Assembly (NCBI GenBank): GCA_037445205.1 | Contig: JBBIKX010000002.1 | Location: 1-56,710 of the forward strand | Direction of reading: 5' to 3' | Origin: Candidatus Wildermuthbacteria bacterium | GTDB lineage: Bacteria; Patescibacteriota; Minisyncoccia; Minisyncoccales; PEYH01 | Length of the DNA stretch: 56,710 bases | Part shown: positions 1-56,710 of the stretch, piece by piece | How the letters are laid out: each line of letters begins with the position of its first letter | Numbering within the stretch: the stretch's first letter is position 1 | Notes under the pieces: generated by a model | What the model was told of the DNA's origin: nothing | The model's database searches: none | What the model saw: only the letters and a program-made list of their open reading frames with translations | Made by a program: the position numbers and the translations under genes

Positions 1-1769
1 GACAAGGTGGCGCTGGTTGCGAAGGACAATGTGTTGTTAATGCCCTTGACAAGAAGCGTCTTGGCAGTATTGGCCGGGATGGTCCAGTTCAAAGAGAAGT
101 CAAGATCGGTTTCCTGCTGAACATTCTTCAGGTTAGAAACCAACGCATCGCCATCATAAAGACCAACAGATGTCAGATAGGTGGTGGTATTGAGCGTATC
201 ATTAATTCCTCCAACATCGGTGACATCAAATTTGACCTGAATGGTGTTCAAAATAACATTCTCTCCCTGAGCTCTTACATTGAAAGCGGCTAAGGTTTTG
301 CGGTTTGCGGTCTTAATCATTAATGCGGCGGCTCCCTGGGGATGGCTGGCGTCCATTGAAACAACCAATGTTCCGGTGCCAATGGTTACTGCGTTTGCGG
401 CGGTTGAACCAGTGCTTACCAAGCTAATGGTAGAGCTTACTCCGCGCGCAATAACTCCGCTGGCGCCGATATAAGCTGCAACGGCTCTTCCATTTCCCGC
501 AACAATGTCGGCAATCACCTCATAATTTTTGGCTGTTCCTTTTGTTAGGCGAATAGGAACGGCTAAATTAAAGGTGGCTTTCTTGTTGGTGAAATTAAGA
601 GGTCCGGCAACTGTGGCGCCCCCAATCTCCCTGATTCTTACATTGGTGACATCAGAATCGGAAATAGTGGTTGCTCCGGTGTCAATCTTTACAACAACTT
701 GATTTAAATCAATGTCTTCGTTTGAACCTGCGGATACGGTGAACTGTTCCAGAATAATGTCCTTTTCACCGATTCTAACGCTGGTCTTGGGAAGAGTGCT
801 GTATTGGGCAACGCTAAGCGAACCGGTTGAACCGGCAGGAACTATAAGGAAGCTGTTTCCTGCTATCGGGAAGGTGCCGCTAAAGGTTGCTCCAGAAATA
901 GCCGCAGCATTTTCAATGCCGAATTTGACACTTGCCATTACCTGAGCTTCTTTTCCAACATTGACCGCAACCGAAAGAGTGCGAGAACCGTTGGCTGGGA
1001 TTGACACGGCCGGAACAAAAACAAAGTTTACAAGATTTCCGGCGACTGTGCGATCGCTGCCAATTTGAATCCCGGTCTCGTCAAAAATCTTTACGGCTGA
1101 AATGTCTGTTGTGCCAGTCGCCTGAGTTGTGCCGTATGAGCGAAGGGTTAAGCCAGTAAGAGATGTAACGCTAGTTCCACCATAAAAGGTGAGTTTAGCG
1201 ACTATGTTATTGGCTGATCCTTGCCATAAATTAGCGGCAACAGGCGTGTCAGCTGCCAAAGTAACAGTCATAGGCGTTACTGCCGGAGGTATTACCGGAG
1301 GTATTACCGGAGGTATTATCGGAGGAGGTGTACCGGTTGCCAAAAGAGCATTTAGCTTTGCTCTTGTGATCGGACCGACAGTTCCAACCGCGCTGATTCC
1401 ATGCTTTTTCTGGAAAGCAATGACAGCTGCTCTGGTAAGAGAGCCGAAGTAATTGTTTCCAAGGGTCCAGGTTGCCGAGGCAGGAACCTCAACCTTCAGA
1501 ATATCCTTTAAATAAACAACGTCTTGATCCCTCATTCCCGTCTTGAGAGCCTTCTGAAAGGTAAACCCAGCCGGAATGTTTCCGTATGAGGCAGGGGTGG
1601 TAGTTTGACCGCCCTGTAATTGGGTCAATTGCTGCTGGTAAGCAAGCAATTGTGCCTGCAATTGGGCAATCTGCGCTGTGAGTTCCTCTGTTGTCAATGC
1701 GCTGGCCGGTGTGCCTGCCAACATTGAAAAAAGAACGACTCCAGCGAATAATTTTCTTAAAATACTCAT
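1..1769 (-). CDS. Secreted cell-surface protein with signal peptide, coiled coil, peptidoglycan-binding domain, PPVI linker and Ig-like beta repeats; C-terminus runs off the window start
   Basis: Hand translation of the minus strand from ATG at 1769-1767 is stop-free to position 1. It reads MSILRKLFAGVVLFSMLAGTPASA (signal peptide), ELTAQIAQLQAQLLAYQQQLTQLQ (coiled coil), GMRDQDVVYLKDIL...FGSLTRAAVIAFQKKHGISAVGTVGPITRAKLNALL (PG_binding_1-like), PPPIIPPVIPPVIPP, then T/S/V/G-rich repeats. It is absent from the ORF track because there is no stop codon in the window. Confidence 0.7.
   Translation of the reverse strand, partial: MSILRKLFAGVVLFSMLAGTPASALTTEELTAQIAQLQAQLLAYQQQLTQLQGGQTTTPASYGNIPAGFTFQKALKTGMRDQDVVYLKDILKVEVPASATWTLGNNYFGSLTRAAVIAFQKKHGISAVGTVGPITRAKLNALLATGTPPPIIPPVIPPVIPPAVTPMTVTLAADTPVAANLWQGSANNIVAKLTFYGGTSVTSLTGLTLRSYGTTQATGTTDISAVKIFDETGIQIGSDRTVAGNLVNFVFVPAVSIPANGSRTLSVAVNVGKEAQVMASVKFGIENAAAISGATFSGTFPIAGNSFLIVPAGSTGSLSVAQYSTLPKTSVRIGEKDIILEQFTVSAGSNEDIDLNQVVVKIDTGATTISDSDVTNVRIREIGGATVAGPLNFTNKKATFNLAVPIRLTKGTAKNYEVIADIVAGNGRAVAAYIGASGVIARGVSSTISLVSTGSTAANAVTIGTGTLVVSMDASHPQGAAALMIKTANRKTLAAFNVRAQGENVILNTIQVKFDVTDVGGINDTLNTTTYLTSVGLYDGDALVSNLKNVQQETDLDFSLNWTIPANTAKTLLVKGINNTLSFATSATL
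1283..1325. repeat. 12-nt tandem repeat (ccggaggtatta, 3 full units plus a partial one) encoding the PPVI/PPII linker
   Basis: Direct reading: ccggaggtatta ccggaggtatta ccggaggtatta tcggagg. Confidence 0.85.
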
Positions 1770-1799
1770 TTTTTTCTGTTTGTGTTTTAATTAATTGTT

Positions 1800-2111
1800 C
1801 CCCAACACTAATCAGCACTCAAACAAATCAAGATTCAAGGCTGTGACGTATTCTTCTTTTTAATCCTCCAAGTGCTTGGCCGTATAGTTTTAGCATTTCT
1901 TCTCTTGTCTTTGCGTCTTGTTCTGATTTATACGCTTCGCAATAAATTAATTCCAATGGCCTTCTATATTTCGTTGATTTGTTCAACCCATCATTATGTT
2001 CTTTGATTCTTTTTTTTAAATCTCTTGTAAATCCTATGTATAATCTTTCATCTTTTAAGTTCCGCAAGATATATACAAAGAACATAATGAAAGTGCTGAT
2101 TAGTGTTGGGG
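1800..2111. mobile_element. GIY-YIG gene cassette bracketed by perfect 20-bp inverted repeats (1800-1819 ccccaacactaatcagcact; 2092-2111 agtgctgattagtgttgggg)
   Basis: The two 20-mers are exact reverse complements. They enclose only the 85-aa GIY-YIG ORF plus a few flanking bases. Mobility is an inference. Confidence 0.4.
1828..2085 (-). CDS. GIY-YIG nuclease family protein (stand-alone URI domain)
   Basis: MFFVYILRNLKDERLYIGFTRDLKKRIKEHN shows the GIY...YIG spacing plus a conserved R and E; ORF is 85 aa. Confidence 0.85.
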   Translation of the reverse strand: MFFVYILRNLKDERLYIGFTRDLKKRIKEHNDGLNKSTKYRRPLELIYCEAYKSEQDAKTREEMLKLYGQALGGLKRRIRHSLES

Positions 2112-2275
2112 GTTCGACCTTTAATTATATTGTCGCTTTTGCGACCTGCTCCTTTGCTTTGTTCTTGGCTTTAGCCCAAAGATACTTAATCTTTTGACCT
2201 TTTTTTAATTTTGATTAAATATCTTTTTAAGGAACGAAATAAAAGAGCCAAGCGACGTCGGTTGTCAAAAATTAG

Positions 2276-3043
2276 TTAATTGCCGCCTGTCATTTTTAAA
2301 ATAACCTCAAGCGACTCTTGATAAAGACCTGCATTAAAATTTGCTTTTGCTTCTTCAAGCAGAACTTTTTGCGCATCATTTGTGCTGACTTTTTCAAAAA
2401 GAATCAGCAATTCCGAAACAGTGCTTTTTATTCCATCCTCAACCATTTGGGTTGTTTTGTGGGTAAGATCTTCTGTATCAAGCTCTGTATCGCTTAATGC
2501 TGCGCTAACTTCTTTTACCTTTTGATTAATGCTTACAACTTTGCCCACAATTAGAGCCGCTTCTTGCGGATTTTTCGCGGTCTTTGGGATCTTTTGAGAC
2601 GCTGTTTTTATTGTTGCGTTAATCTGTTGAATTTTTTGGCGGTCTATTGTTTTTTCCTGAGCAAAAGAAAGCTCTGTTTTTACCTTTTCTAATTCCTTTT
2701 CTGCCATTGTAAGATAATAATCCGCGCCATTATCTTTTTCTTTGTATGGATTAACTATAACGGTTGATTCATCTTTGGAAATGTTGGAAATGTTTGCAAG
2801 TCCCCAAAATGCTCCCGCGACAATAAGAGCTATAACCACAACTCTCGCAAAAACAAGCGCGGGGAATCTTTGAGTAAAAACATCAAAAGAGGGCACAAAC
2901 TCTCTGATTCTTGCTGGAAAATCAAAAAATCTCTCCATTGGCTTTTTGCCGAGTATTCTTGTCTCTAAATCGCCCACCCATTTTCTTGATGGTTTGATTT
3001 CTCCCAATATTTTTATGGCTTTTATAATGTCTGCTTCTTCCAT
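2276..3043 (-). CDS. Single-pass membrane protein with helical extracytoplasmic domain; possible anti-sigma partner of the adjacent ECF sigma factor
   Basis: 255-aa ORF immediately downstream of the sigma factor gene. It has one TM segment (ALVFARVVVIALIVAGAFWGL) and a coiled-coil-rich C-terminus. Function is inferred from position only. Confidence 0.5.
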   Translation of the reverse strand: MEEADIIKAIKILGEIKPSRKWVGDLETRILGKKPMERFFDFPARIREFVPSFDVFTQRFPALVFARVVVIALIVAGAFWGLANISNISKDESTVIVNPYKEKDNGADYYLTMAEKELEKVKTELSFAQEKTIDRQKIQQINATIKTASQKIPKTAKNPQEAALIVGKVVSINQKVKEVSAALSDTELDTEDLTHKTTQMVEDGIKSTVSELLILFEKVSTNDAQKVLLEEAKANFNAGLYQESLEVILKMTGGN

Positions 3044-3096
3044 AAAAACTTATTTCTGTTTATTCTATTATAGATGACGGGATTTGGGATGTTTTA

Positions 3097-3609
3097 TTAC
3101 ACTCCATTAACTTCTTTCTTTAATTCGGACATTGCCCTATGCAGCATTACCCTGACCGCGTTCTCAGACTTATTCAAGATTTGCGATATTTCAGCGGTTT
3201 TCATATTGTCCAGATAATGCCAAAAGATGATATCCTGATAATCATCGCTTAGCCGCGAAAGCGCCTTTTGAACGATCTTCATATCAGAGGCAAATGCTTC
3301 TTTTTTGCCCAAATCTTGGCTGGGATCAATAATCCCCTCTAATCCTTCCAGAGAAATGGTTTTTGAATCAGGCTTTTGGCGGTAATAATCTACGACAAGA
3401 TTTCTTGCCGTTCTATATAAAAAAGCCCTCGGATTTTTGATATTCAAAGCTCCTTTTTCTTGTAAAACCCCCCAGAAGCGCAAAAAAACATCTGAAGTAA
3501 AATCCTCTGCCAATTGCGAAGAATTCAGCTTGAGATAGCAGAATCTGTAAATATGATCTACGTTTTTGCGATAAATTTTAGTAAATTGAAAATAAAGCAC
3601 GCTGTCCAT
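3097..3609 (-). CDS. ECF-type RNA polymerase sigma-70 family factor
   Basis: Region 2-like DHIYRFCYLKLNSSQLAEDFTSDVFLRFW and region 4 HTH DDYQDIIFWHYLDNMKTAEISQILNKSENAVRVMLHRAMSELKK. Confidence 0.85.
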   Translation of the reverse strand: MDSVLYFQFTKIYRKNVDHIYRFCYLKLNSSQLAEDFTSDVFLRFWGVLQEKGALNIKNPRAFLYRTARNLVVDYYRQKPDSKTISLEGLEGIIDPSQDLGKKEAFASDMKIVQKALSRLSDDYQDIIFWHYLDNMKTAEISQILNKSENAVRVMLHRAMSELKKEVNGV

Positions 3610-3632
3610 ATCGTTTGAATTCGGTCAATGAT

Positions 3633-4292
3633 TTAATTTAATTCGGACATCAGCTGATTTTGATTGCCATTGTCCGCATTTGTCGGATGTTCTGTCCGGT
3701 TTTCGGCGAGCCAATAAGCCACATCTTTCTGTCCATCTCTTTTTCTGGAAACTAATCCATTTTTTGCGAGCAGCTCCATATCTCTTCGCAGGGTTCTTGG
3801 GCTCACTCCTGAAAACACCCTTTTTAGCTCGGAAAGATTGATTCGTTTTTTATAATTTAAAAGATTCATTATTTTTTCCTGCCTTTTTTCGGGCGGAACC
3901 CGCACAACAAATACAAGATCTGTTTTCTTGGTTTTTTGAATGGGTTTTATGGACTGTTTTGATCCTAAAACGGCATCGGGCGATTCTTTGGTCTCCAGAG
4001 TCTCTTTTGCAGAAAGCCTTTCTAAAATTCTATCATATTCTTTTAAAATTATTAAAATGTTTTCTTCCTTGACCCAATTTTGAAAGCTCGCCACCCTTAA
4101 AAGAGCTTTTATTTTTTGTATTGAAGTGTTTATCAGTCCTCCTTTCAGGCCGCCGCTCTTGGCACAGATTAATTCTACCAATATCTGGTTTGCCATTTCT
4201 CTAATCTGGCTCTTTAAGGGCTCTCTTTCAGGAAAAAGACCGGTCACTCTATAAACGGACAAAGTTAGTTTTATAAAATAATCATTATCCAT
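3633..4292 (-). CDS. DeoR-type winged-HTH transcriptional regulator with an N-terminal helical-bundle domain
   Basis: C-terminal RINLSELKRVFSGVSPRTLRRDMELLAKNGLVSRK matches the DeoR HTH pattern. Confidence 0.65.
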   Translation of the reverse strand: MDNDYFIKLTLSVYRVTGLFPEREPLKSQIREMANQILVELICAKSGGLKGGLINTSIQKIKALLRVASFQNWVKEENILIILKEYDRILERLSAKETLETKESPDAVLGSKQSIKPIQKTKKTDLVFVVRVPPEKRQEKIMNLLNYKKRINLSELKRVFSGVSPRTLRRDMELLAKNGLVSRKRDGQKDVAYWLAENRTEHPTNADNGNQNQLMSELN

Positions 4293-4457
4293 AAATAGTT
4301 TTATTGGTTTCTTAATATAGCAAAAACATTGATTTCGGTCAAAGGCAAAAAACCATTATCTGGCCTTTACAATCTTTTTTTGCCGGATTAAAATGATTTA
4401 ATGTCTTTTTTTAAAGGTCGAATTTTTTATCTGTAATATGTTTTCAGTTTACAAATT

Positions 4458-4964
4458 ATGAAAATAGCGATTAAGAAACAATACCTAAGCTGGATAATAG
4501 TGATTGCAATATTGCTGGCTCTGGGCGTGCTTGCATATACTTACCGCCAGCCCGCAAAAGAAACCGGCCCATCAAATCAAGAAGCCTCTATAAGCGGCGC
4601 TCCGGAAGAAAATCTTGATGGAAATCTAAAAATTTCTGAAGTAAACGATCAAATTATAAACGACAAAAACGATAAAACAAAGACCTATGAAGAAACAGCC
4701 GAATACGGCGAGGGCATAACTCATCTTGCCAGAAAAGCAATGAAAAAATATTTTTCTCAACAGGGAGAAAATCCTGATTTAGCGCCGGAACATAAGGTTT
4801 ATATAGAAGATTATCTTCAGAACAAGCGCGGAGAAAGATGGCTTGAATTGGGAGAAAAAATAAGTTTTTCAAGCCAAGAAATTGAAGAAGCCATCCAAAA
4901 ATCTCTTGGATTAGGGCAGGAACAATTAAACAATCTTAGCCAGTTTGTTTTTGCCGTAGAATAA
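4458..4964 (+). CDS. Hypothetical membrane-anchored protein
   Basis: 168-aa ORF with N-terminal TM segment LSWIIVIAILLALGVLAY and no recognised motif. It is the only plus-strand ORF in a divergent intergenic context. Confidence 0.55.
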   Translation: MKIAIKKQYLSWIIVIAILLALGVLAYTYRQPAKETGPSNQEASISGAPEENLDGNLKISEVNDQIINDKNDKTKTYEETAEYGEGITHLARKAMKKYFSQQGENPDLAPEHKVYIEDYLQNKRGERWLELGEKISFSSQEIEEAIQKSLGLGQEQLNNLSQFVFAVE

Positions 4965-4975
4965 GACTTACAATT

Positions 4976-5728
4976 CTATATCGCCAAATGACCCAAACTA
5001 TTTTGAGGACTGGGGGCGTCTTTTAAAACAAAATCGCTTTGGTTTTTATCGCTATCAAACGGAAATTGGTTGATTTTTCTTCTTTCAATGGATTTTTTGC
5101 TTAAAAGACCCGATTCAAGGATGACCCCATCTCCCTCTTTTGCCAACGCAGGCGGCAAATTATTTTTTTCGCCCCACGATATTTTATCGTAAATTTTTTT
5201 ATTCTTGTCTGAGATAATAACGCCGCTTACAGAAGTCAATTGCGGCCCAAAAATCGCATCGCCAATCAATATTTTTTCTTGAATCTTTATCTGACCCCCA
5301 ACAAAAAGAAAATAACCTCCTGCAGGGATAATGTTGTTTGACCACTGAATTCTCTTTTTTGTTTTCTGATTTTTAGAATTTACCAGCTCTAAAACAAAAT
5401 TTTCATCATTTAGGGTTATTGGAAAATCGTTTGGATTGTAGATCTCTATGAATTCATTTTTGGAGGAATCAAATCCGGCGCAGACCTCGTTTATCAAAAG
5501 GGGGCGCAAAAGCTCTTTTTTTTCTTTTTCGTCCTGCTTTGCAATTTCTTTGGCAGGATTTTTCTGAATATCATTTTTAATCTCAGGCGTTTTTTCAATC
5601 AAGCTTTCGTCAAAAAATTTATTTATTTTTTTCCCTGAATCTAAAAATAAAAACCTATTAAAATAGGCCGTTGTAAAAATAAATATTGCCAAAAGAATTG
5701 AAAGTGTAAGGCAGGTCTTTTTTGTCAT
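4976..5728 (-). CDS. Lamin-tail-domain (LTD) membrane-anchored protein
   Basis: N-terminal TM segment followed by LINEVCAGFDSSKNEFIEIYNP...GGYFLF, which is typical of LTD. Its start overlaps the clpB stop (ATGA). Confidence 0.7.
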   Translation of the reverse strand: MTKKTCLTLSILLAIFIFTTAYFNRFLFLDSGKKINKFFDESLIEKTPEIKNDIQKNPAKEIAKQDEKEKKELLRPLLINEVCAGFDSSKNEFIEIYNPNDFPITLNDENFVLELVNSKNQKTKKRIQWSNNIIPAGGYFLFVGGQIKIQEKILIGDAIFGPQLTSVSGVIISDKNKKIYDKISWGEKNNLPPALAKEGDGVILESGLLSKKSIERRKINQFPFDSDKNQSDFVLKDAPSPQNSLGHLAI

Positions 5729-8382
5729 TTTCTCTTTGCGGCTTTTCTTGAGGGAAGCAAAAAGACGACGTTATTGTTTTTTACGTCAACCGTCACTATT
5801 TCTCCCTCCTTAATCTCTCCGGTAACAATTTTAAGCGCTAAAGGGTCAAGAATCAGCTTCTGGATTGTTCTTTGCAGCGGCCTTGCCCCCAAATTCTGAT
5901 CAAATCCTTTCTCTGAAAGAAAGTTTTTCGTTTCGCCGGCCATCTCTAAAATAATCCCTTTTTTTGCCAATCTGCCCGATACTTTTTCCAATTGAATTTC
6001 AATAATCTTTTTTATCTCTTGTGATCCAAGATAATTAAAAATAATGGTTTCGTCAATTCTATTTAAAAACTCGGGCCTGAACCTTTCCCGCAAGGCATCC
6101 ATTACCTTTTCTTTAAGCGATTTTGACTGATCTGACTGGTCTGTTACAAAACCCAAAGGCGCCATCATAGAAATATATTCCGAGCCAATATTGGAAGTCA
6201 TAATGATAATCGTATTTTTAAAGGAAACATTTCTTCCTTTGGCGTCGGTCAATCTTCCTTCGTCTAAAATCTGCAATAAAATATTAAAAACATCGGGATG
6301 AGCTTTTTCAATTTCATCCAAAAGCAAAACGCCATACGGCCTTCTCCTTATTTTTTCAGTAAGCTGTCCGCCCTCTTCGTATCCGACATAGCCGGGGGGA
6401 GAACCGATAATCTTTGAAACAGTATGCCTTTCCATATATTCCGACATATCAAGACGAACCAGCGCGTTTTCGTCGCTGAATAAAAACTCGGCAAGGGCTT
6501 TTGCGGTTTCAGTTTTCCCAACACCCGTCGGCCCCAAGAAAAGAAATGATCCCATAGGATGATTTTCCTGCGCAATCCCGGCGCGGCTCCGCCTGATGGC
6601 GTTGGCGATCGCCTTGATGGCGTCATCCTGCCCCACAATTCTTTTGGAAAGCGTTTCCTCCATTTTTGATAATTTAATGGCCTCTCCCTCAAGAAGGCGC
6701 ATCACTGGAATTCCGGTCCAGCGGGAAACAACTCGGGCGATATCTTCTTCGTTCACATCTTCCTTTAGAAGCCGGTGTTTTTTCCTGAACTCGATCAGGG
6801 CTCTTTCCCTGTCTTTAATTGATTTAATAATGCCGGGTATGGTTCCGTATTTTATTTCCGCCACTTTTTCAAGATTTCCCGCCCTTTGCTCTTTTTCTGA
6901 TTCAAAGCTCAGTCTGTCTATTTCTTTTTCCTTTTCCCTGATCTCTTTAATCAGGTTTTTTTCTGTCTGCCACTTAAGCTCCAGGTCTTTTAATTTTTCT
7001 TTTAAATCCGCCAGCGCGCGATCGCAAGCCGATATTCTTTTTTTGGATTTTTGATCCTTTTCCTCTTTTTTAAGGGCTTGCCTTTCAATTTCTATTTTTT
7101 GAATTTCTTTTTTCAAATCCTCTACTTCAATTGGCTCTGATTCAATTTCCAAGCGCAGAGAAGAAGCGGCCTCATCCAGCAAATCTATCGCTTTGTCTGG
7201 TAAAAACCTGTCTGTAATATAGCGGGCGGCAAGCTCGGCTGACGCAACCAGCGAAGAATCCTTTATTTTCACTCCGTGGTGTAGTTCGTATTTCTCTTTG
7301 ATTCCGCGCAAAATTGAAATTGTGTCTTCAATCGTTGGCTCAGATACAAAAATAGGCATAAACCTTCTTTCAAGCGCCGGATCCTTTTCAATGTGTTTTT
7401 GATATTCTTTCAGGGTGGTAGCGCCGATAGCCCTTAACTCTCCCCTTGCAAGGGCGGGCTTCAAAAGGTTTGAGGCGTCAATTGATCCCTCGGCCGATCC
7501 CGCTCCCACAACGGTATGCAATTCGTCAACAAACACCACATAATGCCCTTTTGCTTTTTCAATTTCCTTTACAAGCGCCTTCATCCTTTGCTCAAACTCC
7601 CCCCTGTATTTTGTGCCCGCAACCAAAAGCCCCAAATCAAGAGAGATAATTTCTTTATCGCGCAAACTTTCCGGAACGGCTCCGTTGATAATTCTTTGGG
7701 CAAGCCCTTCAACAATGGCAGTTTTCCCAACTCCTGCCTCGCCTATCAGAACAGGATTATTTTTTGTTCGCCTTGAAAGCACCTGAACCACCCTCCTGAT
7801 TTCGTTTTCTCTGCCAATAATCGGATCGAGCTTTCCCGCTTGGGCAAGTTTGGTCAAATTTTTTGTGTATTTTTGAATAATTTGATATTTGGATTCGGGG
7901 TTGGGATCGGTGATTTTTTCTCCGCCCCTTAATTCCTCAAGAAGTTTTAAAACATTTTGATATTCAACGCCTTGGCTATGATAATCATCTAAAATTTTTT
8001 TTGCCTCGCTTGGAGTATTCAAAATGGCCAGAAAAAGATGTTCTGTTGAAATATATTCATCGTCCATTTTTATTATTTCCTCTCTTGACCTCTCCAAAGT
8101 TCTTGCCAGATCCTGAGTGATGTAGAATTGGCTGGAAAACATAAAATCCTCGCGCGCGGGAATTTTGCTTAACGCAAATGAGATCTTCTTTTTTAAATCG
8201 TCAAGATTGACGCCTAATTTTCTTAAAAGCGTTACCACCACTGTTCCTTCCTGCCCCGTCAAAACATAAAGCAGATGCAGCGCATCAACCTGTTGCTGCC
8301 CCATTTTTTTCGCCACTTCCTGCGCCCTGATAATTGCCTCCTGCGCTCTGTGCGTAAAGTCTTGTCCGCCCGGTGCAAACAT
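5725..8382 (-). CDS. clpB: ATP-dependent chaperone ClpB
   Basis: Two AAA+ modules with Walker A GEAGVGKT and GPTGVGKT, a long coiled-coil middle domain and a Clp N-domain; 885 aa. Confidence 0.95.
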
Positions 8383-8434
8383 ATAATTTATAAAAGCATT
8401 GTAAAACTTAAGAATTTTTTGTCAATTCGCCTCA

Positions 8435-9727
8435 TTAATTTGTTCTCTCTCCAAGGGTGAGCACCAGAATTTTTTCCTGCCCCTGCCTTAAAATTTTTAC
8501 CTTTACAGTCTCTGCGGGATTATATTTTTGAATAATTTTTGCCAAGCTGTTTTTAATGGTGATTTTTTCCTGCCCGAACTCAAGAATAATATCGTCCTGC
8601 CTTATGCCCGCGCTATGCGCCGGAGTGCCGGCTATCACCGCTTGGTCGGTTTTTTGCCCCCGGCTATCCCTTCCAACCCATGCTCCATAATCAACGCTTA
8701 AATTAAATTCCTGTTTTAAATCCTCTGTAACAAGAGTGTAATATACGCCAAGGTAGGGATAAGTTATTTTGCCCGTATTTTTAACCTGCTCAATGGCTTT
8801 TCTCGCCCGATTTATGGGAATTGCGAAAGCAATGTTTTCTCCCGATAGCGCTTTTGCCACGTTAACTCCGATAACCTCTCCTGCCAGATTCAAAAGAGGT
8901 CCTCCTGAATTTCCCAAATTAATGGCTGCGTCGGTCTGGATGATATCTTCCAATACCTCTGTCATTCCTCCTCCTGTGGCGGTAATAGTTCTTCCAAGCC
9001 CGGAAACCACGCCCACAGAAACTGTATTTTCAAACTCTCCGAGGGCGTTGCCGATAGCAATAACCGTCTGTCCGATTTGAAGGTTTGTTGAGTCGCCGAA
9101 TTCAACTACCGAAAAAGTTTTTTCTTTTTCATTTTTCTGATTTTCTATTTTTAAAAGGGCCAGATCATAGTAAGGATCTCTTGCCAGAATTTTTGCTGAA
9201 TATTTTCTGCCCTCATTGGTTAAAACCGTATATTGAGCGCCCTCTTCTGCCACTACGTGCTTATTGGTCAAAATCATTCCGTCAGGCGAAACTATAAAAC
9301 CCGTGCCTCCGCCAACCTGCTGTTTTTTGGTCCCTTTTTCGCGATATTGCGGAATTTCTATATTGAAGGGCCAATCGGGCCCAAAGGGATTAATGTAATA
9401 TCTTTCAAGAATGGGGAGATCTTTTGTTATGATAATACTTACTACCGCCGGAGATGTTTTTTTGACCGCATCAATAATTTTCTGCTCTTGGCTCGTCTGG
9501 GGAATATAATTGTTTTCAGGCGCAAAAAGACCGTCGTCTAATCCTTTGTTCAAAAACTTATCAATGTTCCCTTTAAGGTAAAATTCTGCGAAATAAAAAC
9601 CGCCCGCCCCTCCGAATAAAAGAGAAACAATCGCTATTAGAATTACAAGCGCGATTATTTTTGTGCTTTTATGGCGGGGCGGAGTTAATTTGGGAGGGTC
9701 GTATTGGGATAAAAATTTTTCTTCCAT
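8435..9727 (-). CDS. htrA: HtrA/DegP-family serine protease with PDZ domain
   Basis: Catalytic motifs NKHVV, DLALLK and GNSGGPL, an N-terminal TM segment and a C-terminal PDZ-like region. Confidence 0.9.
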   Translation of the reverse strand: MEEKFLSQYDPPKLTPPRHKSTKIIALVILIAIVSLLFGGAGGFYFAEFYLKGNIDKFLNKGLDDGLFAPENNYIPQTSQEQKIIDAVKKTSPAVVSIIITKDLPILERYYINPFGPDWPFNIEIPQYREKGTKKQQVGGGTGFIVSPDGMILTNKHVVAEEGAQYTVLTNEGRKYSAKILARDPYYDLALLKIENQKNEKEKTFSVVEFGDSTNLQIGQTVIAIGNALGEFENTVSVGVVSGLGRTITATGGGMTEVLEDIIQTDAAINLGNSGGPLLNLAGEVIGVNVAKALSGENIAFAIPINRARKAIEQVKNTGKITYPYLGVYYTLVTEDLKQEFNLSVDYGAWVGRDSRGQKTDQAVIAGTPAHSAGIRQDDIILEFGQEKITIKNSLAKIIQKYNPAETVKVKILRQGQEKILVLTLGERTN

Positions 9728-9773
9728 ATTTTTTGTTTAATAATTATCAGACGCTGCATTACATTTTATCATT

Positions 9774-10157
9774 TTATCTGGATTGAAAAAAGTTTATAAT
9801 GTGCGGCAAAAAAATCAAAAGACCGACAAAAACCGAGCCGATTGCCACGATTAAAACTGCAGCTGATGAAAAATCTTTTATTCTTTTTATAAGAGGATCG
9901 TTTTTTGGCTGGACAATGTCAAGCGTTTTTTCAATCTGGGAATTTAAAAGTTCAAAACCCAGCACCGCGCCGATTGTTAAAAATAAGATCGCCCATTCTG
10001 TTGTTTTAAGGGGCAACAAAAAAGCGAGCGCTATAACAAAAACGGCCCCCAAAATCTGCAAGCGGAAGCTTTGCTCCGAAAAAAACGCTCTTTTAATGGC
10101 CAAAAGCGCCAAGCTAAAATTATAAAAAAATCTTTTAAAGTTAAAGAATTTATCCAT
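9774..10157 (-). CDS. dgkA: Diacylglycerol/undecaprenol kinase family membrane protein
   Basis: AIKRAFFSEQSFRLQ...ELLNSQIE...D pattern and 3 TM segments. Start chosen at internal MDKFF (ATG 10157) rather than the track start at 10196. Confidence 0.7.
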   Translation of the reverse strand: MDKFFNFKRFFYNFSLALLAIKRAFFSEQSFRLQILGAVFVIALAFLLPLKTTEWAILFLTIGAVLGFELLNSQIEKTLDIVQPKNDPLIKRIKDFSSAAVLIVAIGSVFVGLLIFLPHIINFFQSR

Positions 10158-10224
10158 ACTATCATTATAGCAAAAGAAGGGGCGCGCAAAAGACAAACAA
10201 TCTGTCCAGTGCGCGCCGCTCCGA

Positions 10225-10857
10225 TCAGATCCATCTGCGGAACTTATACCAGGGTATAGCCACCAACAACTCCCGAAACCACCAGCGAACCGGACCCTTC
10301 GTCCACCATTGAGATGATTGCCGGTCGTAGGGTATGTCTTTGAGATCTTCCCCGCCCAGCGTTTGCACAGCGATTCTCAGCTTCGCCTCAAACAGAAGCT
10401 GTTCCAGCGCGCGCTTGACTCTCCAAAGATGGGCGCGATGGCAGACCAGAAGGACGCTGTTGAAGCGTCTTTCCGCCCTGTGCTCAAGACCCTTGATATG
10501 CTCGACAGCATGCCAAAGGAACCCTCGGGTGTCCAGATACTTTGGCGGCTTGGTTTCATGATCTCCAATCACCCTCATCTTTGCCTGGTCTATCGAAGGA
10601 TGACGCGCCCTGATGTCCAAGCCGATTTCATCCTGAACAACCAATCTGGCGCTTGGATGGAATTGAGTGAGCCAGCAAACCAGTTCAGCCATCGCCCGGT
10701 TACTTTTGCATACAGAATCATCGGGCAATGGAAAATCGCTCTCTCGCATTCCAAAGTCCAGCGCCAAGATCACGTCAATGGGCCCGGAATACTCCCGATT
10801 CGCTTTGTGTCTGTGGCGCCAAAGCCCCGACATCCTGCTGATCAGTCGCTTTAGCAA
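10225..10857 (-). CDS. GC-rich DUF218/YdcF-like protein (tentative)
   Basis: IDVILALDFG...YLDTRGF...VLLVCHRAHLWRVKRAL resembles the DUF218 pattern. TTG start is preceded by aaggaggtgatcc (13-nt extended SD). Composition is visibly GC-richer than the neighbours. Confidence 0.5.
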   Translation of the reverse strand: MLKRLISRMSGLWRHRHKANREYSGPIDVILALDFGMRESDFPLPDDSVCKSNRAMAELVCWLTQFHPSARLVVQDEIGLDIRARHPSIDQAKMRVIGDHETKPPKYLDTRGFLWHAVEHIKGLEHRAERRFNSVLLVCHRAHLWRVKRALEQLLFEAKLRIAVQTLGGEDLKDIPYDRQSSQWWTKGPVRWWFRELLVAIPWYKFRRWI

Positions 10858-10940
10858 CTCGGATCACCTCCTTGGATCGGATTTTGATTAAAAGATTATC
10901 ATTAAAAACGATTTCTGTCAAATTCATGCCCGGCGGGGAG

Positions 10941-11939
10941 TTATTGATTCAGTAAAATTTTTATCTCTTTCCAGAAAACATCGTTATTGTTTTTTTCTTT
11001 TTCCAGATACCACCACTCAACTCCCCAGAGATAAAACAAATCATTGCCGGTGTTTTTTGCAAATTCTATTATTTCTTTAAGGCGCGAAAGATTCATTGTT
11101 TTTTCCTGCTCCTCTTTTTCTAAATCATAGAGCAAAACCGGGCCCCATGGCTCTGCCTGAAGTTCGGAGCAAATCACCCTTTTTTTAAAGATTTTGTTTA
11201 CAAGCCAGGTTTTTCTTGCGTAAAATATCGGCGGAAAGGGATATGTTACGTATCTTTCCCATTTATCCATCCAAACTTTTCTGTAAAGCGTGTGGCCGAC
11301 AATGTCGCCCATCTTTGCGACATTAAACCACATAGGAATTTCTCCGCTTTCAGTAAGAACAACGGGGCGATTTCTGGGATCAAGAGATTTAACAAGCGCC
11401 ACCTCTCTTTTTAAAAGTTCTTTGTCGGGCGGCGGACATTCTCCAAAGGAAAAAAGCGGTTCGTTTTCAACCTGCCAAGCCCAAATTGAATTATTTTCTT
11501 TGTATCTTTTGACAATCGCCCCCATATAATCAAGCAGTTTTTCATTTTTGGCTTCTTGATCCCAATTCTTTAGCCACTCTGGCTCGTGACATTCGGGCCA
11601 CCTTGGCGCTTTCCTGCCAAACGCAAGCATTATTTTGGCGTTTCTTTTTTCTGCCTCTTCTATTTGCCAATCAAGATCATAAAAATCATAACGATCTTTG
11701 TTTTTTTCAATCAAATCCCAGTAAGCTATTAATCTTAATTCTTTCGCGCCCAAATCGTCTAAAATTGAAAGATATGCCTTTTGCCAGTCAAGACCAAAAA
11801 GCTCGGTATGTTTTTGGGAAAAGGTGATTCCCCATTTTATTTCTTTTGCCGGTTCTTTTTTGCCCACGAAAAAAAAGCAAAAAATAATCAAAAAAAGCGG
11901 AATAAAAAAGAGAAGGAAAATCTTTAAAAATTTTTTCAT
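10941..11939 (-). CDS. Glycoside hydrolase, clan GH-A TIM barrel (GH5-like), membrane-anchored or secreted
   Basis: N-terminal hydrophobic segment and WQVENEP (NEP acid/base motif). The precise GH family cannot be assigned by eye. Confidence 0.55.
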   Translation of the reverse strand: MKKFLKIFLLFFIPLFLIIFCFFFVGKKEPAKEIKWGITFSQKHTELFGLDWQKAYLSILDDLGAKELRLIAYWDLIEKNKDRYDFYDLDWQIEEAEKRNAKIMLAFGRKAPRWPECHEPEWLKNWDQEAKNEKLLDYMGAIVKRYKENNSIWAWQVENEPLFSFGECPPPDKELLKREVALVKSLDPRNRPVVLTESGEIPMWFNVAKMGDIVGHTLYRKVWMDKWERYVTYPFPPIFYARKTWLVNKIFKKRVICSELQAEPWGPVLLYDLEKEEQEKTMNLSRLKEIIEFAKNTGNDLFYLWGVEWWYLEKEKNNNDVFWKEIKILLNQ

Positions 11940-12892
11940 AAGCTCGGAGATTTTACGGCAAAAATCAGAAGGCCAAGCGATATTAAAATAGTGGCGCTGA
12001 TTTTTTTGAGCAAAATTCTTTTTGAAATTTTCTCTGACAAAATATGGGGGAATTTAAAAGAGAAAACGATCATAAAAGCCAGGAGAAACGCATATCTTAT
12101 TCCCTCAAGCGCGTTTACAAAAGAAAGAAGGGCAAGCGGCACAAAATACACGGAAAGATTCTGAAAAATCCCCGCCGCCCCGCCTATTAATTGACCCGCC
12201 AGAAACAAGGCGATGGTTTTTGGGGTTTTAATTGCGTCTTTTTTTCTGGAGAAAAAAAATTTTTCTCTTAATTCTTTTGAAAGAAAAAAAAGGAGGGACG
12301 CTAAAAATCCGCCCGATAATCTTAAAGCGAGTCCCGATAAAAAACTTGTTTCCAGATAAACAATTTTTGCCAAGAAAAATCCGTTCGCGAACAAAAACGC
12401 GGAAAAGGCAGACAAAATAAAAGTTCCCTTCGTTATTTTTTTCTCTTTCTCCAAATTAAGGCTTATAAGAACGCTTCCTAAAACCATCAGAACAAAAGAA
12501 ACAATCTGCCAGAAATTAAAAAATAGATTTTGATCAGAGTTTTCTTTTTCGGCGTAAAAAAATAATCCCAAAAGAAGCGTAAATAAGGGCAGAAGTCCGC
12601 CTATGGCAGGAATTATCGTTGAGGCGTCATATTTTTTAAGCGCCTGATAAAGAAAAAAAATGGCGAAAATCCATACGGCTCCCGAAAAAAGCCCAAGAAA
12701 AACAACAGGAATCGCCAGCGAAAAAAAATTGGAAAATGGAAGCAAAATCAGCGCGCCCAATCCTCCAAAAATTCCGGTCAAAAATGCGTAAACCATCGGC
12801 GTTTTTATCGGTCCGCTGAGGATTATTTTATCAATCAACGACACGGCTGCCAATAAAAAATATGAAAGAATGGCAAAAATTATCCAAAGCAT
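11936..12892 (-). CDS. DMT/EamA-like polytopic membrane transporter
   Basis: 318 aa with about 10 hydrophobic segments. Stop and start overlap both flanking glycosidase genes. Confidence 0.55.
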   Translation of the reverse strand: MLWIIFAILSYFLLAAVSLIDKIILSGPIKTPMVYAFLTGIFGGLGALILLPFSNFFSLAIPVVFLGLFSGAVWIFAIFFLYQALKKYDASTIIPAIGGLLPLFTLLLGLFFYAEKENSDQNLFFNFWQIVSFVLMVLGSVLISLNLEKEKKITKGTFILSAFSAFLFANGFFLAKIVYLETSFLSGLALRLSGGFLASLLFFLSKELREKFFFSRKKDAIKTPKTIALFLAGQLIGGAAGIFQNLSVYFVPLALLSFVNALEGIRYAFLLAFMIVFSFKFPHILSEKISKRILLKKISATILISLGLLIFAVKSPSL

Positions 12893-14056
12893 TTATTTAA
12901 TGGTGAGGCAGTTGTTTTTGCAGATTTCTGAATAAAAGCTTGCGCTTTTTCTGGGCTTTCTTTCAAGGGTTTTGCAGTCAATTTCTATCAGCCCAAACCT
13001 TGGATCAAATCCCAAATCCCATTCAAAATTGTCCATTAAAGACCAGTGAAGGTATCCTTTTATATCAACGCCCTCCTTTATTGCGCCCCAAATCCAGAAA
13101 AGATGATTTTTTATGAATTCTTTTCTTAATTTATCTTTTTTGTCGGCCAAGCCGTTTTCGGTGATAAAAATGGGTTTTTTATATTTTTTTAAATCTTTTA
13201 AAACATGATAAATCCCTTCGGGATTTATCGCCCAGCCAAGATCGGAAACATCCCTTGATTCATTTATCATTCTCATCGGAAATTTTATGTTTGATGTGAA
13301 ATAGTAATTCAAGCCGATAAAATCAATTTCGTTTTTTATCCGATTTAAAAAATAATGGTTTTGCCATCGCTTGGCGATCTTGGCGGACAATCTGTCAAAA
13401 AGAGATTTTGAATTATAGGGCGCAAAAAAGGAATTATTTTTTGCTATTCCCACTAAAACCTTTTTTCCTTTTTTGTGAAAATCGCGATAAATAATTTTAT
13501 GGGCAAGCAAGAGATTTCTTTTTGTTTTTAAGTATTGAAAGGGGTTTCTTTTCTTTGGCGGCCATCTTTTTAAAAGATAACTCAAAAGAGTGTAAACTTC
13601 CGGCTCGTTTAAGACGACCCAAAAATCCACCAGCTCTTTGTATTCATCAAAAATTCGGTTGGAAAAATTTATAAAATGAAAAACATTTTCTTTGTTTAAA
13701 AATCCTCCGCTTTGGGCGACCCATTTGGGCAGGGTAAAGTGAAAAAGAGTTAAAAAAATTTTTATTTTGCTTCTTTTAAGCGCTTTTAGAACCTCCCTGT
13801 AATGCTCTATTTCTTTTTTATTGAATTTTCCTTTCTTTGGCTCAATGCGCGACCATTCAATGGAAATTCTGTGGGCGTTGTGGCCCATTTTCTTGATAAT
13901 TGAAAAATCCTCCCTGAATTTATGATAATGATCACAGGCAAGACCAGCCGGATAACAATCGCTCCAGTCGCAAAAATCATTTTTACCCTCAACCTGATAG
14001 GCGGAAGTGGCTGTTCCCCATAAAAAATCTTTTGGAAATTTGAAAACTCTTTCCAT
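12893..14056 (-). CDS. GH1 beta-glucosidase
   Basis: FLWGTATSAYQVEG, VVLNEPEV (acid/base) and IFITENG (nucleophile). Start moved to MERVFKFPKDFLWG (ATG 14056). Confidence 0.85.
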   Translation of the reverse strand: MERVFKFPKDFLWGTATSAYQVEGKNDFCDWSDCYPAGLACDHYHKFREDFSIIKKMGHNAHRISIEWSRIEPKKGKFNKKEIEHYREVLKALKRSKIKIFLTLFHFTLPKWVAQSGGFLNKENVFHFINFSNRIFDEYKELVDFWVVLNEPEVYTLLSYLLKRWPPKKRNPFQYLKTKRNLLLAHKIIYRDFHKKGKKVLVGIAKNNSFFAPYNSKSLFDRLSAKIAKRWQNHYFLNRIKNEIDFIGLNYYFTSNIKFPMRMINESRDVSDLGWAINPEGIYHVLKDLKKYKKPIFITENGLADKKDKLRKEFIKNHLFWIWGAIKEGVDIKGYLHWSLMDNFEWDLGFDPRFGLIEIDCKTLERKPRKSASFYSEICKNNCLTIK

Positions 14057-14244
14057 TAATTTATTATCCCAAAAATTCGTTTCTTTTTCCAGCTTGTGCC
14101 AAAAAAATAACAAATATGCAAAAAATAACCCTGCCTCTTGACAAGTTTTGGATAGTGGTATATATATAATACAGGCAGTTCTTTAAATTAAATGAGGTGT
14201 TTTGGTGGGGATTGACTGCAAGATCTTGTTAATAAACGAGGTTT

Positions 14245-14603
14245 AACAGGCAATCCCTACCGTACGGTTCTGTTGCCATTAGTGCGTGCTGACGAGTGCG
14301 CGCTATTCTGGCAATAGAAGCTTGGGGGTAACGTTCTTGCCTTCTCGCGGTCAGAGAAGGTTCTACGGAATAAGCCATCGGCCGAACTGCCGGTAGGCGA
14401 ATATGTTTCCTCCGCTGGAAGCAGCCGACGTTGTCCTCTTTGGGTTTTTTTGCCCAGAGAGACCGCAAAAAGTTCAGGGCGGAACCGGCATTCCAGCTTG
14501 CCGACTAGCCCCTTTGGGTAAAGTTGTAGGGACTTTGCCCAGAGCTTTTCTCTTGTTCTTTCTGGCACAGCAATGACGTTGTGCCATATCGCGGGATGTT
14601 GTT
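14245..14603 (-). ncRNA. rnpB: RNase P RNA (bacterial type A)
   Basis: The minus strand carries GGGCAAAGUCCCUAC (P4 5' strand, compare GGAAAGUCCGGGC), CGGCCGAUGGCU, AAUAGCGCGCAC (compare GUAAGAGCGCAC) and GGCAACAGAACCGUACGG (P4 3' strand, compare ACAGAACCCGGC) in the canonical order and spacing. A P3-like hairpin uggcaca...ugugcca is present. It forms a GC-rich island in AT-rich DNA. The ends are approximate. Confidence 0.7.
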
Positions 14604-14627
14604 ATCATACAATGTCCCTTTTTGCTT

Positions 14628-16139
14628 TTAATATTCCAAAAACCAGAATCTTTCTTTTCTTTTTTGATGATGAACAAACAAAGCAAGCAAAAGATAATAA
14701 ACAAGAACAACTGCCAAAGAAACCCTTGCGTTAATCGCAAAAAAGGGAATGGCGGCAATCAAATCGGAAATAAAAATAACATAGCCAAGAATAAAGGATA
14801 AGGGAATAAAAACCAAAAAACCCAAGGGCAAAAAAATCAATCCGGCAATTATTCCCAAAATTCCCATTGCCAAGACAAGAGGCATTGTGGGAACAATTAA
14901 GACATTGGCAACGGGAGACAAAAGCGACAAATAACCAAAATGATAGAATAAAACCGGCAGGGTAAAAATCTGGGCGGAGAAAGTCATTGAAAGAACGGAT
15001 CTGATTCCAAAATTTTTTGGAATTTTTTTGAGTTTTTTATTAAAAAACGGCGACAAATAATTTATTCCAAGAGCCGCCAAAAAAGAGAGCTGAAATCCGG
15101 CGTCAAAAAACAAAAACGGGTTAATCAAAAGGATAGCGGCGGCCGCAAACAAAAGAAACCTGATTGAATCGGGCATTCTTGAAAAAATCTGGGCCAAAAT
15201 AATCCCCGCTCCCATAATTGAAGCCCGAATTGCTGAAGCGGGAAAGCCGATCAAAAAAAGATAAAAAAGAATAAAGAGCATAACTGTCAATCCGGAAATT
15301 TTTCTTTTTATCCCAAGCCCTATAAAAATTGCCATTAAAACATTCATCAAAATTGCAATATGCATTCCGGAAATTGCCGTTATGTGGCGAGTTCCGCTTT
15401 TGTTGAAGCTTTCTTTCAAATAATCCGGCATTTCTTTTTTATCTCCTAAAACAATTGCCCCAAGAAGCGCGCTTTTTGGAAAGACAAGCCCTTCGTTTAT
15501 AATTTTTCTCAATTTTTCTTTTATTTTAAAAACCGCCCTGAAATAAATCGGCGCATCGGCTGTTTTTTCTATTTTTTCGGGATTTTTTATAACCGATAGT
15601 ATACCCTGTTTTTCAAGATAGTTTTTATAGTCAAATTCATCAAAATTTTTCGGGGATTCGGGTTTTCCTTTGACAATAATTTTTTCTCCAGCCATATATT
15701 CGGTTTTTTTATCCGCCAGAACCAAAACCTTTCCTGTCGTTTTAAAAAAAGGGGCTTGGGGGCTTTCCTTCAAGCCATGCTCAATAATTTCTTTTATTTC
15801 AACAACGAGTTTTTGATTTAGCGTTTTTTCTTCTGGCTCCTTGTCTATCTTTCCCGAAAAGACGACTTCCATATTTTTATCGTTAAAAAATAAAAGCTCG
15901 CTTTGTTTTAGGGAATAAAGCATGTAATTTGCCCTAATCGCCCCCAAAACCATAAAAACAAAAAAAAGAAATATTGCTTTTTCTTTTTTAAAAATAAAAA
16001 GCCCTGCTGCCATCAAAAAAACCGCAATGGTTAATTGCGGCCAATTTATAAATAATCCCATAGCTGTGCCCAAAACAAAAGAGAGCATTATCCACAAAAA
16101 AATGTTTGGGGCGTCCATCATTGTTCTCTTATTTGGCAA
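14628..16139 (-). CDS. comEC: ComEC/Rec2-family competence channel (OB/DUF4131 plus competence TM domain, no C-terminal metallo-beta-lactamase domain)
   Basis: 503 aa and polytopic, with the pattern GTRHITAISGMHIAIL typical of the ComEC competence domain. Confidence 0.8.
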   Translation of the reverse strand: MPNKRTMMDAPNIFLWIMLSFVLGTAMGLFINWPQLTIAVFLMAAGLFIFKKEKAIFLFFVFMVLGAIRANYMLYSLKQSELLFFNDKNMEVVFSGKIDKEPEEKTLNQKLVVEIKEIIEHGLKESPQAPFFKTTGKVLVLADKKTEYMAGEKIIVKGKPESPKNFDEFDYKNYLEKQGILSVIKNPEKIEKTADAPIYFRAVFKIKEKLRKIINEGLVFPKSALLGAIVLGDKKEMPDYLKESFNKSGTRHITAISGMHIAILMNVLMAIFIGLGIKRKISGLTVMLFILFYLFLIGFPASAIRASIMGAGIILAQIFSRMPDSIRFLLFAAAAILLINPFLFFDAGFQLSFLAALGINYLSPFFNKKLKKIPKNFGIRSVLSMTFSAQIFTLPVLFYHFGYLSLLSPVANVLIVPTMPLVLAMGILGIIAGLIFLPLGFLVFIPLSFILGYVIFISDLIAAIPFFAINARVSLAVVLVYYLLLALFVHHQKRKERFWFLEY

Positions 16140-16819
16140 ACATCAAAATGGGGCGCAATGATTTTCTGAATTTCCATCAAATACTCCAAAGGATAAGGAT
16201 CAATTTCTTTGAATGCGGGGTCAAGTGTTCTTTGGGACCTGTATTGTTGAAGAAAATATTTCTTTGCCGGAGCGATCCATCTTGCGATTTTTAAAATATC
16301 TTCTTTTCTCACAATTCCGGGGACAACGGTTGTGCGGAATTCGTAATTGGGAGCATGCTCTTTCAAAATTTCAACGCTTCTTTCCACGTTTAAAATATGC
16401 TTTTTTTGGCCCGTCAGCAAAGGATATTTTTCTTTTGAGGTTTTTATATCCATTGCCACATAATCTAAAAGATTTTTTTTAAACATATGCTCCAGGACCC
16501 CAGGATTTGACCCGTTGGTGTCAAGCTTGATCAAAAACCCCATTTTTTTGATTTTTCGGATAACCCCGGGCAAATCTTTATAGATTGTCGGCTCCCCTCC
16601 GCACATAACCACCCCGTCAATAAGATTTTTTCTTTTTCTTAAAAATTCACAAATTGAGTCCTGCGGAATGAGGGTTTGGCTTTTGATATTTTCTTCCAGA
16701 ACAAGCTCTGGATTACAGCAAAATCCGCAATTAAAATTACAGCCGCTTACAAAAATTGTAGCGGCTATTTTCCCTGGATAATCTATAAGGCTTACTTTTT
16801 GAATGCCTCCTATTCTCAT
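16118..16819 (-). CDS. nrdG: Anaerobic ribonucleoside-triphosphate reductase activating protein (radical SAM)
   Basis: CNFNCGFC radical-SAM cluster motif. The gene overlaps the nrdD stop. Confidence 0.85.
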   Translation of the reverse strand: MRIGGIQKVSLIDYPGKIAATIFVSGCNFNCGFCCNPELVLEENIKSQTLIPQDSICEFLRKRKNLIDGVVMCGGEPTIYKDLPGVIRKIKKMGFLIKLDTNGSNPGVLEHMFKKNLLDYVAMDIKTSKEKYPLLTGQKKHILNVERSVEILKEHAPNYEFRTTVVPGIVRKEDILKIARWIAPAKKYFLQQYRSQRTLDPAFKEIDPYPLEYLMEIQKIIAPHFDVCQIREQ

Positions 16820-18921
16820 AATTTCACTTTGAATTTTTTTCTCTCCTTAAATTCCTGCTGTTTTCCTATATTCCATTGCGCAACCGGCCTTAGATACCCG
16901 ACGATGCGGGAATATACCTCACAAGGCTGTTTGATTGTGCATTGGGGGCAAAAAAAATGTTCGCCGCTCAGATAGCCATGCGATGGACAAACAGAAAACG
17001 TGGGGGTGATGGTAACATAGGGAAGCTTAAAGCTTGTGAATGATTTCTTGATCAGGGATTTTACAGACGCTATGTCGGAGATCTTTTCCCCAACAAAAAG
17101 ATGCATCACCGTTCCTCCTGTATATTTGCATTGCAAATCATCCTGCAATTTCAGCGCTTCAAAAACGTCATCCGTGTAAGAGGGAGGAAGTTGAGTGCTG
17201 TTTGTATAATAAGGAATTTTTTTGGTGCCCGCAGTAACTATTTCTGGATATTTTTCCTTGTCCTTTTGGGCAAGACGATAGGCGGTGGATTCTGCGGGAG
17301 TGGCTTCTAAATTATATATGTTGCCGGTCTCTTTTTGATATTTTAAAAGTTTTTCTCTCATAAAATCCAAAACTTCAAGGGCAAACTTTTTTCCGCGCCT
17401 TGAAGCGATGTTTTCTCCCAAAAAGTTCATCAGGGCTTCATTCATTCCTATCGGGCCTATCGTTGAAAAATGATTCGCAAAGTACGCGCCGCGCGACTGT
17501 TTTACAGCCCCCAAATAGTATCGGGAATAAGGATAAAGGCCTTTTTCAATAAAATCTTCAATTGCCTTTCTTTTGATTTCCAAGCTTTCCTTGGATAAAT
17601 CCATCAACCTTTCAAGATTTTCAAAAAAATCTTTTTTTGTTTTTGAAGTATGTCCTATTCGCGCCATATTAATCGTAATGACGCCAATGCTCCCTGTAAG
17701 CGAGCCCGAACCAAAAAGTCCCCCTCCTCCCCGATTGTAAAGCTCTCCCAGCTGCAATCTCAATCTGCAACACATGCTTCTTACATCTTGAGGGCTCATA
17801 TCGGAATTAATGTAATTTGCAAAATAATTTACCCCGTACTTGGCAGTTGCTTCCCACATGGAATCCAGAATCGGATCATCCCAGTCAAAGTCCTTGGTGA
17901 TATTAATTGTGGGAATGGGGAAAGTAAAAACTCTGCCGTTTTTGTCGCCTTCAATCATTGCCTCGTAAAAAGCGCGGTTAAAAACATTCATTTCTTCCTG
18001 AAAATCCCGATAAATCTCTTTCTGCGGCTTTCCGCCAATAATGACAGGTTGTTTTACGAAAATGGGCGAGGGCTTAATATCAATAGTGATGTTAGAAAAC
18101 GGGGTCTGGAATCCTACTCTTGTAGGAATTGCCATATTGTAAAGAAATTCCTGAAGCGCCTGTTTTGTCTGCTGATAATTAAGATTGTCATAGCGGATAA
18201 ACGGCGCCAGGAGAGTGTCAAAATTGGAAAAAGAAACTGCGCCGGCGCATTCTCCCTGAAGCGTATACAAAAAATTAACTATTTGGCCCAGCGCTGTCCT
18301 TAAATGGTTCGGGGGTCTTGATTCTACCTTGCCGCTCACCCCTCCGAATCCTTTCAATAATAAATCATATAAATCCCAACCCATGCAATAACAGGCCAAT
18401 GTATCCAAATTGTGGATATGCAAGTCTCCGGATTCGTAGGCCTCTCTTATTTCCTTGGGATAAATTTTATTAAGCCAATATTTTTTGATGATGTAAGAGA
18501 CGCCGTAGTGGTTGAATCCCTGCAAGGAAAAAGCCATATTGGCGTTTTCTTTAACTTCCCAGTCTATTTTTTCCAAATACTGATCCACTCTTTCCACCGC
18601 CTCCTCTGAAGCGGTCATTGCCTCTCTGATTCTTCTTCTTTGTTCACGGTATAGAATATATGCTTTAGCCGTTTCTACCAATCCTTCCAAGATTAAGACT
18701 TCTTCTACAATATCCTGAATCTGCTCCACGCCCGGAATCTCTTCTTTCTTAAACCTCCGATTTAAAATTTTAATCACCTTTTGGGCAAGTTTCTTGGAAA
18801 CTTTTCCATCTCTTTGCCCGGTAGCGGTGATCGCTTTGAAAATAGCGTCTGTGATTCTTTCTTCGTCAAAATCAGAGATCTCTCCATCGCGCTTTTTAAC
18901 TTTTGTAATCTGATTCCCCAT
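16816..18921 (-). CDS. nrdD: Anaerobic ribonucleoside-triphosphate reductase with N-terminal ATP-cone
   Basis: N-terminal ATP-cone (VKKRDGEISDFDEERI), C-terminal Zn ribbon CPSHG...CPQC and glycyl-radical motif SRIVGYLRP. Confidence 0.95.
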   Translation of the reverse strand: MGNQITKVKKRDGEISDFDEERITDAIFKAITATGQRDGKVSKKLAQKVIKILNRRFKKEEIPGVEQIQDIVEEVLILEGLVETAKAYILYREQRRRIREAMTASEEAVERVDQYLEKIDWEVKENANMAFSLQGFNHYGVSYIIKKYWLNKIYPKEIREAYESGDLHIHNLDTLACYCMGWDLYDLLLKGFGGVSGKVESRPPNHLRTALGQIVNFLYTLQGECAGAVSFSNFDTLLAPFIRYDNLNYQQTKQALQEFLYNMAIPTRVGFQTPFSNITIDIKPSPIFVKQPVIIGGKPQKEIYRDFQEEMNVFNRAFYEAMIEGDKNGRVFTFPIPTINITKDFDWDDPILDSMWEATAKYGVNYFANYINSDMSPQDVRSMCCRLRLQLGELYNRGGGGLFGSGSLTGSIGVITINMARIGHTSKTKKDFFENLERLMDLSKESLEIKRKAIEDFIEKGLYPYSRYYLGAVKQSRGAYFANHFSTIGPIGMNEALMNFLGENIASRRGKKFALEVLDFMREKLLKYQKETGNIYNLEATPAESTAYRLAQKDKEKYPEIVTAGTKKIPYYTNSTQLPPSYTDDVFEALKLQDDLQCKYTGGTVMHLFVGEKISDIASVKSLIKKSFTSFKLPYVTITPTFSVCPSHGYLSGEHFFCPQCTIKQPCEVYSRIVGYLRPVAQWNIGKQQEFKERKKFKVKL

Positions 18922-19029
18922 GAAATTTTTGGAGTTTAATGTTTCTATTATATGGCAAAGGCAAGAAAAATTAAAATAGAGGCTATTTGTGGAAAACTTT
19001 CAATCTGTGAAAATATGATTCCCCGAGGA

Positions 19030-19971
19030 TTAATTTTTTATGCCCGTGGTTATTACTGTGATTTTTACTTCGTCTGGCAAAAAGTTTTTGGAGTCCTGAA
19101 TTGCCCCAAATATAATCTTTGCGCTGGGCAGTGCGTTTTTGGTAATTATCTTTGCCGCCTCTTTTACATCAAAAAGAGTTAAATTTTTTCCTCCGCTTAT
19201 GTTAAAAAGTATGCCGTTTGATCTTTTAGAATAAAAATCAAGCAAGGGAGAATTAATGGCTGCCATCGCAGCCTCTTTTGCCTTGTTCTCGCCCCTTCCT
19301 TTTCCCACCCCAAACATCGCCAAACCGGAATCTTTCATAATGGTTTTAATATCTGCAAAATCAACATTTATTAGACCCGGCAGGACTATTAAATCCGAAA
19401 TCCCCAACACCGCCTGTCTTAAAATTTCGTCTGCCGCAATAAAGGCGTGGGAGAGTTTTGTTTTGTCCGTGATCTGGGTTAAAATTTTATCGTTTGAAAT
19501 GATAAAAATCGTATCGGCTTTCTTTTTTATTTTTTCAAGAGACCTTTTGGCGATATTTTTTCTGCAAGATCCCTCAAATGTAAAGGGCATTGTAATTACG
19601 GCTATAACGAGCGCGTTAGTCCCCTTTGCGATCTCGGTTACAATGGGCGCCGCTCCCGAGCCCGTTCCTCCTCCAAGCCCGCATACGACAAAAATAACGT
19701 CTGCGCCCAAAAGGGCGGTTTTTATTTCTTCTTGAGATTCTCTGGCGGCTTTCTCTCCAATTTTTAGATTCATTCCCGCTCCAAATCCTTTTGTAATCTT
19801 TCTGCCAATCTCAATTTTTTTGTCCGCGCATGTTTTTTTTAAATCCTGCAAATCAGAGTTTATGGCAATCAGCTCTACTCCCCTTATTTTACCTTTAAAC
19901 ATCCTTGAAAGAGAATTGCCCCCCGACCCCCCGATTCCCACAACTTTTATTATCTTAGTCCCTTTTTTCAT
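19030..19971 (-). CDS. ftsZ: Cell division GTPase FtsZ (core only, 313 aa)
   Basis: GIGGSGGN and GLGGGTGSGAAPIV tubulin signature. The protein ends right after the C-terminal core subdomain. Confidence 0.95.
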   Translation of the reverse strand: MKKGTKIIKVVGIGGSGGNSLSRMFKGKIRGVELIAINSDLQDLKKTCADKKIEIGRKITKGFGAGMNLKIGEKAARESQEEIKTALLGADVIFVVCGLGGGTGSGAAPIVTEIAKGTNALVIAVITMPFTFEGSCRKNIAKRSLEKIKKKADTIFIISNDKILTQITDKTKLSHAFIAADEILRQAVLGISDLIVLPGLINVDFADIKTIMKDSGLAMFGVGKGRGENKAKEAAMAAINSPLLDFYSKRSNGILFNISGGKNLTLFDVKEAAKIITKNALPSAKIIFGAIQDSKNFLPDEVKITVITTGIKN

Positions 19972-21167
19972 GGCAAAAATGTCTTAAATATTCTTTTGAA
20001 AAACTTCATAAACCCTGTTTGGGGCAAATCTACTGATTCTTCTTTAGCGCCTTTTATGATTAATCCGCAAATGGTCGCAAACGATGGTTCCGACCTGATC
20101 CCGATAAATCCCTTGGGCATTCCTATTTTTGCAGGAAGATCCAGCGTTTTCTTGGAAAAATCCACCAAGCCGGGCAACTTAGCGCCTCCTCCCGTTAATA
20201 CCACTCCCGCAGGGAGCACGTTTGCCTTGGAAATCTTTTTGAGCTCTTTTTGAATTAAATCCAAAAGCTCTGTAATTCTTGCCCTGCCCGCCTGAGCCAT
20301 TTTGGACACTGGAAAAACGAAATATTCGCCCGGAGATATTTCTATTTTTTCTTTTTTGCTTGATTTTTTAAAAATATATTCTCCGAATTTTAATTTAATT
20401 TTCTCTGCTGTTTCGATTTCTGTTTTAAGAGCAATGGCAATATCATTTGAAATATGAGAAGAGCCCATGGGCAACACCGCAAGATGCAAAAGCGATTCTT
20501 CTTCAAAAACAGCGATTCCCGTGCTGCCCGCGCCTATGTCCACGATTACCACTCCGAGCTCTTTTTGCTGGGGCGTTAGAACCGCTTCGGCGGCGGCCAG
20601 CGGAGACGGCAAAACCTCCATAATTTCCAAATCAGCGCTTGTTGCCGCATCAATTAAATTTTTAACATAAGGAGAAAACGCGCAAATATTCAAAACTTCC
20701 GCCTCAAGCTTTATTCCCCGTAAACCAAGGGGGTTTTTTATGCCCCCCTCGCCATCTATGATAAATTCTCTTGGGTATGCCTCTAATACCTCTTTATTAA
20801 ACGGCAGGGAAACCGCCCTTGAATCCTCAACCACCCTATCAATGTCTTCTTGGGAAACTTTTTGGTCTGCGCGGGAAATAGCCACCGCTCCGCGCCCATT
20901 TTTGCAAAAAAGATGGTAACCGCCTATATTCAAAAAAATTTTATTTATTTTTCTTTTGCAATCCCCTTCCATCATTCTTTTCAATGCTAAAATCTTCTCT
21001 GTGGTTTTTTCTGCGTCTATCACCATTCCTTTTCTAAGTCCCATTGAAGGAAAACTATGGAAGCTTATCACTTCCATTGTTTGGCCATCCTGTTTTCTTG
21101 CAACCGACATCCCCCTAATTTTGTCCGAACCAATGTCCAGAGCGTTTATTAAAAAATCCCTTGGCAT
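19968..21167 (-). CDS. ftsA: Cell division protein FtsA
   Basis: Actin-like fold motifs (DIGSDKI, VDIGAGSTGIA, LTGGGAKLPG) and a C-terminal amphipathic helix FMKFFKRIFKTFL. The stop overlaps the ftsZ start. Confidence 0.9.
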   Translation of the reverse strand: MPRDFLINALDIGSDKIRGMSVARKQDGQTMEVISFHSFPSMGLRKGMVIDAEKTTEKILALKRMMEGDCKRKINKIFLNIGGYHLFCKNGRGAVAISRADQKVSQEDIDRVVEDSRAVSLPFNKEVLEAYPREFIIDGEGGIKNPLGLRGIKLEAEVLNICAFSPYVKNLIDAATSADLEIMEVLPSPLAAAEAVLTPQQKELGVVIVDIGAGSTGIAVFEEESLLHLAVLPMGSSHISNDIAIALKTEIETAEKIKLKFGEYIFKKSSKKEKIEISPGEYFVFPVSKMAQAGRARITELLDLIQKELKKISKANVLPAGVVLTGGGAKLPGLVDFSKKTLDLPAKIGMPKGFIGIRSEPSFATICGLIIKGAKEESVDLPQTGFMKFFKRIFKTFLP

Positions 21168-21168
21168 A

Positions 21169-21591
21169 TTATTTAAAAAATTTCTTGAGATGTTTTTCCT
21201 CGCGCCTTTTCATCAGGTTTTTTTCCTTTTTCTTTTTATGCCGATACCCCAGCAAATGGAGTGTTCCATGTATAAGCGCGCGCGAAAATTCTTTTTGATA
21301 ATTTGTTTTATAAGCTTTGGCGGTTTTTTTTATTATCTTCGGACAAATAAAAATTTCTCCCAACTGGACGAATTTCCCCCTGAATTCTTTAAAATGAGTG
21401 GCAAATGAAAGCACGTCTGTTGGCTCATTTTTTTTCCGATAAAGCTTATTTATCTTTTTTATTTTTTGAGGGGTTGTTATTACAAGAGAAACCATCCCTA
21501 GTTTTTTTTCGCCCAAAAGAACTGCCCCAACAATTTTTCCCAAAAAAACGCTGTTTATTTTTTCTTCGGTGTAATTGATTATTTCAACCAT
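21169..21591 (-). CDS. ybeY: rRNA maturation endoribonuclease YbeY
   Basis: HGTLHLLGYRH zinc-binding motif. Confidence 0.9.
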   Translation of the reverse strand: MVEIINYTEEKINSVFLGKIVGAVLLGEKKLGMVSLVITTPQKIKKINKLYRKKNEPTDVLSFATHFKEFRGKFVQLGEIFICPKIIKKTAKAYKTNYQKEFSRALIHGTLHLLGYRHKKKKEKNLMKRREEKHLKKFFK

Positions 21592-21693
21592 TTTTAAAAT
21601 GAGCCAAAAGATATTATATTATCCTATCAAAACTGAAAAATTAAAGCAAACAAAAAACCCGATTTGAAGGGCCTTATAATAAGAATTATTTTT

Positions 21694-21945
21694 TTATTCT
21701 TTCCCCAGCTTCTCGAGTTTTTTATAAGACAAAGCAAGCTCTTCTCTCCTAAGGGCGGCTTTTATTCTGAGCTTTCTTGAAAGAGGTCTTTTTCTGCGGA
21801 GGGATTTTTTTGCCTGAATTAAAACGCCGCTTTTCTTGAATCTTTTCATAAAGCGACTTACCAGCTGCTTGCTGTTTTCCTCCCGTTTTTTCTCAACCCT
21901 AAAAGCGCTTATCATGTTTTTGTTTGTTTCTTCTCTGCTCATCAT
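21694..21945 (-). CDS. rpsU: 30S ribosomal protein S21
   Basis: SRFMKRFKKSGVLIQAKK...RKRPLSRKLR resembles RRFKR..EKAGVL...KP..RKR of S21. The true start may be an internal Met. Confidence 0.65.
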   Translation of the reverse strand: MMSREETNKNMISAFRVEKKREENSKQLVSRFMKRFKKSGVLIQAKKSLRRKRPLSRKLRIKAALRREELALSYKKLEKLGKE

Positions 21946-21979
21946 ATTTTTAGCATAAAGAGGCGCAGTTTTGCAAGCC

Positions 21980-22315
21980 CTAAGGACATCGTTTTATCTT
22001 TCCCGCCAAAAAATGCAAATGAAGATGTTTTACAATCTGTCCTCCTCCTTGTCCCACGTTAAAAATTAACTTATAGCCATTTTTTGCTTCAACAATTTCT
22101 TTTGATATACGATCTGACATAGAAATTAAGGAAGAGATCAATTGGTTGTTTTCTTGGTTCAGGTGATTAAGCGACTCAATATGTTCTTTGGGAATGATTA
22201 AAAAATGCACATCGGCCTTGGGGTCAATGTCTTTAAAAACCATCACCTTATCGTTCTCAAATAATATTTGCGAGGGAAGTTCTTTTTTTATAATTTTACA
22301 GAAAACGCACTCCAT
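21980..22315 (-). CDS. HIT-family (histidine triad) nucleotide hydrolase
   Basis: C-terminal HLHLHFL histidine triad and N-terminal CVFCKI. Confidence 0.85.
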   Translation of the reverse strand: MECVFCKIIKKELPSQILFENDKVMVFKDIDPKADVHFLIIPKEHIESLNHLNQENNQLISSLISMSDRISKEIVEAKNGYKLIFNVGQGGGQIVKHLHLHFLAGKIKRCP

Positions 22316-23626
22316 TTATTTTCTTTTTTTTGCTTTTTCTTTTTTCAAAAGCGATTTTACTTTCTCTATAATCGTATTCTGTAAAACTGTTTCTTGGTTG
22401 CCGTCTTCCATATTTCTTATGATTACACTCTTCTTGACCACCTCTTCTTCCCCGATGATAATCGACCAATCCGCCCTCAATTTATTGGCTATTTTCAGCT
22501 GGTTCGCTAATGAATCTTTGGTCAGCGAAAAACCCGCTTGAATATTGTTTTTTTTAAATGATTCTATAAGCTTTAAAGCTTCTATCTTCGCCCGATCTCC
22601 AAGCTGTGCAATAAAAATTTTTGGCGGGGGCCAAGAATCCGGCTTTAAATCTTTTTCTTTCATAGTATTGATAATTCTTTCAACTCCGGCTGCTGCTCCG
22701 CAGGCAGAAATATTTCTCTTGCCAATAAGCTTCAAAAGATCATCGTATCTTCCTCCCCCAACCAGCGCGTTCTTTTTTGCTTGATCGTCTTCTGGCTGAA
22801 CAGCAATTTCAAAAACAGTCTTTGTGTAATAATCAAGCCCTCTTACAAGATATGGATTCAGGTTGTAAGGAATCTCAAGAGCATCCAGATATTCCAGAAC
22901 GTTTTTAAAGTGCCTCCTGCATTCTTCGCAAAGATAATCAAGAATCTGAGGCGCCTGGTTTATGATTCGCTGGCATTTTTCTTCTTTGCAATCAAGAACC
23001 CTTAGAGGATTAATCTTCAACCTTCTTTTGCAGTCAACGCAAAGATGGCTTTCGTTGGATTTTAAGCATCTTGTTAACGATTTTTTAAAATAAGGCCGGC
23101 ATTGCGAATTGCCTATGCTGTTTACCATTACTACCAAATTTTTGATGCCCAGCGCGCCAAGAAAACTATAAAAAATCCAGATTATCTCCACATCCGTTAT
23201 CGCATTATTGGATCCAAAAACCTCAAGGTTAATTTGATGAAATTGTCTGTATCTTCCCGCCTGCGGCTTTTCATGGCGAAAGACCGGCCCGCGAGTATAA
23301 ATTTTTACGGGGTGAGGCCAGCTGATCATTCCCTGTTCAAAATAACTTCTTGCCAGCGATGGAGTGAATTCGGGGCGCATAGCCAGATATTCTCCTCCTC
23401 TTGTTTTCAAAAGATACATCTGTTTTTCGACTATTTCTGTAGTCTCTCCCGTGCCTCTTAGAAAAAGTTCATAATTTTCCAGAATGGGCGTGTCAATTCT
23501 TTCAAAAGAATAAAATTTAGCGTATTTGTCGGCGGTTGAATAAACTTTTTCAAAATAGCCCTGATCTTGTGGCAAAATATCTTTTAAGCCAAGCGGGGTT
23601 TGAAATTTAAACTTATTTTGCTTCAT
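22316..23626 (-). CDS. hisS: Histidyl-tRNA synthetase
   Basis: Class II motifs (LRPEFT, FRHEKPQAGRYRQFHQ, GGGRYD) and an anticodon-binding C-terminal domain. Confidence 0.95.
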   Translation of the reverse strand: MKQNKFKFQTPLGLKDILPQDQGYFEKVYSTADKYAKFYSFERIDTPILENYELFLRGTGETTEIVEKQMYLLKTRGGEYLAMRPEFTPSLARSYFEQGMISWPHPVKIYTRGPVFRHEKPQAGRYRQFHQINLEVFGSNNAITDVEIIWIFYSFLGALGIKNLVVMVNSIGNSQCRPYFKKSLTRCLKSNESHLCVDCKRRLKINPLRVLDCKEEKCQRIINQAPQILDYLCEECRRHFKNVLEYLDALEIPYNLNPYLVRGLDYYTKTVFEIAVQPEDDQAKKNALVGGGRYDDLLKLIGKRNISACGAAAGVERIINTMKEKDLKPDSWPPPKIFIAQLGDRAKIEALKLIESFKKNNIQAGFSLTKDSLANQLKIANKLRADWSIIIGEEEVVKKSVIIRNMEDGNQETVLQNTIIEKVKSLLKKEKAKKRK

Positions 23627-23642
23627 GCTGGGCTTTTTAATA

Positions 23643-24188
23643 TTAATTTTGAGGGGGTTTAGCGAAAGTAGCTATCGGCCAAAGCCGGAAAGCCACTTTC
23701 CCGATTATGTTTTCCCGCAGAATCGCCCCAAACGAACGGGAATCAAGCGAATGCCCGCGATTATCTCCCAAAACAAAATACTCATTTTCCTTGAGAGTAA
23801 TTTCCAAATCAATCTGAAAATCTTGGGGGCTTAAAAAAGATAAATATTGAGATTCATCAAGCTCATAGAATTCGTTGCTCTGTTCAAAATAAATTTTCCC
23901 CCGATCAATTTTAATTGTCTCAAGCGGGAGTCCGATTATTCTTTTAATAAATCTTTGCCGACTATTAATGGGGCTTCGAAAAACAACTACGTCCCCCCTT
24001 TTTGGTTCTGCAAAGCGATAACTTATTTCATCTACGATGAGATAATCGAAATTATGAAAATTCGGCTCCATGCTTGCTCCTCGGACAAAAAACGGCTGGA
24101 AAATAAAAGCTCTTATGGGAACAACGATAATCAGGGCGATTAAGGCGATTTTAATCAGCTCCCAGAAAAAAAGTAATGTTTTTTTCAT
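23643..24188 (-). CDS. lepB: Signal peptidase I
   Basis: GASMEPNF (catalytic Ser), KRIIGLP (Lys box) and GDNRGHSLDSR. Start moved to MKKTLLFF (ATG 24188), because the track's 65-aa N-terminal extension runs into the pth promoter region. Confidence 0.85.
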   Translation of the reverse strand: MKKTLLFFWELIKIALIALIIVVPIRAFIFQPFFVRGASMEPNFHNFDYLIVDEISYRFAEPKRGDVVVFRSPINSRQRFIKRIIGLPLETIKIDRGKIYFEQSNEFYELDESQYLSFLSPQDFQIDLEITLKENEYFVLGDNRGHSLDSRSFGAILRENIIGKVAFRLWPIATFAKPPQN

Positions 24189-24244
24189 AGATATTATAAT
24201 CATAATATCATTTTTTAATTTTGCAAGTAGTGTTATAATAAAAA

Positions 24245-24811
24245 ATGATTGTTGTTGTCGGATTGGGCAACCCCGGAAAAAAATTTGAAAAAACAAGGCA
24301 TAATGTCGGTTTTGAATTTCTTGACTATCTAAAAGAGAAAAAGGGCTTTTCGGATTGGGCAATGAAGAATTATTTTCTTGCAAAAATATCTGTCGGAAAT
24401 ATTCTGGAGAAAAAGGTTTTGCTTATAAAACCGCAAATATTTATGAATAATTCGGGCAAAACCGCTAAAAGAATTTCGGGGAAGCTGGGCGTTGAAACAG
24501 AAAACTTCTGGGTGATCCACGATGATACAGCTCTTGAATTTGGAAGAATAAAAATGTCAAAAAATCATAGCTCGGCCGGACACAAGGGAGTCCAGTCAAT
24601 AATAGACAAAATGGGTTCAAAAAATTTTTTGCGGTTCCGCGTAGGGATAGGGATGCCAAAAGGAAAAAATAAAAAGATTTTTGTCCTCAAAAAATTTAAT
24701 CAGAGAGAAGAAAAATTATTGACGGCCGCCAAAGAAAAGCTTATCCTAATCCTTGAAATGGCGCTAGAGCAAGGCATTCAAAGAGCGATGACTGAATGTA
24801 ACAAAAAATAA
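24245..24811 (+). CDS. pth: Peptidyl-tRNA hydrolase
   Basis: VVGLGNPG...TRHNVGF and SAGHKGVQSI motifs. Confidence 0.9.
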   Translation: MIVVVGLGNPGKKFEKTRHNVGFEFLDYLKEKKGFSDWAMKNYFLAKISVGNILEKKVLLIKPQIFMNNSGKTAKRISGKLGVETENFWVIHDDTALEFGRIKMSKNHSSAGHKGVQSIIDKMGSKNFLRFRVGIGMPKGKNKKIFVLKKFNQREEKLLTAAKEKLILILEMALEQGIQRAMTECNKK

Positions 24812-24816
24812 ATTTA

Positions 24817-25683
24817 ATGGACAACATTTCTGCTCTTAAAATCAACGATAAAGGGTATCCTCAATCGCTTAAAAAAATTTCTAACCCCCCAAAAAATATT
24901 TATTATAGAGGAATTCTGGATTTCGGGGAAAAACCATTTATCGCCGTTGTTGGCACGAGAAAATGTTCTGATTATGGAAAGCAGGCCGTTATTGATTTTG
25001 TAAATAAATTAGGCGGGGCGGGCTTTGTAATCGTAAGCGGTTTAGCCAAGGGAATTGACGGCCTTGCCCACAAAACCGCCCTTCAGAGCGGCGCGAAAAC
25101 AATTGCGGTCCTGGGATCGGGAGTCGATGAAAAAAGCATCTATCCCCGCGAAAATGCCAATTTGGCAAAGAAAATAATTGAAGCGGGGGGAGCCATTCTT
25201 TCTGAATATCCATCGGGGACTCCCGCGATGCAGCATCATTTTCCCCAGAGAAACAGAATCATTGCGGGGCTTTCAGACGCGATTCTTGTAATTGAAGCAA
25301 AGAAAAAATCGGGATCATTAATTACCGCAAGCTTCGGATTTTCGCAAAAAAAACCGGTTTTTTCCGTGCCGGGATCGATTTATAGTTTAAATTCTGAAGG
25401 ATGCCATTTGCTTATCAAAGATGGGGCAAAAATTGCGCAAGGCGGGGGCGAAATATTGGAATACTTCAAAATTGCTCCCTCAAAAAAGGGGGATTTAACT
25501 GCGAAAACGGAAGAGGGAGCGATAATAATCAAGGCTTTGCGCAGCGGCGCCCTCCACATAGATAAAATTATTCAAAAAACACAATTGTCTCCTTCAAAAA
25601 CCATTACTGCTTTATCAGACCTTGAGCTGGAAGGAAACGTCAAAAACCTTGGGGGAAATGTTTTCTCTTTAAATCTTAAATAA
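24817..25683 (+). CDS. dprA: DNA-processing protein DprA
   Basis: VVGTRKCS...GLAKGIDGLAHKTAL...SEYP Rossmann-like DprA core. Confidence 0.9.
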   Translation: MDNISALKINDKGYPQSLKKISNPPKNIYYRGILDFGEKPFIAVVGTRKCSDYGKQAVIDFVNKLGGAGFVIVSGLAKGIDGLAHKTALQSGAKTIAVLGSGVDEKSIYPRENANLAKKIIEAGGAILSEYPSGTPAMQHHFPQRNRIIAGLSDAILVIEAKKKSGSLITASFGFSQKKPVFSVPGSIYSLNSEGCHLLIKDGAKIAQGGGEILEYFKIAPSKKGDLTAKTEEGAIIIKALRSGALHIDKIIQKTQLSPSKTITALSDLELEGNVKNLGGNVFSLNLK

Positions 25684-27786
25684 ATGAAAAGTTCTTCTCA
25701 AAAAAAATCTTTAATAATCGTGGAATCCCCGACTAAGGCGCGCACAATTCAAAAATTTTTGGGCAACGATTTTTCCATTCATTCATCCTATGGCCACATA
25801 AGAGATTTGCCAAAAACAAAGTTCGGGGTAGACGTAGAAAATAACTTTGAACCGCAATTTATAATCTCATCCAAGGCCAAAAAGACGATGAATCTTTTAA
25901 AAAACGAAGCAAAAAAAGCGGGGGGGATAATTCTTGCCACAGACGAAGACCGCGAAGGAGAAAGCATTGCTTTTCATCTTAAAGAAGCATTGGCTCTCGA
26001 TGAAAGATATAAAAGGATAGTTTTCCACGAAATTACAAAAAGCGCGATCAAAGAGGCGCTTTTGAGCCCGAGAAAAATAGATATAGATCTTGTCCACGCG
26101 CAATTTGGAAGAAGAGTGCTGGACAGGATTGTGGGCTATAAACTTTCGCCTTTTTTATGGAAAAAAATAGCAAAGGGCCTTTCTGCCGGAAGAGTGCAGT
26201 CAGTAGCAGTCAGATTGGTCGTAGAAAGAGAAAAAGAGATAAAGGATTTCATTAAGCAAGAATATTGGACCATTGAAGCGTTGTTGGAAAAAATTACTGA
26301 TTCCAAACCGCACATTTCCGAAAAACCGCAAGTTCAAAATAAGGGATCGGGGAATGGTTTTGCGGCAATTTTGATGAAAAAAGATGGAAATGTTCTGCCA
26401 AAATTAGGAATAAAAAACAGAAAGGAGGCAGAAAATATCATCGAAGATCTGAAAGGCGCAAAATATAAAGTAAGCAATGTTGAGAAAAAAGAGCTAAAAA
26501 GAAACCCTCCTTCCCCATTCATCACCTCATCGCTGCAGCAAGAGGCATGGAAAAAACTCCGCTTCCCCGCAAAAAAAACAATGTTTCTCGCTCAAAATCT
26601 TTATGAGCGGGGCTTTATAACTTATCACCGAACAGATTCTTTAAACATTTCTAATCTTGCCCTGGCTGGCGCAAAAGAATTTATTGAGAAAAGCTTTGGA
26701 AAAGATTACTGGCAGTTTAGGAAATTTAAAACCAGGTCAAAGACGGCGCAGGAAGCGCATGAGGCGATAAGGCCGACTTATCCGCAAAATTCAGCGGACA
26801 AAATTAAAAAAGAAAGCAATCTGGAAAAAAATCAGATAAAGTTATACGAGCTGATTTGGAGAAGATTCATTGCCTCTCAGATGCGATCAGCTGTCTTTGA
26901 TTCCCAAAAGGTGGAAATTCAGGCGAAAAATTATATCTTTCAATCAACCGGTCAGTCTTTAAAATTTGATGGATTTTTGAAAATTTATCCGGTCAGTTTT
27001 ACAGAAAACGAATTGCCTGTTTTAAAAATAAACGAGGACTTATTTCTCAAAAAATTAATCCCACAACAACACTTCACCCAACCCCCCCCAAGATACACCG
27101 AAGCGACGCTCATCAGGGCGCTTGAAGAAAAAGGGATTGGCAGACCCTCAACCTATGCGCCCACGATATCAACCATTCAGGAAAGAAATTATATCCAAAA
27201 AATTGAAAGGGGCGCTCTTATGCCCACAGAAATTGCGATAATTATAAATAATCTTTTAGTTGAACATTTTCCAAATATTGTTGACATAAATTTTACCGCA
27301 AAAATGGAAGAGGAGCTGGACGAAATCGCCCAAGGGAAGATAAAGTGGCAGGATGCAATCAAAAAATTCTATTATCCCTTTGAAAAAAATCTTAATAAAA
27401 AGGGTGCAGAAATTTCCAAAAAAGAAATCGCCCAAGAAAAGACCGACAAAATTTGTCCGGAATGCGGATCGCCGATAGTGATAAAGCTGGGAAGGTTCGG
27501 AAAGTTTTATGCCTGCAGCAAATTTCCTGATTGCAAATACTCAAAATCGCTTGAGGCAAACCAGTTGAATATAAAATGCCCGAAGTGTAAATCCGCAGAA
27601 ATAGTTGAAAAAAGGACAAGAAAGGGAAAAATATTCTATGGCTGTCCAAGATACCCCCAGTGCGATTTTGCCACCTGGGACAAACCGACAGAAAAATTTT
27701 GCAAAAAATGCGAATGGGTTTTGGTAAGGACAAAACGGGGGCAGGTTAAATGCGCTAATCCGAAGTGTGCTAATCTTGAAAAATAG
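25684..27786 (+). CDS. topA: DNA topoisomerase I with C-terminal zinc ribbons
   Basis: Toprim LIIVESPTKA/ATDEDREGE, active-site ITYHRTDS and three CxxC...CxxC ribbons. Confidence 0.95.
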   Translation: MKSSSQKKSLIIVESPTKARTIQKFLGNDFSIHSSYGHIRDLPKTKFGVDVENNFEPQFIISSKAKKTMNLLKNEAKKAGGIILATDEDREGESIAFHLKEALALDERYKRIVFHEITKSAIKEALLSPRKIDIDLVHAQFGRRVLDRIVGYKLSPFLWKKIAKGLSAGRVQSVAVRLVVEREKEIKDFIKQEYWTIEALLEKITDSKPHISEKPQVQNKGSGNGFAAILMKKDGNVLPKLGIKNRKEAENIIEDLKGAKYKVSNVEKKELKRNPPSPFITSSLQQEAWKKLRFPAKKTMFLAQNLYERGFITYHRTDSLNISNLALAGAKEFIEKSFGKDYWQFRKFKTRSKTAQEAHEAIRPTYPQNSADKIKKESNLEKNQIKLYELIWRRFIASQMRSAVFDSQKVEIQAKNYIFQSTGQSLKFDGFLKIYPVSFTENELPVLKINEDLFLKKLIPQQHFTQPPPRYTEATLIRALEEKGIGRPSTYAPTISTIQERNYIQKIERGALMPTEIAIIINNLLVEHFPNIVDINFTAKMEEELDEIAQGKIKWQDAIKKFYYPFEKNLNKKGAEISKKEIAQEKTDKICPECGSPIVIKLGRFGKFYACSKFPDCKYSKSLEANQLNIKCPKCKSAEIVEKRTRKGKIFYGCPRYPQCDFATWDKPTEKFCKKCEWVLVRTKRGQVKCANPKCANLEK

Positions 27787-27820
27787 ACAATTGACTGATA
27801 AGAATATAATAAAGAAAATT

Positions 27821-27907
27821 GCCGAGGTGACGGAATTGGCATTCGTGCACGACTCAAAATCGTGTGGACTTCGGTCCGTGAGGGTTCGACTCCCTCCCTC
27901 GGCACCA
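27821..27907 (+). tRNA. tRNA-Leu (anticodon CAA), long variable arm, CCA encoded
   Basis: Acceptor stem GCCGAGG/CCTCGGC, anticodon stem CACGA/TCGTG with loop CT-CAA-AA, variable arm TGGACTTCGGTCCG, T arm GAGGG-TTCGACT-CCCTC, then A-CCA. Confidence 0.9.
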
Positions 27908-27958
27908 CCGAAAAAAGTCAAAGAGTTTTGGTTCGCCTCGCGGAGTTTATCCCGCCTA

Positions 27959-27987
27959 TTGTAAAATGGGCGGGGCTCGGTTATAAT
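27959..27987 (+). promoter_or_regulatory. Sigma70-like promoter (TTGTAA, 17-nt spacer, TATAAT) for the antiporter gene
   Basis: Direct reading of the hexamers and a 17-nt spacer. Confidence 0.45.
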
Positions 27988-28073
27988 TTGTAGGGAATTT
28001 CAGGCGAGAAAATCAGTTGGCGGTTTTGTTTGCGGCGAAGCCGCAAGTAAAAGAAAATTTTTTTATAAAATAT

Positions 28074-29084
28074 ATGCTTATACTTTGGATTTTAATTTTT
28101 ATTTTAAGTTTAGTTTTATTGGTAAAGTCGGCCGATTGGTTTGTTGAAAGCTCAGAAAAGATTGGCCTAGCTTTGAAAATTTCACCTTTTATTATTGGAG
28201 TGACCATTGTTTCTATTGGCACTTCTTTTCCCGAAATGGCTTCATCTATTGTCGCTGTTTTAAAAGGGGCAAGCGAAATTGTTGCTGCCAATGTGATTGG
28301 TTCAAATATTGCTAATATTCTTTTAATCGTTGGTTTATCAGCGGTTGCGGCCCGGACCTTACTTATTAAAAGAAGTTTAATTGATTTAGATGCTCCGCTT
28401 TTGGCCGCCGCTACCGGTTTGTTTATTTTTATTAGCTGGGATGGAAAAATTGTTTTTGGAGAAGGGGTTTTGTTTTTATTGGCCTTTGTAATTTATTTTC
28501 TTTACACAATTTTTCAAAGAAGAGAAGAAATTATTACCCCTGAATTAGTGGAAGTTTTGCCCGGAGGAATAGAAGTTAAGGTTTTGCCCTCGCGGATTGA
28601 AAGACGAAGAAAAGGGATAAAAGAGAAGCCAACAAGATTAAATTTTAAAGTTTTTCTTTTTTTAATTTCAGGAATAATCGGTTTAGTCGTTGGCGCCAAC
28701 TATACCATTGAGTCAGTTTTGAAGATTTCCGAGTTTTTAAAAATTTCCACCGCCTTGATAGCCATTACCGCTGTTGCCGTTGGTACTTCTTTGCCAGAAT
28801 TGGTGGTTTCGGTTCGAGCAGCTATAAAGAAAAAACATGACATTGCTTTGGGAAATATTTTTGGTTCAAATGTCTTTAATATCTTAGTTGTGGCCGGAAT
28901 TCCAGCCTTAATTAAACCTTTAGCAATAGATGATCTTACTTTTTTGGTTGGCCTTCCTTTTTTAGTTATTGCCACTTTACTTTTTGTTATTTCTGGGATT
29001 TCTCGAAGGATTCACATCTGGGAGGGAGCAATGTATCTCTTGATTTATGTTTTATTCGTTGTCAAGCTCCTCAATTTATTTTAG
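28074..29084 (+). CDS. Ca2+/Na+ antiporter (CaCA/YrbG family)
   Basis: Two alpha-repeat motifs, GTSFPEMASS and GTSLPELVVS. Start set at MLILWIL (ATG 28074) instead of the TTG at 28017. Confidence 0.85.
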   Translation: MLILWILIFILSLVLLVKSADWFVESSEKIGLALKISPFIIGVTIVSIGTSFPEMASSIVAVLKGASEIVAANVIGSNIANILLIVGLSAVAARTLLIKRSLIDLDAPLLAAATGLFIFISWDGKIVFGEGVLFLLAFVIYFLYTIFQRREEIITPELVEVLPGGIEVKVLPSRIERRRKGIKEKPTRLNFKVFLFLISGIIGLVVGANYTIESVLKISEFLKISTALIAITAVAVGTSLPELVVSVRAAIKKKHDIALGNIFGSNVFNILVVAGIPALIKPLAIDDLTFLVGLPFLVIATLLFVISGISRRIHIWEGAMYLLIYVLFVVKLLNLF

Positions 29085-29112
29085 TTGCCGCCAAAGAAAA
29101 GCTTGAAATTGT

Positions 29113-29148
29113 CCCCGCACAGAAATTGCTTTGCAATTTTGTGCGGGG
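29113..29148. other. Strong 16-bp hairpin (ccccgcacagaaattgc ttt gcaattttgtgcgggg) at the 3' end of the antiporter gene
   Basis: The arms are complementary with one bulged g. No clear U-tract follows on either strand, so a terminator role is uncertain. Confidence 0.5.
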
Positions 29149-29374
29149 CAGGCGCCGAACGCGGCGAGCCCGGCGCTGGCGGGCGAGCCGCCTAATCGGT
29201 GGTTTGCCTTCGCCGCCTTCGGCGGCGAAAAATGTTTGAACTATTTTAAGAATGGAACGCCAAAACAAAACCTTTCGGCTTTTTGCCCGATGAAATTGGT
29301 CGCGCTTCGCGCGCATCATCCCAACAATATTGCCGCAGATATTGCAGCAATAAACCTCGTCAATTTTGGCTATT

Positions 29375-29656
29375 TTATTGGGTAATCTCCTCTATTTCTT
29401 TTCGCCCCTCTTTTGACTCCTCAACCTGTTCTGCATCTATTTTAAGAAGCATTGCCTCAAATTCTCCGATATGGGTTTTTTCTTCTCTGGCGATATCCAG
29501 TAAAATTTTTTTGATGTTCTTATTATCTGTCATTGCGGCCATTTGTTCGTAGAAGCTAACGGCATCCAGTTCCGCAATCATGCCAGCTCTTAAAATTTCT
29601 TTATTCAAATTCTCTTTATTAACCTTTGAAAGACTGATTGGTAATTGTGATAACAT
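29375..29656 (-). CDS. Small ferritin-like protein (EncFtn/rubrerythrin-like)
   Basis: IAELDAVSFYEQ...IAREEKTHIGEFE resembles the E..Y and EE..H di-iron ligand pattern of encapsulated-ferritin-like proteins. No encapsulin shell gene is nearby. Confidence 0.6.
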   Translation of the reverse strand: MLSQLPISLSKVNKENLNKEILRAGMIAELDAVSFYEQMAAMTDNKNIKKILLDIAREEKTHIGEFEAMLLKIDAEQVEESKEGRKEIEEITQ

Positions 29657-29738
29657 AAAATTATAAATTGTTAATTTTTTCGCGACCTTTAAATTATCCC
29701 CCTTGTATTATATTATAAGAAAATATTAATTCAAAATT

Positions 29739-30023
29739 ATGATTGGCAAAAAAATTCCCAACATCAAAAAAGCGCCGGAAAAAATAAAAAACGGGATAAA
29801 AGAAACAAAAAGGGCTTTTGAGGAAAAAACCGTAACGCTTATTTTGGGAGGATTTGGATTGGTTGCGGCTCTTGCCTGGAATGAAGCGATAAAATCTCTC
29901 TTTGCTGTTTTTTTTAAGCCCAAGGGAGAGCTTCTTGGAAAATTTATTTATGCGATAATCGTTACTTTGATCGTGGTAATCGTTTCTTCAAAGCTTCAAA
30001 GGCGCGAGGAAAACAATAAGTGA
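29739..30023 (+). CDS. Small two-TM membrane protein (DUF5654-like)
   Basis: LILGGFGLVAALAWNEAIKSLF core. Preferred over the mirror ORF 29726..29923. Confidence 0.5.
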   Translation: MIGKKIPNIKKAPEKIKNGIKETKRAFEEKTVTLILGGFGLVAALAWNEAIKSLFAVFFKPKGELLGKFIYAIIVTLIVVIVSSKLQRREENNK

Positions 30024-30507
30024 TTAAAACCCCGCAAAAAATTCCCACAAAGGCTCCGCCAAAAATATCAAGGGGCCAGTGAACTCCCACATATACCCTT
30101 GAAACGCCCATTAAAGCACAAATAAGGAACGATATAATCCCCAGCTTTTTGTTGTAAAAATATATGGCCATAGCGACGGCGAAGAAAAAAGAGGCGTGTC
30201 CCGAAGGAAATGCCCAAGAGGGAATTTTTTCTATAATCAAATTTGCCTGCCCCTCAACAAAAGGACGGGGTTTTTGATAAAAAAGTCTTATTGCCCAAAC
30301 CACAAAAAATCTGGAAAAAATTCCGGAAATAAGCGCATAAATTGCCAAGTTCTTATATTTTTTAAATTGCTTGAACAAAAGAAAAATTATAAAAATCCCC
30401 AAAAGATAGCCGGAATATTCCGCGAAAAAAATCGCAATCCAGTCAAGAAAAGGAAGCTTTCCCGCAAAATTATTTATGGCCGCAAAAAGCGCTTCATCAA
30501 AATTCAT
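29962..30507 (-). CDS. PAP2-family lipid phosphatase
   Basis: KPRP...PSGH...SRVYVGVHWPLD tripartite PAP2 motif. Confidence 0.85.
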   Translation of the reverse strand: MNFDEALFAAINNFAGKLPFLDWIAIFFAEYSGYLLGIFIIFLLFKQFKKYKNLAIYALISGIFSRFFVVWAIRLFYQKPRPFVEGQANLIIEKIPSWAFPSGHASFFFAVAMAIYFYNKKLGIISFLICALMGVSRVYVGVHWPLDIFGGAFVGIFCGVLITYCFPRAFEALKKRLPRSK

Positions 30508-31703
30508 AAAATATCTTTTTTAATTTTTTGGCCCGGCAAAGTAAATCTTCCCGCCTCAATTTTCCTTCCCGGATAAATCATAGTCCCGATCCCGGTTTTG
30601 ACGCCATCGCCCATAATTGTTCCGAATTTTTTCCGTCCTGTATCAATCAACTCTTTGCCTATCATTGTTTTAATTGTTTTTTTATCGTGCCTTACATTGG
30701 CAATGATTGTTCCAGCGCCCAAATTGGAATTTTCAGAGATGATTGAATCTCCGACATAAGAAAGATGCGCGATATTGGTGTTGTCCTGAATGATCGAGTT
30801 TTTTATTTCAACCGCCTGCCCAATGCGGCAGTTGTCTCCAATCAAAACATTTTCTCTGATAAAGCAATTAGGACCAATCAGACAATTCTTGCCAATATAA
30901 ACAGGACCAATGATATAGCTTCCGCTCCTAATCACCGCACCTTTTTTAATAATCGCCCTGCCCTTGATCTGAGCGCCCTTTTCTATTTTTCCCGATCTTT
31001 CTTGCTCTTTTTCTTTCAGAAAATGATTCGCTGCCTCAAACAAATCCCAAGAAAAGGATTGGGGAATCCATTTTTTAACAGTAACCGCATTTAACTTTTC
31101 TTTTTTGATAAAGTTTTTAACAAAATCGGTGAATTCATATTCCCCTCTTTCTGATTTTTTAAGCTTATCTTTCAAAATAACCTTGGGAAGAAAATATATT
31201 CCCGCACTCACCGAATTTGACTTTGGATTTTTTGGTTTTTCGCAGAAATCAATTATTTTACCGTTTTTTTCTAAAATTACTCCGAAGTTTTGGGGATTCA
31301 AAACCTTTTTTAAACCAATGGACGGAAATTTTTTTAAAACGTTTTTTATATCTTCTTTGAAATAAAGATCATCTCCGTTCAAGAGCAAAAAATTATTTTT
31401 TATCAAAGGTTTGGCGGAAACTGCCGCGTCGCCCGTGCCAAGCTGTTTTTTCTGAAAAACATATTTTATTTTTATCCCTTTATAATTTAAACCGATTTTT
31501 TGTTTAATCATTTCTGATTTGTAGCCAACGACCAAAATCGCCTCTTTTGCAATTCCAACCATCTGATCAAGATTATGCTCTAAAATCGTTTTGTCTAAAA
31601 TTTTTATCAAGGGTTTGGGCTTTGTAGAAGTAAGGGGCCAAAACCTTACTCCCCTTCCGGCCGCAAGAATAATTACCTGCATAGATTTTTTTTGATAAAT
31701 CAT
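30504..31703 (-). CDS. Sugar-1-phosphate nucleotidyltransferase with C-terminal left-handed beta-helix (GlmU-like architecture)
   Basis: ILAAGRGVRFWPLTSTKPKPLI at the N-terminus and hexapeptide repeats (IGDNCRIG, IQDNTNI, ISENSNLGAG) at the C-terminus. Confidence 0.8.
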   Translation of the reverse strand: MIYQKKSMQVIILAAGRGVRFWPLTSTKPKPLIKILDKTILEHNLDQMVGIAKEAILVVGYKSEMIKQKIGLNYKGIKIKYVFQKKQLGTGDAAVSAKPLIKNNFLLLNGDDLYFKEDIKNVLKKFPSIGLKKVLNPQNFGVILEKNGKIIDFCEKPKNPKSNSVSAGIYFLPKVILKDKLKKSERGEYEFTDFVKNFIKKEKLNAVTVKKWIPQSFSWDLFEAANHFLKEKEQERSGKIEKGAQIKGRAIIKKGAVIRSGSYIIGPVYIGKNCLIGPNCFIRENVLIGDNCRIGQAVEIKNSIIQDNTNIAHLSYVGDSIISENSNLGAGTIIANVRHDKKTIKTMIGKELIDTGRKKFGTIMGDGVKTGIGTMIYPGRKIEAGRFTLPGQKIKKDIL

Positions 31704-31794
31704 CTTATCAGATTTTTTCTCTTATTGACAGAGCCCAAATTGACTTAAGTTTTTGTTCTGATAATCTTAAATAATTGTTTTTTTCTTCTAAATT

Positions 31795-33021
31795 ATGGAA
31801 AATATCAGAAAAACAGCACCGCAGGTTTTGGAAATTATAGAAAGGGAAACCGAGCGCCAGAATGAAATGATTGATTTAATCCCCTCGGAAAACTACGTTT
31901 CTTTGGCCGTGCTTGAGGCGGCTGGATCTGTTTTTACCAACAAATATGTAGAGGGCTATCCGGGAAAAAGATATTATCCCGGATGCCAACTGGCAGATGA
32001 AATAGAACTGCTTTGCGCTAAAAAAGCAAGGGAGGTTTTCGGTCTTGACGAAAATTGGGAAGTCAATTGCCAGCCGCTTTCCGGCGCGCAGGCAAATGTT
32101 TCTGTTTATTTCGGACTTTTAAATCCGGGCGAAAAAATTCTCTCAATGACGCTTACTCACGGAGGACATTTAAGCCATGGCCACAAGGTTCATATATCTT
32201 CTCGCTTTTGGAAAGTAGCAAATTACGGGGTCAACGAAAAAGGACATATAGATTATGATGTTTTGGAAAAAATCGCGCAGAAGGAAAAACCCCGGCTTAT
32301 TGTTTCCGGCGCCACCGCCTATCCAAAAATTATTGATTTTCAAAGATTCGGCGAAATTGCCAAAAGCGTTGGCGCGTATCATCTGGCTGATATTTCCCAC
32401 ATTGCCGGATTAATTGCGGCCGGGCTTCACCCTTCCCCGTTTTCTTGCGCAGATGTTGTTATGACAACAACCCATAAAACATTGCGCGGACCCAGATCGG
32501 CAATGATTTTTGCAAAAAAAGAAATTTACGAAAAAATAAGGAAGGCGGTTTTTCCGGGCATACAGGGAGGATCGCACCAGCATATTATTTGCGCCAAAAC
32601 TGTTTCTTTTTTTGAAGCGCTAAAGCCGGAATTTAAAGAATATCAAAAACAAATTTTAAAAAACGCCCAAGTCCTCGCCCAAGAATTAAAAGATCTGGGA
32701 TTTAAGATTTTTTGCAATGGAACGGAAAATCATTTAATCCTGATTGATTTAAAAAGAACGATGGATGCAACTTGGGCAGAAAAAACTTTGGAAAAATCAA
32801 ACATTTTGGCGAATAGGAATGCTTTGCCTGATGATGTTTCGCCCTTTAGACCAACGGGCTTGCGCCTTGGAACGCCTGCCGCAACCACAAGAAATATGAA
32901 AGAAAAAGAGATGAGAACAATCGCAAATCTGATATATAGAGCCATCGGCAAAAAGGAGGCGGTTGAAACGATAAAAACAGAGGCAATTAATCTTTGCAAA
33001 AAATTTCCTATTATAAGGTAG
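31795..33021 (+). CDS. glyA: Serine hydroxymethyltransferase
   Basis: TTTHKTLRGPR PLP-lysine motif and SENYVS. Confidence 0.95.
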   Translation: MENIRKTAPQVLEIIERETERQNEMIDLIPSENYVSLAVLEAAGSVFTNKYVEGYPGKRYYPGCQLADEIELLCAKKAREVFGLDENWEVNCQPLSGAQANVSVYFGLLNPGEKILSMTLTHGGHLSHGHKVHISSRFWKVANYGVNEKGHIDYDVLEKIAQKEKPRLIVSGATAYPKIIDFQRFGEIAKSVGAYHLADISHIAGLIAAGLHPSPFSCADVVMTTTHKTLRGPRSAMIFAKKEIYEKIRKAVFPGIQGGSHQHIICAKTVSFFEALKPEFKEYQKQILKNAQVLAQELKDLGFKIFCNGTENHLILIDLKRTMDATWAEKTLEKSNILANRNALPDDVSPFRPTGLRLGTPAATTRNMKEKEMRTIANLIYRAIGKKEAVETIKTEAINLCKKFPIIR

Positions 33022-33088
33022 AATAGGCGACTTATTTTATTATTTTTATTGCCCAATTATAATGGGATTTTTATAATTTTTTTAGAAC

Positions 33089-33117
33089 TTGACTTAAAAA
33101 TATACTTCTGATATGAT
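33089..33117 (+). promoter_or_regulatory. Sigma70-like promoter (TTGACT, 17-nt spacer, TATGAT)
   Basis: Hexamers at 33089-33094 and 33112-33117 with an exact 17-nt spacer, in the AT-rich DNA directly upstream of the GC-rich block. Confidence 0.5.
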
Positions 33118-33148
33118 GCTAAAAATTTGATCTTTTAAGGGGGTATGA

Positions 33149-33598
33149 GTGAGCAAGAGAAACGAAGACGGAAGCGGTAACCCTGAAATCATGAGAGAGA
33201 ACGGGGGCCCGATAGCCTGCTTAGCAAAGGGGCGCATTGTCTTCAGGAAAGCGACAACAAAAAACCTTAGGGCGCTTGGTGTACGTGGAATGAGACCAAG
33301 ATGGGAAGAACCAGGACGCACTTTGGCGCTTCAATTAGTTACTAAGTGCGCCATTGCCTGCGAAGATTGTGCCGACCTGACATGTCTTCCGTGCCGCTAC
33401 GATCGCCGACCGAGCCAAGGGAGCTCAATGACCCTGCCCTTGGGGCTGATCCTTAAAAAGATTGGCGTTTCCCAAACAACAGTTTTGGCCGCTCCCAGAG
33501 AGGAGCGATGGGGAAGGGTACACTCAGTAGGCGCAAAAGAGATAAGAATCACCTTTCTGCGCAATCTCAAAACCCTCGATCAAGCGGGGAAAGAGTAG
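33149..33598 (+). other. GC-rich orphan unit: either a 149-aa Cys-cluster protein (GTG start after AAGGGGG) or a structured non-coding RNA
   Basis: The ORF spans almost exactly the promoter-to-terminator interval and contains CAIACEDCADLTCLPC. GC-rich DNA gives long ORFs by chance (mirror ORF 33094..33321), and I recognise no protein family. Confidence 0.3.
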
Positions 33599-33616
33599 TG
33601 CCTTGCTCTTCCCTTG

Positions 33617-33640
33617 GGGCGCAATGCGCCCTTTTTCTTT
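33617..33640 (+). terminator. Rho-independent terminator (gggcgc aat gcgccc, then tttttcttt)
   Basis: 6-bp GC stem followed by a T-run on the plus strand. Confidence 0.6.
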
Positions 33641-33647
33641 ATTATAA

Positions 33648-35498
33648 TTATTCCACGGTAACGCTTTTGGCGAGATTTCTTGGCTTGTCAGGATCAAGCC
33701 CTTTTAAAACGGAGACATGGTAAGCAAAAAGCTGGAGAGGAATTACCGATATTATGGGGGTGAGCATTTCCAAGGTTTTGGGAATATACACAACATCATC
33801 AGCCAAAGATTTCATTTCCTTGTTTCCCTGTGTGGTTATTGCGATAACCCTTCCTTGGCGAGCCTTGATTTCTTCAATATTAGAAACGATTTTCTCATAA
33901 ACGCTGTCCTTGGGACATATTGCCAGACAGGGAAAATTTTTATCAATTAAGGCAATTGATCCATGCTTCATTTCTCCGCCAGCATATCCCTGCGTGTTGA
34001 TATAAGAAATTTCTTTCAATTTCAAAGCGCCCTCAAGAGCCACCGGATAATTATATTTTCTCCCTATATAGAGGAAATTTTTAAACTTATAATATTTTTT
34101 GGCGATGTTTTTGATATCCGGAGCCAGAGACAAAGCTTTTTTTGCCAAATTGGGAATGTTTTTTATCTCTTTGGCGATTCTCTGTCCCATTACCAAAGAA
34201 AGATTTCTTTGCCTTCCCAGAAACAATGCCAAAAGCGCCAAAATTTCTACTTGAGAAGTAAAGGCTTTCGTGGAAGCGACTCCTATTTCCGGCCCGGCAT
34301 GATTGTAAATTCCTGCGTCAGTTTGGCGGGCAATGGTGGAGCTAACGACATTTACCAAGCCCAACGTTAAAATTCCCTTTTCTTTGGCTTCATTTACCGC
34401 CGCTAAAGTGTCTGCGGTTTCCCCACTTTGGGACACGGCCAAAATGGCTGAATTTTTGCCAAGGATCGGCTTGCGGTAGCGAAATTCCGAACCGATCTCC
34501 ACCTCTACGGGAACGCCTGCGTATTCTTCTATCATATATTCCCCCACCATTCCGGCCAGATATGCAGTTCCGCATCCGACAATGGTTAATTTATCAATTT
34601 CTCTTAATCTTTCTTTCACCGATTCTATCCCCCCAAGCTTTGCCATTCCCTGCTCTAAAATAATTCTTCCTCGCTGAGAATTTTCTAACGATTCGGGCTG
34701 CTCCATTATTTCTTTAAGCATAAAATGGGGATATCCGGATTTTTGAATCTTAATCAGGTTATTCTCAATATCAGAAATTTCCTTTTCTTTAATATTGTTT
34801 CCTAAATCAAAGATGGAAAAACCATCAGGATTAATGCTCGCCACCTCCCCATCATCAAGATAAATAACCCCTGATGCATATCCCAAAATAGCCGAAGCGT
34901 CTGAGGCAAGAAAATATTCTTCCTTTCCTATGCCCAAAACAAGAGGGCTTGATCTTTTGGCTCCCAATATTGTTTGGGGATAATCTTTTGACATTAGGGC
35001 AATGGCATAGGCGCCTTTAAGCAATCTCAGCGTTTTTAGAAAGGCGCTTTCCAGAGAATTGTGCCTGCTGTTTCTTTCTTTTTTAAGAAAATCTTCAACT
35101 AAATGAACTATCACCTCCGAGTCGGTTTCACTTGAAAACTTATGACCTCTCTTTAAAAGGATTTTTTTAATCTCTTTATGATTTTCAATGATTCCGTTAT
35201 GAACCAAAAAAATACTTTTAGAACAATCCCAGTGGGGATGAGCATTAATGTCATTCGGGGCGCCATGGGTCGCCCATCTTGTGTGGCCAAGGCCCATATT
35301 GCCTTCTATTTTTTTCCCCTTTATTTTTTCTTCCAGATCTTTTATTTTCCCCCTGCATTTAAAATACCGGGGGGTATTTTTTTCATCTAAAACAATAATG
35401 CCGGCTGAATCATAGCCGCGATATTCAAGACGCCTTAACCCTTCCAACAAAATAGATCTTGCTTCTTTCTGGCCAAGATAGCCGACAATTCCGCACAT
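33648..35498 (-). CDS. glmS: Glutamine--fructose-6-phosphate aminotransferase
   Basis: MCGIVGY N-terminal nucleophile, two SIS domains and C-terminal NLAKSVTVE. Confidence 0.95.
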   Translation of the reverse strand: MCGIVGYLGQKEARSILLEGLRRLEYRGYDSAGIIVLDEKNTPRYFKCRGKIKDLEEKIKGKKIEGNMGLGHTRWATHGAPNDINAHPHWDCSKSIFLVHNGIIENHKEIKKILLKRGHKFSSETDSEVIVHLVEDFLKKERNSRHNSLESAFLKTLRLLKGAYAIALMSKDYPQTILGAKRSSPLVLGIGKEEYFLASDASAILGYASGVIYLDDGEVASINPDGFSIFDLGNNIKEKEISDIENNLIKIQKSGYPHFMLKEIMEQPESLENSQRGRIILEQGMAKLGGIESVKERLREIDKLTIVGCGTAYLAGMVGEYMIEEYAGVPVEVEIGSEFRYRKPILGKNSAILAVSQSGETADTLAAVNEAKEKGILTLGLVNVVSSTIARQTDAGIYNHAGPEIGVASTKAFTSQVEILALLALFLGRQRNLSLVMGQRIAKEIKNIPNLAKKALSLAPDIKNIAKKYYKFKNFLYIGRKYNYPVALEGALKLKEISYINTQGYAGGEMKHGSIALIDKNFPCLAICPKDSVYEKIVSNIEEIKARQGRVIAITTQGNKEMKSLADDVVYIPKTLEMLTPIISVIPLQLFAYHVSVLKGLDPDKPRNLAKSVTVE

Positions 35499-35519
35499 AA
35501 ATTAGATGTTATTATAAAT

Positions 35520-35774
35520 TCAGATTCCCTCAATTTCTTTTAATTTCCATTTTTGACCGCCGACAGAGAGAATTATCAATTCGGCATTCTGGGCGGGCGT
35601 ATTTTTGGCGAGCAACGAAAAATTATATTTAAGATTTTGGGGGGCAATTTTTTCTCCGTGCTCTATAAAATCGCCCAATTCTACTTTAAGATAATTAATT
35701 TTTTTAAAACCGCTTTTTTTGGCGGTTTCTAGGGCAATTTTTAGAATTTGATCGGCCAAATGCAGATCGTGCAT
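35520..35774 (-). CDS. hypA: HypA-like nickel metallochaperone fragment (N-terminal MHD Ni-site domain only, no zinc CxxC domain)
   Basis: MHDLHLADQILKIALETAKKSGFKKINYLKVELGDF parallels HypA MHE...L.IG.F. The 84-aa protein has no Cys at all. Confidence 0.55.
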   Translation of the reverse strand: MHDLHLADQILKIALETAKKSGFKKINYLKVELGDFIEHGEKIAPQNLKYNFSLLAKNTPAQNAELIILSVGGQKWKLKEIEGI

Positions 35775-35801
35775 ACAATAAAATTATAAATTCTAATATC
35801 T

Positions 35802-35896
35802 AAATCCCAAACAAATTCAAAATTATTTAATTCTATTTTTTTCTTTTTGCGTTTTACATTGTAATTTTGCATTTTGAGATTTGCATTTTGCGTTTT
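35802..35896. repeat. Intergenic composite of the heptamer-mosaic repeat family (A-rich arm 35802-35824, T-rich arm 35847-35896)
   Basis: aaatcccaaacaaattcaaaatt is the exact reverse complement of leuS 40126-40148. The T-rich arm, ttgcgttttacattgtaattttgcattttgagatttgcattttgcgtttt, resembles the ileS inserts. Confidence 0.85.
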
Positions 35897-37168
35897 CTAA
35901 TGTGTTGCACAGCTAATGCATGGATCATATGCCCTGATAAGCATTTTTATTTTTCTCTCTTTTTCTTTAATATTCATTTTTTTAAGCCCGGGTAAAAATA
36001 ATTTTAAATCATTTTCCAGATTCTCCAGAAACTGGGCTGTCGGAGTAATAATTATACAATCTCTTATAACTCCTCTCTCGTCAATTTTATATATGTGAAA
36101 AAGGATGCCTCTGGGCGCCTCTATCGCAGCCACCCCCCAATTTGCTTTCTGGGGACGGGGCGATTCTTTTATGACCATATCTTTTTCGCTGTAGCTTCCT
36201 TTCAAAAAAATATCTGAAAGCTTTTGGAACTCTTCTAAAAAATGAATCAATTCTACCGACTGGGCAAAAACGTTGTGAAAAATATTATAATCTATTTCTG
36301 ATCCGAAGAACTGGTCAGCGATTTCCCCCGAAAGAGGATTAAGCTGTCTTTTATTGTTGTTGATGCGAGCCAAGGCGCCCACCATATAGCTTTGGCCCCT
36401 GTAATGTCCTCTTTTTACAACATCAAAGGGCGATTGAATTTCCGTTATTTTGGGCAAAAAACTTTTTATTTCTAAAGGATCTGCGTCTGAAGCGTCAATT
36501 TTACCATCATAAAATCCGTATTCGTTTTTTTCGCTCAGGGAAACAAATTCTGTTTTCCTTTGAAAATCCGGATAGGGAAGTTTTTTAAAAATTTTTGACA
36601 GAGAAATCGCATCTTTGAGGACAATCTTACACTTAGCCTGAAGTTCCTTTAATTTATCTATATCGGGCATCCTCCCAAATCCGCCGATCTTTGTGTTGGT
36701 TGTATGAATGGCTCTGCCTCCTATTGTTTCCACAAGACTATCAGAAAAAGCCCTGATATTGTTTGCCTGTTTCGTTTCTTTTTTTAATTTCTCTGTAAGC
36801 TTAATGCTTTCATCTGCCTTAAAATAATCAGGAAGGGTTAAAAAAAATAAATGCAGAGAGTGGCTTTGAATAATTTGGCCTATTAAAAGCATTTTGCGGA
36901 GAATTTTCACGCCCTCCGAAACTTTTATTTCCATTGCATCTTCCATCGCTTTAATGGAGCATAAATTATGGACTACGGGACAAATCCCGCAAATCCTTGA
37001 GGTGATCAGGGGTGCTTCATCATAATATCTGTCGATTACAATGCCCTCAACCAATCTGGCGCCCTGCCCTACTTCCAACTTAGCTTTTGTAACATTGCCC
37101 TTCAATATATGGCCGACAAAACCCATATGTCCTTCAATTTTTGCTATATGGTCAATGGTAATTTTCAT
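35897..37168 (-). CDS. [NiFe]-hydrogenase large subunit (group 3-like, 423 aa)
   Basis: N-terminal RICGICPVVH and C-terminal DPCISCATH Ni-Fe ligand motifs, and ITIDHIAKIEGH at the start. Confidence 0.9.
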   Translation of the reverse strand: MKITIDHIAKIEGHMGFVGHILKGNVTKAKLEVGQGARLVEGIVIDRYYDEAPLITSRICGICPVVHNLCSIKAMEDAMEIKVSEGVKILRKMLLIGQIIQSHSLHLFFLTLPDYFKADESIKLTEKLKKETKQANNIRAFSDSLVETIGGRAIHTTNTKIGGFGRMPDIDKLKELQAKCKIVLKDAISLSKIFKKLPYPDFQRKTEFVSLSEKNEYGFYDGKIDASDADPLEIKSFLPKITEIQSPFDVVKRGHYRGQSYMVGALARINNNKRQLNPLSGEIADQFFGSEIDYNIFHNVFAQSVELIHFLEEFQKLSDIFLKGSYSEKDMVIKESPRPQKANWGVAAIEAPRGILFHIYKIDERGVIRDCIIITPTAQFLENLENDLKLFLPGLKKMNIKEKERKIKMLIRAYDPCISCATH

Positions 37169-37925
37169 AATTTTTTTTTGTTTTTTGGCGAAATTCGTCT
37201 AAAAGGCCAAAAATCTCAAGCTTTTCTTCTATTTCTTTTTGGCTGGCAAACCTTTTTAATGATTTTTCCATTACAAACAAGTCGGAATCTTTTTTAAAAT
37301 CCCTGCAGGCAAGACAAAGCAAATCATTTTTAGGGCAGGGCGCTTGACATCCTCCCAAAACCCAAGGCCCAAAACATATCTTTTTCTGCAAAAGAAAACA
37401 TTCCTGTTTTCCAACGCGCGGGCATTCCTGGCAGACAGAAATTTGCCTGATTTTGGGCGTTTTTTTAGAAACAAGCTGGTTAATAACCGTTAAAAACTCT
37501 TCCGGATTTATGGGGCAGCCCGGAATAGTGAAATCAACTTTTACAAAATTATCTACTTCTCTGATTTCCGGATTGGCAATGCTCTTGTCATTTTTGTATA
37601 TTCCTCTAATAATCCTGTCTTTATCGCGATAATTTTTAATCTCCTGCACTCCTCCAAGAGCGGCGCAATTTCCAAGCACTATAAAAAGTCTGGATCTTTT
37701 TCGCGCTTCTTTTAATATCTTCATCTGCTTTTGGGTGATAGGCGTGCCTTCAGCAAAAACAACGTCAAATTTTTTGGGCCAATCTTTATCTTCAAGATAG
37801 CTGAATTCCAAAAACTCAACGTTTTTGTTTAAATCCAGCAATTTTTTGCCCAAAGTCAAAATGGCAATTTGGCAGCCTTCGCAAGAAGTTAAAGAAACGA
37901 TCCCTATTTTAAGTTTTTTCTTCAT
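37152..37925 (-). CDS. [NiFe]-hydrogenase small subunit (group 3 delta-like) with Cys-rich C-terminus
   Basis: SLTSCEGCQ, LGNCAALGG, IPGCP and C-terminal CQECP...C...C...CQAPCP...CLAC cluster ligands. Confidence 0.85.
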   Translation of the reverse strand: MKKKLKIGIVSLTSCEGCQIAILTLGKKLLDLNKNVEFLEFSYLEDKDWPKKFDVVFAEGTPITQKQMKILKEARKRSRLFIVLGNCAALGGVQEIKNYRDKDRIIRGIYKNDKSIANPEIREVDNFVKVDFTIPGCPINPEEFLTVINQLVSKKTPKIRQISVCQECPRVGKQECFLLQKKICFGPWVLGGCQAPCPKNDLLCLACRDFKKDSDLFVMEKSLKRFASQKEIEEKLEIFGLLDEFRQKTKKNYENYH

Positions 37926-37943
37926 AGAAAGAGAGGGGGAGAA

Positions 37944-38630
37944 TTATCGCTCTCCCCGGGCGTTTTCGTGTTTGATGGCGTCAAGGGTGTATTGTTTAAG
38001 AATTTCTCTCTGATGGGGGCTTATCGCCTGACAGATTATGCCGCGATGAATAGTTACAATATCTCCGAAGGATACAACCGGGCCTATCCTAATCTCGCGC
38101 GGCATAACTTCTGTTCTTGGACAAATCTTCAACGCAAGCCGCCCGTTCCTATAGACAATCTCGCAAAGATTGTCTATGCGGACTGATTCATCGTCAATTC
38201 GGGAAACTTCTGCCCAGCGCACGATACAGCGGTTGATGGCGAGAAGAGTTTCTGTTTGCTTTGACAGCTTATGTCTTGATAGAAGAACCTGATGGTTGTG
38301 GTGTGGCGAACCATTGGGCTTATTGTCTCTCCTTGGGAAGGATTTATCGGTGAGATCATTGCCGACAAAATATGCCTCAACCACATCTTGGGATAGAGGA
38401 TCTTTCTTGGCGTTATCTCCGATTAAACGGAGAAAGTGGCCGGCGTTGGGCAATGCAAGAATTACCTTTCGCGCAAGAATTGCCCTTTTCTTGCCGGAAC
38501 AAGCCAGGAAATTCTCTACTTCCAAAACACCGCCAGCCTGCACAGCACAGGCGCCATCCCTTAAGGGCCCCAGAACATAACGTCCGGCAAGCGCAAGTCC
38601 CCGCATATCTCCTCCTTTTTGCGCCGTCAT
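37944..38630 (-). CDS. GC-rich hypothetical protein embedded in the hydrogenase operon; C-terminal third is weakly HypC/HupF-like
   Basis: 228-aa ORF whose ATG overlaps the hypC stop (ATGA). An alternative start at 38606 follows aaaggaggag. The region RCIVRWAEV...GDIVTIHRGIICQAISPHQREILKQY parallels HypC MCLAIPYKV...DFVLVQNNAIIKKLTKKEAKETL. Similarity was judged by eye only. Confidence 0.6.
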   Translation of the reverse strand: MTAQKGGDMRGLALAGRYVLGPLRDGACAVQAGGVLEVENFLACSGKKRAILARKVILALPNAGHFLRLIGDNAKKDPLSQDVVEAYFVGNDLTDKSFPRRDNKPNGSPHHNHQVLLSRHKLSKQTETLLAINRCIVRWAEVSRIDDESVRIDNLCEIVYRNGRLALKICPRTEVMPREIRIGPVVSFGDIVTIHRGIICQAISPHQREILKQYTLDAIKHENARGER

Positions 38631-38830
38631 TTTCTTAAAAAGAGCTTTAATGTTTCTTTGGCTTCCTTTTTGGTAAGCTTTTTTATTATAGCATTATTCT
38701 GAACCAGCACAAAATCTTTGGGATTTACCTCAATTAAGCTGTTTTGAGCGGTTCTTTTCTCGCCCAACATATCAAGCTCTATTTTCCCGTCTTTTGTGCT
38801 AATTACTTTATAGGGTATGGCAAGGCACAT
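38627..38830 (-). CDS. hypC: Hydrogenase maturation chaperone HypC
   Basis: MCLAIP N-terminus, 67 aa, starting 4 nt after the leuS stop. Confidence 0.85.
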   Translation of the reverse strand: MCLAIPYKVISTKDGKIELDMLGEKRTAQNSLIEVNPKDFVLVQNNAIIKKLTKKEAKETLKLFLRK

Positions 38831-38833
38831 TTT

Positions 38834-41569
38834 TTAAACGACGAAATTGATTACTTTGTCTTTGACAAAGATTGTCTTTTTGATTTCTTTTTTATTGAGC
38901 CATTTTTGGATCTTGGGCGATTTTAAGACGATTTTTTGGGCTTCATTTTCGGAAATTCCAGCCGATGTCTCAATTTGATCCCGCACCCTTCCATTAACTT
39001 GCGCTACTAAAACCACCTTTTCATCTTCTATCAGCTCCTGATCATATTCCGGCCAACTTTCTTTAAAAATTGACTTGATTTGTTTGGGATTTGGAATTTG
39101 TGATTTGGGATTTGTTTGGAATTTGGAATTTATGATTTGGGATTTGCCGAGGAGTTGATGCAACTCCTCGGATATGTGCGGCGCGAATGGCGCCAATAGC
39201 CTAACTAACAACTCGCAATCTACAACCGATAACTCCTTTTCTTTCTCCATTTCGTTGACAAGCTCCATTATCGCGGCAATGGCAGTGTTGAATTTTTGCG
39301 CCTCAATATCTTGGGTAACCTTTTTAATTGTCTTATGAATTAATTTTTTAATTTTTTGATTTTGGATTTTTGATTTTTGATTTGTCTGGAATTTAAGATT
39401 TAGGATTGCGGATTTTTCAAAAAGTCGCCAAATTTTTTGAAGAAACCTCTGCGCTCCCAAAATCCCCTGCGAATCCCATGCAATCGGCTGATCAAAAGGC
39501 CCCATAAACATTTCATAAATTCTGAATGTATCAGCCCCGTATTTTTCAATAATTTCATCCGGGTTAATTACATTGCCCCGTGATTTGGACATTTTCTGGC
39601 CATCGGGCGCCAAAATAAGCCCGATTGTTTTTAATTTAGAAAACGGCTCTTTAAAGTTGATTATTTTGGAGTCGTATAAAGCTTTTATCCAAAAGCGGGC
39701 GTATAAAAGATGCAAAACCGCATGTTCTGCTCCCCCCACATAAAAATCCACCGGCAACCAGTATTTCAATAATTTCGAACCACCGCCCTTTTTCAAAAGG
39801 ACGGGGCCCAGCTCATCTGTAGATGGGCTGTGGTTTTGGATTTTAGATTTTGGATTTGAGCTTACGCAGTAGGCGATGAAGTACCAGCAAGATCCGGCCC
39901 ATTGAGGCATCGTGTTTGTCTCCCTTATCGCTTTGCCGTTGCATTTCGGGCATTTTGTTTCCTTCCAATCTTTAACTGCGGACAGCGGCGACTCACCCGT
40001 GCCTGTTGGCTGATATTTCTCAACTCTTGGAAGTTCAAGGGGCAGCTCTTTTTCCGGCAATGCCACCCATCCGGGATTTAACAATTCTCCTAGGTGAAAC
40101 TCTAAATTTTGAATTTTGAATTTTGAATTTTGAATTTGTTTGGGATTTGTAATTTGTAATTTGTAATTTTTTACTGTTTTTTCGCAATTTCCGCAAAAAA
40201 CAAGCGGGATCGGCTCTCCCCAATATCTTTGACGGGAAAAAATCCAATCGCGCAGCTTATAATTCACTGCTTCTTTAGCCAGATTTTTTTCGGCCAACCA
40301 TCTCGTTATTTCTTTTTTTGCTTTTTCGCTTTTTATCCCGTCAAAATTTCCTGATTTCATGAGAATTCCCTCTCCCTCATAAGCCCCATTATTTTTTTTT
40401 GAATTTTGGATTTGGAATTTAGACGGCCTTATAACTTCAATGATTTCTATGTTATATTTTTTAGCAAACTCATAATCTCTTTTATCGTGCGCCGGCACTC
40501 CCATAATGGCGCCGTACCCATAAGATAGCAAAACATAATCAGCGATATATATAGGGATTTTTTTCTGATTCGCCGGATTTATGGCTTTTATTCCTTCTAT
40601 TTCAACCCCTGTCTTGTCTTTTATTCCAGCAATCCTTTTTCTTTCTGTTTTCTTTTTTGCCTTTTTAAGATATTCTTTAACCTCCTCTATATTTTGGATT
40701 TTGGATTTTGGATTTTTGAAGAGCGAGGCAACGAATTCGTGTTCCGGAGCCAAAACTAAAAAAGTTGCGCCAAAAATCGTTTCCGGTCTTGTGGTGAACG
40801 ATTTGATGAATTCTTTTGAATTTTCAATTTGAGATTTGTAATTTATTTTGGCTTTGGAATTTATAATTTGAAATTTTATTATTGCTCCTTCTGATCTCCC
40901 TATCCAATTCCTTTGCATTTCTTTAATCTGTTCCGGCCAGTCCAATTTATCCAATCCCTGTAACAATTTCTCTGCATAATCGGTAATTCTTAAGACCCAT
41001 TGTTCAATTTTCTTTTTAACGACTGCCGCTTGGCACCTCTCGCATTTGCCGTCAATCACTTCCTCATTTGCCAGCCCGGTTTTGCAGGAAGGGCACCAGT
41101 TAATCGGCAGATTTGCCCGATAAGCCAGACCTCTTTCAAATAATTTGAGAAAAATCCATTGCGTCCATTTATAATATTCTGGGTCAGCAGTGGAAATCTC
41201 CCGCGACCAGTCATAGGAAAGCCCGATTCTTTTCATCTGCTCTTTGAATCTCTTAATGTTTTGCTTTGTGGTAATTTCGGGATGAATGCCTGTTTTTATG
41301 GCATAATTTTCTGCGGGCAGGCCAAAAGCATCCCAGCCCATGGGATGTAAAACATTATATCCTCTCATTCGCATATAATGGGCAATGACATCTGTTCCGA
41401 TATATCCTCGCGGGTGACCCACATGAAGTCCGGCGCCCGAAGGATAAGGAAACATATCTAAAATGTAAAGTTTTGGCTTTTCGGAATTGTCTTTTGCCTC
41501 AAAAATTCTTTCCTTTTCCCAAAGTTTTTGCCATTTTAACTCTATGTTTCCAGGGTCGTAACTCTTCAT
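38834..41569 (-). CDS. leuS: Leucyl-tRNA synthetase carrying seven in-frame low-complexity inserts
   Basis: HIGH-type GLHVGHPRGY, QKMSKSRGN and editing-domain and Zn-module motifs; 911 aa. Confidence 0.95.
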   Translation of the reverse strand: MKSYDPGNIELKWQKLWEKERIFEAKDNSEKPKLYILDMFPYPSGAGLHVGHPRGYIGTDVIAHYMRMRGYNVLHPMGWDAFGLPAENYAIKTGIHPEITTKQNIKRFKEQMKRIGLSYDWSREISTADPEYYKWTQWIFLKLFERGLAYRANLPINWCPSCKTGLANEEVIDGKCERCQAAVVKKKIEQWVLRITDYAEKLLQGLDKLDWPEQIKEMQRNWIGRSEGAIIKFQIINSKAKINYKSQIENSKEFIKSFTTRPETIFGATFLVLAPEHEFVASLFKNPKSKIQNIEEVKEYLKKAKKKTERKRIAGIKDKTGVEIEGIKAINPANQKKIPIYIADYVLLSYGYGAIMGVPAHDKRDYEFAKKYNIEIIEVIRPSKFQIQNSKKNNGAYEGEGILMKSGNFDGIKSEKAKKEITRWLAEKNLAKEAVNYKLRDWIFSRQRYWGEPIPLVFCGNCEKTVKNYKLQITNPKQIQNSKFKIQNLEFHLGELLNPGWVALPEKELPLELPRVEKYQPTGTGESPLSAVKDWKETKCPKCNGKAIRETNTMPQWAGSCWYFIAYCVSSNPKSKIQNHSPSTDELGPVLLKKGGGSKLLKYWLPVDFYVGGAEHAVLHLLYARFWIKALYDSKIINFKEPFSKLKTIGLILAPDGQKMSKSRGNVINPDEIIEKYGADTFRIYEMFMGPFDQPIAWDSQGILGAQRFLQKIWRLFEKSAILNLKFQTNQKSKIQNQKIKKLIHKTIKKVTQDIEAQKFNTAIAAIMELVNEMEKEKELSVVDCELLVRLLAPFAPHISEELHQLLGKSQIINSKFQTNPKSQIPNPKQIKSIFKESWPEYDQELIEDEKVVLVAQVNGRVRDQIETSAGISENEAQKIVLKSPKIQKWLNKKEIKKTIFVKDKVINFVV
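39074..39142 (-). repeat. Heptamer repeat insert 7 in leuS (encodes SQIINSKFQTNPKSQIPNPKQIK)
   Basis: Plus strand reads cttgatttgtttgggatttggaatttgtgatttgggatttgtttggaatttggaatttatgatttggg. Confidence 0.9.
39347..39400 (-). repeat. Heptamer repeat insert 6 in leuS (encodes NLKFQTNQKSKIQNQKIK)
   Basis: Plus strand reads ttttttgattttggatttttgatttttgatttgtctggaatttaagatt. Confidence 0.85.
39833..39859 (-). repeat. Heptamer repeat insert 5 in leuS (encodes SNPKSKIQN)
   Basis: Plus strand reads gttttggattttagattttggatttga. Confidence 0.85.
40103..40174 (-). repeat. Heptamer repeat insert 4 in leuS (encodes VKNYKLQITNPKQIQNSKFKIQNL)
   Basis: Plus strand reads (aattttg)x4, atttgtttgggattt, then (gtaattt)x3. 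It contains the 23-mer shared with 35802-35824. Confidence 0.9.
40394..40423 (-). repeat. Heptamer repeat insert 3 in leuS (encodes SKFQIQNSKK)
   Basis: Plus strand reads tttttttgaattttggatttggaatttaga. Confidence 0.85.
40691..40717 (-). repeat. Heptamer repeat insert 2 in leuS ((AAAATCC)n, encodes KNPKSKIQN)
   Basis: Plus strand reads attttgg attttgg attttgg attttt. Confidence 0.9.
40814..40873 (-). repeat. Heptamer-mosaic repeat insert 1 in leuS (encodes FQIINSKAKINYKSQIENSK)
   Basis: Plus strand reads ttgaattttcaatttgagatttgtaatttattttggctttggaatttataatttgaaa, made of NNATTTN 7-mers. Confidence 0.8.
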
Positions 41570-41619
41570 ATTTTTTATTTTAATTCATAACCGGCCCTCT
41601 TTCAATCCAAAAATAAGAA

Positions 41620-41638
41620 GGCCAAGACTGGCTTGGCC
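41620..41638 (-). terminator. Rho-independent terminator after the prs-like gene (ggccaag/cttggcc stem, then a T-run on the minus strand)
   Basis: 7-bp stem followed on the minus strand by ttcttattttt. Confidence 0.55.
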
Positions 41639-41660
41639 CTCAACATCCTCCTTGAACGGA

Positions 41661-42632
41661 TCATTCCTCAAACAGCTGGCTTACTGATCCGCCCTCTATG
41701 GATATTTCGCGTATGGCGTCTGCCAAAAGCGGGGCGATAGAAACTATGGTCAAAGGAAGCATTTTTTTTGCTTTCCCGGACTGGGGAACGGTGTCTGTGA
41801 TGACGATCTCTTGAATGAGGGGACAAGAAAGGTTTTTGATGGTTTCATCGCCGCAAAGAGCGTGAGTGGCAAAAACGATGATCTCTCTGGCCCCCATCTC
41901 TGTTAGCTTCTCAACCACGGCTTTAATAGTCGTTCCTTTGACGATCTTGTCGTCCCAAAGAAGAACTCTCCTGCCCTTCACCTCGCCGTACACATGACGA
42001 ACAATCACCTCATCTCCGCTTACGCGCTCCTTTTCCACCGGAACCACCGGAATTCCCGCTTTTTCTGCGATCTTTCTTGCAATCTTTCCAAAACCCAGAT
42101 CTCCGGGGACCATAACAGCGTCTTGGAAATATCCCCTCTTGACAGCATATTCGACCATAAGCGGAACTACCTTAAGGTGATCTTTGATCGTGCTCAGGGG
42201 AAAAAAAGCGGGAAATTGAGGCGAGTGAAGCTGGACTCCGATAAACCGCCTCATACCTGCCTGATGCAGAATAGCGGCCACCAGTTCGCCGGCAATAGGC
42301 ATTCTGCCCGCCCATTTCTTGTCTGACTGATCCCAGCCAAGATGAGGCACAACCAGATTTACCTCTTCTGCTGAGGCATTATACGCAGCGTTCACCAAAA
42401 ACGCCGCCTCTAGAAGATGGTAACAGGCGCTCCGTATGCTGGGAAGAAAGGTTTGAATAATAAAAACCCTCTTCCTGCGCATATTCGGAGGCAATACTAC
42501 CTCAAAGTCGCCGGTTCCGTACCGAAAGATTCTGGGCAAAAAGCACTCTCTGCCCAGTAATCTTGCCACCTTGCTTGCAAGCCCGAAGTGAGAAGTTCCG
42601 GAAATCACCACTACTTTTTCCATTTCCATCAC
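41661..42632 (-). CDS. prs: Ribose-phosphate pyrophosphokinase (PRPP synthetase) family protein, divergent and GC-richer
   Basis: Overall PRPP-synthase layout with the PRPP loop LLWDDKIVKGTTIKAVVEKL. The usual YARQDRK region reads GWDQSDKK. AAGGAG lies upstream, so the true start is probably an ATG at 42629 or 42623. Confidence 0.75.
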   Translation of the reverse strand: MMEMEKVVVISGTSHFGLASKVARLLGRECFLPRIFRYGTGDFEVVLPPNMRRKRVFIIQTFLPSIRSACYHLLEAAFLVNAAYNASAEEVNLVVPHLGWDQSDKKWAGRMPIAGELVAAILHQAGMRRFIGVQLHSPQFPAFFPLSTIKDHLKVVPLMVEYAVKRGYFQDAVMVPGDLGFGKIARKIAEKAGIPVVPVEKERVSGDEVIVRHVYGEVKGRRVLLWDDKIVKGTTIKAVVEKLTEMGAREIIVFATHALCGDETIKNLSCPLIQEIVITDTVPQSGKAKKMLPLTIVSIAPLLADAIREISIEGGSVSQLFEE

Positions 42633-42663
42633 TCCTTTTGTAAAGTTGCTTATATAGACTACA

Positions 42664-43512
42664 TTATAGGCCTTTATTTGTCAAAAAAAGATTTTGAGCG
42701 TTATGTGTTGCTGCCGCGACGAGGTTTTTAACGCTAATTTTTTTGATTTTGGCGATTTTTTGGGATATAAGTTTCACTCCTAAGGGATCATTTCTTTTTT
42801 TGTATCCGGGAACAGAAAGATAGGGGCAGTCGGTTTCCAAGAGAATTTTTTCCAAGGGAGTTTTTTTAATGATTTTATCTAAATCAAGCTTGAAAATTAT
42901 TCCGTTGAATCCAAGATGTAGCCCCATTTCTAAATATTTTTTTGCCTGCTCTAAGTTCCCGGTAAAACAATGCACTGCTCCTTTTATTTTTCCGCTTTTT
43001 ACTTTCCGCTTTTTGCTTAAAATCTCTATAAGTTCTTGATGTGCCATTCTGCAATGAAAAATAACCGGGAGGTTCAATTCGCCGGCTAATTTCAATTGCT
43101 CAAGCAGAGTTTCTTTTTGTCTCTTTTTGAATTCCTCTAATTTATTTTTTGTTTTTGGTTTCCAATAATAATCCAGACCGGTTTCGCCGATAGCCACTAC
43201 TTTTTCTGATTTCGCCAAATCTTTGTATTTTTCATAATCAAAAAAGTTTTCTTTTTGAGAATTTTTGCCTGTTTCTTCATCATCGTTTTTTATCTTTATC
43301 AACCCTGTTTCCAAATGAATCGGATGAAGCCCGATTGCCGCCCAAATTCCTTCTTTATAATCTTTGGCAATCTCTACCGCTTTTCTTGAAGTGGAAAAAT
43401 TACTGCCCACATTTATCATCCAGACTTTTTGCTTAAGGCAATTTTTAATTACCCAGTTTCTGTCTTTATCAAAGGCACGAAAATTAAGATGAGCGTGGGT
43501 GTCAATTAACAT
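42664..43512 (-). CDS. tatD: TatD-family metal-dependent hydrolase
   Basis: LIDTHAHL start and the later IGETGLDY, HCR and ETDCPYL motifs. Confidence 0.9.
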   Translation of the reverse strand: MLIDTHAHLNFRAFDKDRNWVIKNCLKQKVWMINVGSNFSTSRKAVEIAKDYKEGIWAAIGLHPIHLETGLIKIKNDDEETGKNSQKENFFDYEKYKDLAKSEKVVAIGETGLDYYWKPKTKNKLEEFKKRQKETLLEQLKLAGELNLPVIFHCRMAHQELIEILSKKRKVKSGKIKGAVHCFTGNLEQAKKYLEMGLHLGFNGIIFKLDLDKIIKKTPLEKILLETDCPYLSVPGYKKRNDPLGVKLISQKIAKIKKISVKNLVAAATHNAQNLFLTNKGL

Positions 43513-43528
43513 AAAATTTGAAGCAAAT

Positions 43529-43545
43529 CAGAGGCCCAACCTCTG
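43529..43545. repeat. REP-like hairpin, copy 1 (cagagg cccaa cctctg), downstream flank of the RAYT gene
   Basis: 6-bp stem and 5-nt loop, in inverse orientation relative to copies 2 and 3. Confidence 0.8.
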
Positions 43546-43549
43546 TTTT

Positions 43550-44299
43550 TTATTCCAGGGCAAGTTTGGCAAATTTTTTAATCTCACCTTTATATTTCAC
43601 CCAATTCTCAATAAAATCCCTGCAACCCTGTTCGTCGCCCATTATTTTAAGCAAAAATTTTCTCTCAGTCAGCGAGGGAAAATTCTTTTTGCCAAGATAG
43701 TCAAAATAGCTGGACCATCTATATTCTTCTTCTAAAAATTTAATTACTCTGTTTGGATTATTAATTCCAAACTCTTTCCATTTCGGTTCTGTGAAAGAAA
43801 TCGGATTAGCATGAATATACACAAAAACAGTTTTTAACTGCTCGTCGGTTTTAATATGGACGGCAGTAAATCTTCTGAGAAGAAGAGGGCCCTGGCGCCC
43901 ATATTTCCTATTGAAATATCCTCCGTAGCCAGTGTTAAGCTTTATCATAAACCTGATAATCCCCCTATCTTTAATTTGACGCAGAAGCAAATGAAAATGG
44001 TTTGGCATAATACAAAAAGCTAAGATCTCTACCAATTTATCCCTTAAATCAACAGAGGTTGGGCCTCTGTTGACTTCTTTTAGAAAATCCTGTTCTGCTT
44101 TTTTAATTTGGGTTTTTATTTTACTCCGCTCTTTCCGCCGCTCTCTAATTACCACTGGATTAGCATTGTTGAATTCATAGATGGAAAAAATCGCCCGATA
44201 ATTATCATCAGTGTCTTTAAAAAGCAAATTATCATCAATCCCCTTTATAACAATATGATAAATCTCATTATTAACAAATTGTTCTTTTCTATAAGGCAT
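43550..44299 (-). CDS. IS200/Y1-type (REP-associated tyrosine transposase, RAYT-like) transposase
   Basis: HUH motif MPNHFHLLL and catalytic Tyr context VYIHANPI; flanked by REP-like hairpins. Confidence 0.8.
   Translation of the reverse strand: MPYRKEQFVNNEIYHIVIKGIDDNLLFKDTDDNYRAIFSIYEFNNANPVVIRERRKERSKIKTQIKKAEQDFLKEVNRGPTSVDLRDKLVEILAFCIMPNHFHLLLRQIKDRGIIRFMIKLNTGYGGYFNRKYGRQGPLLLRRFTAVHIKTDEQLKTVFVYIHANPISFTEPKWKEFGINNPNRVIKFLEEEYRWSSYFDYLGKKNFPSLTERKFLLKIMGDEQGCRDFIENWVKYKGEIKKFAKLALE
44053..44069. repeat. REP-like hairpin, copy 2 (cagaggttgggcctctg), inside the RAYT coding sequence (encodes NRGPTSV)
   Basis: The 17-mer is identical to copy 3. Confidence 0.8.
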
Positions 44300-44338
44300 A
44301 AGTATAAAGCATAATTTATATCTACAGAGGTAGCTTTA

Positions 44339-44355
44339 CAGAGGTTGGGCCTCTG
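44339..44355. repeat. REP-like hairpin, copy 3 (cagaggttgggcctctg), upstream flank of the RAYT gene; a partial copy acagaggta lies at 44324-44332
   Basis: The 17-mer is identical to copy 2 and is the reverse complement of copy 1. Confidence 0.8.
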
Positions 44356-44392
44356 TAAAATTAGCGAGATAAATATAGTTTATCATTTATGT

Positions 44393-44437
44393 ATAAAAAA
44401 GGAAGAGCCTTCGGGCAAAAAATTGCACCGAAGGCTC
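44393..44437 (-). terminator. Rho-independent terminator of the GC-rich 264-aa gene (gagccttcgg/ccgaaggctc 10-bp stem, then ttccttttttat on the minus strand)
   Basis: Perfect 10-bp stem with a T-run downstream in the minus orientation. Confidence 0.65.
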
Positions 44438-44504
44438 AAGGTGTTTAAGAGGATCAAGTCCTCAAGCGTTCAAGGCTCAGATCTGCCCCGTAGTGAGCTT
44501 CGCT

Positions 44505-45299
44505 CTACTGCGGGGACTTCCGAGCCGAGGCCACGCCGATGCGGAGATAGCGGCAATTATCCCAACAGCCGAAGACGCTCAGACCGCTCGAACCGAAGTA
44601 ACCGACGTCGACCCGGCTGCCGCCCGAATTGACAGAGGACGTGCGGACGTAGATGTTCTCGAAGAGCCGCTCCCCGGTTGCGAGGAAATGACCGATGATC
44701 GTGTAGACCATCACTTGGGCAGTCGGCGTTTCCTCGTTTTGGGCGAGAAGAGCGAGAAGAGCCTGCTGTTCATCCCAGGTCTTGGAGGTCGAGTTGTCGA
44801 CCGACGTCTTGCGGACAAACTGCCAGCGCACCTCTCCGCGGTTCTTGGCGAACGCATCTTTGTTGTACCAAGCGTCCTCGTGGCTGTAGAAGAGCTTGCG
44901 CTCGGCTTTGTCACGAATCTCAAGAATCGAGAGGGGGAACGCGGCAACAAGCACGTGCGTATCCTTCACTTTCCAGAGTTCTGATTCCGTGAACGGAATC
45001 TCAGCCAGTGCCGAGATTTGCGCTCGCGTCGGCTGAACCCTGAAGTGCTGGATCGCTTCTTCGACGCCAAAGTAGTTCTTGCCCATGATCTCGCGGGCAA
45101 GCTTCTGCGTCGTAGTCGGCTCGTAGCCGCCTGAGTTCCAGAAGCGCACCAGGTGCTTCCTCATTTCGGGATCGTCAATGGGGACTTGCAGGGCTTCCTC
45201 GATGGGAAGACCGGCCTGCCGCATCACACGAACCCACGTTGCCAGTTGACCAAGCTGCTTTTCTAACGCCACGTCCTGGTTCGCAATGGAGTTTACCAT
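44505..45299 (-). CDS. GC-rich hypothetical protein (264 aa from MVNSIANQ)
   Basis: Strong GC3 bias in this frame and AGGAGG 6 nt upstream of the ATG at 45299. It has its own promoter, leader and terminator. No family recognised. Confidence 0.7.
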   Translation of the reverse strand: MVNSIANQDVALEKQLGQLATWVRVMRQAGLPIEEALQVPIDDPEMRKHLVRFWNSGGYEPTTTQKLAREIMGKNYFGVEEAIQHFRVQPTRAQISALAEIPFTESELWKVKDTHVLVAAFPLSILEIRDKAERKLFYSHEDAWYNKDAFAKNRGEVRWQFVRKTSVDNSTSKTWDEQQALLALLAQNEETPTAQVMVYTIIGHFLATGERLFENIYVRTSSVNSGGSRVDVGYFGSSGLSVFGCWDNCRYLRIGVASARKSPQ

Positions 45300-45373
45300 T
45301 GCACACCTCCTGTAGTTCATCCCGCCATCAGCGGAACACGCGCCTGTTGGTCAACAGACAGAACTTGTCTCCC

Positions 45374-45434
45374 TATGAGACGAGCCCGTTGAAGACCCAC
45401 CGTGAGAAAGGACATTCAATGGGCTCGTCTCATA
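45374..45434 (-). promoter_or_regulatory. Perfect 14-bp stem (tatgagacgagccc/gggctcgtctcata) with a 33-nt loop in the 5' leader of the GC-rich gene
   Basis: The arms are exact reverse complements. The stem lies between the predicted promoter and the SD site. Confidence 0.6.
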
Positions 45435-45463
45435 CATATAAAAGAGCTCTTAAAGACTCTTGT

Positions 45464-45492
45464 ATGATAACATATTCTATTTCTTCTGTCAA
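45464..45492 (-). promoter_or_regulatory. Sigma70-like promoter (TTGACA, 17-nt spacer, TATCAT) overlapping the metG stop
   Basis: The minus strand reads ttgaca gaagaaatagaatatgt tatcat. Confidence 0.5.
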
Positions 45493-46943
45493 ATCCGAGG
45501 GAAAAGAGGACCGGTTTTTTTTGTTTTGAGTTGTTGGAGAATTTTTTCTGAGGTTTGGGGCAAAAACGGTTCAAGCAGTATGGCAATTTCTTTGATCGCT
45601 AACAATAAATTATTGATTGTTTTTTTCTGCTTGCCGGATTCTTCCCAGGGCCGCTCTTTTTCAATGTATTTATCGCAGAAAGCAATCAACTCCCAAATTG
45701 TAGTTAGTGCTTCATTGAACTTAAATTCCTCTATGACCTCTTTATAGTTCTTCCAAGTTTTATTTATTATTGTTTTGAGTTTTGAATTTTGGATTTGTTT
45801 AGGATTTAGGATTTGAGATTTGAGATTTAACTTGACGGCCACTGTAATTACCCTTGAAACAAGATTTCCCAAACCAGCCGCTAAATCGGCATTATATCTC
45901 TTCTTAAATTTATCGCAAGAAAAATCCAAATCGTCAAAAGGAGAGGCCTCTCTCAAAAGGAAATATCTGACCGCATCAACTCCGTATCTTGCGGCAAGAT
46001 CTTCGGGAGACACCACATTGCCCAAGGACTTAGACATTTTCTGGCCATTGGCCGTCACATAACCATGCACAAATAATTTATCCGGCAAAGAAATCCCAGC
46101 AGAAAGCAGGGCGGCCGGCCAATACAAAGAATGAAAAATCAAAATGCCTTTTCCAATGATATGCGTTTTATTCTGGTTTTCCTGCCACCAATCTTTGAAC
46201 CTTTTTTCATCTTCGCCATAGCCCAAAGCGCTGATATAATTGATTACCGCATCCCACCAGCACCAAAAAATCTGACCTTCATCACCGGGCACAGGAATAC
46301 CCCAATTTTTTGCTCGTCCTGAAGAGCGGGAAATACAGATATCTTCTAGCCCTTTGTTGATGAATCCCAAAACTTCATTTTTGCGCGATTGGGGGATAAT
46401 TTTTAAAACATCGCTTTCTATTAATTTTTTAAGCTTTTTTTCGTATTTAGAAAGCTTAAAAAAATAATTTTCCTCTTCAACCAGCTCCGGCGCGATTTTG
46501 TGCTCTGGGCAAAGCTTATCAGTCAATTCTTCTTCTTTATAAAATTGTTCGCACCCGACGCAATAAAGCCCTCTGTATTTTTTCTTATAAACGTCTTTTT
46601 TGCATCTCTCCCAAAGATTATAAACCGATTTAATATGCCTTTTTTCAGTAGTTCTAATAAAATCATCAAAAGAAAGGTTAAGAATTTCTTTTAATTTTAA
46701 AAAAGCGTCCGCGTTTTTTTTAGAGAATTTATCGGGTGAGATTCCCGCCTCTTCTGCCGCCCGCGCAATTTTTAAACCGTTTTCGTCTGTGCCGGTAAGA
46801 AAAAAAACCTCTTTTCCCAGCGCGCGATAATGGCGCGCCAAAACATCCGCCTGAATAAGTTCAAGGGCAAATCCGATATGAGGCAAGGAGTTAACATACG
46901 GCAGGGCGGTAGAAAAATAATATTTTTGATTATCTTTTGGCAT
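45489..46943 (-). CDS. metG: Methionyl-tRNA synthetase (short form) with one in-frame repeat insert
   Basis: LPHIGF (HIGH-like), QKMSKSLGN and the CVGCEQ...CPEH knuckle. Confidence 0.95.
   Translation of the reverse strand: MPKDNQKYYFSTALPYVNSLPHIGFALELIQADVLARHYRALGKEVFFLTGTDENGLKIARAAEEAGISPDKFSKKNADAFLKLKEILNLSFDDFIRTTEKRHIKSVYNLWERCKKDVYKKKYRGLYCVGCEQFYKEEELTDKLCPEHKIAPELVEEENYFFKLSKYEKKLKKLIESDVLKIIPQSRKNEVLGFINKGLEDICISRSSGRAKNWGIPVPGDEGQIFWCWWDAVINYISALGYGEDEKRFKDWWQENQNKTHIIGKGILIFHSLYWPAALLSAGISLPDKLFVHGYVTANGQKMSKSLGNVVSPEDLAARYGVDAVRYFLLREASPFDDLDFSCDKFKKRYNADLAAGLGNLVSRVITVAVKLNLKSQILNPKQIQNSKLKTIINKTWKNYKEVIEEFKFNEALTTIWELIAFCDKYIEKERPWEESGKQKKTINNLLLAIKEIAILLEPFLPQTSEKILQQLKTKKTGPLFPRI
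45774..45833 (-). repeat. Heptamer-mosaic repeat insert in metG (encodes KLNLKSQILNPKQIQNSKLK)
   Basis: Plus strand reads ttgagttttgaattttggatttgtttaggatttaggatttgagatttgagatttaac. It shares the NPKQIQNSK-coding module with leuS insert 4. Confidence 0.9.
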
Positions 46944-47000
46944 AATCTTTAAAAATGATTGGTTTTTTTATTGTATCATAATGTTAATTTGGCAAAAATT

Positions 47001-47036
47001 AAATAAAAACAAGAGGCCCGACAGAGTGGTCGGGCC
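47001..47036 (-). terminator. Rho-independent terminator (ggcccgac/gtcgggcc stem, then ctcttgtttttattt on the minus strand)
   Basis: 8-bp GC stem about 20 nt after the stop of the 77-aa ORF. Confidence 0.65.
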
Positions 47037-47056
47037 AAGAACAGTTGGGCAAGCGT

Positions 47057-47290
47057 TCATGGCTTTTTCTTGGGTTCTCTCAGGCCGATGACACACAAAA
47101 AGCAACCAGCGGCCAGAAGAGAGAATGTTGTCAACATCTCGGCTTTTCCGCCCGGTTTTATCCCCCACACATAGGGCAGACAAAACCAAACGAACCAGAC
47201 CGCTGCGAAAAGAGCCACGAATATGCCCACGGCCAAAGAGGATTCCTTGATTTTCCGAAACACCCGAGACCTGCGGACTGCCTGCCTCAT
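47057..47290 (-). CDS. GC-rich small two-TM membrane protein (77 aa)
   Basis: AAGGAGGA lies 4 nt upstream of the ATG. Two hydrophobic helices (LAVGIFVALFAAVWFVWFCL, MLTTFSLLAAGCFLCVIGL). Preferred over the out-of-frame 117-aa ORF 46968..47321, which lacks an SD site. Confidence 0.55.
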   Translation of the reverse strand: MRQAVRRSRVFRKIKESSLAVGIFVALFAAVWFVWFCLPYVWGIKPGGKAEMLTTFSLLAAGCFLCVIGLREPKKKP

Positions 47291-47393
47291 CGCATCCTCC
47301 TTCTTTTCCCAAGATTAGCACGTTCTGTGCCCGGGAAAGAACTGTTTTTATATTTAATTAATATTATTAAAAAGTCAAGTTAGTAGAGATTGA

Positions 47394-48074
47394 CTAATTG
47401 CGTAAACCTTCAATCACTACCACAAACTCTCCTTTGATTTTGTCTTTTGTAATCTGTCTTATTACTTCTTCAATGTTTCCGCGATAAACAGTTTCAAATT
47501 TTTTGGTCAATTCGCGACCAATGACCAGCTCCAAATTCCTGTTTAAAGACATAATTTCATCAAGCGTTTTTAAAATGCGATGCGGCGATTCGTAGATAAT
47601 AACAGGGCGTTTTGAATTAATTATTTCCTGAAAAAATTTTTTTCTTTTATTTTTGCGGGGCGGAAATCCCAAAAACAAAAATTTATCCATGAAAAAACCC
47701 GCAATTGAGGCAATCGCGGTTATGGCTGAAGGGCCGGGTATCGGAATAATTTCTATACCTGCCTTTAATTGTTCTAAAATTTTTTTAATTAATTGGTTGC
47801 CCGGGTCAGAGATTCCAGGAGTGCCTGCGTCTGATACCAAAGCCAGATTGTTTTCTTGTTTTAGTAAAGATAAAATATAATCTGTTTTTTTTATTTTTGA
47901 GTGCTGATGATAGCTGATTGTCGGTTTTTGAATTTTATAAAAATCTAGAAGTTTTTTTGTGTTCCTTGTATCTTCGCAAAGCACAAAATCAACCTCTTTT
48001 AGGGCTTCAATGGCGCGAAAAGAAAAATCTTTCAGATTGCCAATCGGGGTGGCAATTATATAAATCTTTGCCAT
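47394..48074 (-). CDS. rsmI: 16S rRNA (cytidine1402-2'-O)-methyltransferase
   Basis: YIIATPIGNLKDFSFRAIEAL...VLCEDTR and DAGTPGISDPG. Confidence 0.9.
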   Translation of the reverse strand: MAKIYIIATPIGNLKDFSFRAIEALKEVDFVLCEDTRNTKKLLDFYKIQKPTISYHQHSKIKKTDYILSLLKQENNLALVSDAGTPGISDPGNQLIKKILEQLKAGIEIIPIPGPSAITAIASIAGFFMDKFLFLGFPPRKNKRKKFFQEIINSKRPVIIYESPHRILKTLDEIMSLNRNLELVIGRELTKKFETVYRGNIEEVIRQITKDKIKGEFVVVIEGLRN

Positions 48075-48090
48075 TTATATGAGGCCAAAT

Positions 48091-49137
48091 TTAATTAGTT
48101 TTTGACGCGGGGGGCAGTGTTTCGCCCCTTTTTTCAAGCATGCCTTTTACAAGCTCAAAAATCATTCCCAGTAGAGGAATTGCCAAAATTGCGCCCAAAA
48201 TCCCCCACAATCTAGACCCAATAAAAATGGATATTAAAACTACAGCCGGGGGGAGATGCAAGAATTTTTTGCTTAAAACGGGCAAAAGAATGTGTCCCTC
48301 AATTTGCTGGATAATAATGAATATTAAAACAAAAATGAGCGCCTTGGGCAAAGATGAAAGTGAAATAAAAAGAGCAATAGCCGCGCCTGTCATTAGCGGT
48401 CCAATGGTAATGATAAAATTGGAAAGTCCGGCAATAAGCCCAAAAAACGCCGCATATTTAATATCCAGAACATAACACGTTATTGCGCTGAAAAGTCCGA
48501 CATAAAGAGCCCCCACAATCCTTGTCGCAAACCACAGAGAAATCCTTTTTTGCGCTTTAAGCCAAATATCTAAAAATTTATCCCTGTATCCTGCCGGAGA
48601 AACCAGGGCGATGGTTCTCTCTATGCCCATATCTTCCAAAGAAATGAAAAAGGCGAGGGAGAAAATGGTAATGGTGGCGAATACTCCGCCAAACAACGCT
48701 CCAAGAGCGCTGAAAATATTGGAAGATGCCCTTAGCAAAACATTTTCTATGGCTAAAGTAAATGCTTGGAAATCTTTGAGGGCGGCTATTTTTAATCCCT
48801 GCAGAAATGGCGATGCTTGGTCAAAATATTCGGAAAATCTGTCGACGAATTGCTGAAGATCAGAAAAGAGGAATGGGGTAATTTTATAAATAAACAATCC
48901 CAGCAATATAAAGACTCCGAAATATATGACAATGGCGCAAAGCACTCTTGGTATCCTTTTTTTCTGGAAAAAGGTTATGGCGGGATTGAATAAAACGGAG
49001 ATTATCAGAGAAAAAATCAGCAAAATCAAAAAATCTTTTATCAGATATACAAGGTAAACCATTCCCATCACGCCTACAATCCTCAAGATTGTTGACCAGG
49101 GAATGTCTATTGTTTTTTGCTGAGGAGGATTTTGCAT
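48091..49137 (-). CDS. AI-2E family (PerM-like) transporter
   Basis: 348 aa with about 8 TM segments and a typical PerM topology and length. Confidence 0.75.
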   Translation of the reverse strand: MQNPPQQKTIDIPWSTILRIVGVMGMVYLVYLIKDFLILLIFSLIISVLFNPAITFFQKKRIPRVLCAIVIYFGVFILLGLFIYKITPFLFSDLQQFVDRFSEYFDQASPFLQGLKIAALKDFQAFTLAIENVLLRASSNIFSALGALFGGVFATITIFSLAFFISLEDMGIERTIALVSPAGYRDKFLDIWLKAQKRISLWFATRIVGALYVGLFSAITCYVLDIKYAAFFGLIAGLSNFIITIGPLMTGAAIALFISLSSLPKALIFVLIFIIIQQIEGHILLPVLSKKFLHLPPAVVLISIFIGSRLWGILGAILAIPLLGMIFELVKGMLEKRGETLPPASKTN

Positions 49138-49138
49138 C

Positions 49139-50413
49139 TTAAAACGCGTTTAGTATTTTTTTAAATTTTTCGGGTGGTTTAAGGGGCCCTATCGCGGCTA
49201 AATTTAATTTTTCGGGGCAAAAAACGTCTTTTGCTGTTTTTAGAATATCAGATTCTTTTATTTTATCAACTTCTTTAAAAATATCTTCTGGTCTTTGAAT
49301 CTTGTTTTTAATAATTTGCTGGACGCCATAAAACATAGCTAAAGCATCGGAAGATTCCAGCGCGATGGCAAGCGATCCTTTAAGGTGATTTTTTGCCTTT
49401 GAAAGCTCTTGGGGAGATATTTTTTTAGAAGCCATCTTTTTATATTCCTCCAAAATAATTTTTATGGCTTCTGGCGTATTTTCATTGTTAATCCCGGCCC
49501 TTGTAAGCAAATATCCGCAATCTGTTTCATCTTCAACGCCGGTGTTGATATAATAAGCCCATCCCCTTTTTTCCCTAATTTCAGAAAATAATCTTGAGCT
49601 CATCATCCCTCCAAGAATTTGTCCAAGAAGGATTAAAGAGTATCTTTGGGGATGAAAAATATTATAAGCTCTTACTCCCAGGCAAATGTGGGTCTGATCG
49701 GTTGATTTTTGAAAAAACAGCGTCTTTGGTTTTCTTTGGCCCTCAATGGTTGGTGATTTCTGATTTTCCTTCCCGATGGCAATGGAAGAAAAATATTTTT
49801 GAATAAATTTCTTGACACGGAGGGCATCAAAATTTCCGGCAACGCATATTAACGTATTTTTTCCCGTATAATGCTTTTTTAGATATTTCAAAATAACGCT
49901 CTCGTCAATCCTTGAAACAGATTCTTTTGTTCCGCTGATTGGCCAGCTGGCTGGCTGATCTTTATATAAAAGCTCCCGCCAAAGATTCTGGACTTTCATC
50001 ATGGGATCATCGTTATACATATTGATTTCTTCGATAATCACACCCCTTTCTTTTTTAGCTTCCTTGGCGTCAATAATTGAATTAAAAAATATGTCTGATA
50101 TCCACTCAAAAGCTGTTCCTAAAAAATCAGAGGCAACTTTGACGTAGTATCCTGTGTATTCTGTAGAGGTAAAAGCGTTAAAGACCCCGCCGATTCTTTC
50201 AATCATTTCTGCAATTTTTATGGTATTGGGCCTTTTTTTAGTTCCTTTGAAAAGCATGTGCTCAAGAAAGTGAGACACCCCGCTTGTTTCTTTTTTCTCA
50301 TATTTGCTGCCCGCCCGAACCAAAACAACAACGCTGACAGTTTGTATTGAAGAATACGGCACCAATAAAACCTTAATTCCGCTTTTTAGTTGGTAAAACT
50401 TATACATATTCAA
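49139..50413 (-). CDS. M16-family zinc peptidase
   Basis: HFLEHMLFKGT (HxxEH inverted zincin motif). Confidence 0.85.
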   Translation of the reverse strand: MNMYKFYQLKSGIKVLLVPYSSIQTVSVVVLVRAGSKYEKKETSGVSHFLEHMLFKGTKKRPNTIKIAEMIERIGGVFNAFTSTEYTGYYVKVASDFLGTAFEWISDIFFNSIIDAKEAKKERGVIIEEINMYNDDPMMKVQNLWRELLYKDQPASWPISGTKESVSRIDESVILKYLKKHYTGKNTLICVAGNFDALRVKKFIQKYFSSIAIGKENQKSPTIEGQRKPKTLFFQKSTDQTHICLGVRAYNIFHPQRYSLILLGQILGGMMSSRLFSEIREKRGWAYYINTGVEDETDCGYLLTRAGINNENTPEAIKIILEEYKKMASKKISPQELSKAKNHLKGSLAIALESSDALAMFYGVQQIIKNKIQRPEDIFKEVDKIKESDILKTAKDVFCPEKLNLAAIGPLKPPEKFKKILNAF

Positions 50414-50466
50414 AATTTTTGAAGAAGCGCTTCAAGATGTTTTTAATACCTTTGTTTTTAAAAACT

Positions 50467-51792
50467 TCACTTCAGATTTTCTTCCAAATAATCTGTGAGC
50501 TTGTCGATTCCAATTCTTTCCTGTTCCATTGTATCTCTATTTCTTATTGTCGCGTCATTTTTTAGAAGCGTTTCAAAATCAATGGTTATGCAGAATGGCG
50601 TTCCTATTTCATCCTGCCTTCTATATCTTCTTCCGATAGATCCAACTTCATCATATTGGGAAAAAAAATTTACAGAGATATCTTTGTAAATCTTTTTGGC
50701 TTTTTTTATGATCCAGGAATCATTTTTAACCAACGGCAAAACTGCTGCTTTAATGGGCGCTATTTTCTTGTTGAATTTCAGCATTGTTTCAGATTCTTTT
50801 GCCGCTTGAGTGGTTTTAGTGCGACCGCCCGCTATTTCGCAGTAAGCATCTATAAAAAAGGCGAGGAGACTTCTTTCAACCCCCACGGAAGTTTCAATGA
50901 TATAGGGGATATATTCTTTTTTGGTCTCTGAATCCTGATATTTAAGATTCACTCCGCTAAATTCCTGATGGCGGGACAAATCCCAGTCGCCCCGGTTGTG
51001 AATGCCCTCAATTTCCTGCCATCCAAAAGGAAACTTATATTCCAGATCAATTTGTCTTTTGGCATAGTGAGCCCTGTCTTTTGAAGAAACCTCAACCAAT
51101 TTAAGATTCTCTTTTTTCATTCCCAGATCTATGTACCAATTTAATCTCTGATCTTTCCAATATTCAAAATATTTATCAGCGTCTTTGGGGTCGCAAAACC
51201 ATTGCATTTCCATTTGTTCAAATTCTCTTGTTCTAAAAATAAAATTTTTGGTTGTAATTTCGTTCCGAAAGGCCTTGCCAATTTGAGCTATCCCAAAGGG
51301 AGGTTTTAGGCGCATTGACCCCAAAACATTTTTGAAATTCACATAAATGCCTTGGCAGGTTTCCGGCCTTAAATAAGAAACTGCGCTTTCATTCTCAAGA
51401 GGTCCGACAAAGGTTTTCATCATTAAATTAAACTTTTTGGGGTCCTCTAAGTCCCCTTTGCAATCCGGGCATTTTCTTTTTGTCAACTCTTGGGCCTTAA
51501 ATCTTTTGTGGCAATTTTTGCATTCCATCAATTCATCTGCAAATCCTACGCTTAAGTGCCCCGATGCCTCCCAGGTTTTCGGCGACATCAAAATTGAAGC
51601 ATCCAATCCCACTATATTATCTTGGCGCCTAACCATTTCTTCCCACCAAAGATTTCTTATATTTCTTTTAAGCTCAACCCCCAAAGGTCCAAAATCATAG
51701 CAAGATCCAAATCCGCCGTAGATTTCAGAAGAGGGAAAAATAAATCCTCTTCTCTTTGCAAGCGATATAATTTTTTCCATCAAATCTTCCAT
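50467..51792 (-). CDS. glyQS: Glycyl-tRNA synthetase (dimeric GlyQS type)
   Basis: RRGFIFPSSEIYGG, LRPETCQG and FRNEI class II motifs. Confidence 0.95.
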   Translation of the reverse strand: MEDLMEKIISLAKRRGFIFPSSEIYGGFGSCYDFGPLGVELKRNIRNLWWEEMVRRQDNIVGLDASILMSPKTWEASGHLSVGFADELMECKNCHKRFKAQELTKRKCPDCKGDLEDPKKFNLMMKTFVGPLENESAVSYLRPETCQGIYVNFKNVLGSMRLKPPFGIAQIGKAFRNEITTKNFIFRTREFEQMEMQWFCDPKDADKYFEYWKDQRLNWYIDLGMKKENLKLVEVSSKDRAHYAKRQIDLEYKFPFGWQEIEGIHNRGDWDLSRHQEFSGVNLKYQDSETKKEYIPYIIETSVGVERSLLAFFIDAYCEIAGGRTKTTQAAKESETMLKFNKKIAPIKAAVLPLVKNDSWIIKKAKKIYKDISVNFFSQYDEVGSIGRRYRRQDEIGTPFCITIDFETLLKNDATIRNRDTMEQERIGIDKLTDYLEENLK

Positions 51793-51794
51793 AT

Positions 51795-53438
51795 TTATTG
51801 GACAACTATTCCGTTCGCCCCAAGAACATCTGTACCAAGAGAGGGCAATACTACATTAATGTCCTTATTCGCCCACTCATCAAAACCAGTAATTCTTATT
51901 TGATCAAATAGGACTATTGGGCCGCCAATTTGCTGAAAGGCGGGGGTTACGTTTAATTGAAATGCTATTTGAAGAAGCTCATTCGTTCCCGCACCCGAGG
52001 GCAAATCGCCAATTTCCCAAATTAATTCTTTGGTCTGCTGATCAAAAGTTAATTTCTGGGGATTAACTTGCCCCGTTGGCCTTGCCTGGTCTGCCAAAAC
52101 CACCCTGACTTTTACATTTTTTAATGAATTGCTGTAATTTTTTAATCGCCATATTGCCGTCAAATTAGAGGCTTGTCCAACTTTTAAAGGAAGGGGGCCG
52201 GTACTCCCAAAAATTTCATCATCGTGCATTAAGCTCTGGGCAAGCTCTATTTTAGAAACAAGCCTTGTTATAAATTGTTTTTTCGCCTGCCCGATTTTTA
52301 TCTCGCTTTCAATTGTGGGATTTTTAACATCCATTGGAATGTCTTTTTTAACATTAATCCAAAAGTCAATCTCTCCTTCTTCGCCCACATCAAGAAATTT
52401 TAGAGAAGATAATTTTCTTGAATCCCAGATAATTGAATTGTCTCCCGGCCCATGCTCGCCCTCTTCTGATTTAAGCGTGGAAAAATCTAAAACATCTCCT
52501 TTTAGCTTCACAACTAAAAACAAGTTCTGAAACGGCTGATCCCCGATGTTCCTGAAAATGATTTGATAGTGGAGCAAATCTCCCGGGCTTGCGGCATAAT
52601 CTTTTGTTCCATTTATCATCTGATCAATGTAGATCAAAGGTTCAATAATTTTAATTTTCTTTATCGTCTTTTTTAGGGGAACATAATCGCCGCCAACCCA
52701 TATTCCAAACTCTGCCTGAAAAATCTTTTCCTGATCCACCTCTCCTCCCAAAACACCCAAAACAACAATTCTTCTCCCCTCTCCCTTGTTTAATACGGGT
52801 ATTGCCCACTCATTGTTATTCAAGCTTTTTGATTCGCTTCTCTCAAAAATAAAACCTGAAGGATATTCTATTTTTATCCTTGCGTCTGATAACGGGAAGT
52901 CAACGCTTGAAAAATAGTTTAAGGAAAATCTGAACGACTTGCCTGCCTCAGGAAATAATGGCGTATCAAACTCAAAAGTGAGTGGTACAAAGTTCAAAAC
53001 GGTTATAAAGCTTGTTTTTGACACATACTTTGCGGTAAGGTTTTTAGGACGATAAGAAATAGTCGCTCTTGCCTCTTTTACATCGCCCTCCTGCCCGAAT
53101 AATCTAGCCCTGAATTTAAAGATTTTTTCTTCGCCCGGATAAATACCAACTCCTATTTGTTCTCCCTCAATGTTTCTCCTAAGGGCATAATCTTTGTCTG
53201 AAGGAAGAGAATGCGCGGGAAATTCAAAAATAAGCTGTGGGTCTTCTAATCTGACCTCTCCGTTGTTCTTTAATTTAACAATATACTCTATTTCTTCCCC
53301 TATGTTTACTGTTGAGGGCGCGATAATCTCCATTTTTAAAACATCTTTGGAATAGGTATTTTTTTGCCAATACCAAAGGCCAGTCCCGCCAAGCAGGGTA
53401 AAAAGAAAAATAACAGAGATTAAAATTCTATTTTTCAT
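51795..53438 (-). CDS. Membrane-anchored surface protein with repeated DUF11/CARDB-like beta-sandwich domains
   Basis: N-terminal TM segment and repeated pattern V..GEEIEY.I.LKN.G in EIIAPSTVNIGEEIEYIVKLKNNGEVRL and later repeats. Confidence 0.55.
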   Translation of the reverse strand: MKNRILISVIFLFTLLGGTGLWYWQKNTYSKDVLKMEIIAPSTVNIGEEIEYIVKLKNNGEVRLEDPQLIFEFPAHSLPSDKDYALRRNIEGEQIGVGIYPGEEKIFKFRARLFGQEGDVKEARATISYRPKNLTAKYVSKTSFITVLNFVPLTFEFDTPLFPEAGKSFRFSLNYFSSVDFPLSDARIKIEYPSGFIFERSESKSLNNNEWAIPVLNKGEGRRIVVLGVLGGEVDQEKIFQAEFGIWVGGDYVPLKKTIKKIKIIEPLIYIDQMINGTKDYAASPGDLLHYQIIFRNIGDQPFQNLFLVVKLKGDVLDFSTLKSEEGEHGPGDNSIIWDSRKLSSLKFLDVGEEGEIDFWINVKKDIPMDVKNPTIESEIKIGQAKKQFITRLVSKIELAQSLMHDDEIFGSTGPLPLKVGQASNLTAIWRLKNYSNSLKNVKVRVVLADQARPTGQVNPQKLTFDQQTKELIWEIGDLPSGAGTNELLQIAFQLNVTPAFQQIGGPIVLFDQIRITGFDEWANKDINVVLPSLGTDVLGANGIVVQ

Positions 53439-53856
53439 TTTCGCCGATTAATCCTTGCAGGAATTTTATTTTTGTCCTGTGTTTCATCTTTTCGGTGGGC
53501 TTGGTTATCCTTCGGCCCCGCTTGACCAAATGTCTTAAACCTCTTTTATATTCTCCCCTGGTAATATAATATCCATATTCTTTTTGGGGATATGTTTCTT
53601 CCGCCAAAGAGATTCTTTCCATTTTTTTCAACTTTCCCCCTCCCTCAACTCTTTCGGGAGATCTTTTCAGGGTTCTTATAAAAGAGGGTCTGTTTATTTT
53701 TGAATGGCTCCCGAAAATGCCGGATTCTTTCTCGTGCTCCAAGGGTTTTCTTTCCGGAGGCCTTTCTCTCCCCAATGATTTATTTTGCTGCCTGTCTGGC
53801 ATAATTGTTCTCGAAATCGCCTGCCCCGCCCTTTGGATAGAATTTAAAATATTCAT
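53428..53856 (-). CDS. Highly basic hypothetical protein (142 aa)
   Basis: ORF overlaps the downstream gene by 11 nt and follows ileS by 24 nt. No motif recognised. Confidence 0.45.
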   Translation of the reverse strand: MNILNSIQRAGQAISRTIMPDRQQNKSLGRERPPERKPLEHEKESGIFGSHSKINRPSFIRTLKRSPERVEGGGKLKKMERISLAEETYPQKEYGYYITRGEYKRGLRHLVKRGRRITKPTEKMKHRTKIKFLQGLIGENEK

Positions 53857-53880
53857 ATTTTGATTTTACATTAATTTTTT

Positions 53881-56710
53881 TTATTTATCTACTCTTTTTG
53901 CGGACAATCGTATTCTGTCGTTGCCAAGAAATGACTCTTTTAGAATATCATATCCTTCTCTTGGAATTTCAGAACAATATTTAATAGCATTAATTTTAGT
54001 ATGCAAAAGAATTGATTTCTGGCTTCTGATTATAATCTTTTTTATGGCTTCTGGCGATGCGATATACAGATCAACTTTGTCTTTGGGCGTATATCTGGCT
54101 CCCTTCCTCATATCCTGTATCAGCCGAATGATATCCCTTAAAATTCCCTCTTCTATGAGTTGAGGAGTCAGTTTTGTATTTAGCTCAAAATTTTTGCCAA
54201 AGGTAATTTTTTTAACGTTAATCTCTTCTTTGATAAGATCCAGCAGCTCTTTATTTTTTGCAAGTTCACGGTGAGTAATTTTTAATTCTTCCAGGGGCTG
54301 GCGCACTTTTATTTTATTTTGCGCTCTTTGAGCCAAAACTTTGCCAACGATTTCTCTTGCCTTGGCCATTTTTTCTTCAAGGCTTCTGTCAATCAGCCCT
54401 TTATTGACCCTTGGCCAATTTTCCAAATGAACGCTTTTGACCTTTGATTTTGCGTCAGAGATTCCCTTTGGGCGCAAAATATAGCTTTGATTTTGAAGAT
54501 TTTGATAAATTGCTTCGCTTAAAAACGGAATAAAAGGGGCGGTCAGCTTGATTATATCTGAAAGCAGCCGGAATAAAACAAGCGAAGCCTTTTCTAATTC
54601 TCCTTTGCTTTGTGGTTGTTGAAATCTTTTTCGTGAGCGTCTTATATACCACAAAGAAAAATCGTCTATAATAAAATCTTCTATCAGCCGGGCGGCAGAA
54701 GTAATGTCGTAGTTCTCTAATTTCTTTGTTGTCTCTGATACCAAATTATTAAATCTTGATAAAATCCATTTATCTAAAATATGAATTTTTGCTTGTTTGA
54801 ACGATTTTTCATTTTGTGCTTCATGTTTTCCGTTTTTGGCGTATGTTTCGTAAAAAACACAGCAGTTCCAAAGAGTAAGTATAAGTTTTCTAAAACTTTC
54901 TTCCACCTCTTTTTGAGAGAATATCTTCGATTCCCCGGGCTGATTAATAATGTAAAAATGCCATCTTAGGGCGTCTGACCCGCTCTTATCAATTATCTGC
55001 CAAGGATTAACGACATTGCCTTTTGATTTAGACATTTTTTCTCCTTTTTCATCTAAAATGTGACCCAAAGAAATAACGTTTTTATAGGGCGATTTAAATC
55101 CCAAAAGGGTGGAAATTGCCAGGAGCGTGTAAAACCATCCTCTTGTCTGGTCAATTGCTTCAGAAATATAATCGGCCGGAAATAATTCCGGGGGTTTCAA
55201 GCTTTGCATTTTACATTCTGCATTTTGCGTTTGAGCGCAAGCGAACGGGAAGTGAGCTTGCGCGAACGGCATTGCGCCCGAATCAAACCAGCAGTCAATA
55301 ACTTCCGGAACTCTTTTCATTTTTCCGTTGCATTTGGAACAGAAAAATTCAACTTCGTCAATATAGGGCCGGTGGAAATCAAGCTCGCCAGCCAAATTGT
55401 AGCCAAACTGTTTATATTCCCACTGCCGGTATTGTCCTGTGCCAAAATCCCATGCTTTTTGGGGGCTCATTAATTCCTCTTTTGCCCAGCCGAAAGACAA
55501 ACTTTCAAGCATCAAAAGGGGCAGTTTGTGGCTGACGATCAAAATGTTTTTATCCCCGTGATTTGTTTCAATCTCTTTTATGAAATCCAAGACCCTTTGT
55601 TTGACCTGAAAATAGTTCTCTCCTTTTGGAAATCCTTGCTGATATTTTTTGAAAAGTATTTCCTCTTTTTTCAGCTTGTTTGCGGGGTCAAAAAAATTAT
55701 CGCCCTCTTTTATGGATTTAGCGTTTAGTTCCCCCGTATCCAATTCTCTCAAGCGTGCATCGTAAAACGGTTTGATGCCCAGTGCTTCCCCGACAATCTC
55801 AGCTGTCTGTTTTGTTCTTAAAATGTCTGAAGAAAAAATAATGTCTATTTCTTCTTTTTTGAGAGAGCGAACCGCTTTTTCAACCTCTTTTTCTCCTTTT
55901 TTTGTAAGCGGAACTTGTTTTGCTTCTGGGAAAGAGGAATAAAAATTTTGCGCATTGGACACTGCTTCTCCGTGCCTTAAAAGAAAATATTTGTTAGTGC
56001 TGAATTTTTGTTTTTTCAAATCCTCTCTTGAGCCAATGACCTCTTGATGGCCGCATTGACCGCAATTCCATATTGGCAGCGGAGTGCCCCAATATCTTTC
56101 CCGCGAAAGCGCCCAATCTTTCAAATCGCTCAGCCACTCGCCAAATCTCCCGTCTTTTATATGTCCGGGGATCCAATTTATTTGCTGATTGTTTTCAATC
56201 AATTCTTTTTTAATCTGCGTTGTTTTTATATACCAGCTCAATTTTGCGTAATACAAAAGCGGGGTTTTACATCTCCAACAGAATGGGTAATCGTGTTCAT
56301 AATCTTTAACTCCAAATATTTTATTTTCGTTTTTAAGATGTTCTATAATCAGAGGGTCGGCTTTTTTTACAAACATTCCCGTCCATTTTCTAACTTCCGG
56401 CCCAAATTTTCCCTCTCCGTCAACGGTTAATAAAACTGGGAACTCCGGTTCTTTTTGCATTTTGCATTTTGCATTTTGCATTTTTATTAATTCCATATCT
56501 TCTTCTCCGAAGGCAGGAGCAATATGGACAAGGCCGGTTCCTTCTTGAGTGCTAACAAATTCTCCGGATAAAATCTTATAAATATTTTTAAATTCTTCTG
56601 GGAAAGAAAGCGTTTTTTCGTCAAAAATCGGCGCATAAGGCAGGCCGACCAATTTTTTTCCCTTTATCTTCCAAACTACCTCAAAATCATTGCCAAAAAT
56701 TTCTTTTCTT
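53881..56710 (-). CDS. ileS: Isoleucyl-tRNA synthetase; N-terminus lies beyond the window end; carries a nested histidine-phosphatase domain and two repeat inserts
   Basis: The reading frame stays open upstream of the track's TTG start (…RKEIFGNDFEVVWKIKGKKLVGLPY). Motifs include EKMSKSKGN, DCWFDSG, WALSRERYWGTPLPIW and the CxxC pairs. Confidence 0.95.
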   Translation of the reverse strand, partial: RKEIFGNDFEVVWKIKGKKLVGLPYAPIFDEKTLSFPEEFKNIYKILSGEFVSTQEGTGLVHIAPAFGEEDMELIKMQNAKCKMQKEPEFPVLLTVDGEGKFGPEVRKWTGMFVKKADPLIIEHLKNENKIFGVKDYEHDYPFCWRCKTPLLYYAKLSWYIKTTQIKKELIENNQQINWIPGHIKDGRFGEWLSDLKDWALSRERYWGTPLPIWNCGQCGHQEVIGSREDLKKQKFSTNKYFLLRHGEAVSNAQNFYSSFPEAKQVPLTKKGEKEVEKAVRSLKKEEIDIIFSSDILRTKQTAEIVGEALGIKPFYDARLRELDTGELNAKSIKEGDNFFDPANKLKKEEILFKKYQQGFPKGENYFQVKQRVLDFIKEIETNHGDKNILIVSHKLPLLMLESLSFGWAKEELMSPQKAWDFGTGQYRQWEYKQFGYNLAGELDFHRPYIDEVEFFCSKCNGKMKRVPEVIDCWFDSGAMPFAQAHFPFACAQTQNAECKMQSLKPPELFPADYISEAIDQTRGWFYTLLAISTLLGFKSPYKNVISLGHILDEKGEKMSKSKGNVVNPWQIIDKSGSDALRWHFYIINQPGESKIFSQKEVEESFRKLILTLWNCCVFYETYAKNGKHEAQNEKSFKQAKIHILDKWILSRFNNLVSETTKKLENYDITSAARLIEDFIIDDFSLWYIRRSRKRFQQPQSKGELEKASLVLFRLLSDIIKLTAPFIPFLSEAIYQNLQNQSYILRPKGISDAKSKVKSVHLENWPRVNKGLIDRSLEEKMAKAREIVGKVLAQRAQNKIKVRQPLEELKITHRELAKNKELLDLIKEEINVKKITFGKNFELNTKLTPQLIEEGILRDIIRLIQDMRKGARYTPKDKVDLYIASPEAIKKIIIRSQKSILLHTKINAIKYCSEIPREGYDILKESFLGNDRIRLSAKRVDK
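55201..55239 (-). repeat. Degenerate AAAATGC-type repeat in-frame in ileS (encodes CAQTQNAECKMQS)
   Basis: Plus strand reads gctttgcattttacattctgcattttgcgtttgagcgca, which resembles the T-rich arm at 35847-35896. Confidence 0.8.
55408..55998 (-). other. Histidine phosphatase superfamily (PGAM-like, RHG) domain inserted in-frame in ileS
   Basis: KYFLLRHGEAVSN (RHG), LTKKGEKEVEKA, IIFSSDILRTKQTAEIV (second Arg), RELDTGEL (Glu) and NILIVSHK (second His) occur in the canonical order over about 195 aa. Confidence 0.75.
56452..56484 (-). repeat. (AAAATGC)n heptamer repeat in-frame in ileS (encodes KMQNAKCKMQK)
   Basis: Plus strand reads tttttgcattttgcattttgcattttgcatttt. Confidence 0.9.

Follow-up and report, generated by a model that had tools for sequence, protein, structure and literature searches.

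GC-rich genes with strong Shine–Dalgarno sites in a Wildermuthbacteria contig look like a conserved special class of CPR genes rather than recent host imports

The window analysed here is a stretch of 56,710 nucleotides of a Candidatus Wildermuthbacteria contig with a GC content of 0.396. Six loci stand apart in it (islands 1 to 6, in order of position). As an earlier note on this DNA had claimed, each is GC-rich (island ORFs 0.49–0.58, against ~0.38 in native genes) and is preceded by a strong Shine–Dalgarno (SD) site. The features are the following:

10171–10220, minus strand: island 1 terminator, a hairpin and T-run read from the sequence, kept in relatives L036 and L037
10225–10857, minus strand: island 1, a lineage-restricted 210-aa protein for which no function is predicted; TTG start; GC 0.54, GC3 0.62
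10858–10921, minus strand: island 1 promoter (TTGACA 10921–10916, GATAAT 10900–10895), leader and 13-nt SD (AAGGAGGTGATCC, 10873–10861)
33089–33640, plus strand: island 2, with promoter (33089–33117), SD AAGGGGG (33137–33143), a 149-aa ORF with a GTG start (33149–33598) and terminator (33616–33640)
37944–38606, minus strand: island 3, a DUF6390 protein of 220 aa, with SD GGAGG (38615–38611) and terminator (37936–37957)
41661–42623, minus strand: island 4, a ribose-phosphate pyrophosphokinase (PRPP synthetase) of 320 aa, assigned by Pfam, with terminator (41617–41641)
43529–44355, minus strand: RAYT-like Y1 transposase region directly downstream of island 5, its gene at 43550–44299 recognised by NCBIfam and Pfam
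44395–44504, minus strand: island 5 3′ region, conserved sequence past the stop codon and then a terminator, resembling the post-stop sequence of homolog locus L001
44505–45299, minus strand: island 5, a homolog of Patescibacteria DGR variable (target) proteins, 264 aa; GC 0.58, GC3 0.74
~44505–44640, minus strand: VR-equivalent segment of island 5
45311–45305, minus strand: island 5 SD, AGGAGGT
45323–45436, minus strand: structured 5′ leader of island 5, basal stem ATGAGACGAGCC...GGCTCGTCTCAT at 45433–45375
45464–45492, minus strand: island 5 promoter, TTGACA-17-TATCAT with TG, 11/12 positions, top of a 14.6-kb scan
47057–47290, minus strand: island 6, a predicted membrane protein of 77 aa, with SD GAAGGAGGA (47303–47295) and terminator (47015–47036)
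47346–47379, minus strand: promoter block upstream of island 6, also found before an unrelated SD-led 60-aa ORF in relatives L039–L041

Anti-SD pairing was scored as duplex energy with the canonical 16S 3′ tail, 5′-ACCUCCUUA-3′; the window holds no 16S gene. Strong pairing was found at the six island starts only, with −12.7 kcal/mol at the TTG of island 1 (10857), −12.5 at the GTG of island 2 (33149) and, at the ATG starts of the remainder, −11.6 (island 3, 38606), −8.2 (island 4, 42623), −11.6 (island 5, 45299) and −11.7 (island 6, 47290). The first starts of ~48 native genes gave +2.7 to −5.3, and their leaders are A-rich and G-poor (45–55% A and 9% G from −20 to −1), which confirms that native genes lack the SD. 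The contrast (6/6 islands against 0/~48 native genes) has a Fisher probability of ~4 × 10⁻⁸ by our own arithmetic. In a scan of both strands, no further ORF bounded by intergenic DNA opens with a strong-SD start; matches other than those of the six islands are internal. Of the start coordinates proposed before, that of island 5 stands at 45299 (the longest ORF begins at 45320), but island 3 likely starts at 38606 and not 38630, and island 4 at 42623 and not 42632.

GC is raised in the islands at all three codon positions relative to pooled native genes (GC1/GC2/GC3 = 0.45/0.33/0.38), and the share of GARP amino acids is 0.285 against 0.211. Codon-usage selection is an unlikely cause of the high GC3, since G3 and C3 are both up and GC1 and GC2 are up too; A-specific DGR mutagenesis is an unlikely cause of whole-gene GC given that T3, and not A3 alone, is depleted. 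Nor is an SD predicted by GC excess alone, given that the GC-richer patches at 1–1769, 14190–14630 and 29024–29361 contain no SD-led ORF. The first of these patches is a secreted PG-binding protein. The idea that 14190–14630 could be RNase P RNA found no support in Rfam. Structured RNA was also rejected as an explanation of the islands: Rfam returned only tRNA-Leu when the whole window was searched with gathering thresholds and with E ≤ 1, and when 14120–14660, 33060–33660 and 45290–45500 were searched with E ≤ 10.

GC-rich islands in AT-rich genomes are routinely taken as horizontal transfer and, in episymbionts, as gifts of the host. The earlier note had proposed that single genes were repeatedly acquired from a GC-rich donor that uses SD sites, with the host as an obvious candidate; read as recent uptake, this places the donor outside the CPR, and its genes are not yet ameliorated. 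Composition atypical at every codon position, the amino-acid shift and the canonical expression signals speak for such a donor. The islands resemble classical genomic islands and un-ameliorated transferred genes in their local composition anomaly, in being single genes with promoter and terminator and in encoding many hypothetical proteins, but no integrase gene, tRNA-linked site or flanking direct repeat was found at any of them, the sole tRNA of the window being at 27821.

That several islands carry their own promoter or terminator was borne out by a scan of 32900–47500, in which the top promoter matches belong to islands 5 and 2 and the top terminator matches to islands 6, 4, 2 and 3; every island has a promoter and/or terminator of its own. 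Alternatively, then, these self-contained promoter–SD–ORF–terminator units could be accessory genes moving by horizontal transfer or recombination among Patescibacteria, or on CPR mobile elements, with composition and SD drawn from a shared pool, an origin we regard as possible if somewhat doubtful. No repeats common to the islands, direct or inverted, were found between or around them, which counts against such a pool and led us to reject integrons, MITEs and other cassettes. Integron gene cassettes are likewise single-ORF units, but the islands lack shared attC-like repeats and an integrase (no integron integrase among the ~50 ORFs, of 57 called, that were compared with Pfam or NCBIfam), come with promoters of their own and lie dispersed between housekeeping genes. 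Searched with PADLOC, five of the islands and the extra gene of L037 described below gave no defence-system match, a further point against the shared pool.

The DNA is of metagenomic origin, and assembly or binning might have spliced GC-rich pieces from elsewhere into a CPR contig. One independent Logan assembly, X1, does break inside island 1 (10323–10448), but its contigs of 9.0 and 9.5 kb enter the island from native DNA on both sides at 11–12x depth, and another X1 contig (45037–47398) spans both junctions of island 6 and, at island 5, the left one. A contig of the related strain X3 spans both junctions of island 4, and the same arrangements recur in independent assemblies L036–L041. Depth at the junctions is roughly 10–14x in X1 and 28x in X3. 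X1 contigs are missing on 40200–44888, which we take as a filtering effect and not as absence since the index has 93% of the words for 44000–46000. Independent assemblies thus run across the junctions wherever they cover them (islands 1, 4, 6 and one side of island 5), and we consider an artefact virtually out of the question.

No record was found that matches the window's own proteins exactly. Island 1 has only four homologs, at 59–73% identity, in 5.8e9 proteins. Its orthologs occupy the syntenic site in L036 and L037 with GC of 0.54 and 0.53, and the gene is at the same site in X3. It is fast-evolving, with nucleotide divergence of 6–16% in X3 against ~2–3% in the flanks; the proteins of the window, L036 and L037 are 67–73% identical, whereas ~75 nt of promoter, SD and start are nearly 100% identical in the three. 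Island 1 and its neighbours lie within a recombination tract, as expected of exchange within a CPR pool, but the neighbours in the tract remain AT-rich. L037 also has an extra GC-rich, SD-led gene of 485 aa that is missing from the window, a further point in favour of such a pool.

Island 4 has its SD, AAGGAG, 8 nt upstream of the ATG. Its nearest homologs are 54–82% identical and form a small clade with one named Parcubacteria member, the next tier being at ≤46% and named non-CPR PRPP synthetases at ≤38%; by these identities, island 4 belongs to a CPR-specific clade. The gene is present in X3 and is syntenic in L038–L040, genomes of 31–35% GC, with the SD kept as AAGGAGGTG. Island 3 matches Pfam DUF6390 (E 2e-16) and sits between hypC (38627–38830) on one side and the NiFe hydrogenase delta and alpha genes on the other. 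A metagenome scan returned no relatives of it, but DUF6390 homologs in L039–L041, of which the L040 copy is 26% identical to island 3, keep the same AAGGAGGTG. In the 31–35% GC genomes, relatives of island 4 and DUF6390 have SD energies of −12 to −13.4 kcal/mol, and MetRS, M16 peptidase, AI-2E, LeuS and amidohydrolase genes of the same genomes have no SD. GC excess of these SD-led genes is only 0.02–0.07 there, so the SD is separable from GC; this also weakens the idea that it plainly compensates for GC-rich mRNA, as orthologs with almost no GC excess keep a perfect SD. Gene content of the MetRS–LeuS interval varies among relatives, for which reason some island genes could be accessory and exchanged among CPR lineages.

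Islands 2 and 6 are harder to place. Island 2 is an ORFan with one match, 97% identical, among 1.84e9 representatives and no relatives in a metagenome scan. It shows no codon-position periodicity of GC (0.54/0.51/0.53); as a structured RNA it was rejected, its fold being no better than shuffles (z = −0.25) and without an Rfam match. Its lack of relatives speaks to some degree for the outside donor, and islands 2 and 6 may be of foreign origin. The promoter block of island 6 is 91% identical over 34 nt to that in L039–L041.

Island 5 is the most informative. It has >900 homologs, and all named ones are Patescibacteria. Typically, a ~120-nt VR at the 3′ end is followed ~480 nt downstream by a TR copy and then by avd and RT. 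In 18 homolog loci we could pair VR with TR, and mismatches fall nearly all at TR adenines (e.g., 17/17, 15/15 and 20/22). RT and Avd were found in ~15 homolog loci, and about half of the loci have no RT. The island 5 protein is 53–84% identical to bona fide DGR targets and is known here as a homolog only: a repeat search, tblastn and Pfam found no TR copy, RT or Avd within the 56-kb window. The place held by TR–avd–RT in other genomes is occupied by the RAYT/REP element, whose REP-like palindromes (CAGAGG-N5-CCTCTG) start at 43529, 44053 and 44339 (3 found, 0.07 expected). The RAYT is the sole mobility gene found in the window, and its adjacency to island 5 fits genes that move, as do the missing RTs and the non-syntenic contexts of the homologs examined (after RNase Y in L001, AlaRS in L002 and MetRS in the window).

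These homologs agree with the Clade-2, Patescibacteria-restricted DGRs of Roux et al. 2021 (PMC8144416) in having VR, adenine-mismatched TR, avd and RT, and the protein, in which Pfam recognises no domain, agrees with what was published for CPR targets; the window copy differs by the RAYT/REP element in place of TR, avd and RT. DGR targets typically bear the VR on a C-type lectin (or Ig-like) fold; for the island 5 protein, a sequence-profile search of the PDB gave no match. A first AF2 model reached pLDDT 57 and a second 81.5 (last 17 residues <50), for which Foldseek against the PDB returned no match with E below 3. IMG/VR viral contigs contain no relatives of the family, so we rejected a phage origin; for the shared pool, too, this is an adverse result.

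The island 5 family gene is GC-richer than its flanks in 33/34 genomes, with flank GC of 0.28–0.55, and its GC follows that of the host (r = 0.51, slope 0.37). RT and Avd genes that share its DGR cassette do not exceed the GC of the locus and lack an SD, whereas the target exceeds it by 0.1 to 0.2 and has one. The SD, AGGAGGTaTGCc-ATG at constant spacing, is found in ~25/33 loci, and TTGACA...TATAAT-like sites recur at the equivalent relative position in other loci of the family. The leader is conserved as structure: RNAalifold gives 22 pairs, 13 of them showing compensatory changes, and the share of paired cells is 95%, while shuffles give 78% (0/500 as high). The leader model, R1, has one match in the window and occurs ahead of the family gene at 27 or more loci; the hairpin matches no family in Rfam 15. 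GC content and Shine–Dalgarno sites are not mentioned in PMC8144416.

For islands 1, 4 and 5, therefore, the homology search points to Patescibacteria with the same traits and not to GC-rich outside taxa, and recent uptake from a donor is not supported. The donor reading fails on the earlier note's own terms, as the closest homologues lie in the same lineage with the same composition. Syntenic orthologs share the traits in relatives whose native 4-fold sites are near saturation (0.30–0.46 identity), islands 1 and 4 are not absent from the syntenic sites of relatives (L036, L037 and X3; L038–L040 and X3) and the GC excess of the island 5 family recurs in nearly all sampled genomes. Here the islands also part from classical genomic islands, their higher-GC anomaly recurring in many host genomes, both in orthologs and in members of the same families, with nearest relatives within the lineage. 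We judge a recent non-CPR donor very unlikely. Exchange among CPR fares better, but relatives keep islands 1 and 4 in synteny, the DGR cassettes of the island 5 family have RT and Avd of host-like GC, and the family gene exceeds the GC of every sampled host, those of 0.52–0.55 included, so no CPR host composition can be its source.

An SD-using CPR donor is not visible either, since native genes of GC-rich CPR loci have an SD in only 1/40 cases. Across 495 ORFs of 41 CPR loci, which were retrieved through island proteins and are thus not an unbiased genome-wide sample, an SD is present in 1–3% of ORFs at or below local GC and in 15–40% of those more than 0.02 above it; internal start-like codons of the same loci have one in 0–3%. 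The window's absence of SD goes with A-rich leaders, and the SD is mostly absent likewise in 35 further CPR loci. SD-led genes in the relatives mostly lack a Pfam domain, which would also suit a shared accessory pool.

Relatives of the SD-led GC-rich genes come almost exclusively from other CPR bacteria that share these features, so from sequence comparison the genes look like a conserved special CPR gene class and not like recent host imports. The earlier note's alternative, a distinct class under special translational control, appears to fit: individual genes keep their SD from relative to relative, including where next to no GC excess is left, and this conservation shows the SD of these genes to be under selection. 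Raised GC, too, shows itself a lasting property of these genes and families and not a remnant of recent import. Over donor uptake we prefer a distinct class of SD-dependent genes. We think it probable that a mixed, lineage-owned gene set shares a minority, SD-based mode of initiation. The set would comprise the DGR variable-protein homolog, the PRPP synthetase, the DUF6390 gene of the hydrogenase operon, the fast-evolving protein of 210 aa and two small ORFs that we could not place. Default initiation in this organism and its relatives would be SD-less, from A-rich, G-poor leaders, and on SD-led genes the 30S subunit would be recruited by a long SD (consensus AAGGAGGUG, up to 13 nt) pairing with the canonical 16S 3′ tail. 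The CCTCCT anti-SD motif was detected in only 48% of Parcubacteria 16S genes (PMC9297842) and the window lacks the 16S 3′ end, so we infer SD–anti-SD pairing here from the SD consensus. Through SD-dependence, these mRNAs may be translated at a level or under a condition of their own, and a strong SD may also aid initiation on GC-rich, more structured mRNAs.

A comparable situation is known in Bacteroidetes, whose genomes are SD-less and where a few genes (rpsU for bS21, rpsR for bS18) retain a strong regulatory SD (Jha et al. 2021, PMC7797042). In systems of that kind the ribosome sequesters a canonical anti-SD, and an SD before bS21 or bS18 gives autoregulation. Nearly all genes lack the SD in both cases, leaders are A-rich and a tiny, phylogenetically conserved gene set has a strong canonical SD. 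Unlike in Bacteroidetes, the SD-led genes are GC-rich and accessory or lineage-specific (DGR target, PRPP synthetase, DUF6390, small ORFs), and no ribosomal protein such as bS21 or bS18 is among the six. By analogy, we conjecture, while thinking it rather unlikely in this full form, that cells of this Patescibacteria clade have two initiation regimes: an SD-independent default and, next to it, a conserved regulon of few, GC-rich accessory genes that depends on the SD. The regulon would include a DGR-diversified protein with its leader RNA and would be gated by anti-SD availability, e.g., through ribosome composition or state. Gating would resemble bS21 control but act on interaction and adaptation genes.

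For the islands that can be tested, the inference of a host gift is not supported, and the anomaly is a conserved trait of certain CPR gene families, accompanied by a strong SD that is likewise conserved, although these lineages make no use of SD sites elsewhere. This calls for caution with composition-based calls of horizontal transfer in CPR genomes. For the CPR DGR target family, three features are added: GC that is constantly above that of the host and of the accompanying RT and Avd, a fixed SD, and a 5′ leader hairpin that covaries and lies outside Rfam 15. More generally, the islands define a small, testable set of genes whose translation probably differs from that of the rest, which bears on how CPR ribosomes, some of them reported without an anti-SD, initiate translation.

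The window, 56.7 kb at 39.6% GC, has a gene content typical of Patescibacteria/CPR: clpB, htrA, comEC, nrdDG, ftsAZ, an archaeal-type GlmU, glyA, glmS, a group-3-like NiFe hydrogenase with hypC, and several aminoacyl-tRNA synthetases. A tRNA-Leu is its sole recognisable RNA gene, a Minisyncoccia (Paceibacteria) MAG is the closest named relative among those found, and the sequencing run that holds the window sequence (X1) is labelled as a subsurface metagenome. One class I tRNA synthetase gene (53881-56652, minus strand) matches Pfam tRNA-synt_1, common to the enzymes for I, L, M and V, together with Anticodon_1 and DUF5915, and has a complete histidine-phosphatase domain inside (His_Phos_1, residues 223-392, E = 4e-31). 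Six ORFs, here islands 1-6, stand apart from this background:

10225-10857, island 1
33149-33598, island 2, a 149-codon ORF with promoter, Shine–Dalgarno (SD) site and terminator
37944-38606, island 3, a DUF6390 gene
41661-42623, island 4, a PRPP synthetase gene
44505-45299, island 5, a homolog of the targets of diversity-generating retroelements (DGRs)
47057-47290, island 6, a predicted membrane protein of 77 aa

The earlier note had described these loci as GC-rich and led by strong SD sites that native genes lack, and both observations hold. Their overall GC is 0.49-0.58, raised at each of the three codon positions relative to the pooled native genes (GC1/GC2/GC3 of 0.45/0.33/0.38), and their proteins use G/A/R/P more and F/Y/M/I/N/K less than native ones. 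Scored as duplex energy against a canonical anti-SD core, the six starts reach -8.2 to -12.7 kcal/mol, as opposed to +2.7 to -5.3 kcal/mol, mostly close to zero, when the first start is scored in about 48 native genes. No strong-SD start at a true ORF 5′ end beyond the six was found on either strand, and native leaders (A 45-55%, G 9%) are the opposite of an SD. The observation is real and statistically clear; 38606 and 42623 are likely the true starts of islands 3 and 4. Several islands also have promoters and terminators of their own, as proposed: within the scanned 14.6 kb, islands 5 and 2 score best for sigma-70-like promoters, and islands 6, 4, 2 and 3 for terminators.

GC excess by itself is insufficient for an SD, as a secreted-protein gene at 1-1769 and two GC-rich patches (14190-14630 and 29024-29361) show. 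The gene is GC-richer, yet its start is preceded by an A-rich leader without SD, and neither patch holds an SD-led ORF. The patch at 29024-29361 is intergenic (GC 0.50), follows a Ca/Na antiporter gene and contains several G+C-rich hairpins, with no Rfam match in whole-window scans. In the other patch lies a 280-bp GC-rich insert (14273-14552, minus strand) between comEC and a GH1 gene. It is missing in a related strain, whose contig from a second run (X3) joins 14272 to 14553, and in the syntenic CPR locus L037, where the spacer measures 54 nt. Its RNA is more stably folded than shuffled versions (z = -3.9). The insert matches nothing in Rfam, holds no SD-led ORF and may be a small element, either mobile or a structured RNA.

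To explain the islands, it had been proposed that they were recently taken up from an SD-using donor of high GC, such as the host. Island 1 has only four homologs among 5.8 billion proteins, two of them in contigs (L036 and L037) that share the window's gene order: 318 aa, GH-like 332 aa, island 1, DAGK, htrA, clpB. These orthologs have a GC of 0.53-0.54 inside contigs of 0.41. Promoter, leader, a 13-nt SD (AAGGAGGTGATCC) and a TTG start are near-invariant across about 75 nt, despite only 67-73% identity of the proteins, and the terminator is conserved as well. Identity to L036 at 4-fold sites is 0.81 in island 1, 0.73-0.76 in its two neighbours and 0.30-0.46 in other genes, which indicates a local recombination tract covering the island:

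9774-11939, against L036:1061-3223, recombination tract (GH-like gene, island 1 and DAGK), recognised by 4-fold-site identity

The neighbours within this tract remain AT-rich. The X3 strain has island 1 too, with 6-16% divergence versus about 2-3% in the flanks; the gene is evolving fast. The X1 assembly breaks up inside it, at 10323-10448, with contigs of 9.0 and 9.5 kb running into the island from either side at depths of 11 and 11.9x. Divergence and break together point to microdiversity. That the islands might be artefacts of assembly is excluded for those junctions that independent X1 and X3 contigs cover, and also by synteny in independent assemblies. Inserted beside the island 1 ortholog of L037, a 485-aa gene (5335-6792, minus strand; GC 0.52, SD AAGGAGGTG), with no Pfam domain and no counterpart in the window, is a further member of the GC-rich, SD-led class.

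The PRPP synthetase of island 4 belongs to a small clade of 54-82% identical homologs, one of them from a named Parcubacteria; the homologs that follow reach no more than 46% identity, and named non-CPR enzymes no more than 38%. Three relatives share its neighbourhood (ProRS, M16, AI-2E, methylase, MetRS, PRPP synthetase, LeuS). In these relatives, of 31-35% GC, a perfect AAGGAGGTG (dG -12 to -13.4) is found on four genes, encoding PRPP synthetase, DUF6390, aminotransferase IV and a 60-71-aa ORF. MetRS, M16, AI-2E and LeuS are without SD, as is an amidohydrolase, though it lies between SD-led genes. The SD-led genes there have a GC excess of only 0.02-0.10; since the SD is kept at so low an excess, it is a gene-specific conserved trait, separable from strong GC enrichment. 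Island 3, located between hypC and hydrogenase genes, is only 26% identical to the DUF6390 copy of L040, and a metagenome scan for close relatives found none. For this island, the proposal of donor uptake is weakened. PRPP synthetase, amidohydrolase, DUF6390 and aminotransferase IV form one cluster in two relatives (L039:6001-10127 and L040:6001-10117); in the window, leuS and hypC separate PRPP synthetase from DUF6390, the latter inside the hydrogenase operon.

The island 5 protein has more than 900 homologs, the best 120 at 56-84% identity, and all named ones are from Patescibacteria. We fetched 33 genome loci of the family, plus two via exact look-up. At 18 loci, the last ~120 nt of the gene recur ~480 nt downstream, with nearly all mismatches at positions where the downstream copy has adenine (17/17, 15/15, 20/22, etc.), and the Avd gene and a reverse transcriptase (RT) come next in about 15 loci; this combination is the signature of a DGR. 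The loci match a published CPR-restricted cellular DGR clade whose targets have no recognisable domains (PMC8144416). The family alignment has a hypervariable C-terminus with interleaved invariant residues, as expected for a DGR target. No relatives were found in IMG/VR, no sequence match in the PDB and, for a good predicted model, no Foldseek match. Some genomes have two tandem paralogs, each with the leader hairpin described below, or two variable-repeat-like copies beside one template repeat (TR); paralogs occupy L010:4992-5765 and 7296-8069, and L020 has a family gene at 5001-5654 and repeats at 6597-6717 and 7125-7244. For the window copy, neither TR, Avd nor RT is found within 56 kb.

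43529-44355, element with a RAYT-like Y1 transposase gene (43550-44299), in the place of TR-avd-RT downstream of island 5
45323-45436, minus strand, conserved 5′ leader hairpin of island 5, single window match of its covariance model

The RAYT element, which may have displaced the DGR core, has a REP-like palindrome (CAGAGG-N5-CCTCTG) three times, at 43529, 44053 and 44339 (expected 0.07). The leader hairpin, with a ATGAGACGAGCG...CGCTCGTCTCAT stem and a variable inner hairpin, is specific to the Patescibacteria DGR-target family; in at least 27 loci of the family, its covariance model has a match upstream of the gene (e.g., L009:4828-4927 and L013:4747-4849). Its RNAalifold structure has 22 pairs, of which 13 show compensatory changes, and G-U transitions on the sense strand are also present; the paired share of cells is 95%, against 78% for shuffles and about 42% for slid controls. 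We identify island 5 as a homolog of DGR targets; its leader RNA is unmatched in Rfam 15.

Of 34 genomes, 33 have a family gene of higher GC than its 6-kb flanks, the difference reaching 23 points. Flank GC spans 0.28 to 0.55, and gene GC partly follows it (r = 0.51, slope 0.37); RT and Avd are equal to or below the host. The SD arrangement AGGAGGT-5 nt-ATG is retained, with unchanged spacing, in about 25 of 33 loci, and other genes of at least 100 aa there almost never have an SD. No sampled host is a possible source of this composition; it is a property that the gene maintains. The homologs of islands 1, 4 and 5 within the lineage refute recent uptake for these three, and the host-transfer account is not supported.

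Island 2 has a single match (97% identical) among 1.84 billion representatives and no metagenome relatives; it has neither codon-position GC periodicity nor an excess of RNA structure, and we treat it as an ORFan. For island 6, blastn of its DNA against the fetched CPR loci matched only a promoter-like block:

47346-47379, minus strand, 34-nt block upstream of island 6
L039:5681-5714, L040:4783-4816 and L041:695-728, same block before a 60-aa Zn-ribbon ORF

This block (CTTGACTTTTTAATAAT.TT.ATTAAAT.TAAAA) is 91% conserved, and the ORFs behind it are unrelated yet SD-led. A rival explanation, partly overlapping with lineage residence, is that the islands are accessory genes which CPR lineages pass among themselves, each as a self-contained expression unit. 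For some islands it is supported by the way gene content varies around MetRS to LeuS and by the differing contexts of the examined island 5 homologs.

Among 495 ORFs of 41 CPR loci, a biased sample retrieved through island proteins, strong SDs near the 5′ end occur on 1-3% of genes at or below local GC, on ~15% at +0.02 to +0.06 and on 27-41% above +0.06; internal start-like codons gave 0-3%. The trend is intact after excluding the query family, and most SD-led genes of relatives have no Pfam domain. As causes of the GC excess, codon selection does not fit, since G3 and C3 are both up, and GC1 and GC2 too; nor does DGR adenine mutagenesis, as T3 too is depleted. For biased gene conversion the fit is not a simple one, because the tract neighbours of island 1 are not enriched, and import from a GC-rich CPR does not fit, the island 5 family gene being GC-richer than all of the hosts sampled. 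A candidate cause is selection on the stability or structure of the mRNA.

The data fit the other possibility raised in the earlier note, a distinct gene class with special translation: judged from sequence, a minority of lineage-resident genes would use SD-dependent initiation in a genome and wider clade that are otherwise SD-independent. From the 9-13-nt SD consensus we infer pairing with a canonical 16S tail (...GGAUCACCUCCUU), with the caveat that published work found the anti-SD motif in just 48% of 16S genes from Parcubacteria (PMC9297842). Among known systems, the closest parallel is that of Bacteroidetes, where nearly all genes are SD-less, the anti-SD is sequestered, and only rpsU and rpsR retain strong SDs, as regulatory elements (PMC7797042). 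The CPR genes differ in being accessory, often hypothetical and, in one case, a DGR target. Taken together, the finding is best described as the selective use of SDs by a lineage that is otherwise poor in them, linked to a persistent excess of GC.

Follow-up and report, generated by a model that had tools for sequence, protein, structure and literature searches.

The window, by which we mean the whole 56,710-nt stretch of DNA analysed here, is contig C2 of a 28-contig, 539 kb genome that is rated 100% complete and belongs to a Candidatus Wildermuthbacteria bacterium; the source names of the nearest glyA and glmS homologues likewise point to Paceibacteria/Patescibacteria. At the locus of interest the genes glyA and glmS converge, with their stop codons 626 nt apart. 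The space between them holds a GC-rich unit with a promoter-like sequence, one long open reading frame (ORF) and a terminator-like hairpin (Table 1), and its other frames and opposite strand contain just short ORFs. The original prediction described a stand-alone transcription unit that makes either a protein with a cysteine cluster or a large structured RNA. At the level of sequence the stand-alone unit is supported. A predicted promoter and terminator delimit it, and no gene follows on the same strand. The parts that had been named are all in place: the promoter with its 17-nt spacer, the clean terminator, the GTG-initiated ORF of 149 aa that begins 5 nt after AAGGGGG, the cysteine cluster, and the three local helices, each of which is seen in the MFE fold.

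Table 1. Features of the inserted unit and other GC-rich islands of the genome that correspond to protein genes. Positions without a contig label are those of the window.
Feature	Position	Strand	Basis or remark
glyA stop	33019-33021	+	left junction starts directly 3'
AT-rich left junction of the insertion	33022..33088	+	sequence; alignment with relatives
Putative sigma-70-like promoter (TTGACT, 17 nt, TATGAT, TGn extended -10)	33089..33117	+	consensus match
Purine-rich AAGGGGG, candidate ribosome-binding site 5 nt before GTG	33138..33144	+	sequence
ORF of 149 codons, GTG start	33149..33598	+	intact in two strain variants; best codon-frame score of six
Hairpin GGGGAAAGAG/CTCTTCCC, whose loop contains the TAG stop codon	33586..33614	+	MFE fold
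Predicted intrinsic terminator	33616..33640	+	7-bp stem (6 G-C pairs) and 3-nt loop, followed by TTTTTCTTT
Mu Gam-like gene	C9:8232-8786	-	GC-rich island
LAGLIDADG endonuclease with HTH	C12:271-1080	+	GC-rich island
Thymidine kinase	C12:1252-1851	+	GC-rich island
PKD-domain protein	C4:14958-16028	+	GC-rich island
DPBB lytic-transglycosylase-like gene	C9:15063-15695	-	GC-rich island
DAG-kinase-like gene	C1:49356-50354	+	GC-rich island

The putative promoter matches the consensus at 10 of 12 positions, and its identification is purely consensus-based. The terminator stem occupies 33616-33632 and is followed by a T run; 8 nt separate the end of the terminator from the glmS stop codon (33648-33650, minus strand). 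Within the left junction a weak hairpin, CCCAATTATAATGGG, likewise precedes a T run and may serve as the glyA terminator. Neither kind of signal is enriched in the unit when compared with shuffled sequence: two promoter-like sites were found where 1.4 were expected, and one terminator-like site where 1.2 were expected. A 17-nt sequence, AGCAAAGGGGCGCATTG (33223-33239), shows 88% complementarity to the terminator's 3' arm and T tract (33622-33638) and also repeats the 5' arm (33229-33239 versus 33616-33626). We set aside its interpretation as an antiterminator, given that the number of such repeats is about the chance expectation.

The codon directly before the GTG of the ORF is an in-frame TGA, and an alternative start is available at an ATG in codon 15 (position 33191). 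Upstream of 327 long ORFs of this genome, GGAGG occurs 6 times, AGGAG 6 times and GGGGG 4 times, and the upstream regions of the long ORFs are A/T-rich. This suggests that initiation in the genome may be mostly independent of Shine-Dalgarno sequences. The candidate ribosome-binding site AAGGGGG carries little weight, because Shine-Dalgarno-like 5-mers are rare upstream of the genome's genes.

The spacer between glyA and glmS could be compared with that of four relatives that keep both genes. In two of them (G012 and G004, with glyA 72-73% identical) the stop codons are about 20-35 nt apart, and in the other two (G003 and G011) the 3' ends of the genes overlap. In the alignment with the relatives the extra DNA forms one clean block of about 600 nt, from about 33040 to about 33640. 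As glyA and glmS abut or overlap in the four relatives, this block was inserted specifically in the present lineage. Furthermore, an origin from local non-coding DNA is excluded because the ancestral spacer measured 35 nt or less. No convincing terminal repeats or target-site duplication were found, only AT-rich 8-9-mers and repeats at chance level. Similarly, tblastn, tblastx and sensitive blastn searches of the genome itself revealed no second copy, paralogue or source sequence.

The protein collections contain no homologue of the ORF from lineages with glyA and glmS 83-84% identical to those studied here, which fits a gain after the split from these lineages. In the same genus, the assembled part of G001 is without glyA, glmS and the unit, and among the 15 other genomes of the family that were searched, just 7 yielded glyA (relatives G001-G035).

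The unit had been described as much more GC-rich than its surroundings, and indeed its GC content reaches 0.53-0.545 over 33200-33600, whereas the flanks have 0.29-0.43 and the genome as a whole has 0.396. There are 19 stretches of at least 0.47 GC in the window, so islands of such size are common. The accompanying argument, that GC islands in an AT-rich genome are often structured RNAs, with rnpB as the local example, does not hold in this genome. The only RNA that Rfam recognises in the window is one tRNA, and the RNase P RNA is encoded on another contig, at C7:18771-19179. In 14 other GC-rich stretches of the genome, Rfam recognised only the start of the 23S rRNA and one tRNA, and the other islands checked are protein genes (Table 1), several of which look like accessory or horizontally acquired genes. 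Three further GC-rich ORFs, of 172, 250 and 138 aa, are without a Pfam match (C4:14316-14834 on the plus strand, C4:13451-14203 and C7:4339-4755 on the minus strand) and may be further orphan cassettes or spurious frames. In the last of these the GC content of the three codon positions is flat (0.49/0.51/0.51).

The ORF had also been credited with a locally high GC3. The third position is elevated, but the elevation is not specific to it, with GC1/GC2/GC3 at 0.54/0.51/0.52 compared with 0.46/0.34/0.40 in the core genes of the genome. Similarly flat profiles are found in the Mu Gam-like gene (0.58/0.50/0.54) and in the PKD-domain protein (0.56/0.53/0.61). From the perspective of genome scans these results are a caution, in that GC-rich islands mark accessory protein genes here rather than RNAs, and the two can be told apart by a simple shuffle z-score for which the RNase P RNA and tmRNA of the same genome serve as calibration.

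A scan with Rfam had been named beforehand as a check on the RNA option. At the gathering score Rfam 15 reports nothing in the window apart from the tRNA mentioned above, and at E values up to 10 it returns only chance-level snoRNA and sRNA matches between 32900 and 33800. ARAGORN did not find a tmRNA. None of the Rfam 15 families for RNase P RNA, tmRNA, SRP RNA, 6S RNA, riboswitches, group I/II introns or large orphan RNAs matches the unit. The MFE z-scores of the unit on its two strands against dinucleotide shuffles were -0.31 and -0.06 (-0.08 and +0.54 in a re-run). With the same script, the positive controls reached -6.08 (RNase P RNA) and -6.65 (tmRNA), and pieces of mRNA gave values from -1.55 to 0.01. 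Eleven 120-nt windows across the unit ranged from -1.6 to +1.3. Excess structure is found only at the double hairpin of the 3' end, which consists of the stop-codon hairpin and the terminator (z of -2.46 over 33575-33640).

Given the lack of an Rfam family and z-scores of about 0 where the genome's own RNAs are at about -6, the unit is not supported as a large structured RNA. Of the two options originally put forward, we therefore disfavour the structured RNA, and the protein is the one favoured. Divergent forms of known RNAs were also considered. The unit is not a divergent RNase P RNA or tmRNA, as the genuine genes are located at C7:18771-19179 and C23:1931-2305, respectively, and both the small (RF00169) and the large (RF01854) SRP RNA models miss it. 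These two models have no match anywhere in the genome, rated complete as it is, and its SRP RNA is perhaps missing from the assembly or has diverged beyond what they can detect.

The predicted product is basic, with 27 K+R against 15 D+E residues, and its cysteine cluster reads C67-x3-C71-x2-C74-x4-C79-x2-C82. Searches of Pfam, NCBIfam and the PDB sequences with the whole protein and four sub-fragments returned nothing, nor did searches of PHROGs and PADLOC with the product. Among about 15 billion proteins it is without a homologue except for two strain variants encoded beside the same glmS. An exhaustive HMMER search of 5.8 billion clusters and 1.84 billion representatives recovered only its own 90% cluster, which has three members. 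DNA and six-frame searches matched nothing in 60 relatives or, apart from two weak chance-level hits of 29-30 nt (E of 0.003-0.008 per genome), in 400 genomes of the phylum. GTDB representatives, JGI metagenomes, IMG/VR, phage records and plasmid records likewise contain no match.

Its ESM Atlas recognition is 2066, below 2300, a mark that 91% of known-family proteins but just 9% of shuffled ones attain, and its best match scores 0.78. The single-sequence AlphaFold model has a pLDDT of 42, too poor for a fold search. Three specific assignments were rejected. An excisionase-type HTH (HTH_17, PF12728) starting at LILKKIGVSQTTV (locally KKIGVSQTTV) failed a profile test, in which a profile built from 30 HTH_17 domains of relatives scored -3.0 bits over 8 residues of the 51-residue domain, with an hhalign probability of 2.7%. 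C67-x3-C71-x2-C74 resembles the CX3CX2C of radical SAM enzymes by spacing alone, with no Pfam or NCBIfam match, and 149 aa are too few for the barrel. The CX2CX2CX3CP spacing of 4Fe-4S ferredoxins is absent from the product.

Is the frame itself a coding frame? A frame open over the full 447 nt of the plus strand was seen in 13 of 12,000 shuffled frames. In a more lenient test, which accepts at least 150 open codons in any of the six frames of the 523-nt unit, 4.3% of shuffles qualified, and so it is moderately unlikely that the ORF arose by chance. Codon-frame scores, computed as log-odds from 261 long training genes, rank the ORF frame first among the six (+0.103, with the other two plus-strand frames at -0.009 and -0.084). 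Its score lies some 2 SD under the average for real genes (0.216 ± 0.057, minimum 0.044) and above any frame of the RNase P RNA and tmRNA (at most 0.058). A score of 0.103 is reached by 3.5% of single shuffled frames and by 11% of shuffles when the best of six frames is taken. Three-base periodicity gives a chi-square of 11.6 (p 0.07), at the 13th percentile of real gene pieces, whereas the RNAs give about 2-3. We consider this intrinsic evidence for a real ORF to be weak to moderate. The RNase P RNA gene provides a useful comparison, because an ORF of 118 codons lies antisense to it (C7:18827-19183, minus strand) and spans 87% of the gene, which shows how easily GC-rich RNA genes in this genome can mimic ORFs.

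The most informative evidence is the strain comparison. The two variants, P0002 and P0003, are the other two members of the ORF's 90% cluster. P0002 is encoded on a 10,937-nt contig, and the glmS found on a contig of identical size matches the glmS of the window at 501 of 519 positions. For P0003 the contig has 6,433 nt, and the corresponding glmS matches at 615 of 616 positions. Given glmS proteins this similar on contigs of exactly the same sizes, we place the variants in the same context in closely related strains. A copy of the neighbouring nucleotidyl-transferase, identical at 377 of 392 positions, is present in another NCBI assembly.

All 149 codons are kept in both variants, with five replacements in P0002 and one in P0003, and no indel or stop occurs in the ORF across the three strains. 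Per non-synonymous site, pN is 0.0147 for the ORF and 0.0140 for glmS. All six cysteines are invariant, even though two of the replacements, A68T and A70T, fall between C67 and C71. The six replacements (33269, 33350, 33356, 33413, 33419 and 33587) can all be explained as purine transitions at codon position 1, as deduced from the variant proteins rather than from variant DNA. Given the possible non-synonymous transitions, the chance that all six fall at this position is 0.01-0.03. Such a pattern would be expected if selection at the protein level purges second-position changes. None of the six is conservative (three R/G, two A/T and one S/G), compared with 24 of 33 in two neighbouring proteins.

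In a neutral simulation, five or fewer replacements without a stop came up in 34% of runs at 2% divergence. The share fell to 7.7% at 3% and to 0.2% at 5%, and from 8% upwards no run gave this outcome. The result thus depends on how far the strains have diverged at neutral sites, and we infer that a neutral divergence low enough for an inert sequence is unlikely.

Taken together, we think with moderate confidence that the unit is a recently acquired, self-contained orphan protein gene, restricted to this lineage and carried on a cassette. It is the strain comparison and the frame statistics that favour the protein, which is as yet unproven. In this scenario, about 600 nt of DNA of foreign composition, presumably from a foreign source, would have entered the small gap that separated the convergent glyA and glmS, after the split from the relatives with 83-84%-identical glyA and glmS and before the present strains diverged. 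The predicted promoter would probably drive transcription of the cassette, with the predicted terminator ending it, and the product would probably be a translated, strongly basic protein of 135-149 aa. For the cluster of five cysteines (CX3CX2CX4CX2C) we consider metal binding the most likely role, be it of Zn or of an Fe-S cluster. With its positive charge, the protein may bind nucleic acids or an acidic partner.

Several observations count against a protein: the lack of a family match, the low ESM recognition and pLDDT, the flat GC content across codon positions with a GC2 of 0.51 where the genome has 0.34, the weak three-base periodicity, the non-conservative replacements, and the long spurious ORFs that GC-rich RNAs carry in this genome, such as the 118-aa frame antisense to RNase P RNA.

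An unlikely alternative is that the unit is an inert relic, a piece of foreign or decayed DNA still awaiting deletion, in which the ORF, the promoter-like site and the hairpins are fortuitous and the three strains have simply diverged recently. This would explain why relatives are found nowhere and why the composition is unlike that of the host, and it is consistent with promoter-like and terminator-like motifs no more frequent than in shuffles, with non-conservative replacements between strains, and with an ORF length that reaches only p of about 0.04 in the most lenient test. A neutral model is viable if neutral divergence is 3% or less. Such a low divergence would imply a pN/pS of about 0.5 for glmS, yet glmS is 62-69% identical across many Patescibacteria. 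Retention of useless DNA would also be unusual in a genome of 0.54 Mb in which the neighbours of the unit otherwise abut or overlap, pointing to strong deletion pressure, and three strains without an indel or stop in the frame argue in the same direction.

We regard as quite unlikely a more far-reaching possibility, in which a gene gained very recently by this small, tightly packed genome is already as strongly conserved as glmS and is the founder of a new metal-binding family that is essential or strongly beneficial, or else in which that conservation belongs to a new kind of regulatory RNA of 0.5 kb with little structure.

It is improbable, in our view, that the unit functions as a non-coding RNA, about 0.5 kb long and poor in stable secondary structure, acting for example as an antisense RNA, sponge or scaffold, with the open frame as a by-product of its GC content. 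The presence of a promoter and terminator without a same-strand gene downstream would suit such an RNA, as would the flat codon-position GC, the weak periodicity, the absence of protein relatives and the poor ESM and pLDDT values. The genome's GC-rich RNAs do carry spurious ORFs of more than 100 codons, and the visible strain differences, all of them A/G transitions, would preserve pairing with U. However, the z-score is near 0 where the structured RNAs of this genome are near -6, Rfam is empty, and no DNA match exists in 60 relatives or 400 genomes of the phylum. A non-coding RNA would also leave unexplained that the full-length frame is kept in three strains, that replacements are confined to codon position 1 (p 0.01-0.03), and that the ORF frame has the highest codon score of the six.

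Least probable, and indeed very unlikely, is membership of a known family from which the product has diverged so far that the searches overlooked it (for instance zinc-ribbon or HTH regulators, ferredoxin-like proteins, or a trans-acting replacement for the HypA zinc domain), because the resemblance of the cysteine cluster, the basic charge and KKIGVSQTTV to a metal site and an HTH turn is set against empty Pfam, NCBIfam and PDB searches with the whole protein and four sub-fragments, an HTH_17 profile score of -3 bits with an hhalign probability of 2.7%, and a cysteine spacing unlike that of ferredoxin (CX2CX2CX3CP) or of the zinc site of HypA, where some 12 residues separate two CxxC motifs.

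It is useful to compare the unit with known systems. With the large structured RNAs (RNase P RNA, tmRNA and the large Rfam orphans) it shares a length of a few hundred nucleotides, a high GC content within an AT-rich genome, and a promoter and terminator, which in the unit are predicted. Unlike them, it has a z-score of about 0 rather than -6, no covariance-model match and no conservation beyond the strains.

The preferred reading, an acquired protein gene, has a counterpart in phage morons, which are independent transcription units added between conserved genes and are recognised as extra relative to related genomes, with deviant GC content and their own promoter and terminator (PMC3594210). 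Similarly, the unit is an addition relative to its relatives, has a GC content unlike that of its neighbours and contains a single small ORF; its own promoter and terminator are predicted by sequence match only. Unlike morons, it is located between the chromosomal housekeeping genes glyA and glmS and not in a phage or prophage, with no phage genes nearby and no match in phage records, IMG/VR or PHROGs.

The predicted gene also resembles ORFans, or taxonomically restricted genes (PMC12315717, PMC2275313), in that it is short and has no homologue beyond a very narrow lineage. Patescibacteria genomes are rich in hypothetical genes, and another orphan of this ordinary kind is unsurprising. What makes the case a clean one is that the ancestral, abutting arrangement of glyA and glmS is visible in relatives, so that both the insertion and its age bracket are defined. 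According to earlier studies discussed in PMC12315717, ORFans are GC-poorer than conserved genes, whereas the unit is GC-richer than its host. Unlike ORFans that arise from local non-coding DNA, it cannot have formed in place, as the ancestral spacer was at most 35 nt. Finally, the non-synonymous divergence of its ORF is not fast, in contrast to that of ORFans, and is as low as that of glmS; this orphan appears to be as constrained as a core enzyme.

Follow-up and report, generated by a model that had tools for sequence, protein, structure and literature searches.

The leucyl-tRNA synthetase gene (leuS) of a Candidatus Wildermuthbacteria bacterium carries, at seven sites, tandem arrays of a 7-nt unit that are translated as part of an intact open reading frame (ORF). 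These arrays are variable and fast-evolving, and they occupy loops shared with relatives, in which unit and length differ. They are probably heptanucleotide simple-sequence-repeat arrays evolving in place within insertion-tolerant, A-rich loops of the synthetase (LeuRS), and not mobile elements. The blocks belong to a known heptanucleotide repeat class; what is new is the presence of in-frame, translated arrays inside essential genes, of which no published description was found in the literature.

[quoted passage not shown] Its product matches the Thermus thermophilus enzyme (1h3n) at E = 1e-209, and Patescibacteria homologues at identities of up to about 90%. The sense-strand heptamer at the seven sites is MAAATYM, with 4-nt CAAA remnants here and there, in blocks of 21-75 nt whose length and unit composition differ from site to site. 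[quoted passage not shown] TRF assigns the window arrays a period of 7 and 3.4-9.6 copies, several of them 100% identical, and the regular-expression chains concur. Such head-to-tail 7-nt copies, dispersed as 11 arrays in the window and varying in copy number and unit among relatives, are characteristic of heptanucleotide simple-sequence (STRR-type) repeats.

An earlier note on this DNA had described seven such blocks, all in sense orientation; their coordinates, unit types and peptides (KSKIQN, NPKQIQNSKFKIQN, KFQTNPKSQIPNPKQ) proved to be as described, and the orientation holds for every block. All lie on the minus strand. Site 1 (40805-40880; arrays 40857-40877 and 40818-40845), at the entry to the editing (CP1) domain, reads AAAATTT CAAATTA TAAATTC ... 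TAAATTA CAAATCT CAAATTG AAAATTC, encodes KFQIINSKAKINYKSQIENSKEF, and exceeds array-less relatives by 13 aa. Site 2 (40691-40720; array 40696-40716) consists of (AAAATCC)x3.7 at 100% identity and encodes KNPKSKIQN; here a 26-nt array brings a net gain of just 15 nt (5 aa). Site 3 (40397-40424; array 40401-40421), in an editing-domain loop, reads TAAATTC CAAATCC AAAATTC and encodes SKFQIQNSK. Site 4 (40100-40175; array 40104-40170) combines (AAATTAC)x3, CAAATCC, CAAA and (AAAATTC)x4.7, encodes KNYKLQITNPKQIQNSKFKIQN, and falls within 37 aa (residues 463-499) for which T. thermophilus LeuRS has no counterpart. Site 5 (39834-39860; array 39838-39858) reads CAAATCC AAAATCT AAAATCC AAAA, encodes NPKSKIQN, and is broken on its 3' side by a 54-nt element. 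Site 6 (39353-39425; array 39357-39402), in the anticodon-binding domain, reads CAAATCA AAAATCA AAAATCC AAAATCA with degenerate 5' units and encodes LNLKFQTNQKSKIQNQK. Site 7 (39074-39148; array 39076-39146), in the linker preceding the C-terminal domain, encodes KSQIINSKFQTNPKSQIPNPKQIK in 2.2 copies of a 32-nt higher-order unit made of four heptamers plus CAAA (period 32, 94% matches), for a net gain of ~20 aa. The blocks also lack a palindrome, as had been claimed, and a stable fold: as RNA they fold weakly (-0.3 to -1.4 kcal/mol), and three of four blocks tested fold no better than shuffles, while the block at 39074-39148 has z = -3.1 yet only -0.3 kcal/mol.

Intact metS and ileS ORFs in the window host in-frame arrays as well. 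The MetRS gene (45489-46943) contains, at 45784-45829 on the minus strand, TAAATCT CAAATCT CAAATCC TAAATCC TAAA CAAATCC AAAATTC; MetRS genes of five related loci (L123, L124, L125, L145 and L154) have period-7 arrays of different units, which in L124, L125 and L154 lie, by coordinate arithmetic, at about the position of the window array. The IleRS gene (53881 to the window end) contains (AAAATGC)x4.6 at 56453-56484, also on the minus strand, at 100% identity and encoding KMQNAKCKMQ. Between a hydrogenase large-subunit gene and hypA lie intergenic heptamer arrays in both orientations (35780-35896): the plus strand is the A-rich one at 35801-35825, and the minus strand at 35845-35896.

The closest comparison is with L121, an independent NCBI assembly whose leuS shares 94.4% nucleotide identity with that of the window and carries arrays at all seven sites. 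Five sites are nearly identical and two differ in unit content: at site 4 units have changed at constant total length, and site 6 of L121 holds another unit family (AAAACGC/AAAGCGC) and is 12 nt shorter. Mismatches reach 12.5% in the array blocks and 4.5% elsewhere in the gene, and all 66 gap columns lie inside array blocks, none elsewhere. In clusters at 90% identity or more, length polymorphism is located at these same loops, and differing unit type and length at the same loops were found at the DNA level in six relatives, as well as in MetRS of several lineages. Because L121 reproduces the arrays at seven sites, and the same loops hold arrays in many other independent assemblies (NCBI, JGI, ENA, Logan), the blocks are very unlikely to be an assembly artefact. 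The ORF is intact and in frame in every assembled allele examined.

Alignment with orthologues bears out the earlier claim that the blocks interrupt recognisable LeuRS sequence; they are lineage-specific extras between conserved segments, and shorter LeuRS relatives are without most of them. The 776-aa homologue P0113 has KIQNSKFKIQ at site 1, where homologue P0010 has (AAATTTC)x4.7 and the array-less P0002 has 18 ordinary residues, a zero net change in length. Arrays grade into decayed copies, for example at site 3 of P0011. A conserved KFQI at site 1 is coded by AAATTTCAAATT, and array-less relatives have A-rich codons at the other sites.

The blocks lie mostly in low-confidence parts of an AlphaFold model, with pLDDT below 50 at five of the seven inserts (including model residues 239-250 at site 1, 387-392 at site 3, 721-735 at site 6 and 809-829 at site 7), in line with the surface-loop location raised in the earlier note. 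Whole inserted domains (Y1-transposase, serine-hydrolase or NUDIX) occupy the site 1 and site 3 loops of relatives, those at site 3 being NUDIX or serine-hydrolase domains, and the loops also accept 21-nt repeats of quite unlike sequence, such as those encoding SQRQSAF. In all likelihood the K/N/Q/S/P-rich array peptides form surface loops that are tolerated and close to neutral.

Some heptamer arrays also contain short G+C-rich hairpin insertions (21, 36 and 54 nt), none of the three with a second copy in the sequences compared. The longest, the 54-nt double hairpin at 39780-39833 (minus strand) inside the site 5 array, encodes HSPSTDELGPVLLKKGGG and forms one clean gap against L121, whose site 5 array is otherwise continuous. 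It contains a 10-bp inverted repeat (RNA -27.6 kcal/mol, z = -3.3), and neither the 56.7-kb window nor any related locus compared contains another copy.

Period 7 dominates the repeat spectrum of this clade. In a TRF census over 1.24 Mb of related loci, coding and non-coding counts were 65 and 20 for period 7, 0 and 1 for period 6, 7 and 5 for period 9, and 9 and 3 for period 12. Period-7 arrays thus lie within ORFs in 65 of 85 cases, yet their density per kb is about 3 times higher in non-coding DNA; the mainly intergenic location of the STRR, Xanthomonas/Nostoc GGGNATC and Beggiatoaceae TAACTGA repeats was not found here. Phase shifts within coding arrays are mostly of 4 nt, that is, 7 minus 3 (12 cases).

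Orientation follows the coding strand. The sense strand is A-rich in 51 arrays and T-rich in 7, and in L123 the arrays of leuS (plus strand) and of MetRS and TatD (minus strand) are each A-rich in sense. The earlier note had explained strict orientation by a stop-free sense strand and an antisense strand containing TGA. This does not apply to every unit, as GGATTTT, GGGATTT and GGAATTT, the complements of AAAATCC, AAATCCC and AAATTCC, respectively, are stop-free in tandem. Stop codons alone do not explain array orientation, because the A-rich strand is still the sense strand in 21 of the 23-24 coding arrays with no stop on either strand. The A-rich strand encodes hydrophilic K/N/Q/S/P peptides and its complement F/W/I/L; on the Kyte-Doolittle scale KIQNPKS scores -1.8, whereas the antisense peptide GFWILDF is hydrophobic at +1.3.

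We propose that the arrays arise and turn over in situ, through slipped-strand mispairing or unequal exchange on lysine/asparagine-type codons like AAATTTCAAATT, and that they would be homogenised and afterwards decay by point mutation. Purifying selection on essential leuS would retain only net lengths in multiples of 3, so that a frame-safe array would hold three units (21 nt) or units shortened by 3 nt; the CAAA remnant seen repeatedly may represent a heptamer minus 3 nt. Selection would additionally demand stop-free arrays and a hydrophilic, loop-compatible peptide, and orientation would be fixed by these filters (frame, stops, hydrophilic peptide) together with A-rich seeds on the sense strand. 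That selection must filter for reading frame and absence of stops, as the earlier note held, is supported. Among the long repeat units of bacteria, heptamers are reported to be the most over-represented, and polymerase slippage has been proposed as the cause (Mrazek, Guo and Shah 2007, as cited in PMC4692102 and PMC4679880). The first step is a problem for the in-place model: a lone 7-nt duplication frameshifts an essential gene, and array birth would therefore need multi-unit or compensated events.

Another difficulty concerns the choice of hosts. Aminoacyl-tRNA synthetases are the favoured array hosts in Patescibacteria: hosts in the window and close relatives are LeuRS, MetRS, IleRS, a tRNA-synt_2b class II synthetase and one TatD; in a larger set, 6 of 16 non-LeuRS arrays are in synthetases; and among Patescibacteria hosts sampled purely by DNA pattern, synthetases account for 3 of 8 (GluRS, PheRS, LeuRS). 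This skew counts against a purely neutral model, which does not predict it. It would be expected if the arrays, having originated by slippage, were maintained by positive selection, their lysine-rich, disordered KxQN-type loops adding non-specific tRNA/RNA affinity or some other interaction to synthetases, by analogy with the lysine-rich appendages of eukaryotic synthetases. Persistence also fits, in that arrays are retained at the same loops across lineages only 50-65% identical and pure array peptides occur in 53 of the best 120 LeuRS homologues. We nevertheless consider such selection unlikely. Peptide sequence is not conserved among close relatives, whose unit families are swapped, many relatives, presumably functional, are without inserts at most sites, and TatD, methylase, pyruvate oxidoreductase, FtsW, UvrA and Mur ligase genes are hosts too; since the loops take unrelated domains and SQRQSAF-type repeats, permissiveness, not specific need, is suggested. 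Because this proposal concerns maintenance and not origin, it can coexist with in-place evolution.

All sites, and distant phyla too, share one narrow unit family (AAAATCC, AAAATTC, AAATTCC, AAATCCC), which might reflect a common, sequence-specific process instead of independent local seeding. Genes of Cyanobacteria, Chloroflexota, Acidobacteriota, Bacteroidota, Verrucomicrobiota, Planctomycetota and Patescibacteria contain identical (AAAATCC)n and (AAAATTC)n arrays, and among cyanobacteria Nostoc, Anabaena and Tolypothrix have these units. Array density declines as phylogenetic distance grows (21, then 10.5, then 1.7 per 100 kb) at similar G+C (37-41%), so AT-richness alone is no explanation, a point against the in-place model. 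A further point against the in-place explanation is that the 11-mer CCAAACAAATTC is also present in the intergenic array at 35801-35825, which is free of a reading-frame filter. A sequence-specific, lineage-restricted process might be imagined that seeds and spreads A(3-4)T(1-2)C(1-3) heptamers in genes and intergenic DNA of several phyla (among them Cyanobacteria, Chloroflexota, Acidobacteriota, Bacteroidota, Planctomycetota and Patescibacteria), with KIQNPKS/KIQNSKF-type loops preferentially retained in Patescibacteria synthetases because they would contribute to function; its agent could be a property of the replication/repair machinery or an unrecognised enzyme adding templated repeats. 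We regard this as doubtful. If true, such loops would regularly supply new sequence to proteomes that are otherwise minimal.

The earlier note's own model, in which elements spread by insertion and only stop-free, in-frame, sense copies survive in genes, can be put as a small non-palindromic mobile element, or a dedicated enzyme adding templated repeats, that inserts heptamer cassettes at many sites. It draws on the same recurrence across phyla and lineage-specific density, and on the 32-nt modules (four heptamers plus CAAA) and 11-mer that recur across sites, genes and species, once intergenically. A RAYT-like HUH Y1 enzyme is moreover encoded ~2 kb from leuS, with a score of 40.8 bits against a cut-off of 80, but its gene is present in only 4 of 209 sequences (window, L091, L125, L146) and does not track the arrays. 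Spread by insertion appears quite improbable. The leuS arrays showed no defined termini, terminal repeats, target-site duplication or fixed length; unit and length differ between relatives at one and the same loop; and the net change in length is smaller than the array at site 2 and zero at site 1 of P0010. Units match local conserved codons (KFQI at site 1), and perfect arrays grade into decayed ones. Since the orientation bias remains for units stop-free on both strands, random insertion would need a second filter anyway. Hardly credible, finally, are an assembly artefact, although low-complexity repeats are a known trouble for assemblers, and frameshift switching at contingency loci, which heptanucleotide repeats drive in some pathogens (Haemophilus), as the independent assemblies agree, each ORF is intact, and the arrays are short (3-5 perfect units) in single-copy essential genes whose off state is lethal.

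With evolution in place as the preferred reading, repeats of a class usually restricted to intergenic DNA can give rise to fast-evolving stretches of protein in housekeeping genes. Repeats with a unit that is not a multiple of 3 are expected to be absent from essential genes, yet array-derived residues make up ~13% of this synthetase, and period-7 repeats dominate the in-gene spectrum across a Patescibacteria clade. The arrays illustrate in nature how selection acting on frame, stops and hydropathy turns a mutational process into a source of new disordered loops. They account for some of the length variation and alignment noise among marker proteins of the candidate phyla radiation, which is relevant to phylogenomics and annotation, and they make questions of period-7 dominance, synthetase preference and the landing of hairpins within arrays testable.

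Several known systems share features with these arrays. Elhai in 2008 reportedly described small dispersed repeats nested in Nostoc heptamer arrays. These, and REP/REPIN elements with RAYT (PMC3116915), resemble the present case in a secondary feature only, namely hairpins within heptamer arrays and a RAYT-like gene in the window; the hairpins here lie in frame within a gene, and no second copy turned up in the sequences compared, repetition being the defining property of such elements. Phase-variable contingency loci likewise have a non-multiple-of-3 unit inside an ORF, where a one-unit change shifts the frame. Theirs, however, are long arrays in dispensable surface or restriction-modification genes, whereas here short mosaic arrays occur in essential hosts and only in in-frame states.

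The Asn/Lys-rich insertions of Plasmodium falciparum proteins, synthetases included, are slippage-derived, as the arrays here probably are, and are likewise hydrophilic low-complexity segments of an AT-rich genome, fast-evolving and placed between conserved blocks of housekeeping enzymes in presumed surface loops. Their repeats are mostly codon-based (period 3), whereas in this bacterial host the DNA period is 7, and each array is therefore read in all three frames in turn, giving a heptapeptide periodicity. Rickettsia palindromic elements, to which the blocks had been likened, are defined elements of 100-150 bp that share a conserved consensus and fold into a stable palindrome. The likeness stands for the outcome, a lineage-specific, in-frame surface peptide in essential genes that is compatible with protein function, and fails for architecture and mechanism: the leuS blocks are direct tandem repeats of 21-75 nt and variable length, with no stable hairpin, consensus ends or shared full-length consensus of ~100-150 bp.

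The nearest counterparts are heptamer repeats that cyanobacteria (STRR) and other bacteria have long been known to carry in intergenic DNA; the STRR repeats of heterocystous cyanobacteria are said to have been described by Mazel in 1990. Shared with them are the tandem 7-nt units, the many short dispersed arrays, the variable copy number and unit, and the dominance of period 7. Heptamer repeats known so far have been placed mainly outside genes, and genes are reported to tolerate units that are multiples of 3. The arrays described here differ in that most lie in genes, where they are in frame and translated, within essential housekeeping genes of Patescibacteria.

The leuS gene of the window (G+C ~40%, with the majority of genes on the minus strand) is an unbroken 911-aa ORF at 38834-41569 on the minus strand, whose product matches LeuRS of Thermus thermophilus (1h3n; E = 1e-209) over its full length. 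At seven places (sites 1-7, numbered 5' to 3' on the sense strand) it is built of sense-strand heptamers of the pattern MAAATYM (AAAATCC, AAAATTC, CAAATCC, CAAATTC, CAAATTA and CAAATCA), arranged in tandem runs, or arrays; now and then a 4-nt CAAA remnant yields the 11-mer CAAACAAATYC. Tandem Repeats Finder assigned the window's arrays a period of 7 with copy numbers from 3.4 to 9.6, several of them being perfect (100% identity), and the site 7 block an additional 32-nt higher-order period of four heptamers plus CAAA. A regular-expression scan of the window, set to arrays of at least 21 nt, picked up ten in the minus strand and a single one in the plus strand, against 0.08 from second-order Markov shuffles; eight of the ten lie inside leuS, which makes up 4.8% of the window. 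The remaining two lie in the MetRS (45784-45829) and IleRS (56453-56484) genes, the sole plus-strand array (35801-35825) being intergenic and facing one of opposite orientation at 35845-35896. Together with the alignment, these results bear out an earlier note's description of seven in-frame heptamer blocks in leuS, apart from a detail concerning stop codons.

The two opposed arrays occupy a 118-nt spacer (35780-35896) that separates hypA from the [NiFe]-hydrogenase large-subunit gene, where they could pair as an imperfect hairpin. The spacer belongs to a compact hydrogenase cluster directly downstream of leuS (35520-38833: HypC-sized ORF, DUF6390, Oxidored_q6 small subunit, NiFeSe large subunit and HypA), whose synteny is kept in two related loci, L121 and L122.

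Alignment to the Thermus enzyme places the blocks between conserved segments; residues 463-499 (37 aa) have no Thermus counterpart, falling in a gap between Thermus residues 442 and 443. The closest LeuRS homologues are Patescibacteria throughout (named Nealsonbacteria, Portnoybacteria, Parcubacteria and Pacebacteria by their sources). In a 22-homologue alignment the shortest proteins (776-792 aa) are without most blocks, and many others carry low-complexity peptides in the same columns. The blocks are accordingly extra sequence, as the earlier note had proposed, and lineage-specific. An AlphaFold model built from this alignment (mean pLDDT 71) falls below 50 at residues 239-250, 387-392, 556-613, 721-735 and 809-829, corresponding to sites 1, 3, 5, 6 and 7, so that five of the seven sites map to low-confidence segments and sites 2 and 4 to segments of intermediate pLDDT. 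The loops at sites 1 and 3 clearly tolerate insertions, because relatives carry whole foreign domains there: a Y1 transposase domain (P0106) or serine hydrolase (P0019) at site 1, and a serine hydrolase (P0049) or NUDIX domains (P0015, P0104) at site 3, the P handles denoting LeuRS homologues. A complete histidine-phosphatase (His_Phos_1) domain is likewise inserted in the window's partial IleRS ORF (53881-56709, minus; residues ~242-411), and whole-domain insertion appears to be frequent in the class I synthetases of this clade.

A search of public assemblies for an exact match to the window's LeuRS returned no record; the closest gene, with 94.4% DNA identity to the window's leuS, is that encoding P0001 at locus L121 (NCBI GCA_964383555.1). 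Divergence between the two genes is concentrated in the array blocks, which show 12.5% mismatch and all 66 gap columns, versus 4.5% mismatch and zero gaps outside them. Site 4 is of equal length in both and consists of unlike units, (AAATTAC)x3 then CAAATCC in the window and AAAATTC, CAAATCC, GAAATCA, AAAATCA in L121. Site 6 of L121, shorter by 12 nt, is made of a different family of units (AAAACGC/AAAGCGC). At the DNA level, five more relatives carry further units (AAATTCC, AAATTTC, AAAACTC, AAAATCC) in the same loops, and LeuRS clusters of at least 90% identity differ in length at array loops, for example by 13 aa at site 1 between P0006 and P0126. The P0004 leuS has at site 1 (L123 10714-10780) two copies of a 32-nt unit (AAATTCC, AAATTCC, AAGCACC, AAATTCC, AAAC) that shares the 4x7+4 architecture of window site 7 with a different sequence. 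At site 4 of a Portnoybacteria leuS (L128 3420-3520), a perfect 21-nt unit, AGTCAGCGTCAATCTGCGTTT, adjoined by a second 21-nt duplication (QINADKE), occurs once, twice or three times in LeuRS alleles that share at least 90% identity (863, 870 and 877 aa). This is true copy-number polymorphism and shows the permissiveness of the loop; it is not heptamer-based, and we do not read its 7-aa steps as three slipped heptamers.

Such arrays are widespread in the clade, and the effect is peculiar to period 7. Among the 120 best LeuRS homologues, 53 contain at least one perfect 6-mer of pure array peptide (KIQNPKS, KIQNSKF, KFQIPNS, KSQIPNP, KIKNQKS and KSQISNL, for example). Tandem repeats (score at least 40, at least 2.8 copies) were counted with Tandem Repeats Finder in 1.24 Mb made up of the window, eight loci retrieved through exact protein matches and 80 metagenome loci with a leuS relative; the metagenome scan, aimed at close relatives, brought in none above 59% identity, and its loci served for statistics and not for within-population polymorphism. 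Period 7 accounted for 65 coding and 20 non-coding arrays, against 0 and 1 for period 6, 3 and 3 for period 8, 7 and 5 for period 9, and 9 and 3 for period 12; within genes, the out-of-frame period 7 is therefore at least about seven times as common as any in-frame period. Per kb, period-7 density is about three times higher in non-coding than in coding sequence, a difference to be expected if most arrays in genes are lost to selection. With rising distance from the window's lineage, array density falls from 21 to 10.5 to 1.7 per 100 kb at a nearly constant G+C of 37-41%; the propensity is lineage-specific and does not simply follow from AT-richness.

Successive units of a heptamer array fall in different frames, cycling through all three, so that a pure array encodes a heptapeptide repeat, and in an essential gene net changes of 3n would be the only survivors. 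The chief phase defect in coding arrays is the 4-nt remnant (12 cases), a unit minus exactly 3 nt, which accounts for the CAAACAAATYC 11-mer and the 32-nt higher-order units. The non-coding sample, with five junctions, is too small to show that this remnant reflects a coding-specific filter, and the same 11-mer, CCAAACAAATTC, recurs in one array of the intergenic spacer at 35780-35896. Orientation is strongly biased, as the uniformly sense-oriented leuS arrays had led the earlier note to expect: the window and five close loci (149 kb) hold 31 sense, no antisense and two intergenic arrays, and in the 1.24 Mb the sense strand is A-rich in 51 coding arrays and T-rich in 7. The proposal that antisense stop codons enforce this orientation holds for AAAATTC, AAATTAC and AAATCTC, but fails for AAAATCC, AAATCCC, AAATTCC and AAAATGC; of the 24 coding arrays whose unit has no stop on either strand, 21 carry the A-rich and 2 the T-rich strand as sense. 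Peptides of the A-rich strand are hydrophilic (K/I/Q/N/P/S; mean Kyte-Doolittle -0.9 to -2.1), and those of the complement (G/F/W/I/L/D) score +0.4 to +2.1. Since the arrays of L123 are A-rich in sense in leuS as well as in MetRS and TatD, which lie on the opposite strand from leuS, orientation tracks the coding strand and not the replication strand. A hydropathy filter and an origin from A-rich sense-strand codons predict this pattern alike.

Arrays in the window and close relatives reside in LeuRS, MetRS, IleRS, a class II synthetase and one TatD. In the 1.24-Mb set, leuS holds about 46-49 of the 65 coding arrays and makes up an estimated ~20% of coding length, each locus having been chosen for its leuS; further hosts include MetRS (four loci), class II synthetase, IleRS, TatD, methylase, pyruvate oxidoreductase, FtsW and dodecin. 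With each GTDB species represented by a single genome, a scan for four MAAATYM units in a row, covering this chosen pattern only, returned at least 120 loci. The phyla among the matches listed include Cyanobacteria (many Nostocales), Bacteroidota, Acidobacteriota, Chloroflexota, Verrucomicrobiota, Planctomycetota and Patescibacteria. Many of these listed arrays are sense-oriented within long ORFs that are real genes, such as those for NRPS, GlmS, CTP synthase, EPSP synthase, homogentisate dioxygenase, a sugar transporter and several synthetases; the antisense arrays listed within long ORFs comprise only units with a stop-free complement, and one such host protein contains GILDLGF. Three of the eight Patescibacteria hosts among the matches listed are synthetases (GluRS, PheRS, LeuRS), for which the binomial probability is ~0.005 assuming that synthetases make up 5% of coding length. 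The host bias looks real. It could reflect an abundance of permissive loops, or a benefit of lysine-rich loops in tRNA binding, the main rival explanation for maintenance.

The earlier note's reading of the blocks as spreading insertion elements is sustained in that the sequence is extra and lineage-specific, but cassette insertion is disfavoured on three grounds. An array can be present with zero net length change, as at site 1, where (AAATTTC)x4.7 of P0010 occupies the stretch that holds 18 ordinary residues in the array-less P0002, and where even P0113, of 776 aa, has KIQNSKFKIQ. Conserved codons at the locus anchor the arrays: KFQI, conserved at site 1, is encoded by AAATTTCAAATT, in itself 1.7 heptamers, and array-less relatives use A-rich Lys/Asn/Glu codons at the other sites. 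Finally, decayed arrays occur (P0011 site 3: CCAAAGT, TCGAAGT, CCAAAAT). The behaviour of the blocks is that of tandem repeats that evolve where they stand rather than of inserted elements, and the best explanation, which we hold to be probable, is that in-place heptanucleotide tandem-repeat dynamics would generate variants subsequently filtered by frame, stops and hydropathy.

Other readings fare less well. Selection for a protein-level heptad (coiled coil) is rejected, as the period is exactly 7 nt, not merely 21 nt, and the hydrophobic spacing misfits a heptad. An RNA element or intron of a known kind is dismissed by an Rfam scan of the whole window, which matched only tRNA-Leu(CAA) (27821-27907, plus), the one RNA gene detected there, adjoining the 3' side of topA. 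The blocks contain no inverted repeats and essentially no RNA fold (-0.3 to -1.4 kcal/mol), which rules out a palindrome or hairpin and agrees with the earlier note. An intact HUH Y1 transposase-like gene (43550-44299, minus; HFHLL and YIHANP motifs), with a G+C-rich hairpin upstream (44486-44515), lies between tatD and prs/leuS, and a homologue occupies the same place in L125 (9189-9872); the window's gene matches Pfam Y1_Tnp and, below cut-off, the NCBIfam model for REP-associated tyrosine transposase. That this RAYT-like gene is linked to the arrays is rejected: among 209 sequences, tblastn detected homologues only in the window, L091, L125 and L146, and their presence does not correlate with array load.

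Hairpins do occur within or beside the arrays. G+C-rich hairpin-forming insertions, all multiples of 3, interrupt LeuRS arrays in three lineages (54 nt at window 39780-39833, 21 nt at L126 ~4045-4065 and 36 nt at L127 ~4933-4968), and the array is uninterrupted in close relatives of the carriers. The 54-nt element (-27.6 kcal/mol, z = -3.3) has no second copy by BLAST against the window and all loci, and within these sequences it is not a repeated element. In Nostoc, small dispersed repeats are nested in heptamer arrays, and the LeuRS insertions recall them. Directly next to the site 7 array, at 39147-39171, is a perfect 11-bp hairpin (plus strand: CCGAGGAGTTG-ATG-CAACTCCTCGG); in the sense strand one arm comprises conserved S-E-E-L codons and the other an inverted copy encoding QLLG. 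The hairpin is present in L121 too, more distant relatives having unrelated residues, and from its sequence looks like a template-switch (quasi-palindrome) mutation fixed in coding sequence.

The literature yielded no description of this repeat, of the array peptides or of repeat-derived synthetase insertions in the candidate phyla radiation. The earlier note likened the blocks to Rickettsia palindromic elements, from which they differ in palindrome, consensus and length; they differ from transposable elements in lacking termini and in the length of empty sites. Their effect is similar to that of low-complexity inserts in Plasmodium proteins. Among bacterial repeats, those with heptanucleotide units form a known and over-represented class, with polymerase slippage as a proposed cause (Mrazek 2007, via PMC4692102 and PMC4679880); the descriptions place them mainly in intergenic DNA and report multiple-of-3 units as those within genes. 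Because they fit this known bacterial class, depart from both kinds of mobile element and lack a prior description, we class the leuS arrays as heptanucleotide repeats. The new aspect is that such repeats have colonised essential coding sequence and are translated.

Follow-up and report, generated by a model that had tools for sequence, protein, structure and literature searches.

Two aminoacyl-tRNA synthetase (aaRS) genes of a Candidatus Wildermuthbacteria bacterium, metG and leuS, carry nearly the same short A-rich segment in frame, which raises the question of how one sequence came to lie inside both and whether the peptide it encodes does anything for the enzymes. The stretch analyzed, called the window here, comprises positions 1 to 56,710 of contig JBBIKX010000002.1. 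An earlier note, made from the sequence alone, had proposed a dispersed copy-and-insert element rather than independent microsatellite growth and had raised the possibility of a shared functional tag on synthetases.

A segment shared by metG and leuS

The minus strand of metG at 45774-45833 encodes KLNLKSQILNPKQIQNSKLK, and the slightly longer interval 45771..45833 reads (K)LNLKSQILNPKQIQNSKLK(T). The core within it, on the plus strand ttttgaattttggatttgtttaggattt at 45780-45807, has a counterpart at 40121-40148 of leuS, ttttgaattttgaatttgtttgggattt, that encodes ITNPKQIQNSKFK in the same frame and is identical at 26 of 28 positions; the coordinates and peptides first given for this pair are exact. 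A degenerate pattern of the 28-mer matched only these two sites in the window, and none in 100 dinucleotide shuffles. The two enzymes had been called unrelated, but LeuRS and MetRS both belong to class Ia, although their insertion sites are non-homologous.

There is next to no chance that the segments are an assembly or binning artefact, in which repeats caused chimeric joins or foreign reads were collapsed into the synthetase genes. The core is present in the community at very high copy number, and the scaffold of a close relative has a run of N at the very place expected for the intergenic copy described below. However, an independent Logan contig from the source run (2362 nt, 9.6x) spans 45300-46300 with zero differences, every host open reading frame (ORF) remains open, and relatives from other assemblies have modules at the same sites.

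The MetRS module occupies a loop that is natively variable. It starts 8 residues past a helix with invariant N360 and R364, which by homology to E. coli N391/R395 we take to be the anticodon-binding helix, and in a structure model it forms the loop between predicted helices 358-371 and 387-405. This loop has 42 amino acids (aa) in the window; against the 32 of insert-free relatives the net gain is about 10 aa, and against Aquifex MetRS (2CSX), which has a native loop there, only 4 aa. The 60-nt segment proposed as an insert is real, but it is not a clean insertion; it occupies a loop native to the family. In the insert-free relatives the 32-aa loop is aperiodic (lag-7 match fraction, p7, about 0.23); in the clade of the window it is 36 to 54 aa long with p7 of 0.64 to 0.79 and different units in each lineage. 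The NPKQIQNSK-type peptide is not conserved at the orthologous site of MetRS proteins that are 76-85% identical. Relatives have other heptamers there in place of the core (TGCAAAA-type units in one of them, L001), and in situ evolution therefore contributes at this site.

A heptanucleotide-periodic repeat family

Period 7 is the sole strong short period in the window. At lag 7, 45 intervals of 21 nt have at least 19 matches, compared to none at lags 3-6 and 8-11, so that the lag-7 autocorrelation is unique among lags 3-11; lag 12 gives 17 such intervals, all from one unrelated 12-nt array. The consensus of the family reads (AAATYCT / AAGCACG / AATATCT)x3-4 - AAATCCYAAACAAAT - (YCAAAAT)x1-3 - CAAATGACCAAAAC, an A-rich arm of about 60 nt that is periodic by heptanucleotides. 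As in long simple-sequence repeats (SSRs), perfect tandem arrays of 7-nt units are found, with 2.7 to 4.7 copies; the modules are not expansions of one unit, however, but ordered mosaics of different units around a shared junction. The non-periodic junction CCNAAACAAAT occurs four times in the window compared to 0.6 expected, and the non-periodic 8-mer junction AAACAAAT, together with an ordered series of differing units, is common to loci and genomes.

The window was scanned with an nhmmer profile (model length 80) made from 107 copies of other genomes. It matched metG (E 4.3e-11), leuS module 4 (E 7.8e-9) and an intergenic A-rich arm (E 2.1e-8), covering nearly the full arm in each. With a third copy of the core between genes and this match of foreign copies to metG, the proposal of a dispersed repeat is borne out. 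The window copies are one intergenic (35781-35897), seven leuS module sites, two in ileS and one in metG (Table 1).

Table 1. Repeat copies and associated segments in the window
Feature	Position	Strand	Sequence or encoded peptide	Remarks
Intergenic A-rich arm	35781..35824	+	23-nt core AAATCCCAAACAAATTCAAAATT	Core identical to leuS module 4
Intergenic T-rich arm	35843..35897	+	(TTTTGCA)-type heptamers	Partner of the A-rich arm in the usual order; E 0.75
leuS module 7	39071..39145	-	KSQIINSKFQTNPKSQIPNPKQIKS	Duplicated partial arm with two CCCAAACAAAT junctions; E 2.7e-5, 1.2e-4
leuS module 6	39338..39400	-	NLKFQTNQKSKIQNQKIKKLI	Profile E 4.6e-4
Segment adjoining module 5	39779..39832	-	HSPSTDELGPVLLKKGGG	54 nt, in frame; missing in the 94%-identical relative
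leuS module 5	39833..39859	-	SNPKSKIQN	Adjoins the 54-nt segment
leuS module 4	40103..40168	-	(TACAAAT)x3.6 - CCCAAACAAAT - (TCAAAAT)x4.7, encoding NYKLQITNPKQIQNSKFKIQNL	Core at 40121-40148
leuS module 3	40394..40423	-	SKFQIQNSKK	Editing-domain region; profile E 0.019
leuS module 2	40688..40720	-	FKNPKSKIQNI; (CCAAAAT)x3.7	Profile E 0.022
leuS module 1	40814..40870	-	QIINSKAKINYKSQIENSK	13-aa gap in most orthologues
metG module	45771..45833 (60 nt at 45774-45833)	-		One complete A-rich arm, in frame; nhmmer model positions 7-65
metG core	45780..45807	-	AAATCCTAAACAAATCCAAAATTCAAAA, encoding NPKQIQNSK	28 nt, common to leuS
ileS module b	55201..55233	-	QTQNAECKMQS	Degenerate TGCAAAA units
ileS module a	56449..56487	-	(TGCAAAA)x4.6, encoding IKMQNAKCKMQKE	Present in both relatives

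The intergenic copy lies between a hypA-like ORF and a NiFe hydrogenase large-subunit gene, and folding yielded no thermodynamically significant hairpin (z = +1.08 versus shuffles). Inverted pairs of an A-rich and a T-rich arm between genes recall the terminal inverted repeats of MITEs, although the pairing is poor, the two arms of one palindrome being only 62% alike. Elsewhere, 38 of 40 adjacent pairs have the A-rich arm followed by the T-rich arm, with the reverse order seen once. The outer ends of the copies fade into variable heptamers, with no recurrent duplication on inspection. At the copies inspected we saw neither a transposase nor a target-site duplication or sharp element boundary, which counts against a copied element. 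The arm consensus has no GTAG/CGTC tag, so it does not look like a REP/BIME mobilized by RAYT transposases. A Y1_Tnp-like ORF is present at 43550-44299 in the window; a homologue of it was found at only 1 of 126 unrelated loci, and a RAYT-like association was rejected because this ORF is unlinked to copies elsewhere. Rfam at the gathering threshold gave only tRNA and rRNA matches in the window and nine element-bearing loci, with no family for the repeat.

Modules in LeuRS and IleRS

In this Parcubacteria lineage, copies of the repeat occupy surface loops of three class Ia synthetase genes. LeuRS exceeds its insert-free orthologues by about 120 aa, a difference due largely to the seven module sites, at each of which a module is present or absent among orthologues. 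Module 4 sits between the two CxxC pairs of the Zn-binding insertion and is absent from short orthologues; at the site of module 7, insert-free orthologues show a 21-aa gap. The AlphaFold model of LeuRS has dips in pLDDT at residues 721-736 (module 6) and 814-829 (module 7), the latter inside an otherwise confident region; confidence in the structure models is low to moderate, with mean pLDDT values of 68 and 49, the lower being that of LeuRS, for which only the confident C-terminal third was used. A relative, L002, has a 23-aa module in IleRS that is absent from the IleRS of the window.

Comparison of leuS with a 94.4%-identical relative places 66 of 66 gap positions within modules, and identity is 89% in modules versus 96% in the flanks, i.e., the modules diverge faster. 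The 5' half of module 4 differs between the two genes while its 3' half is identical, and in the relative module 6 has a 12-nt indel and GCAAAGC/GCAAAAC units instead. The 54-nt segment next to module 5 contains a G+C-rich imperfect palindrome, CCGTCCTTTT..AAAAGGGCGG. The modules turn over fast, by unit homogenization, replacement of segments and in-frame indels.

The module loops are of low complexity, rich in Lys, Gln, Asn, Ser, Pro and Ile, and evidently translated, judging from their stop-free frames and lengths that are multiples of three. A very improbable alternative is that the segments are removed before the enzyme matures, as a mini-intron, an intein-like segment or by translational bypass. 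The only reason to consider it is that such stretches are foreign to the family of the protein. Each of the eleven coding modules is stop-free and in frame, compared to a chance of 11-36% per arm and frame; the indels are multiples of three; neither an Rfam intron family nor an intein/Hint domain in Pfam was found; and the segments are 27-75 nt long.

The same enzymes also host whole-domain insertions, His_Phos_1 in IleRS and NUDIX, hydrolase or Y1_Tnp domains in LeuRS relatives, which points to tolerance rather than function.

Distribution in other genomes

Exact matches to a 22-nt core number more than 120 among the matches listed (GTDB species representatives) and come from many phyla, including Patescibacteria, Planctomycetota, Acidobacteriota and Chloroflexota, with at least one halobacterial MAG among the archaea. 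The hosts range in G+C content from 0.31 to 0.69 among the matches listed, and the flanks of the core are conserved and 7-periodic. About 90% of these copies are intergenic among the matches listed, 14 of 120 being in long ORFs, and the intergenic ones are usually imperfect palindromes of an A-rich and a T-rich arm. The genes flanking copies are co-directional in 51 cases, convergent in 11 and divergent in 13, as unselected intergenic regions would give. A terminator or promoter role is unsupported, given these random-like orientations and a window copy that folds no better than shuffles.

Two copies from one genome but different loci resemble each other more than do copies from two genomes, averaging 77% and 64% identity, respectively, and same-genome copies reach 100%. 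Unlinked copies in one genome can be 95-100% identical with non-repeat flanks included (L011, L079). Over the core, contigs reach depths of 1500x and 4600x, compared to 9.6x in the flanks, a 150- to 500-fold rise (data from the source metagenome and an unrelated hot-spring metagenome), and both the pairwise likeness and the depth lend further weight to dispersal.

Among possible vectors, IMG/VR gave 6 matches in 2.9 million contigs, GenBank phages one weak match and PLSDB plasmids none, in searches where the BLAST low-complexity filter may hide matches. A synthetic module peptide of 45 aa, searched through a protein word index, returned 97 candidates and six hypothetical ORFs of 38-76 aa at E 0.03 or weaker, which was of no use as a census of hosts, and phmmer with a 31-aa module encoded in the window, run against 1.84 billion representatives, gave two uninformative matches.

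Copying or local growth

We think it unlikely that the modules arose by independent microsatellite growth, with slippage on A-rich seeds expanding heptamers at each site and metG and leuS converging under mutational bias and under selection that removes stop codons and hydrophobic frames. Slippage would fit the perfect tandem arrays, such as (TCAAAAT)x4.7 and (TACAAAT)x3.6, the homogenization of units in leuS relative to its close relative, and the different units at the metG site in relatives. Many in-ORF heptamer arrays in the other genomes have unrelated units (AGTCCAA, AAGCTAA, CACCGAT), so part of the phenomenon is generic heptanucleotide slippage and not the copying of one element. Heptanucleotides are also the most abundant class of long SSR in prokaryotes, and are explained by slippage of the polymerase, according to the account of Mrazek et al. 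2007 in PMC4679880. Slippage does not predict, however, that the junction AAACAAAT and its ordered units recur in more than 120 genomes among the matches listed and in the intergenic copy of the window, that the leuS indels relative to the close relative are 54 and 12 nt, i.e., not multiples of 7, or that unlinked copies in one genome share their non-repeat flanks. Dispersal thus stands, while the exclusion of local dynamics does not: since units are also homogenized, the choice posed at the outset between copying and local growth is really both.

Taken together, the metG and leuS segments are probably two sense-oriented, in-frame copies of a dispersed repeat arm, captured in permissive loops. 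Within a genome, the repeat may spread by a copy-and-paste process, either transposition of a non-autonomous element or repair or gene conversion templated by other copies. Selection would then act as a filter that retains copies only where their frame is stop-free and hydrophilic and the loop is a permissive one in an insertion-tolerant protein.

Function or passenger

In the window, the three class Ia aaRS genes, out of 49 ORFs, host all coding modules (1/C(49,3), about 5e-5, calculated post hoc). This confinement, the Lys-rich composition and the position of the metG module next to the anticodon-binding helix, 8 residues after N360/R364, may indicate a benefit in tRNA binding. We nevertheless regard it as improbable that the peptide was selected as a tRNA- or nucleic-acid-binding loop or as an interaction or localization tag. 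Some observations elsewhere are in its favor: the ValRS of an unrelated MAG has three heptamer arrays, arrays also occur in a neighboring LeuRS and a class II aaRS at other loci, and several in-frame hosts are related to nucleic acids (TopA, TrmD, MnmA, LepA and an AddA/UvrD helicase). In-ORF copies elsewhere use just two of six frames, both the more hydrophilic sense ones, although the third sense frame is open just as often. The agreement in frame between metG and leuS is weak evidence, as only 18-36% of arms are stop-free in a given sense frame and 11-19% in antisense frames, and in-ORF copies elsewhere are limited to those two frames.

Against selection for the peptide, about 90% of copies are intergenic among the matches listed, and the in-frame hosts extend to five GT4 glycosyltransferase ORFs, PBP2, TatD, an HNH endonuclease and the Wzy O-antigen ligase, where T-rich arms are read in hydrophobic frames. 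Peptide sequence and length are unconserved at orthologous sites, modules evolve faster than their flanks, and many orthologues have none. The suggested aaRS enrichment is partly right: it holds within the window, post hoc, and the hosts elsewhere are varied, one ValRS among them. Because copies lie in frame in TopA, TrmD, MnmA, LepA, the helicase and the glycosyltransferases as well as ValRS, the idea of a tag specific to synthetases is not upheld, and the module peptides would be passengers. Most likely, the repeat is passenger DNA that essential enzymes tolerate, gaining floppy loops on their surface from it.

Relation to known systems

We found no published description of the repeat in searches for its DNA and peptide strings or for heptanucleotide repeats in these phyla; the single string match in the literature was incidental, an (AATTCAA)3 upstream of jamI in Lyngbya. 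The nearest parallel in arrangement is the Rickettsia palindromic elements (RPEs), described as selfish repeats in frame within protein-coding genes (Ogata et al. 2000, as summarized in PMC10969869). Like RPEs, the present family consists of short dispersed palindromic repeats that lie between genes and in frame in unrelated housekeeping genes, with the added peptide at fold-compatible sites. RPEs, however, are about 100-150 bp, confined to Rickettsia, not 7-periodic, and encode a fairly conserved peptide, whereas the family here, as described, usually contributes a single arm of about 30-75 nt to an ORF, is 7-periodic and hypervariable, and has its consensus in Patescibacteria and many other phyla.

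The cyanobacterial STRR and the TAACTGA repeats of Beggiatoaceae, Cyanobacteria and Bacteroidetes are long heptanucleotide repeats (PMC4679880) that share the tandem 7-nt units, the mostly intergenic and phylogenetically scattered occurrence, mixed heptamer arrays and a suspected horizontal spread. They have other unit sequences in plain direct arrays, TAACTGA not being among the units here (AAATYCT, YCAAAAT, TACAAAT, TGCAAAA), in contrast to the ordered arm, conserved non-periodic junction and inverted arms of the present family, and lying in frame within essential genes has not been reported as typical of them. MITEs, and REP/BIME sequences mobilized by RAYT (Y1) transposases (PMC3733652, PMC10969869), are likewise small, non-coding, multicopy inverted repeats between genes that are more alike within a genome. 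The present copies showed neither the tag nor a target-site duplication or parent IS; their arms, at about 60 nt, are long, with an internal period and poor complementarity, and sequence conservation across phyla, as seen here, is not typical of those elements.

Housekeeping proteins of Plasmodium, including aaRSs, contain Asn/Lys-rich low-complexity insertions that resemble the modules as hydrophilic, fast-evolving and apparently tolerated surface loops that conserved enzymes carry in coding sequence rich in A+T. They are eukaryotic, however, and attributed to local slippage of trinucleotide-type repeats, with no dispersed element that has an intergenic counterpart. Insertions in apicoplast aaRSs are mentioned in PMC6310243.

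A broader reading is possible but tentative, namely that this is a previously undescribed pan-prokaryotic repeat, spread or regenerated by a conserved mechanism and serving as a general source of surface loops in essential proteins. It might be a new kind of non-autonomous mobile element, or it might come from templated 3'-end synthesis during break repair, which would explain why, in a palindrome, either arm looks like the consensus of the family but not like its partner.

If the segments are copies of a dispersed repeat, such DNA remodels essential translation enzymes of the streamlined Patescibacteria. Its modules would inflate and misalign protein families, its copies would break assemblies, as at the gap in the relative's scaffold, and it would create spurious small ORFs, the only peptide matches being hypothetical proteins of 38-76 aa.

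Repeat Modules in the Synthetase Genes

The window contig is of the Patescibacteria (Parcubacteria) type, as judged from the names of its closest MetRS and LeuRS relatives. Its strong short periods are of 7 nt, apart from a single 12-nt array, and at a strict threshold the period-7 signal is restricted to leuS, metG, and ileS, where it forms A-rich, in-frame modules. The 28-nt core of the metG module (45780-45807) and that of the fourth of seven leuS modules (40121-40148) are equal at 26 of 28 bases and lie in an identical frame with the product NPKQIQNSK; dinucleotide shuffles of the window yielded zero such pairs. The same-frame repeat described for these two genes in the earlier note is confirmed, and its coordinates are exact. 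The 12-nt tandem repeat, CCGGAGGTATTA (×3.6, 96% identity, 1283-1325), has no kinship to the heptamer family; translated from the plus strand, an 87-aa ORF there would contain (GGIT)n, and no long ORF is listed for the region.

Coordinates of the synthetase genes, repeat modules, and inserted domains.
Feature	Position or length	Strand	Description
metG	45489-46943	-	MetRS gene
leuS	38834-41569	-	LeuRS gene, 911 aa
ileS	53881-56652	-	IleRS gene; continues past the window end
metG module	45774-45833	-	Translates to KLNLKSQILNPKQIQNSKLK
LeuRS module sites (n=7)	Residues 234-252, 284-294, 383-392, 468-489, 571-579, 724-744, 809-833		In the 911-aa protein
leuS 54-nt in-frame segment	39779-39832	-	G+C-rich palindrome CCGTCCTTTT/AAAAGGGCGG; missing from the relative at 94% identity
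His_Phos_1 (PF00300, RHG motif), complete	ileS ORF residues ~223-392	-	Within the IleRS catalytic body; kept in the relatives' loci L001:1-2959 and L002:1-3463
LeuRS relatives P0135, P0139, P0152, P0169, P0224, P0226	964-1087 aa		Extra Pfam domains, internal or attached

The Repeat Family and Its Setting

The segment is not private to metG and leuS. The window has four copies of the junction CCNAAACAAAT. One of them is on the plus strand, with a hypA-like ORF on one side and the gene for the NiFe hydrogenase large subunit on the other, and there the same AAATCCCAAACAAATTCAAAATT as in leuS is followed by T-rich heptamers. Between glmS and leuS, positions 35897-38630 (minus strand) encode the large subunit, a small subunit (Oxidored_q6), DUF6390, and a hypA-like ORF. 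Exact matches to the 22-mer AAATCCYAAACAAATYCAAAAT, scanned in one genome per GTDB species, fall at 120 or more loci. The listed ones belong to Planctomycetota, Acidobacteriota, Chloroflexota, Desulfobacterota, Nitrospirota, Omnitrophota, WOR-3, Elusimicrobia, Bacteroidota, Gammaproteobacteria, many Patescibacteria, a closed Planctomicrobium genome, and a halobacterial MAG, with locus G+C contents of 0.31 to 0.69, and their flanks are 7-periodic and conserved. The consensus arm, a repeat half of about 60 nt, reads (AAATYCT / AAGCACG / AATATCT)x3-4, AAATCCTAAACAAAT, (YCAAAAT)x1-3, CAAATGACCAAAAC. With a profile built from 107 arms, the metG segment aligns to positions 7-65 of the 80 in the model (E 4e-11), so the metG “insert” is one complete arm; hits also fall on leuS 40105-40168 (E 8e-9) and the intergenic window copy (E 2e-8), and weaker ones on five other leuS sites. 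Rfam holds no family for this heptamer-periodic element, and no publication containing its DNA or peptide strings was found; there is a real chance that the pan-prokaryotic repeat beneath the modules is itself undescribed.

Between genes, an A-rich arm is usually paired with a T-rich arm, in that order in 38 cases versus 1 in reverse. The arms of one pair are 62% alike and arms from different genomes 64%, whereas copies at separate loci of the same genome average 77% identity, with a maximum of 100%. Each arm follows the family consensus and the hairpin is not kept, and copying takes place within genomes; the intergenic pair in the window folds no better than shuffles. Among the matches listed, 14 of 120 copies lie in long ORFs and the others outside them. 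The genes flanking copies are co-directional in 51 listed cases, convergent in 11, and divergent in 13, a distribution like that of ordinary intergenic regions, which speaks against the copies acting as terminators or promoters.

Logan contigs from the source subsurface metagenome have a depth of 9.6x that climbs to ~1500x across 45776-45809. A hot-spring metagenome without the window organism reaches ~4600x at the core, and dozens of its contigs have just this stretch in common. The element is scarce in IMG/VR (6 contigs), nearly absent from GenBank phages, and absent from PLSDB. A relative's scaffold (L162:7510-7605) has a run of N exactly at the position of the window's intergenic pair; short-read assemblies seem to be interrupted by the repeat.

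Module Sites and Their Turnover

MetRS relatives at 47-54% identity have 32 aperiodic residues between the GLGN..R helix and the F-x-F motif, with a lag-7 match fraction (p7) of ~0.23; the corresponding stretch in the window MetRS clade has 36-54 aa and a p7 of 0.64-0.79. The heptamer differs by lineage (TKCAAAA in L001, TCCAGAT in L002, a nested G+C hairpin in L129). The native loop of Aquifex MetRS (2CSX) is merely 4 aa shorter. The predicted structure (mean pLDDT 68) places the module between helices 358-371 and 387-405, the former bearing the invariant N360 and R364, which we take by homology to be the anticodon-binding Asn and Arg.

All seven LeuRS sites are missing from insert-free orthologues (776-792 aa), and intermediate relatives have part of them filled, often by other units. 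Turnover is fast: when leuS is aligned with that of a relative at 94.4% DNA identity, each of the 66 gap positions is in a module site, and these sites are 89% identical versus 96% for the rest. Module 4 has been homogenized to (TACAAAT)x3.6, module 5 differs in the adjoining 54-nt palindromic segment, and module 6 has a 12-nt indel and replaced units. The LeuRS model is poor except for its C-terminal third, which is confident and in which the only pLDDT dips coincide with modules 6 and 7. IleRS has two TGCAAAA-type modules common to the window and both relatives, one of which has an additional 23-aa module, KNPKFQTNPKLKIQNPKK, missing in the window. Small G+C hairpins similar to that of leuS lie beside the heptamer arrays of other phyla (L003, L012, L066, L106) and, in L129, L130, and L151, interrupt the MetRS module; these hairpins may constitute a second type of small element that accompanies the arms.

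All coding modules are stop-free and in frame, with indels in multiples of three, and we infer from sequence that they are translated. Among the 120 listed arms, the stop-free fraction is 18%, 36%, and 34% in the sense frames and 11-19% in antisense. Copies in credible ORFs are always in sense orientation and in the KSQTN.. or NPKQI.. frame only, never in the more hydrophobic ILNKF.. frame. The common frame of metG and leuS is what a tolerance filter would predict.

Mode of Spread and Related Elements

The proposal of a dispersed copy-and-insert element holds in substance, given the dispersed family, the within-genome likeness, and presence or absence at orthologous sites. Copies would spread by copy-and-paste, either as transposition of a non-autonomous element or as repair or conversion templated by other copies. 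Heptamer slippage probably acts in addition, consistent with the excess of heptanucleotide repeats already known and with polymerase slippage as the idea put forward for it (PMC4679880). Neither target duplications nor sharp ends were found for the repeat copies, nor a transposase linked to them. A 249-aa ORF at 43550-44299 (minus strand) has an IS200-like Y1 transposase domain (27.1 bits, cutoff 23) and is 95% identical in L001, there immediately after metG; no connection to the repeat family was found.

Closest in way of working are the Rickettsia palindromic elements, selfish repeats found in frame within housekeeping genes (PMC10969869), although the heptamer repeat is not a member. Neither does it belong to the STRR and TAACTGA heptanucleotide families, which it resembles in sequence type (PMC4679880), and the characteristic tags of REP/RAYT are missing; MITEs are a candidate class. 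In L011 and L079, from one Desulfobacteria MAG, the palindrome lies within a longer repeat with near-identical, inverted outer flanks (CTATAGTGAAAGTC...TTGACATAAAT), and a larger MITE-like unit may include it in some genomes.

Host Genes

The window hosts are exactly the three class Ia synthetase genes among 49 ORFs; ClpB, NrdD, TopA, GlmS, and the class II synthetases of the window are module-free. Elsewhere, the listed core-bearing copies that sit inside ORFs lie in three GT4 glycosyltransferases, each at an inter-domain linker, and in an AddA/UvrD helicase-nuclease, TrmD, TopA, LepA, MnmA, and an HNH endonuclease. Other heptamer arrays occur in two further GT4s, PBP2, a Wzy ligase, TatD, a ferredoxin-like protein, a ValRS with three arrays (L102:2341-5268, plus strand; AGTCCAA and CACCGAT units), a LeuRS, and a class II synthetase. 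The O-antigen ligase (Wzy_C) ORF at L073:6830-7999 (minus strand) has four different arrays, of which three are T-rich in sense and therefore hydrophobic. Orientation seems to track host type, A-rich in sense in soluble proteins and T-rich in membrane proteins.

With hosts this diverse, the module is not synthetase-specific, and the functional tag on synthetases raised in the earlier note is not supported. That the Lys-rich loops aid tRNA binding is possible but unsupported. Large class Ia synthetases are nonetheless recurrent multi-hit hosts, and they also carry whole foreign domains: His_Phos_1 in IleRS of the window and both relatives, and NUDIX (PF00293), Ser_hydrolase (PF06821), Abhydrolase_1 (PF00561), and, in P0226, a Y1 transposase (PF01797) in LeuRS relatives. 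We read this as an unusual tolerance of insertions in the class Ia synthetases of this group.
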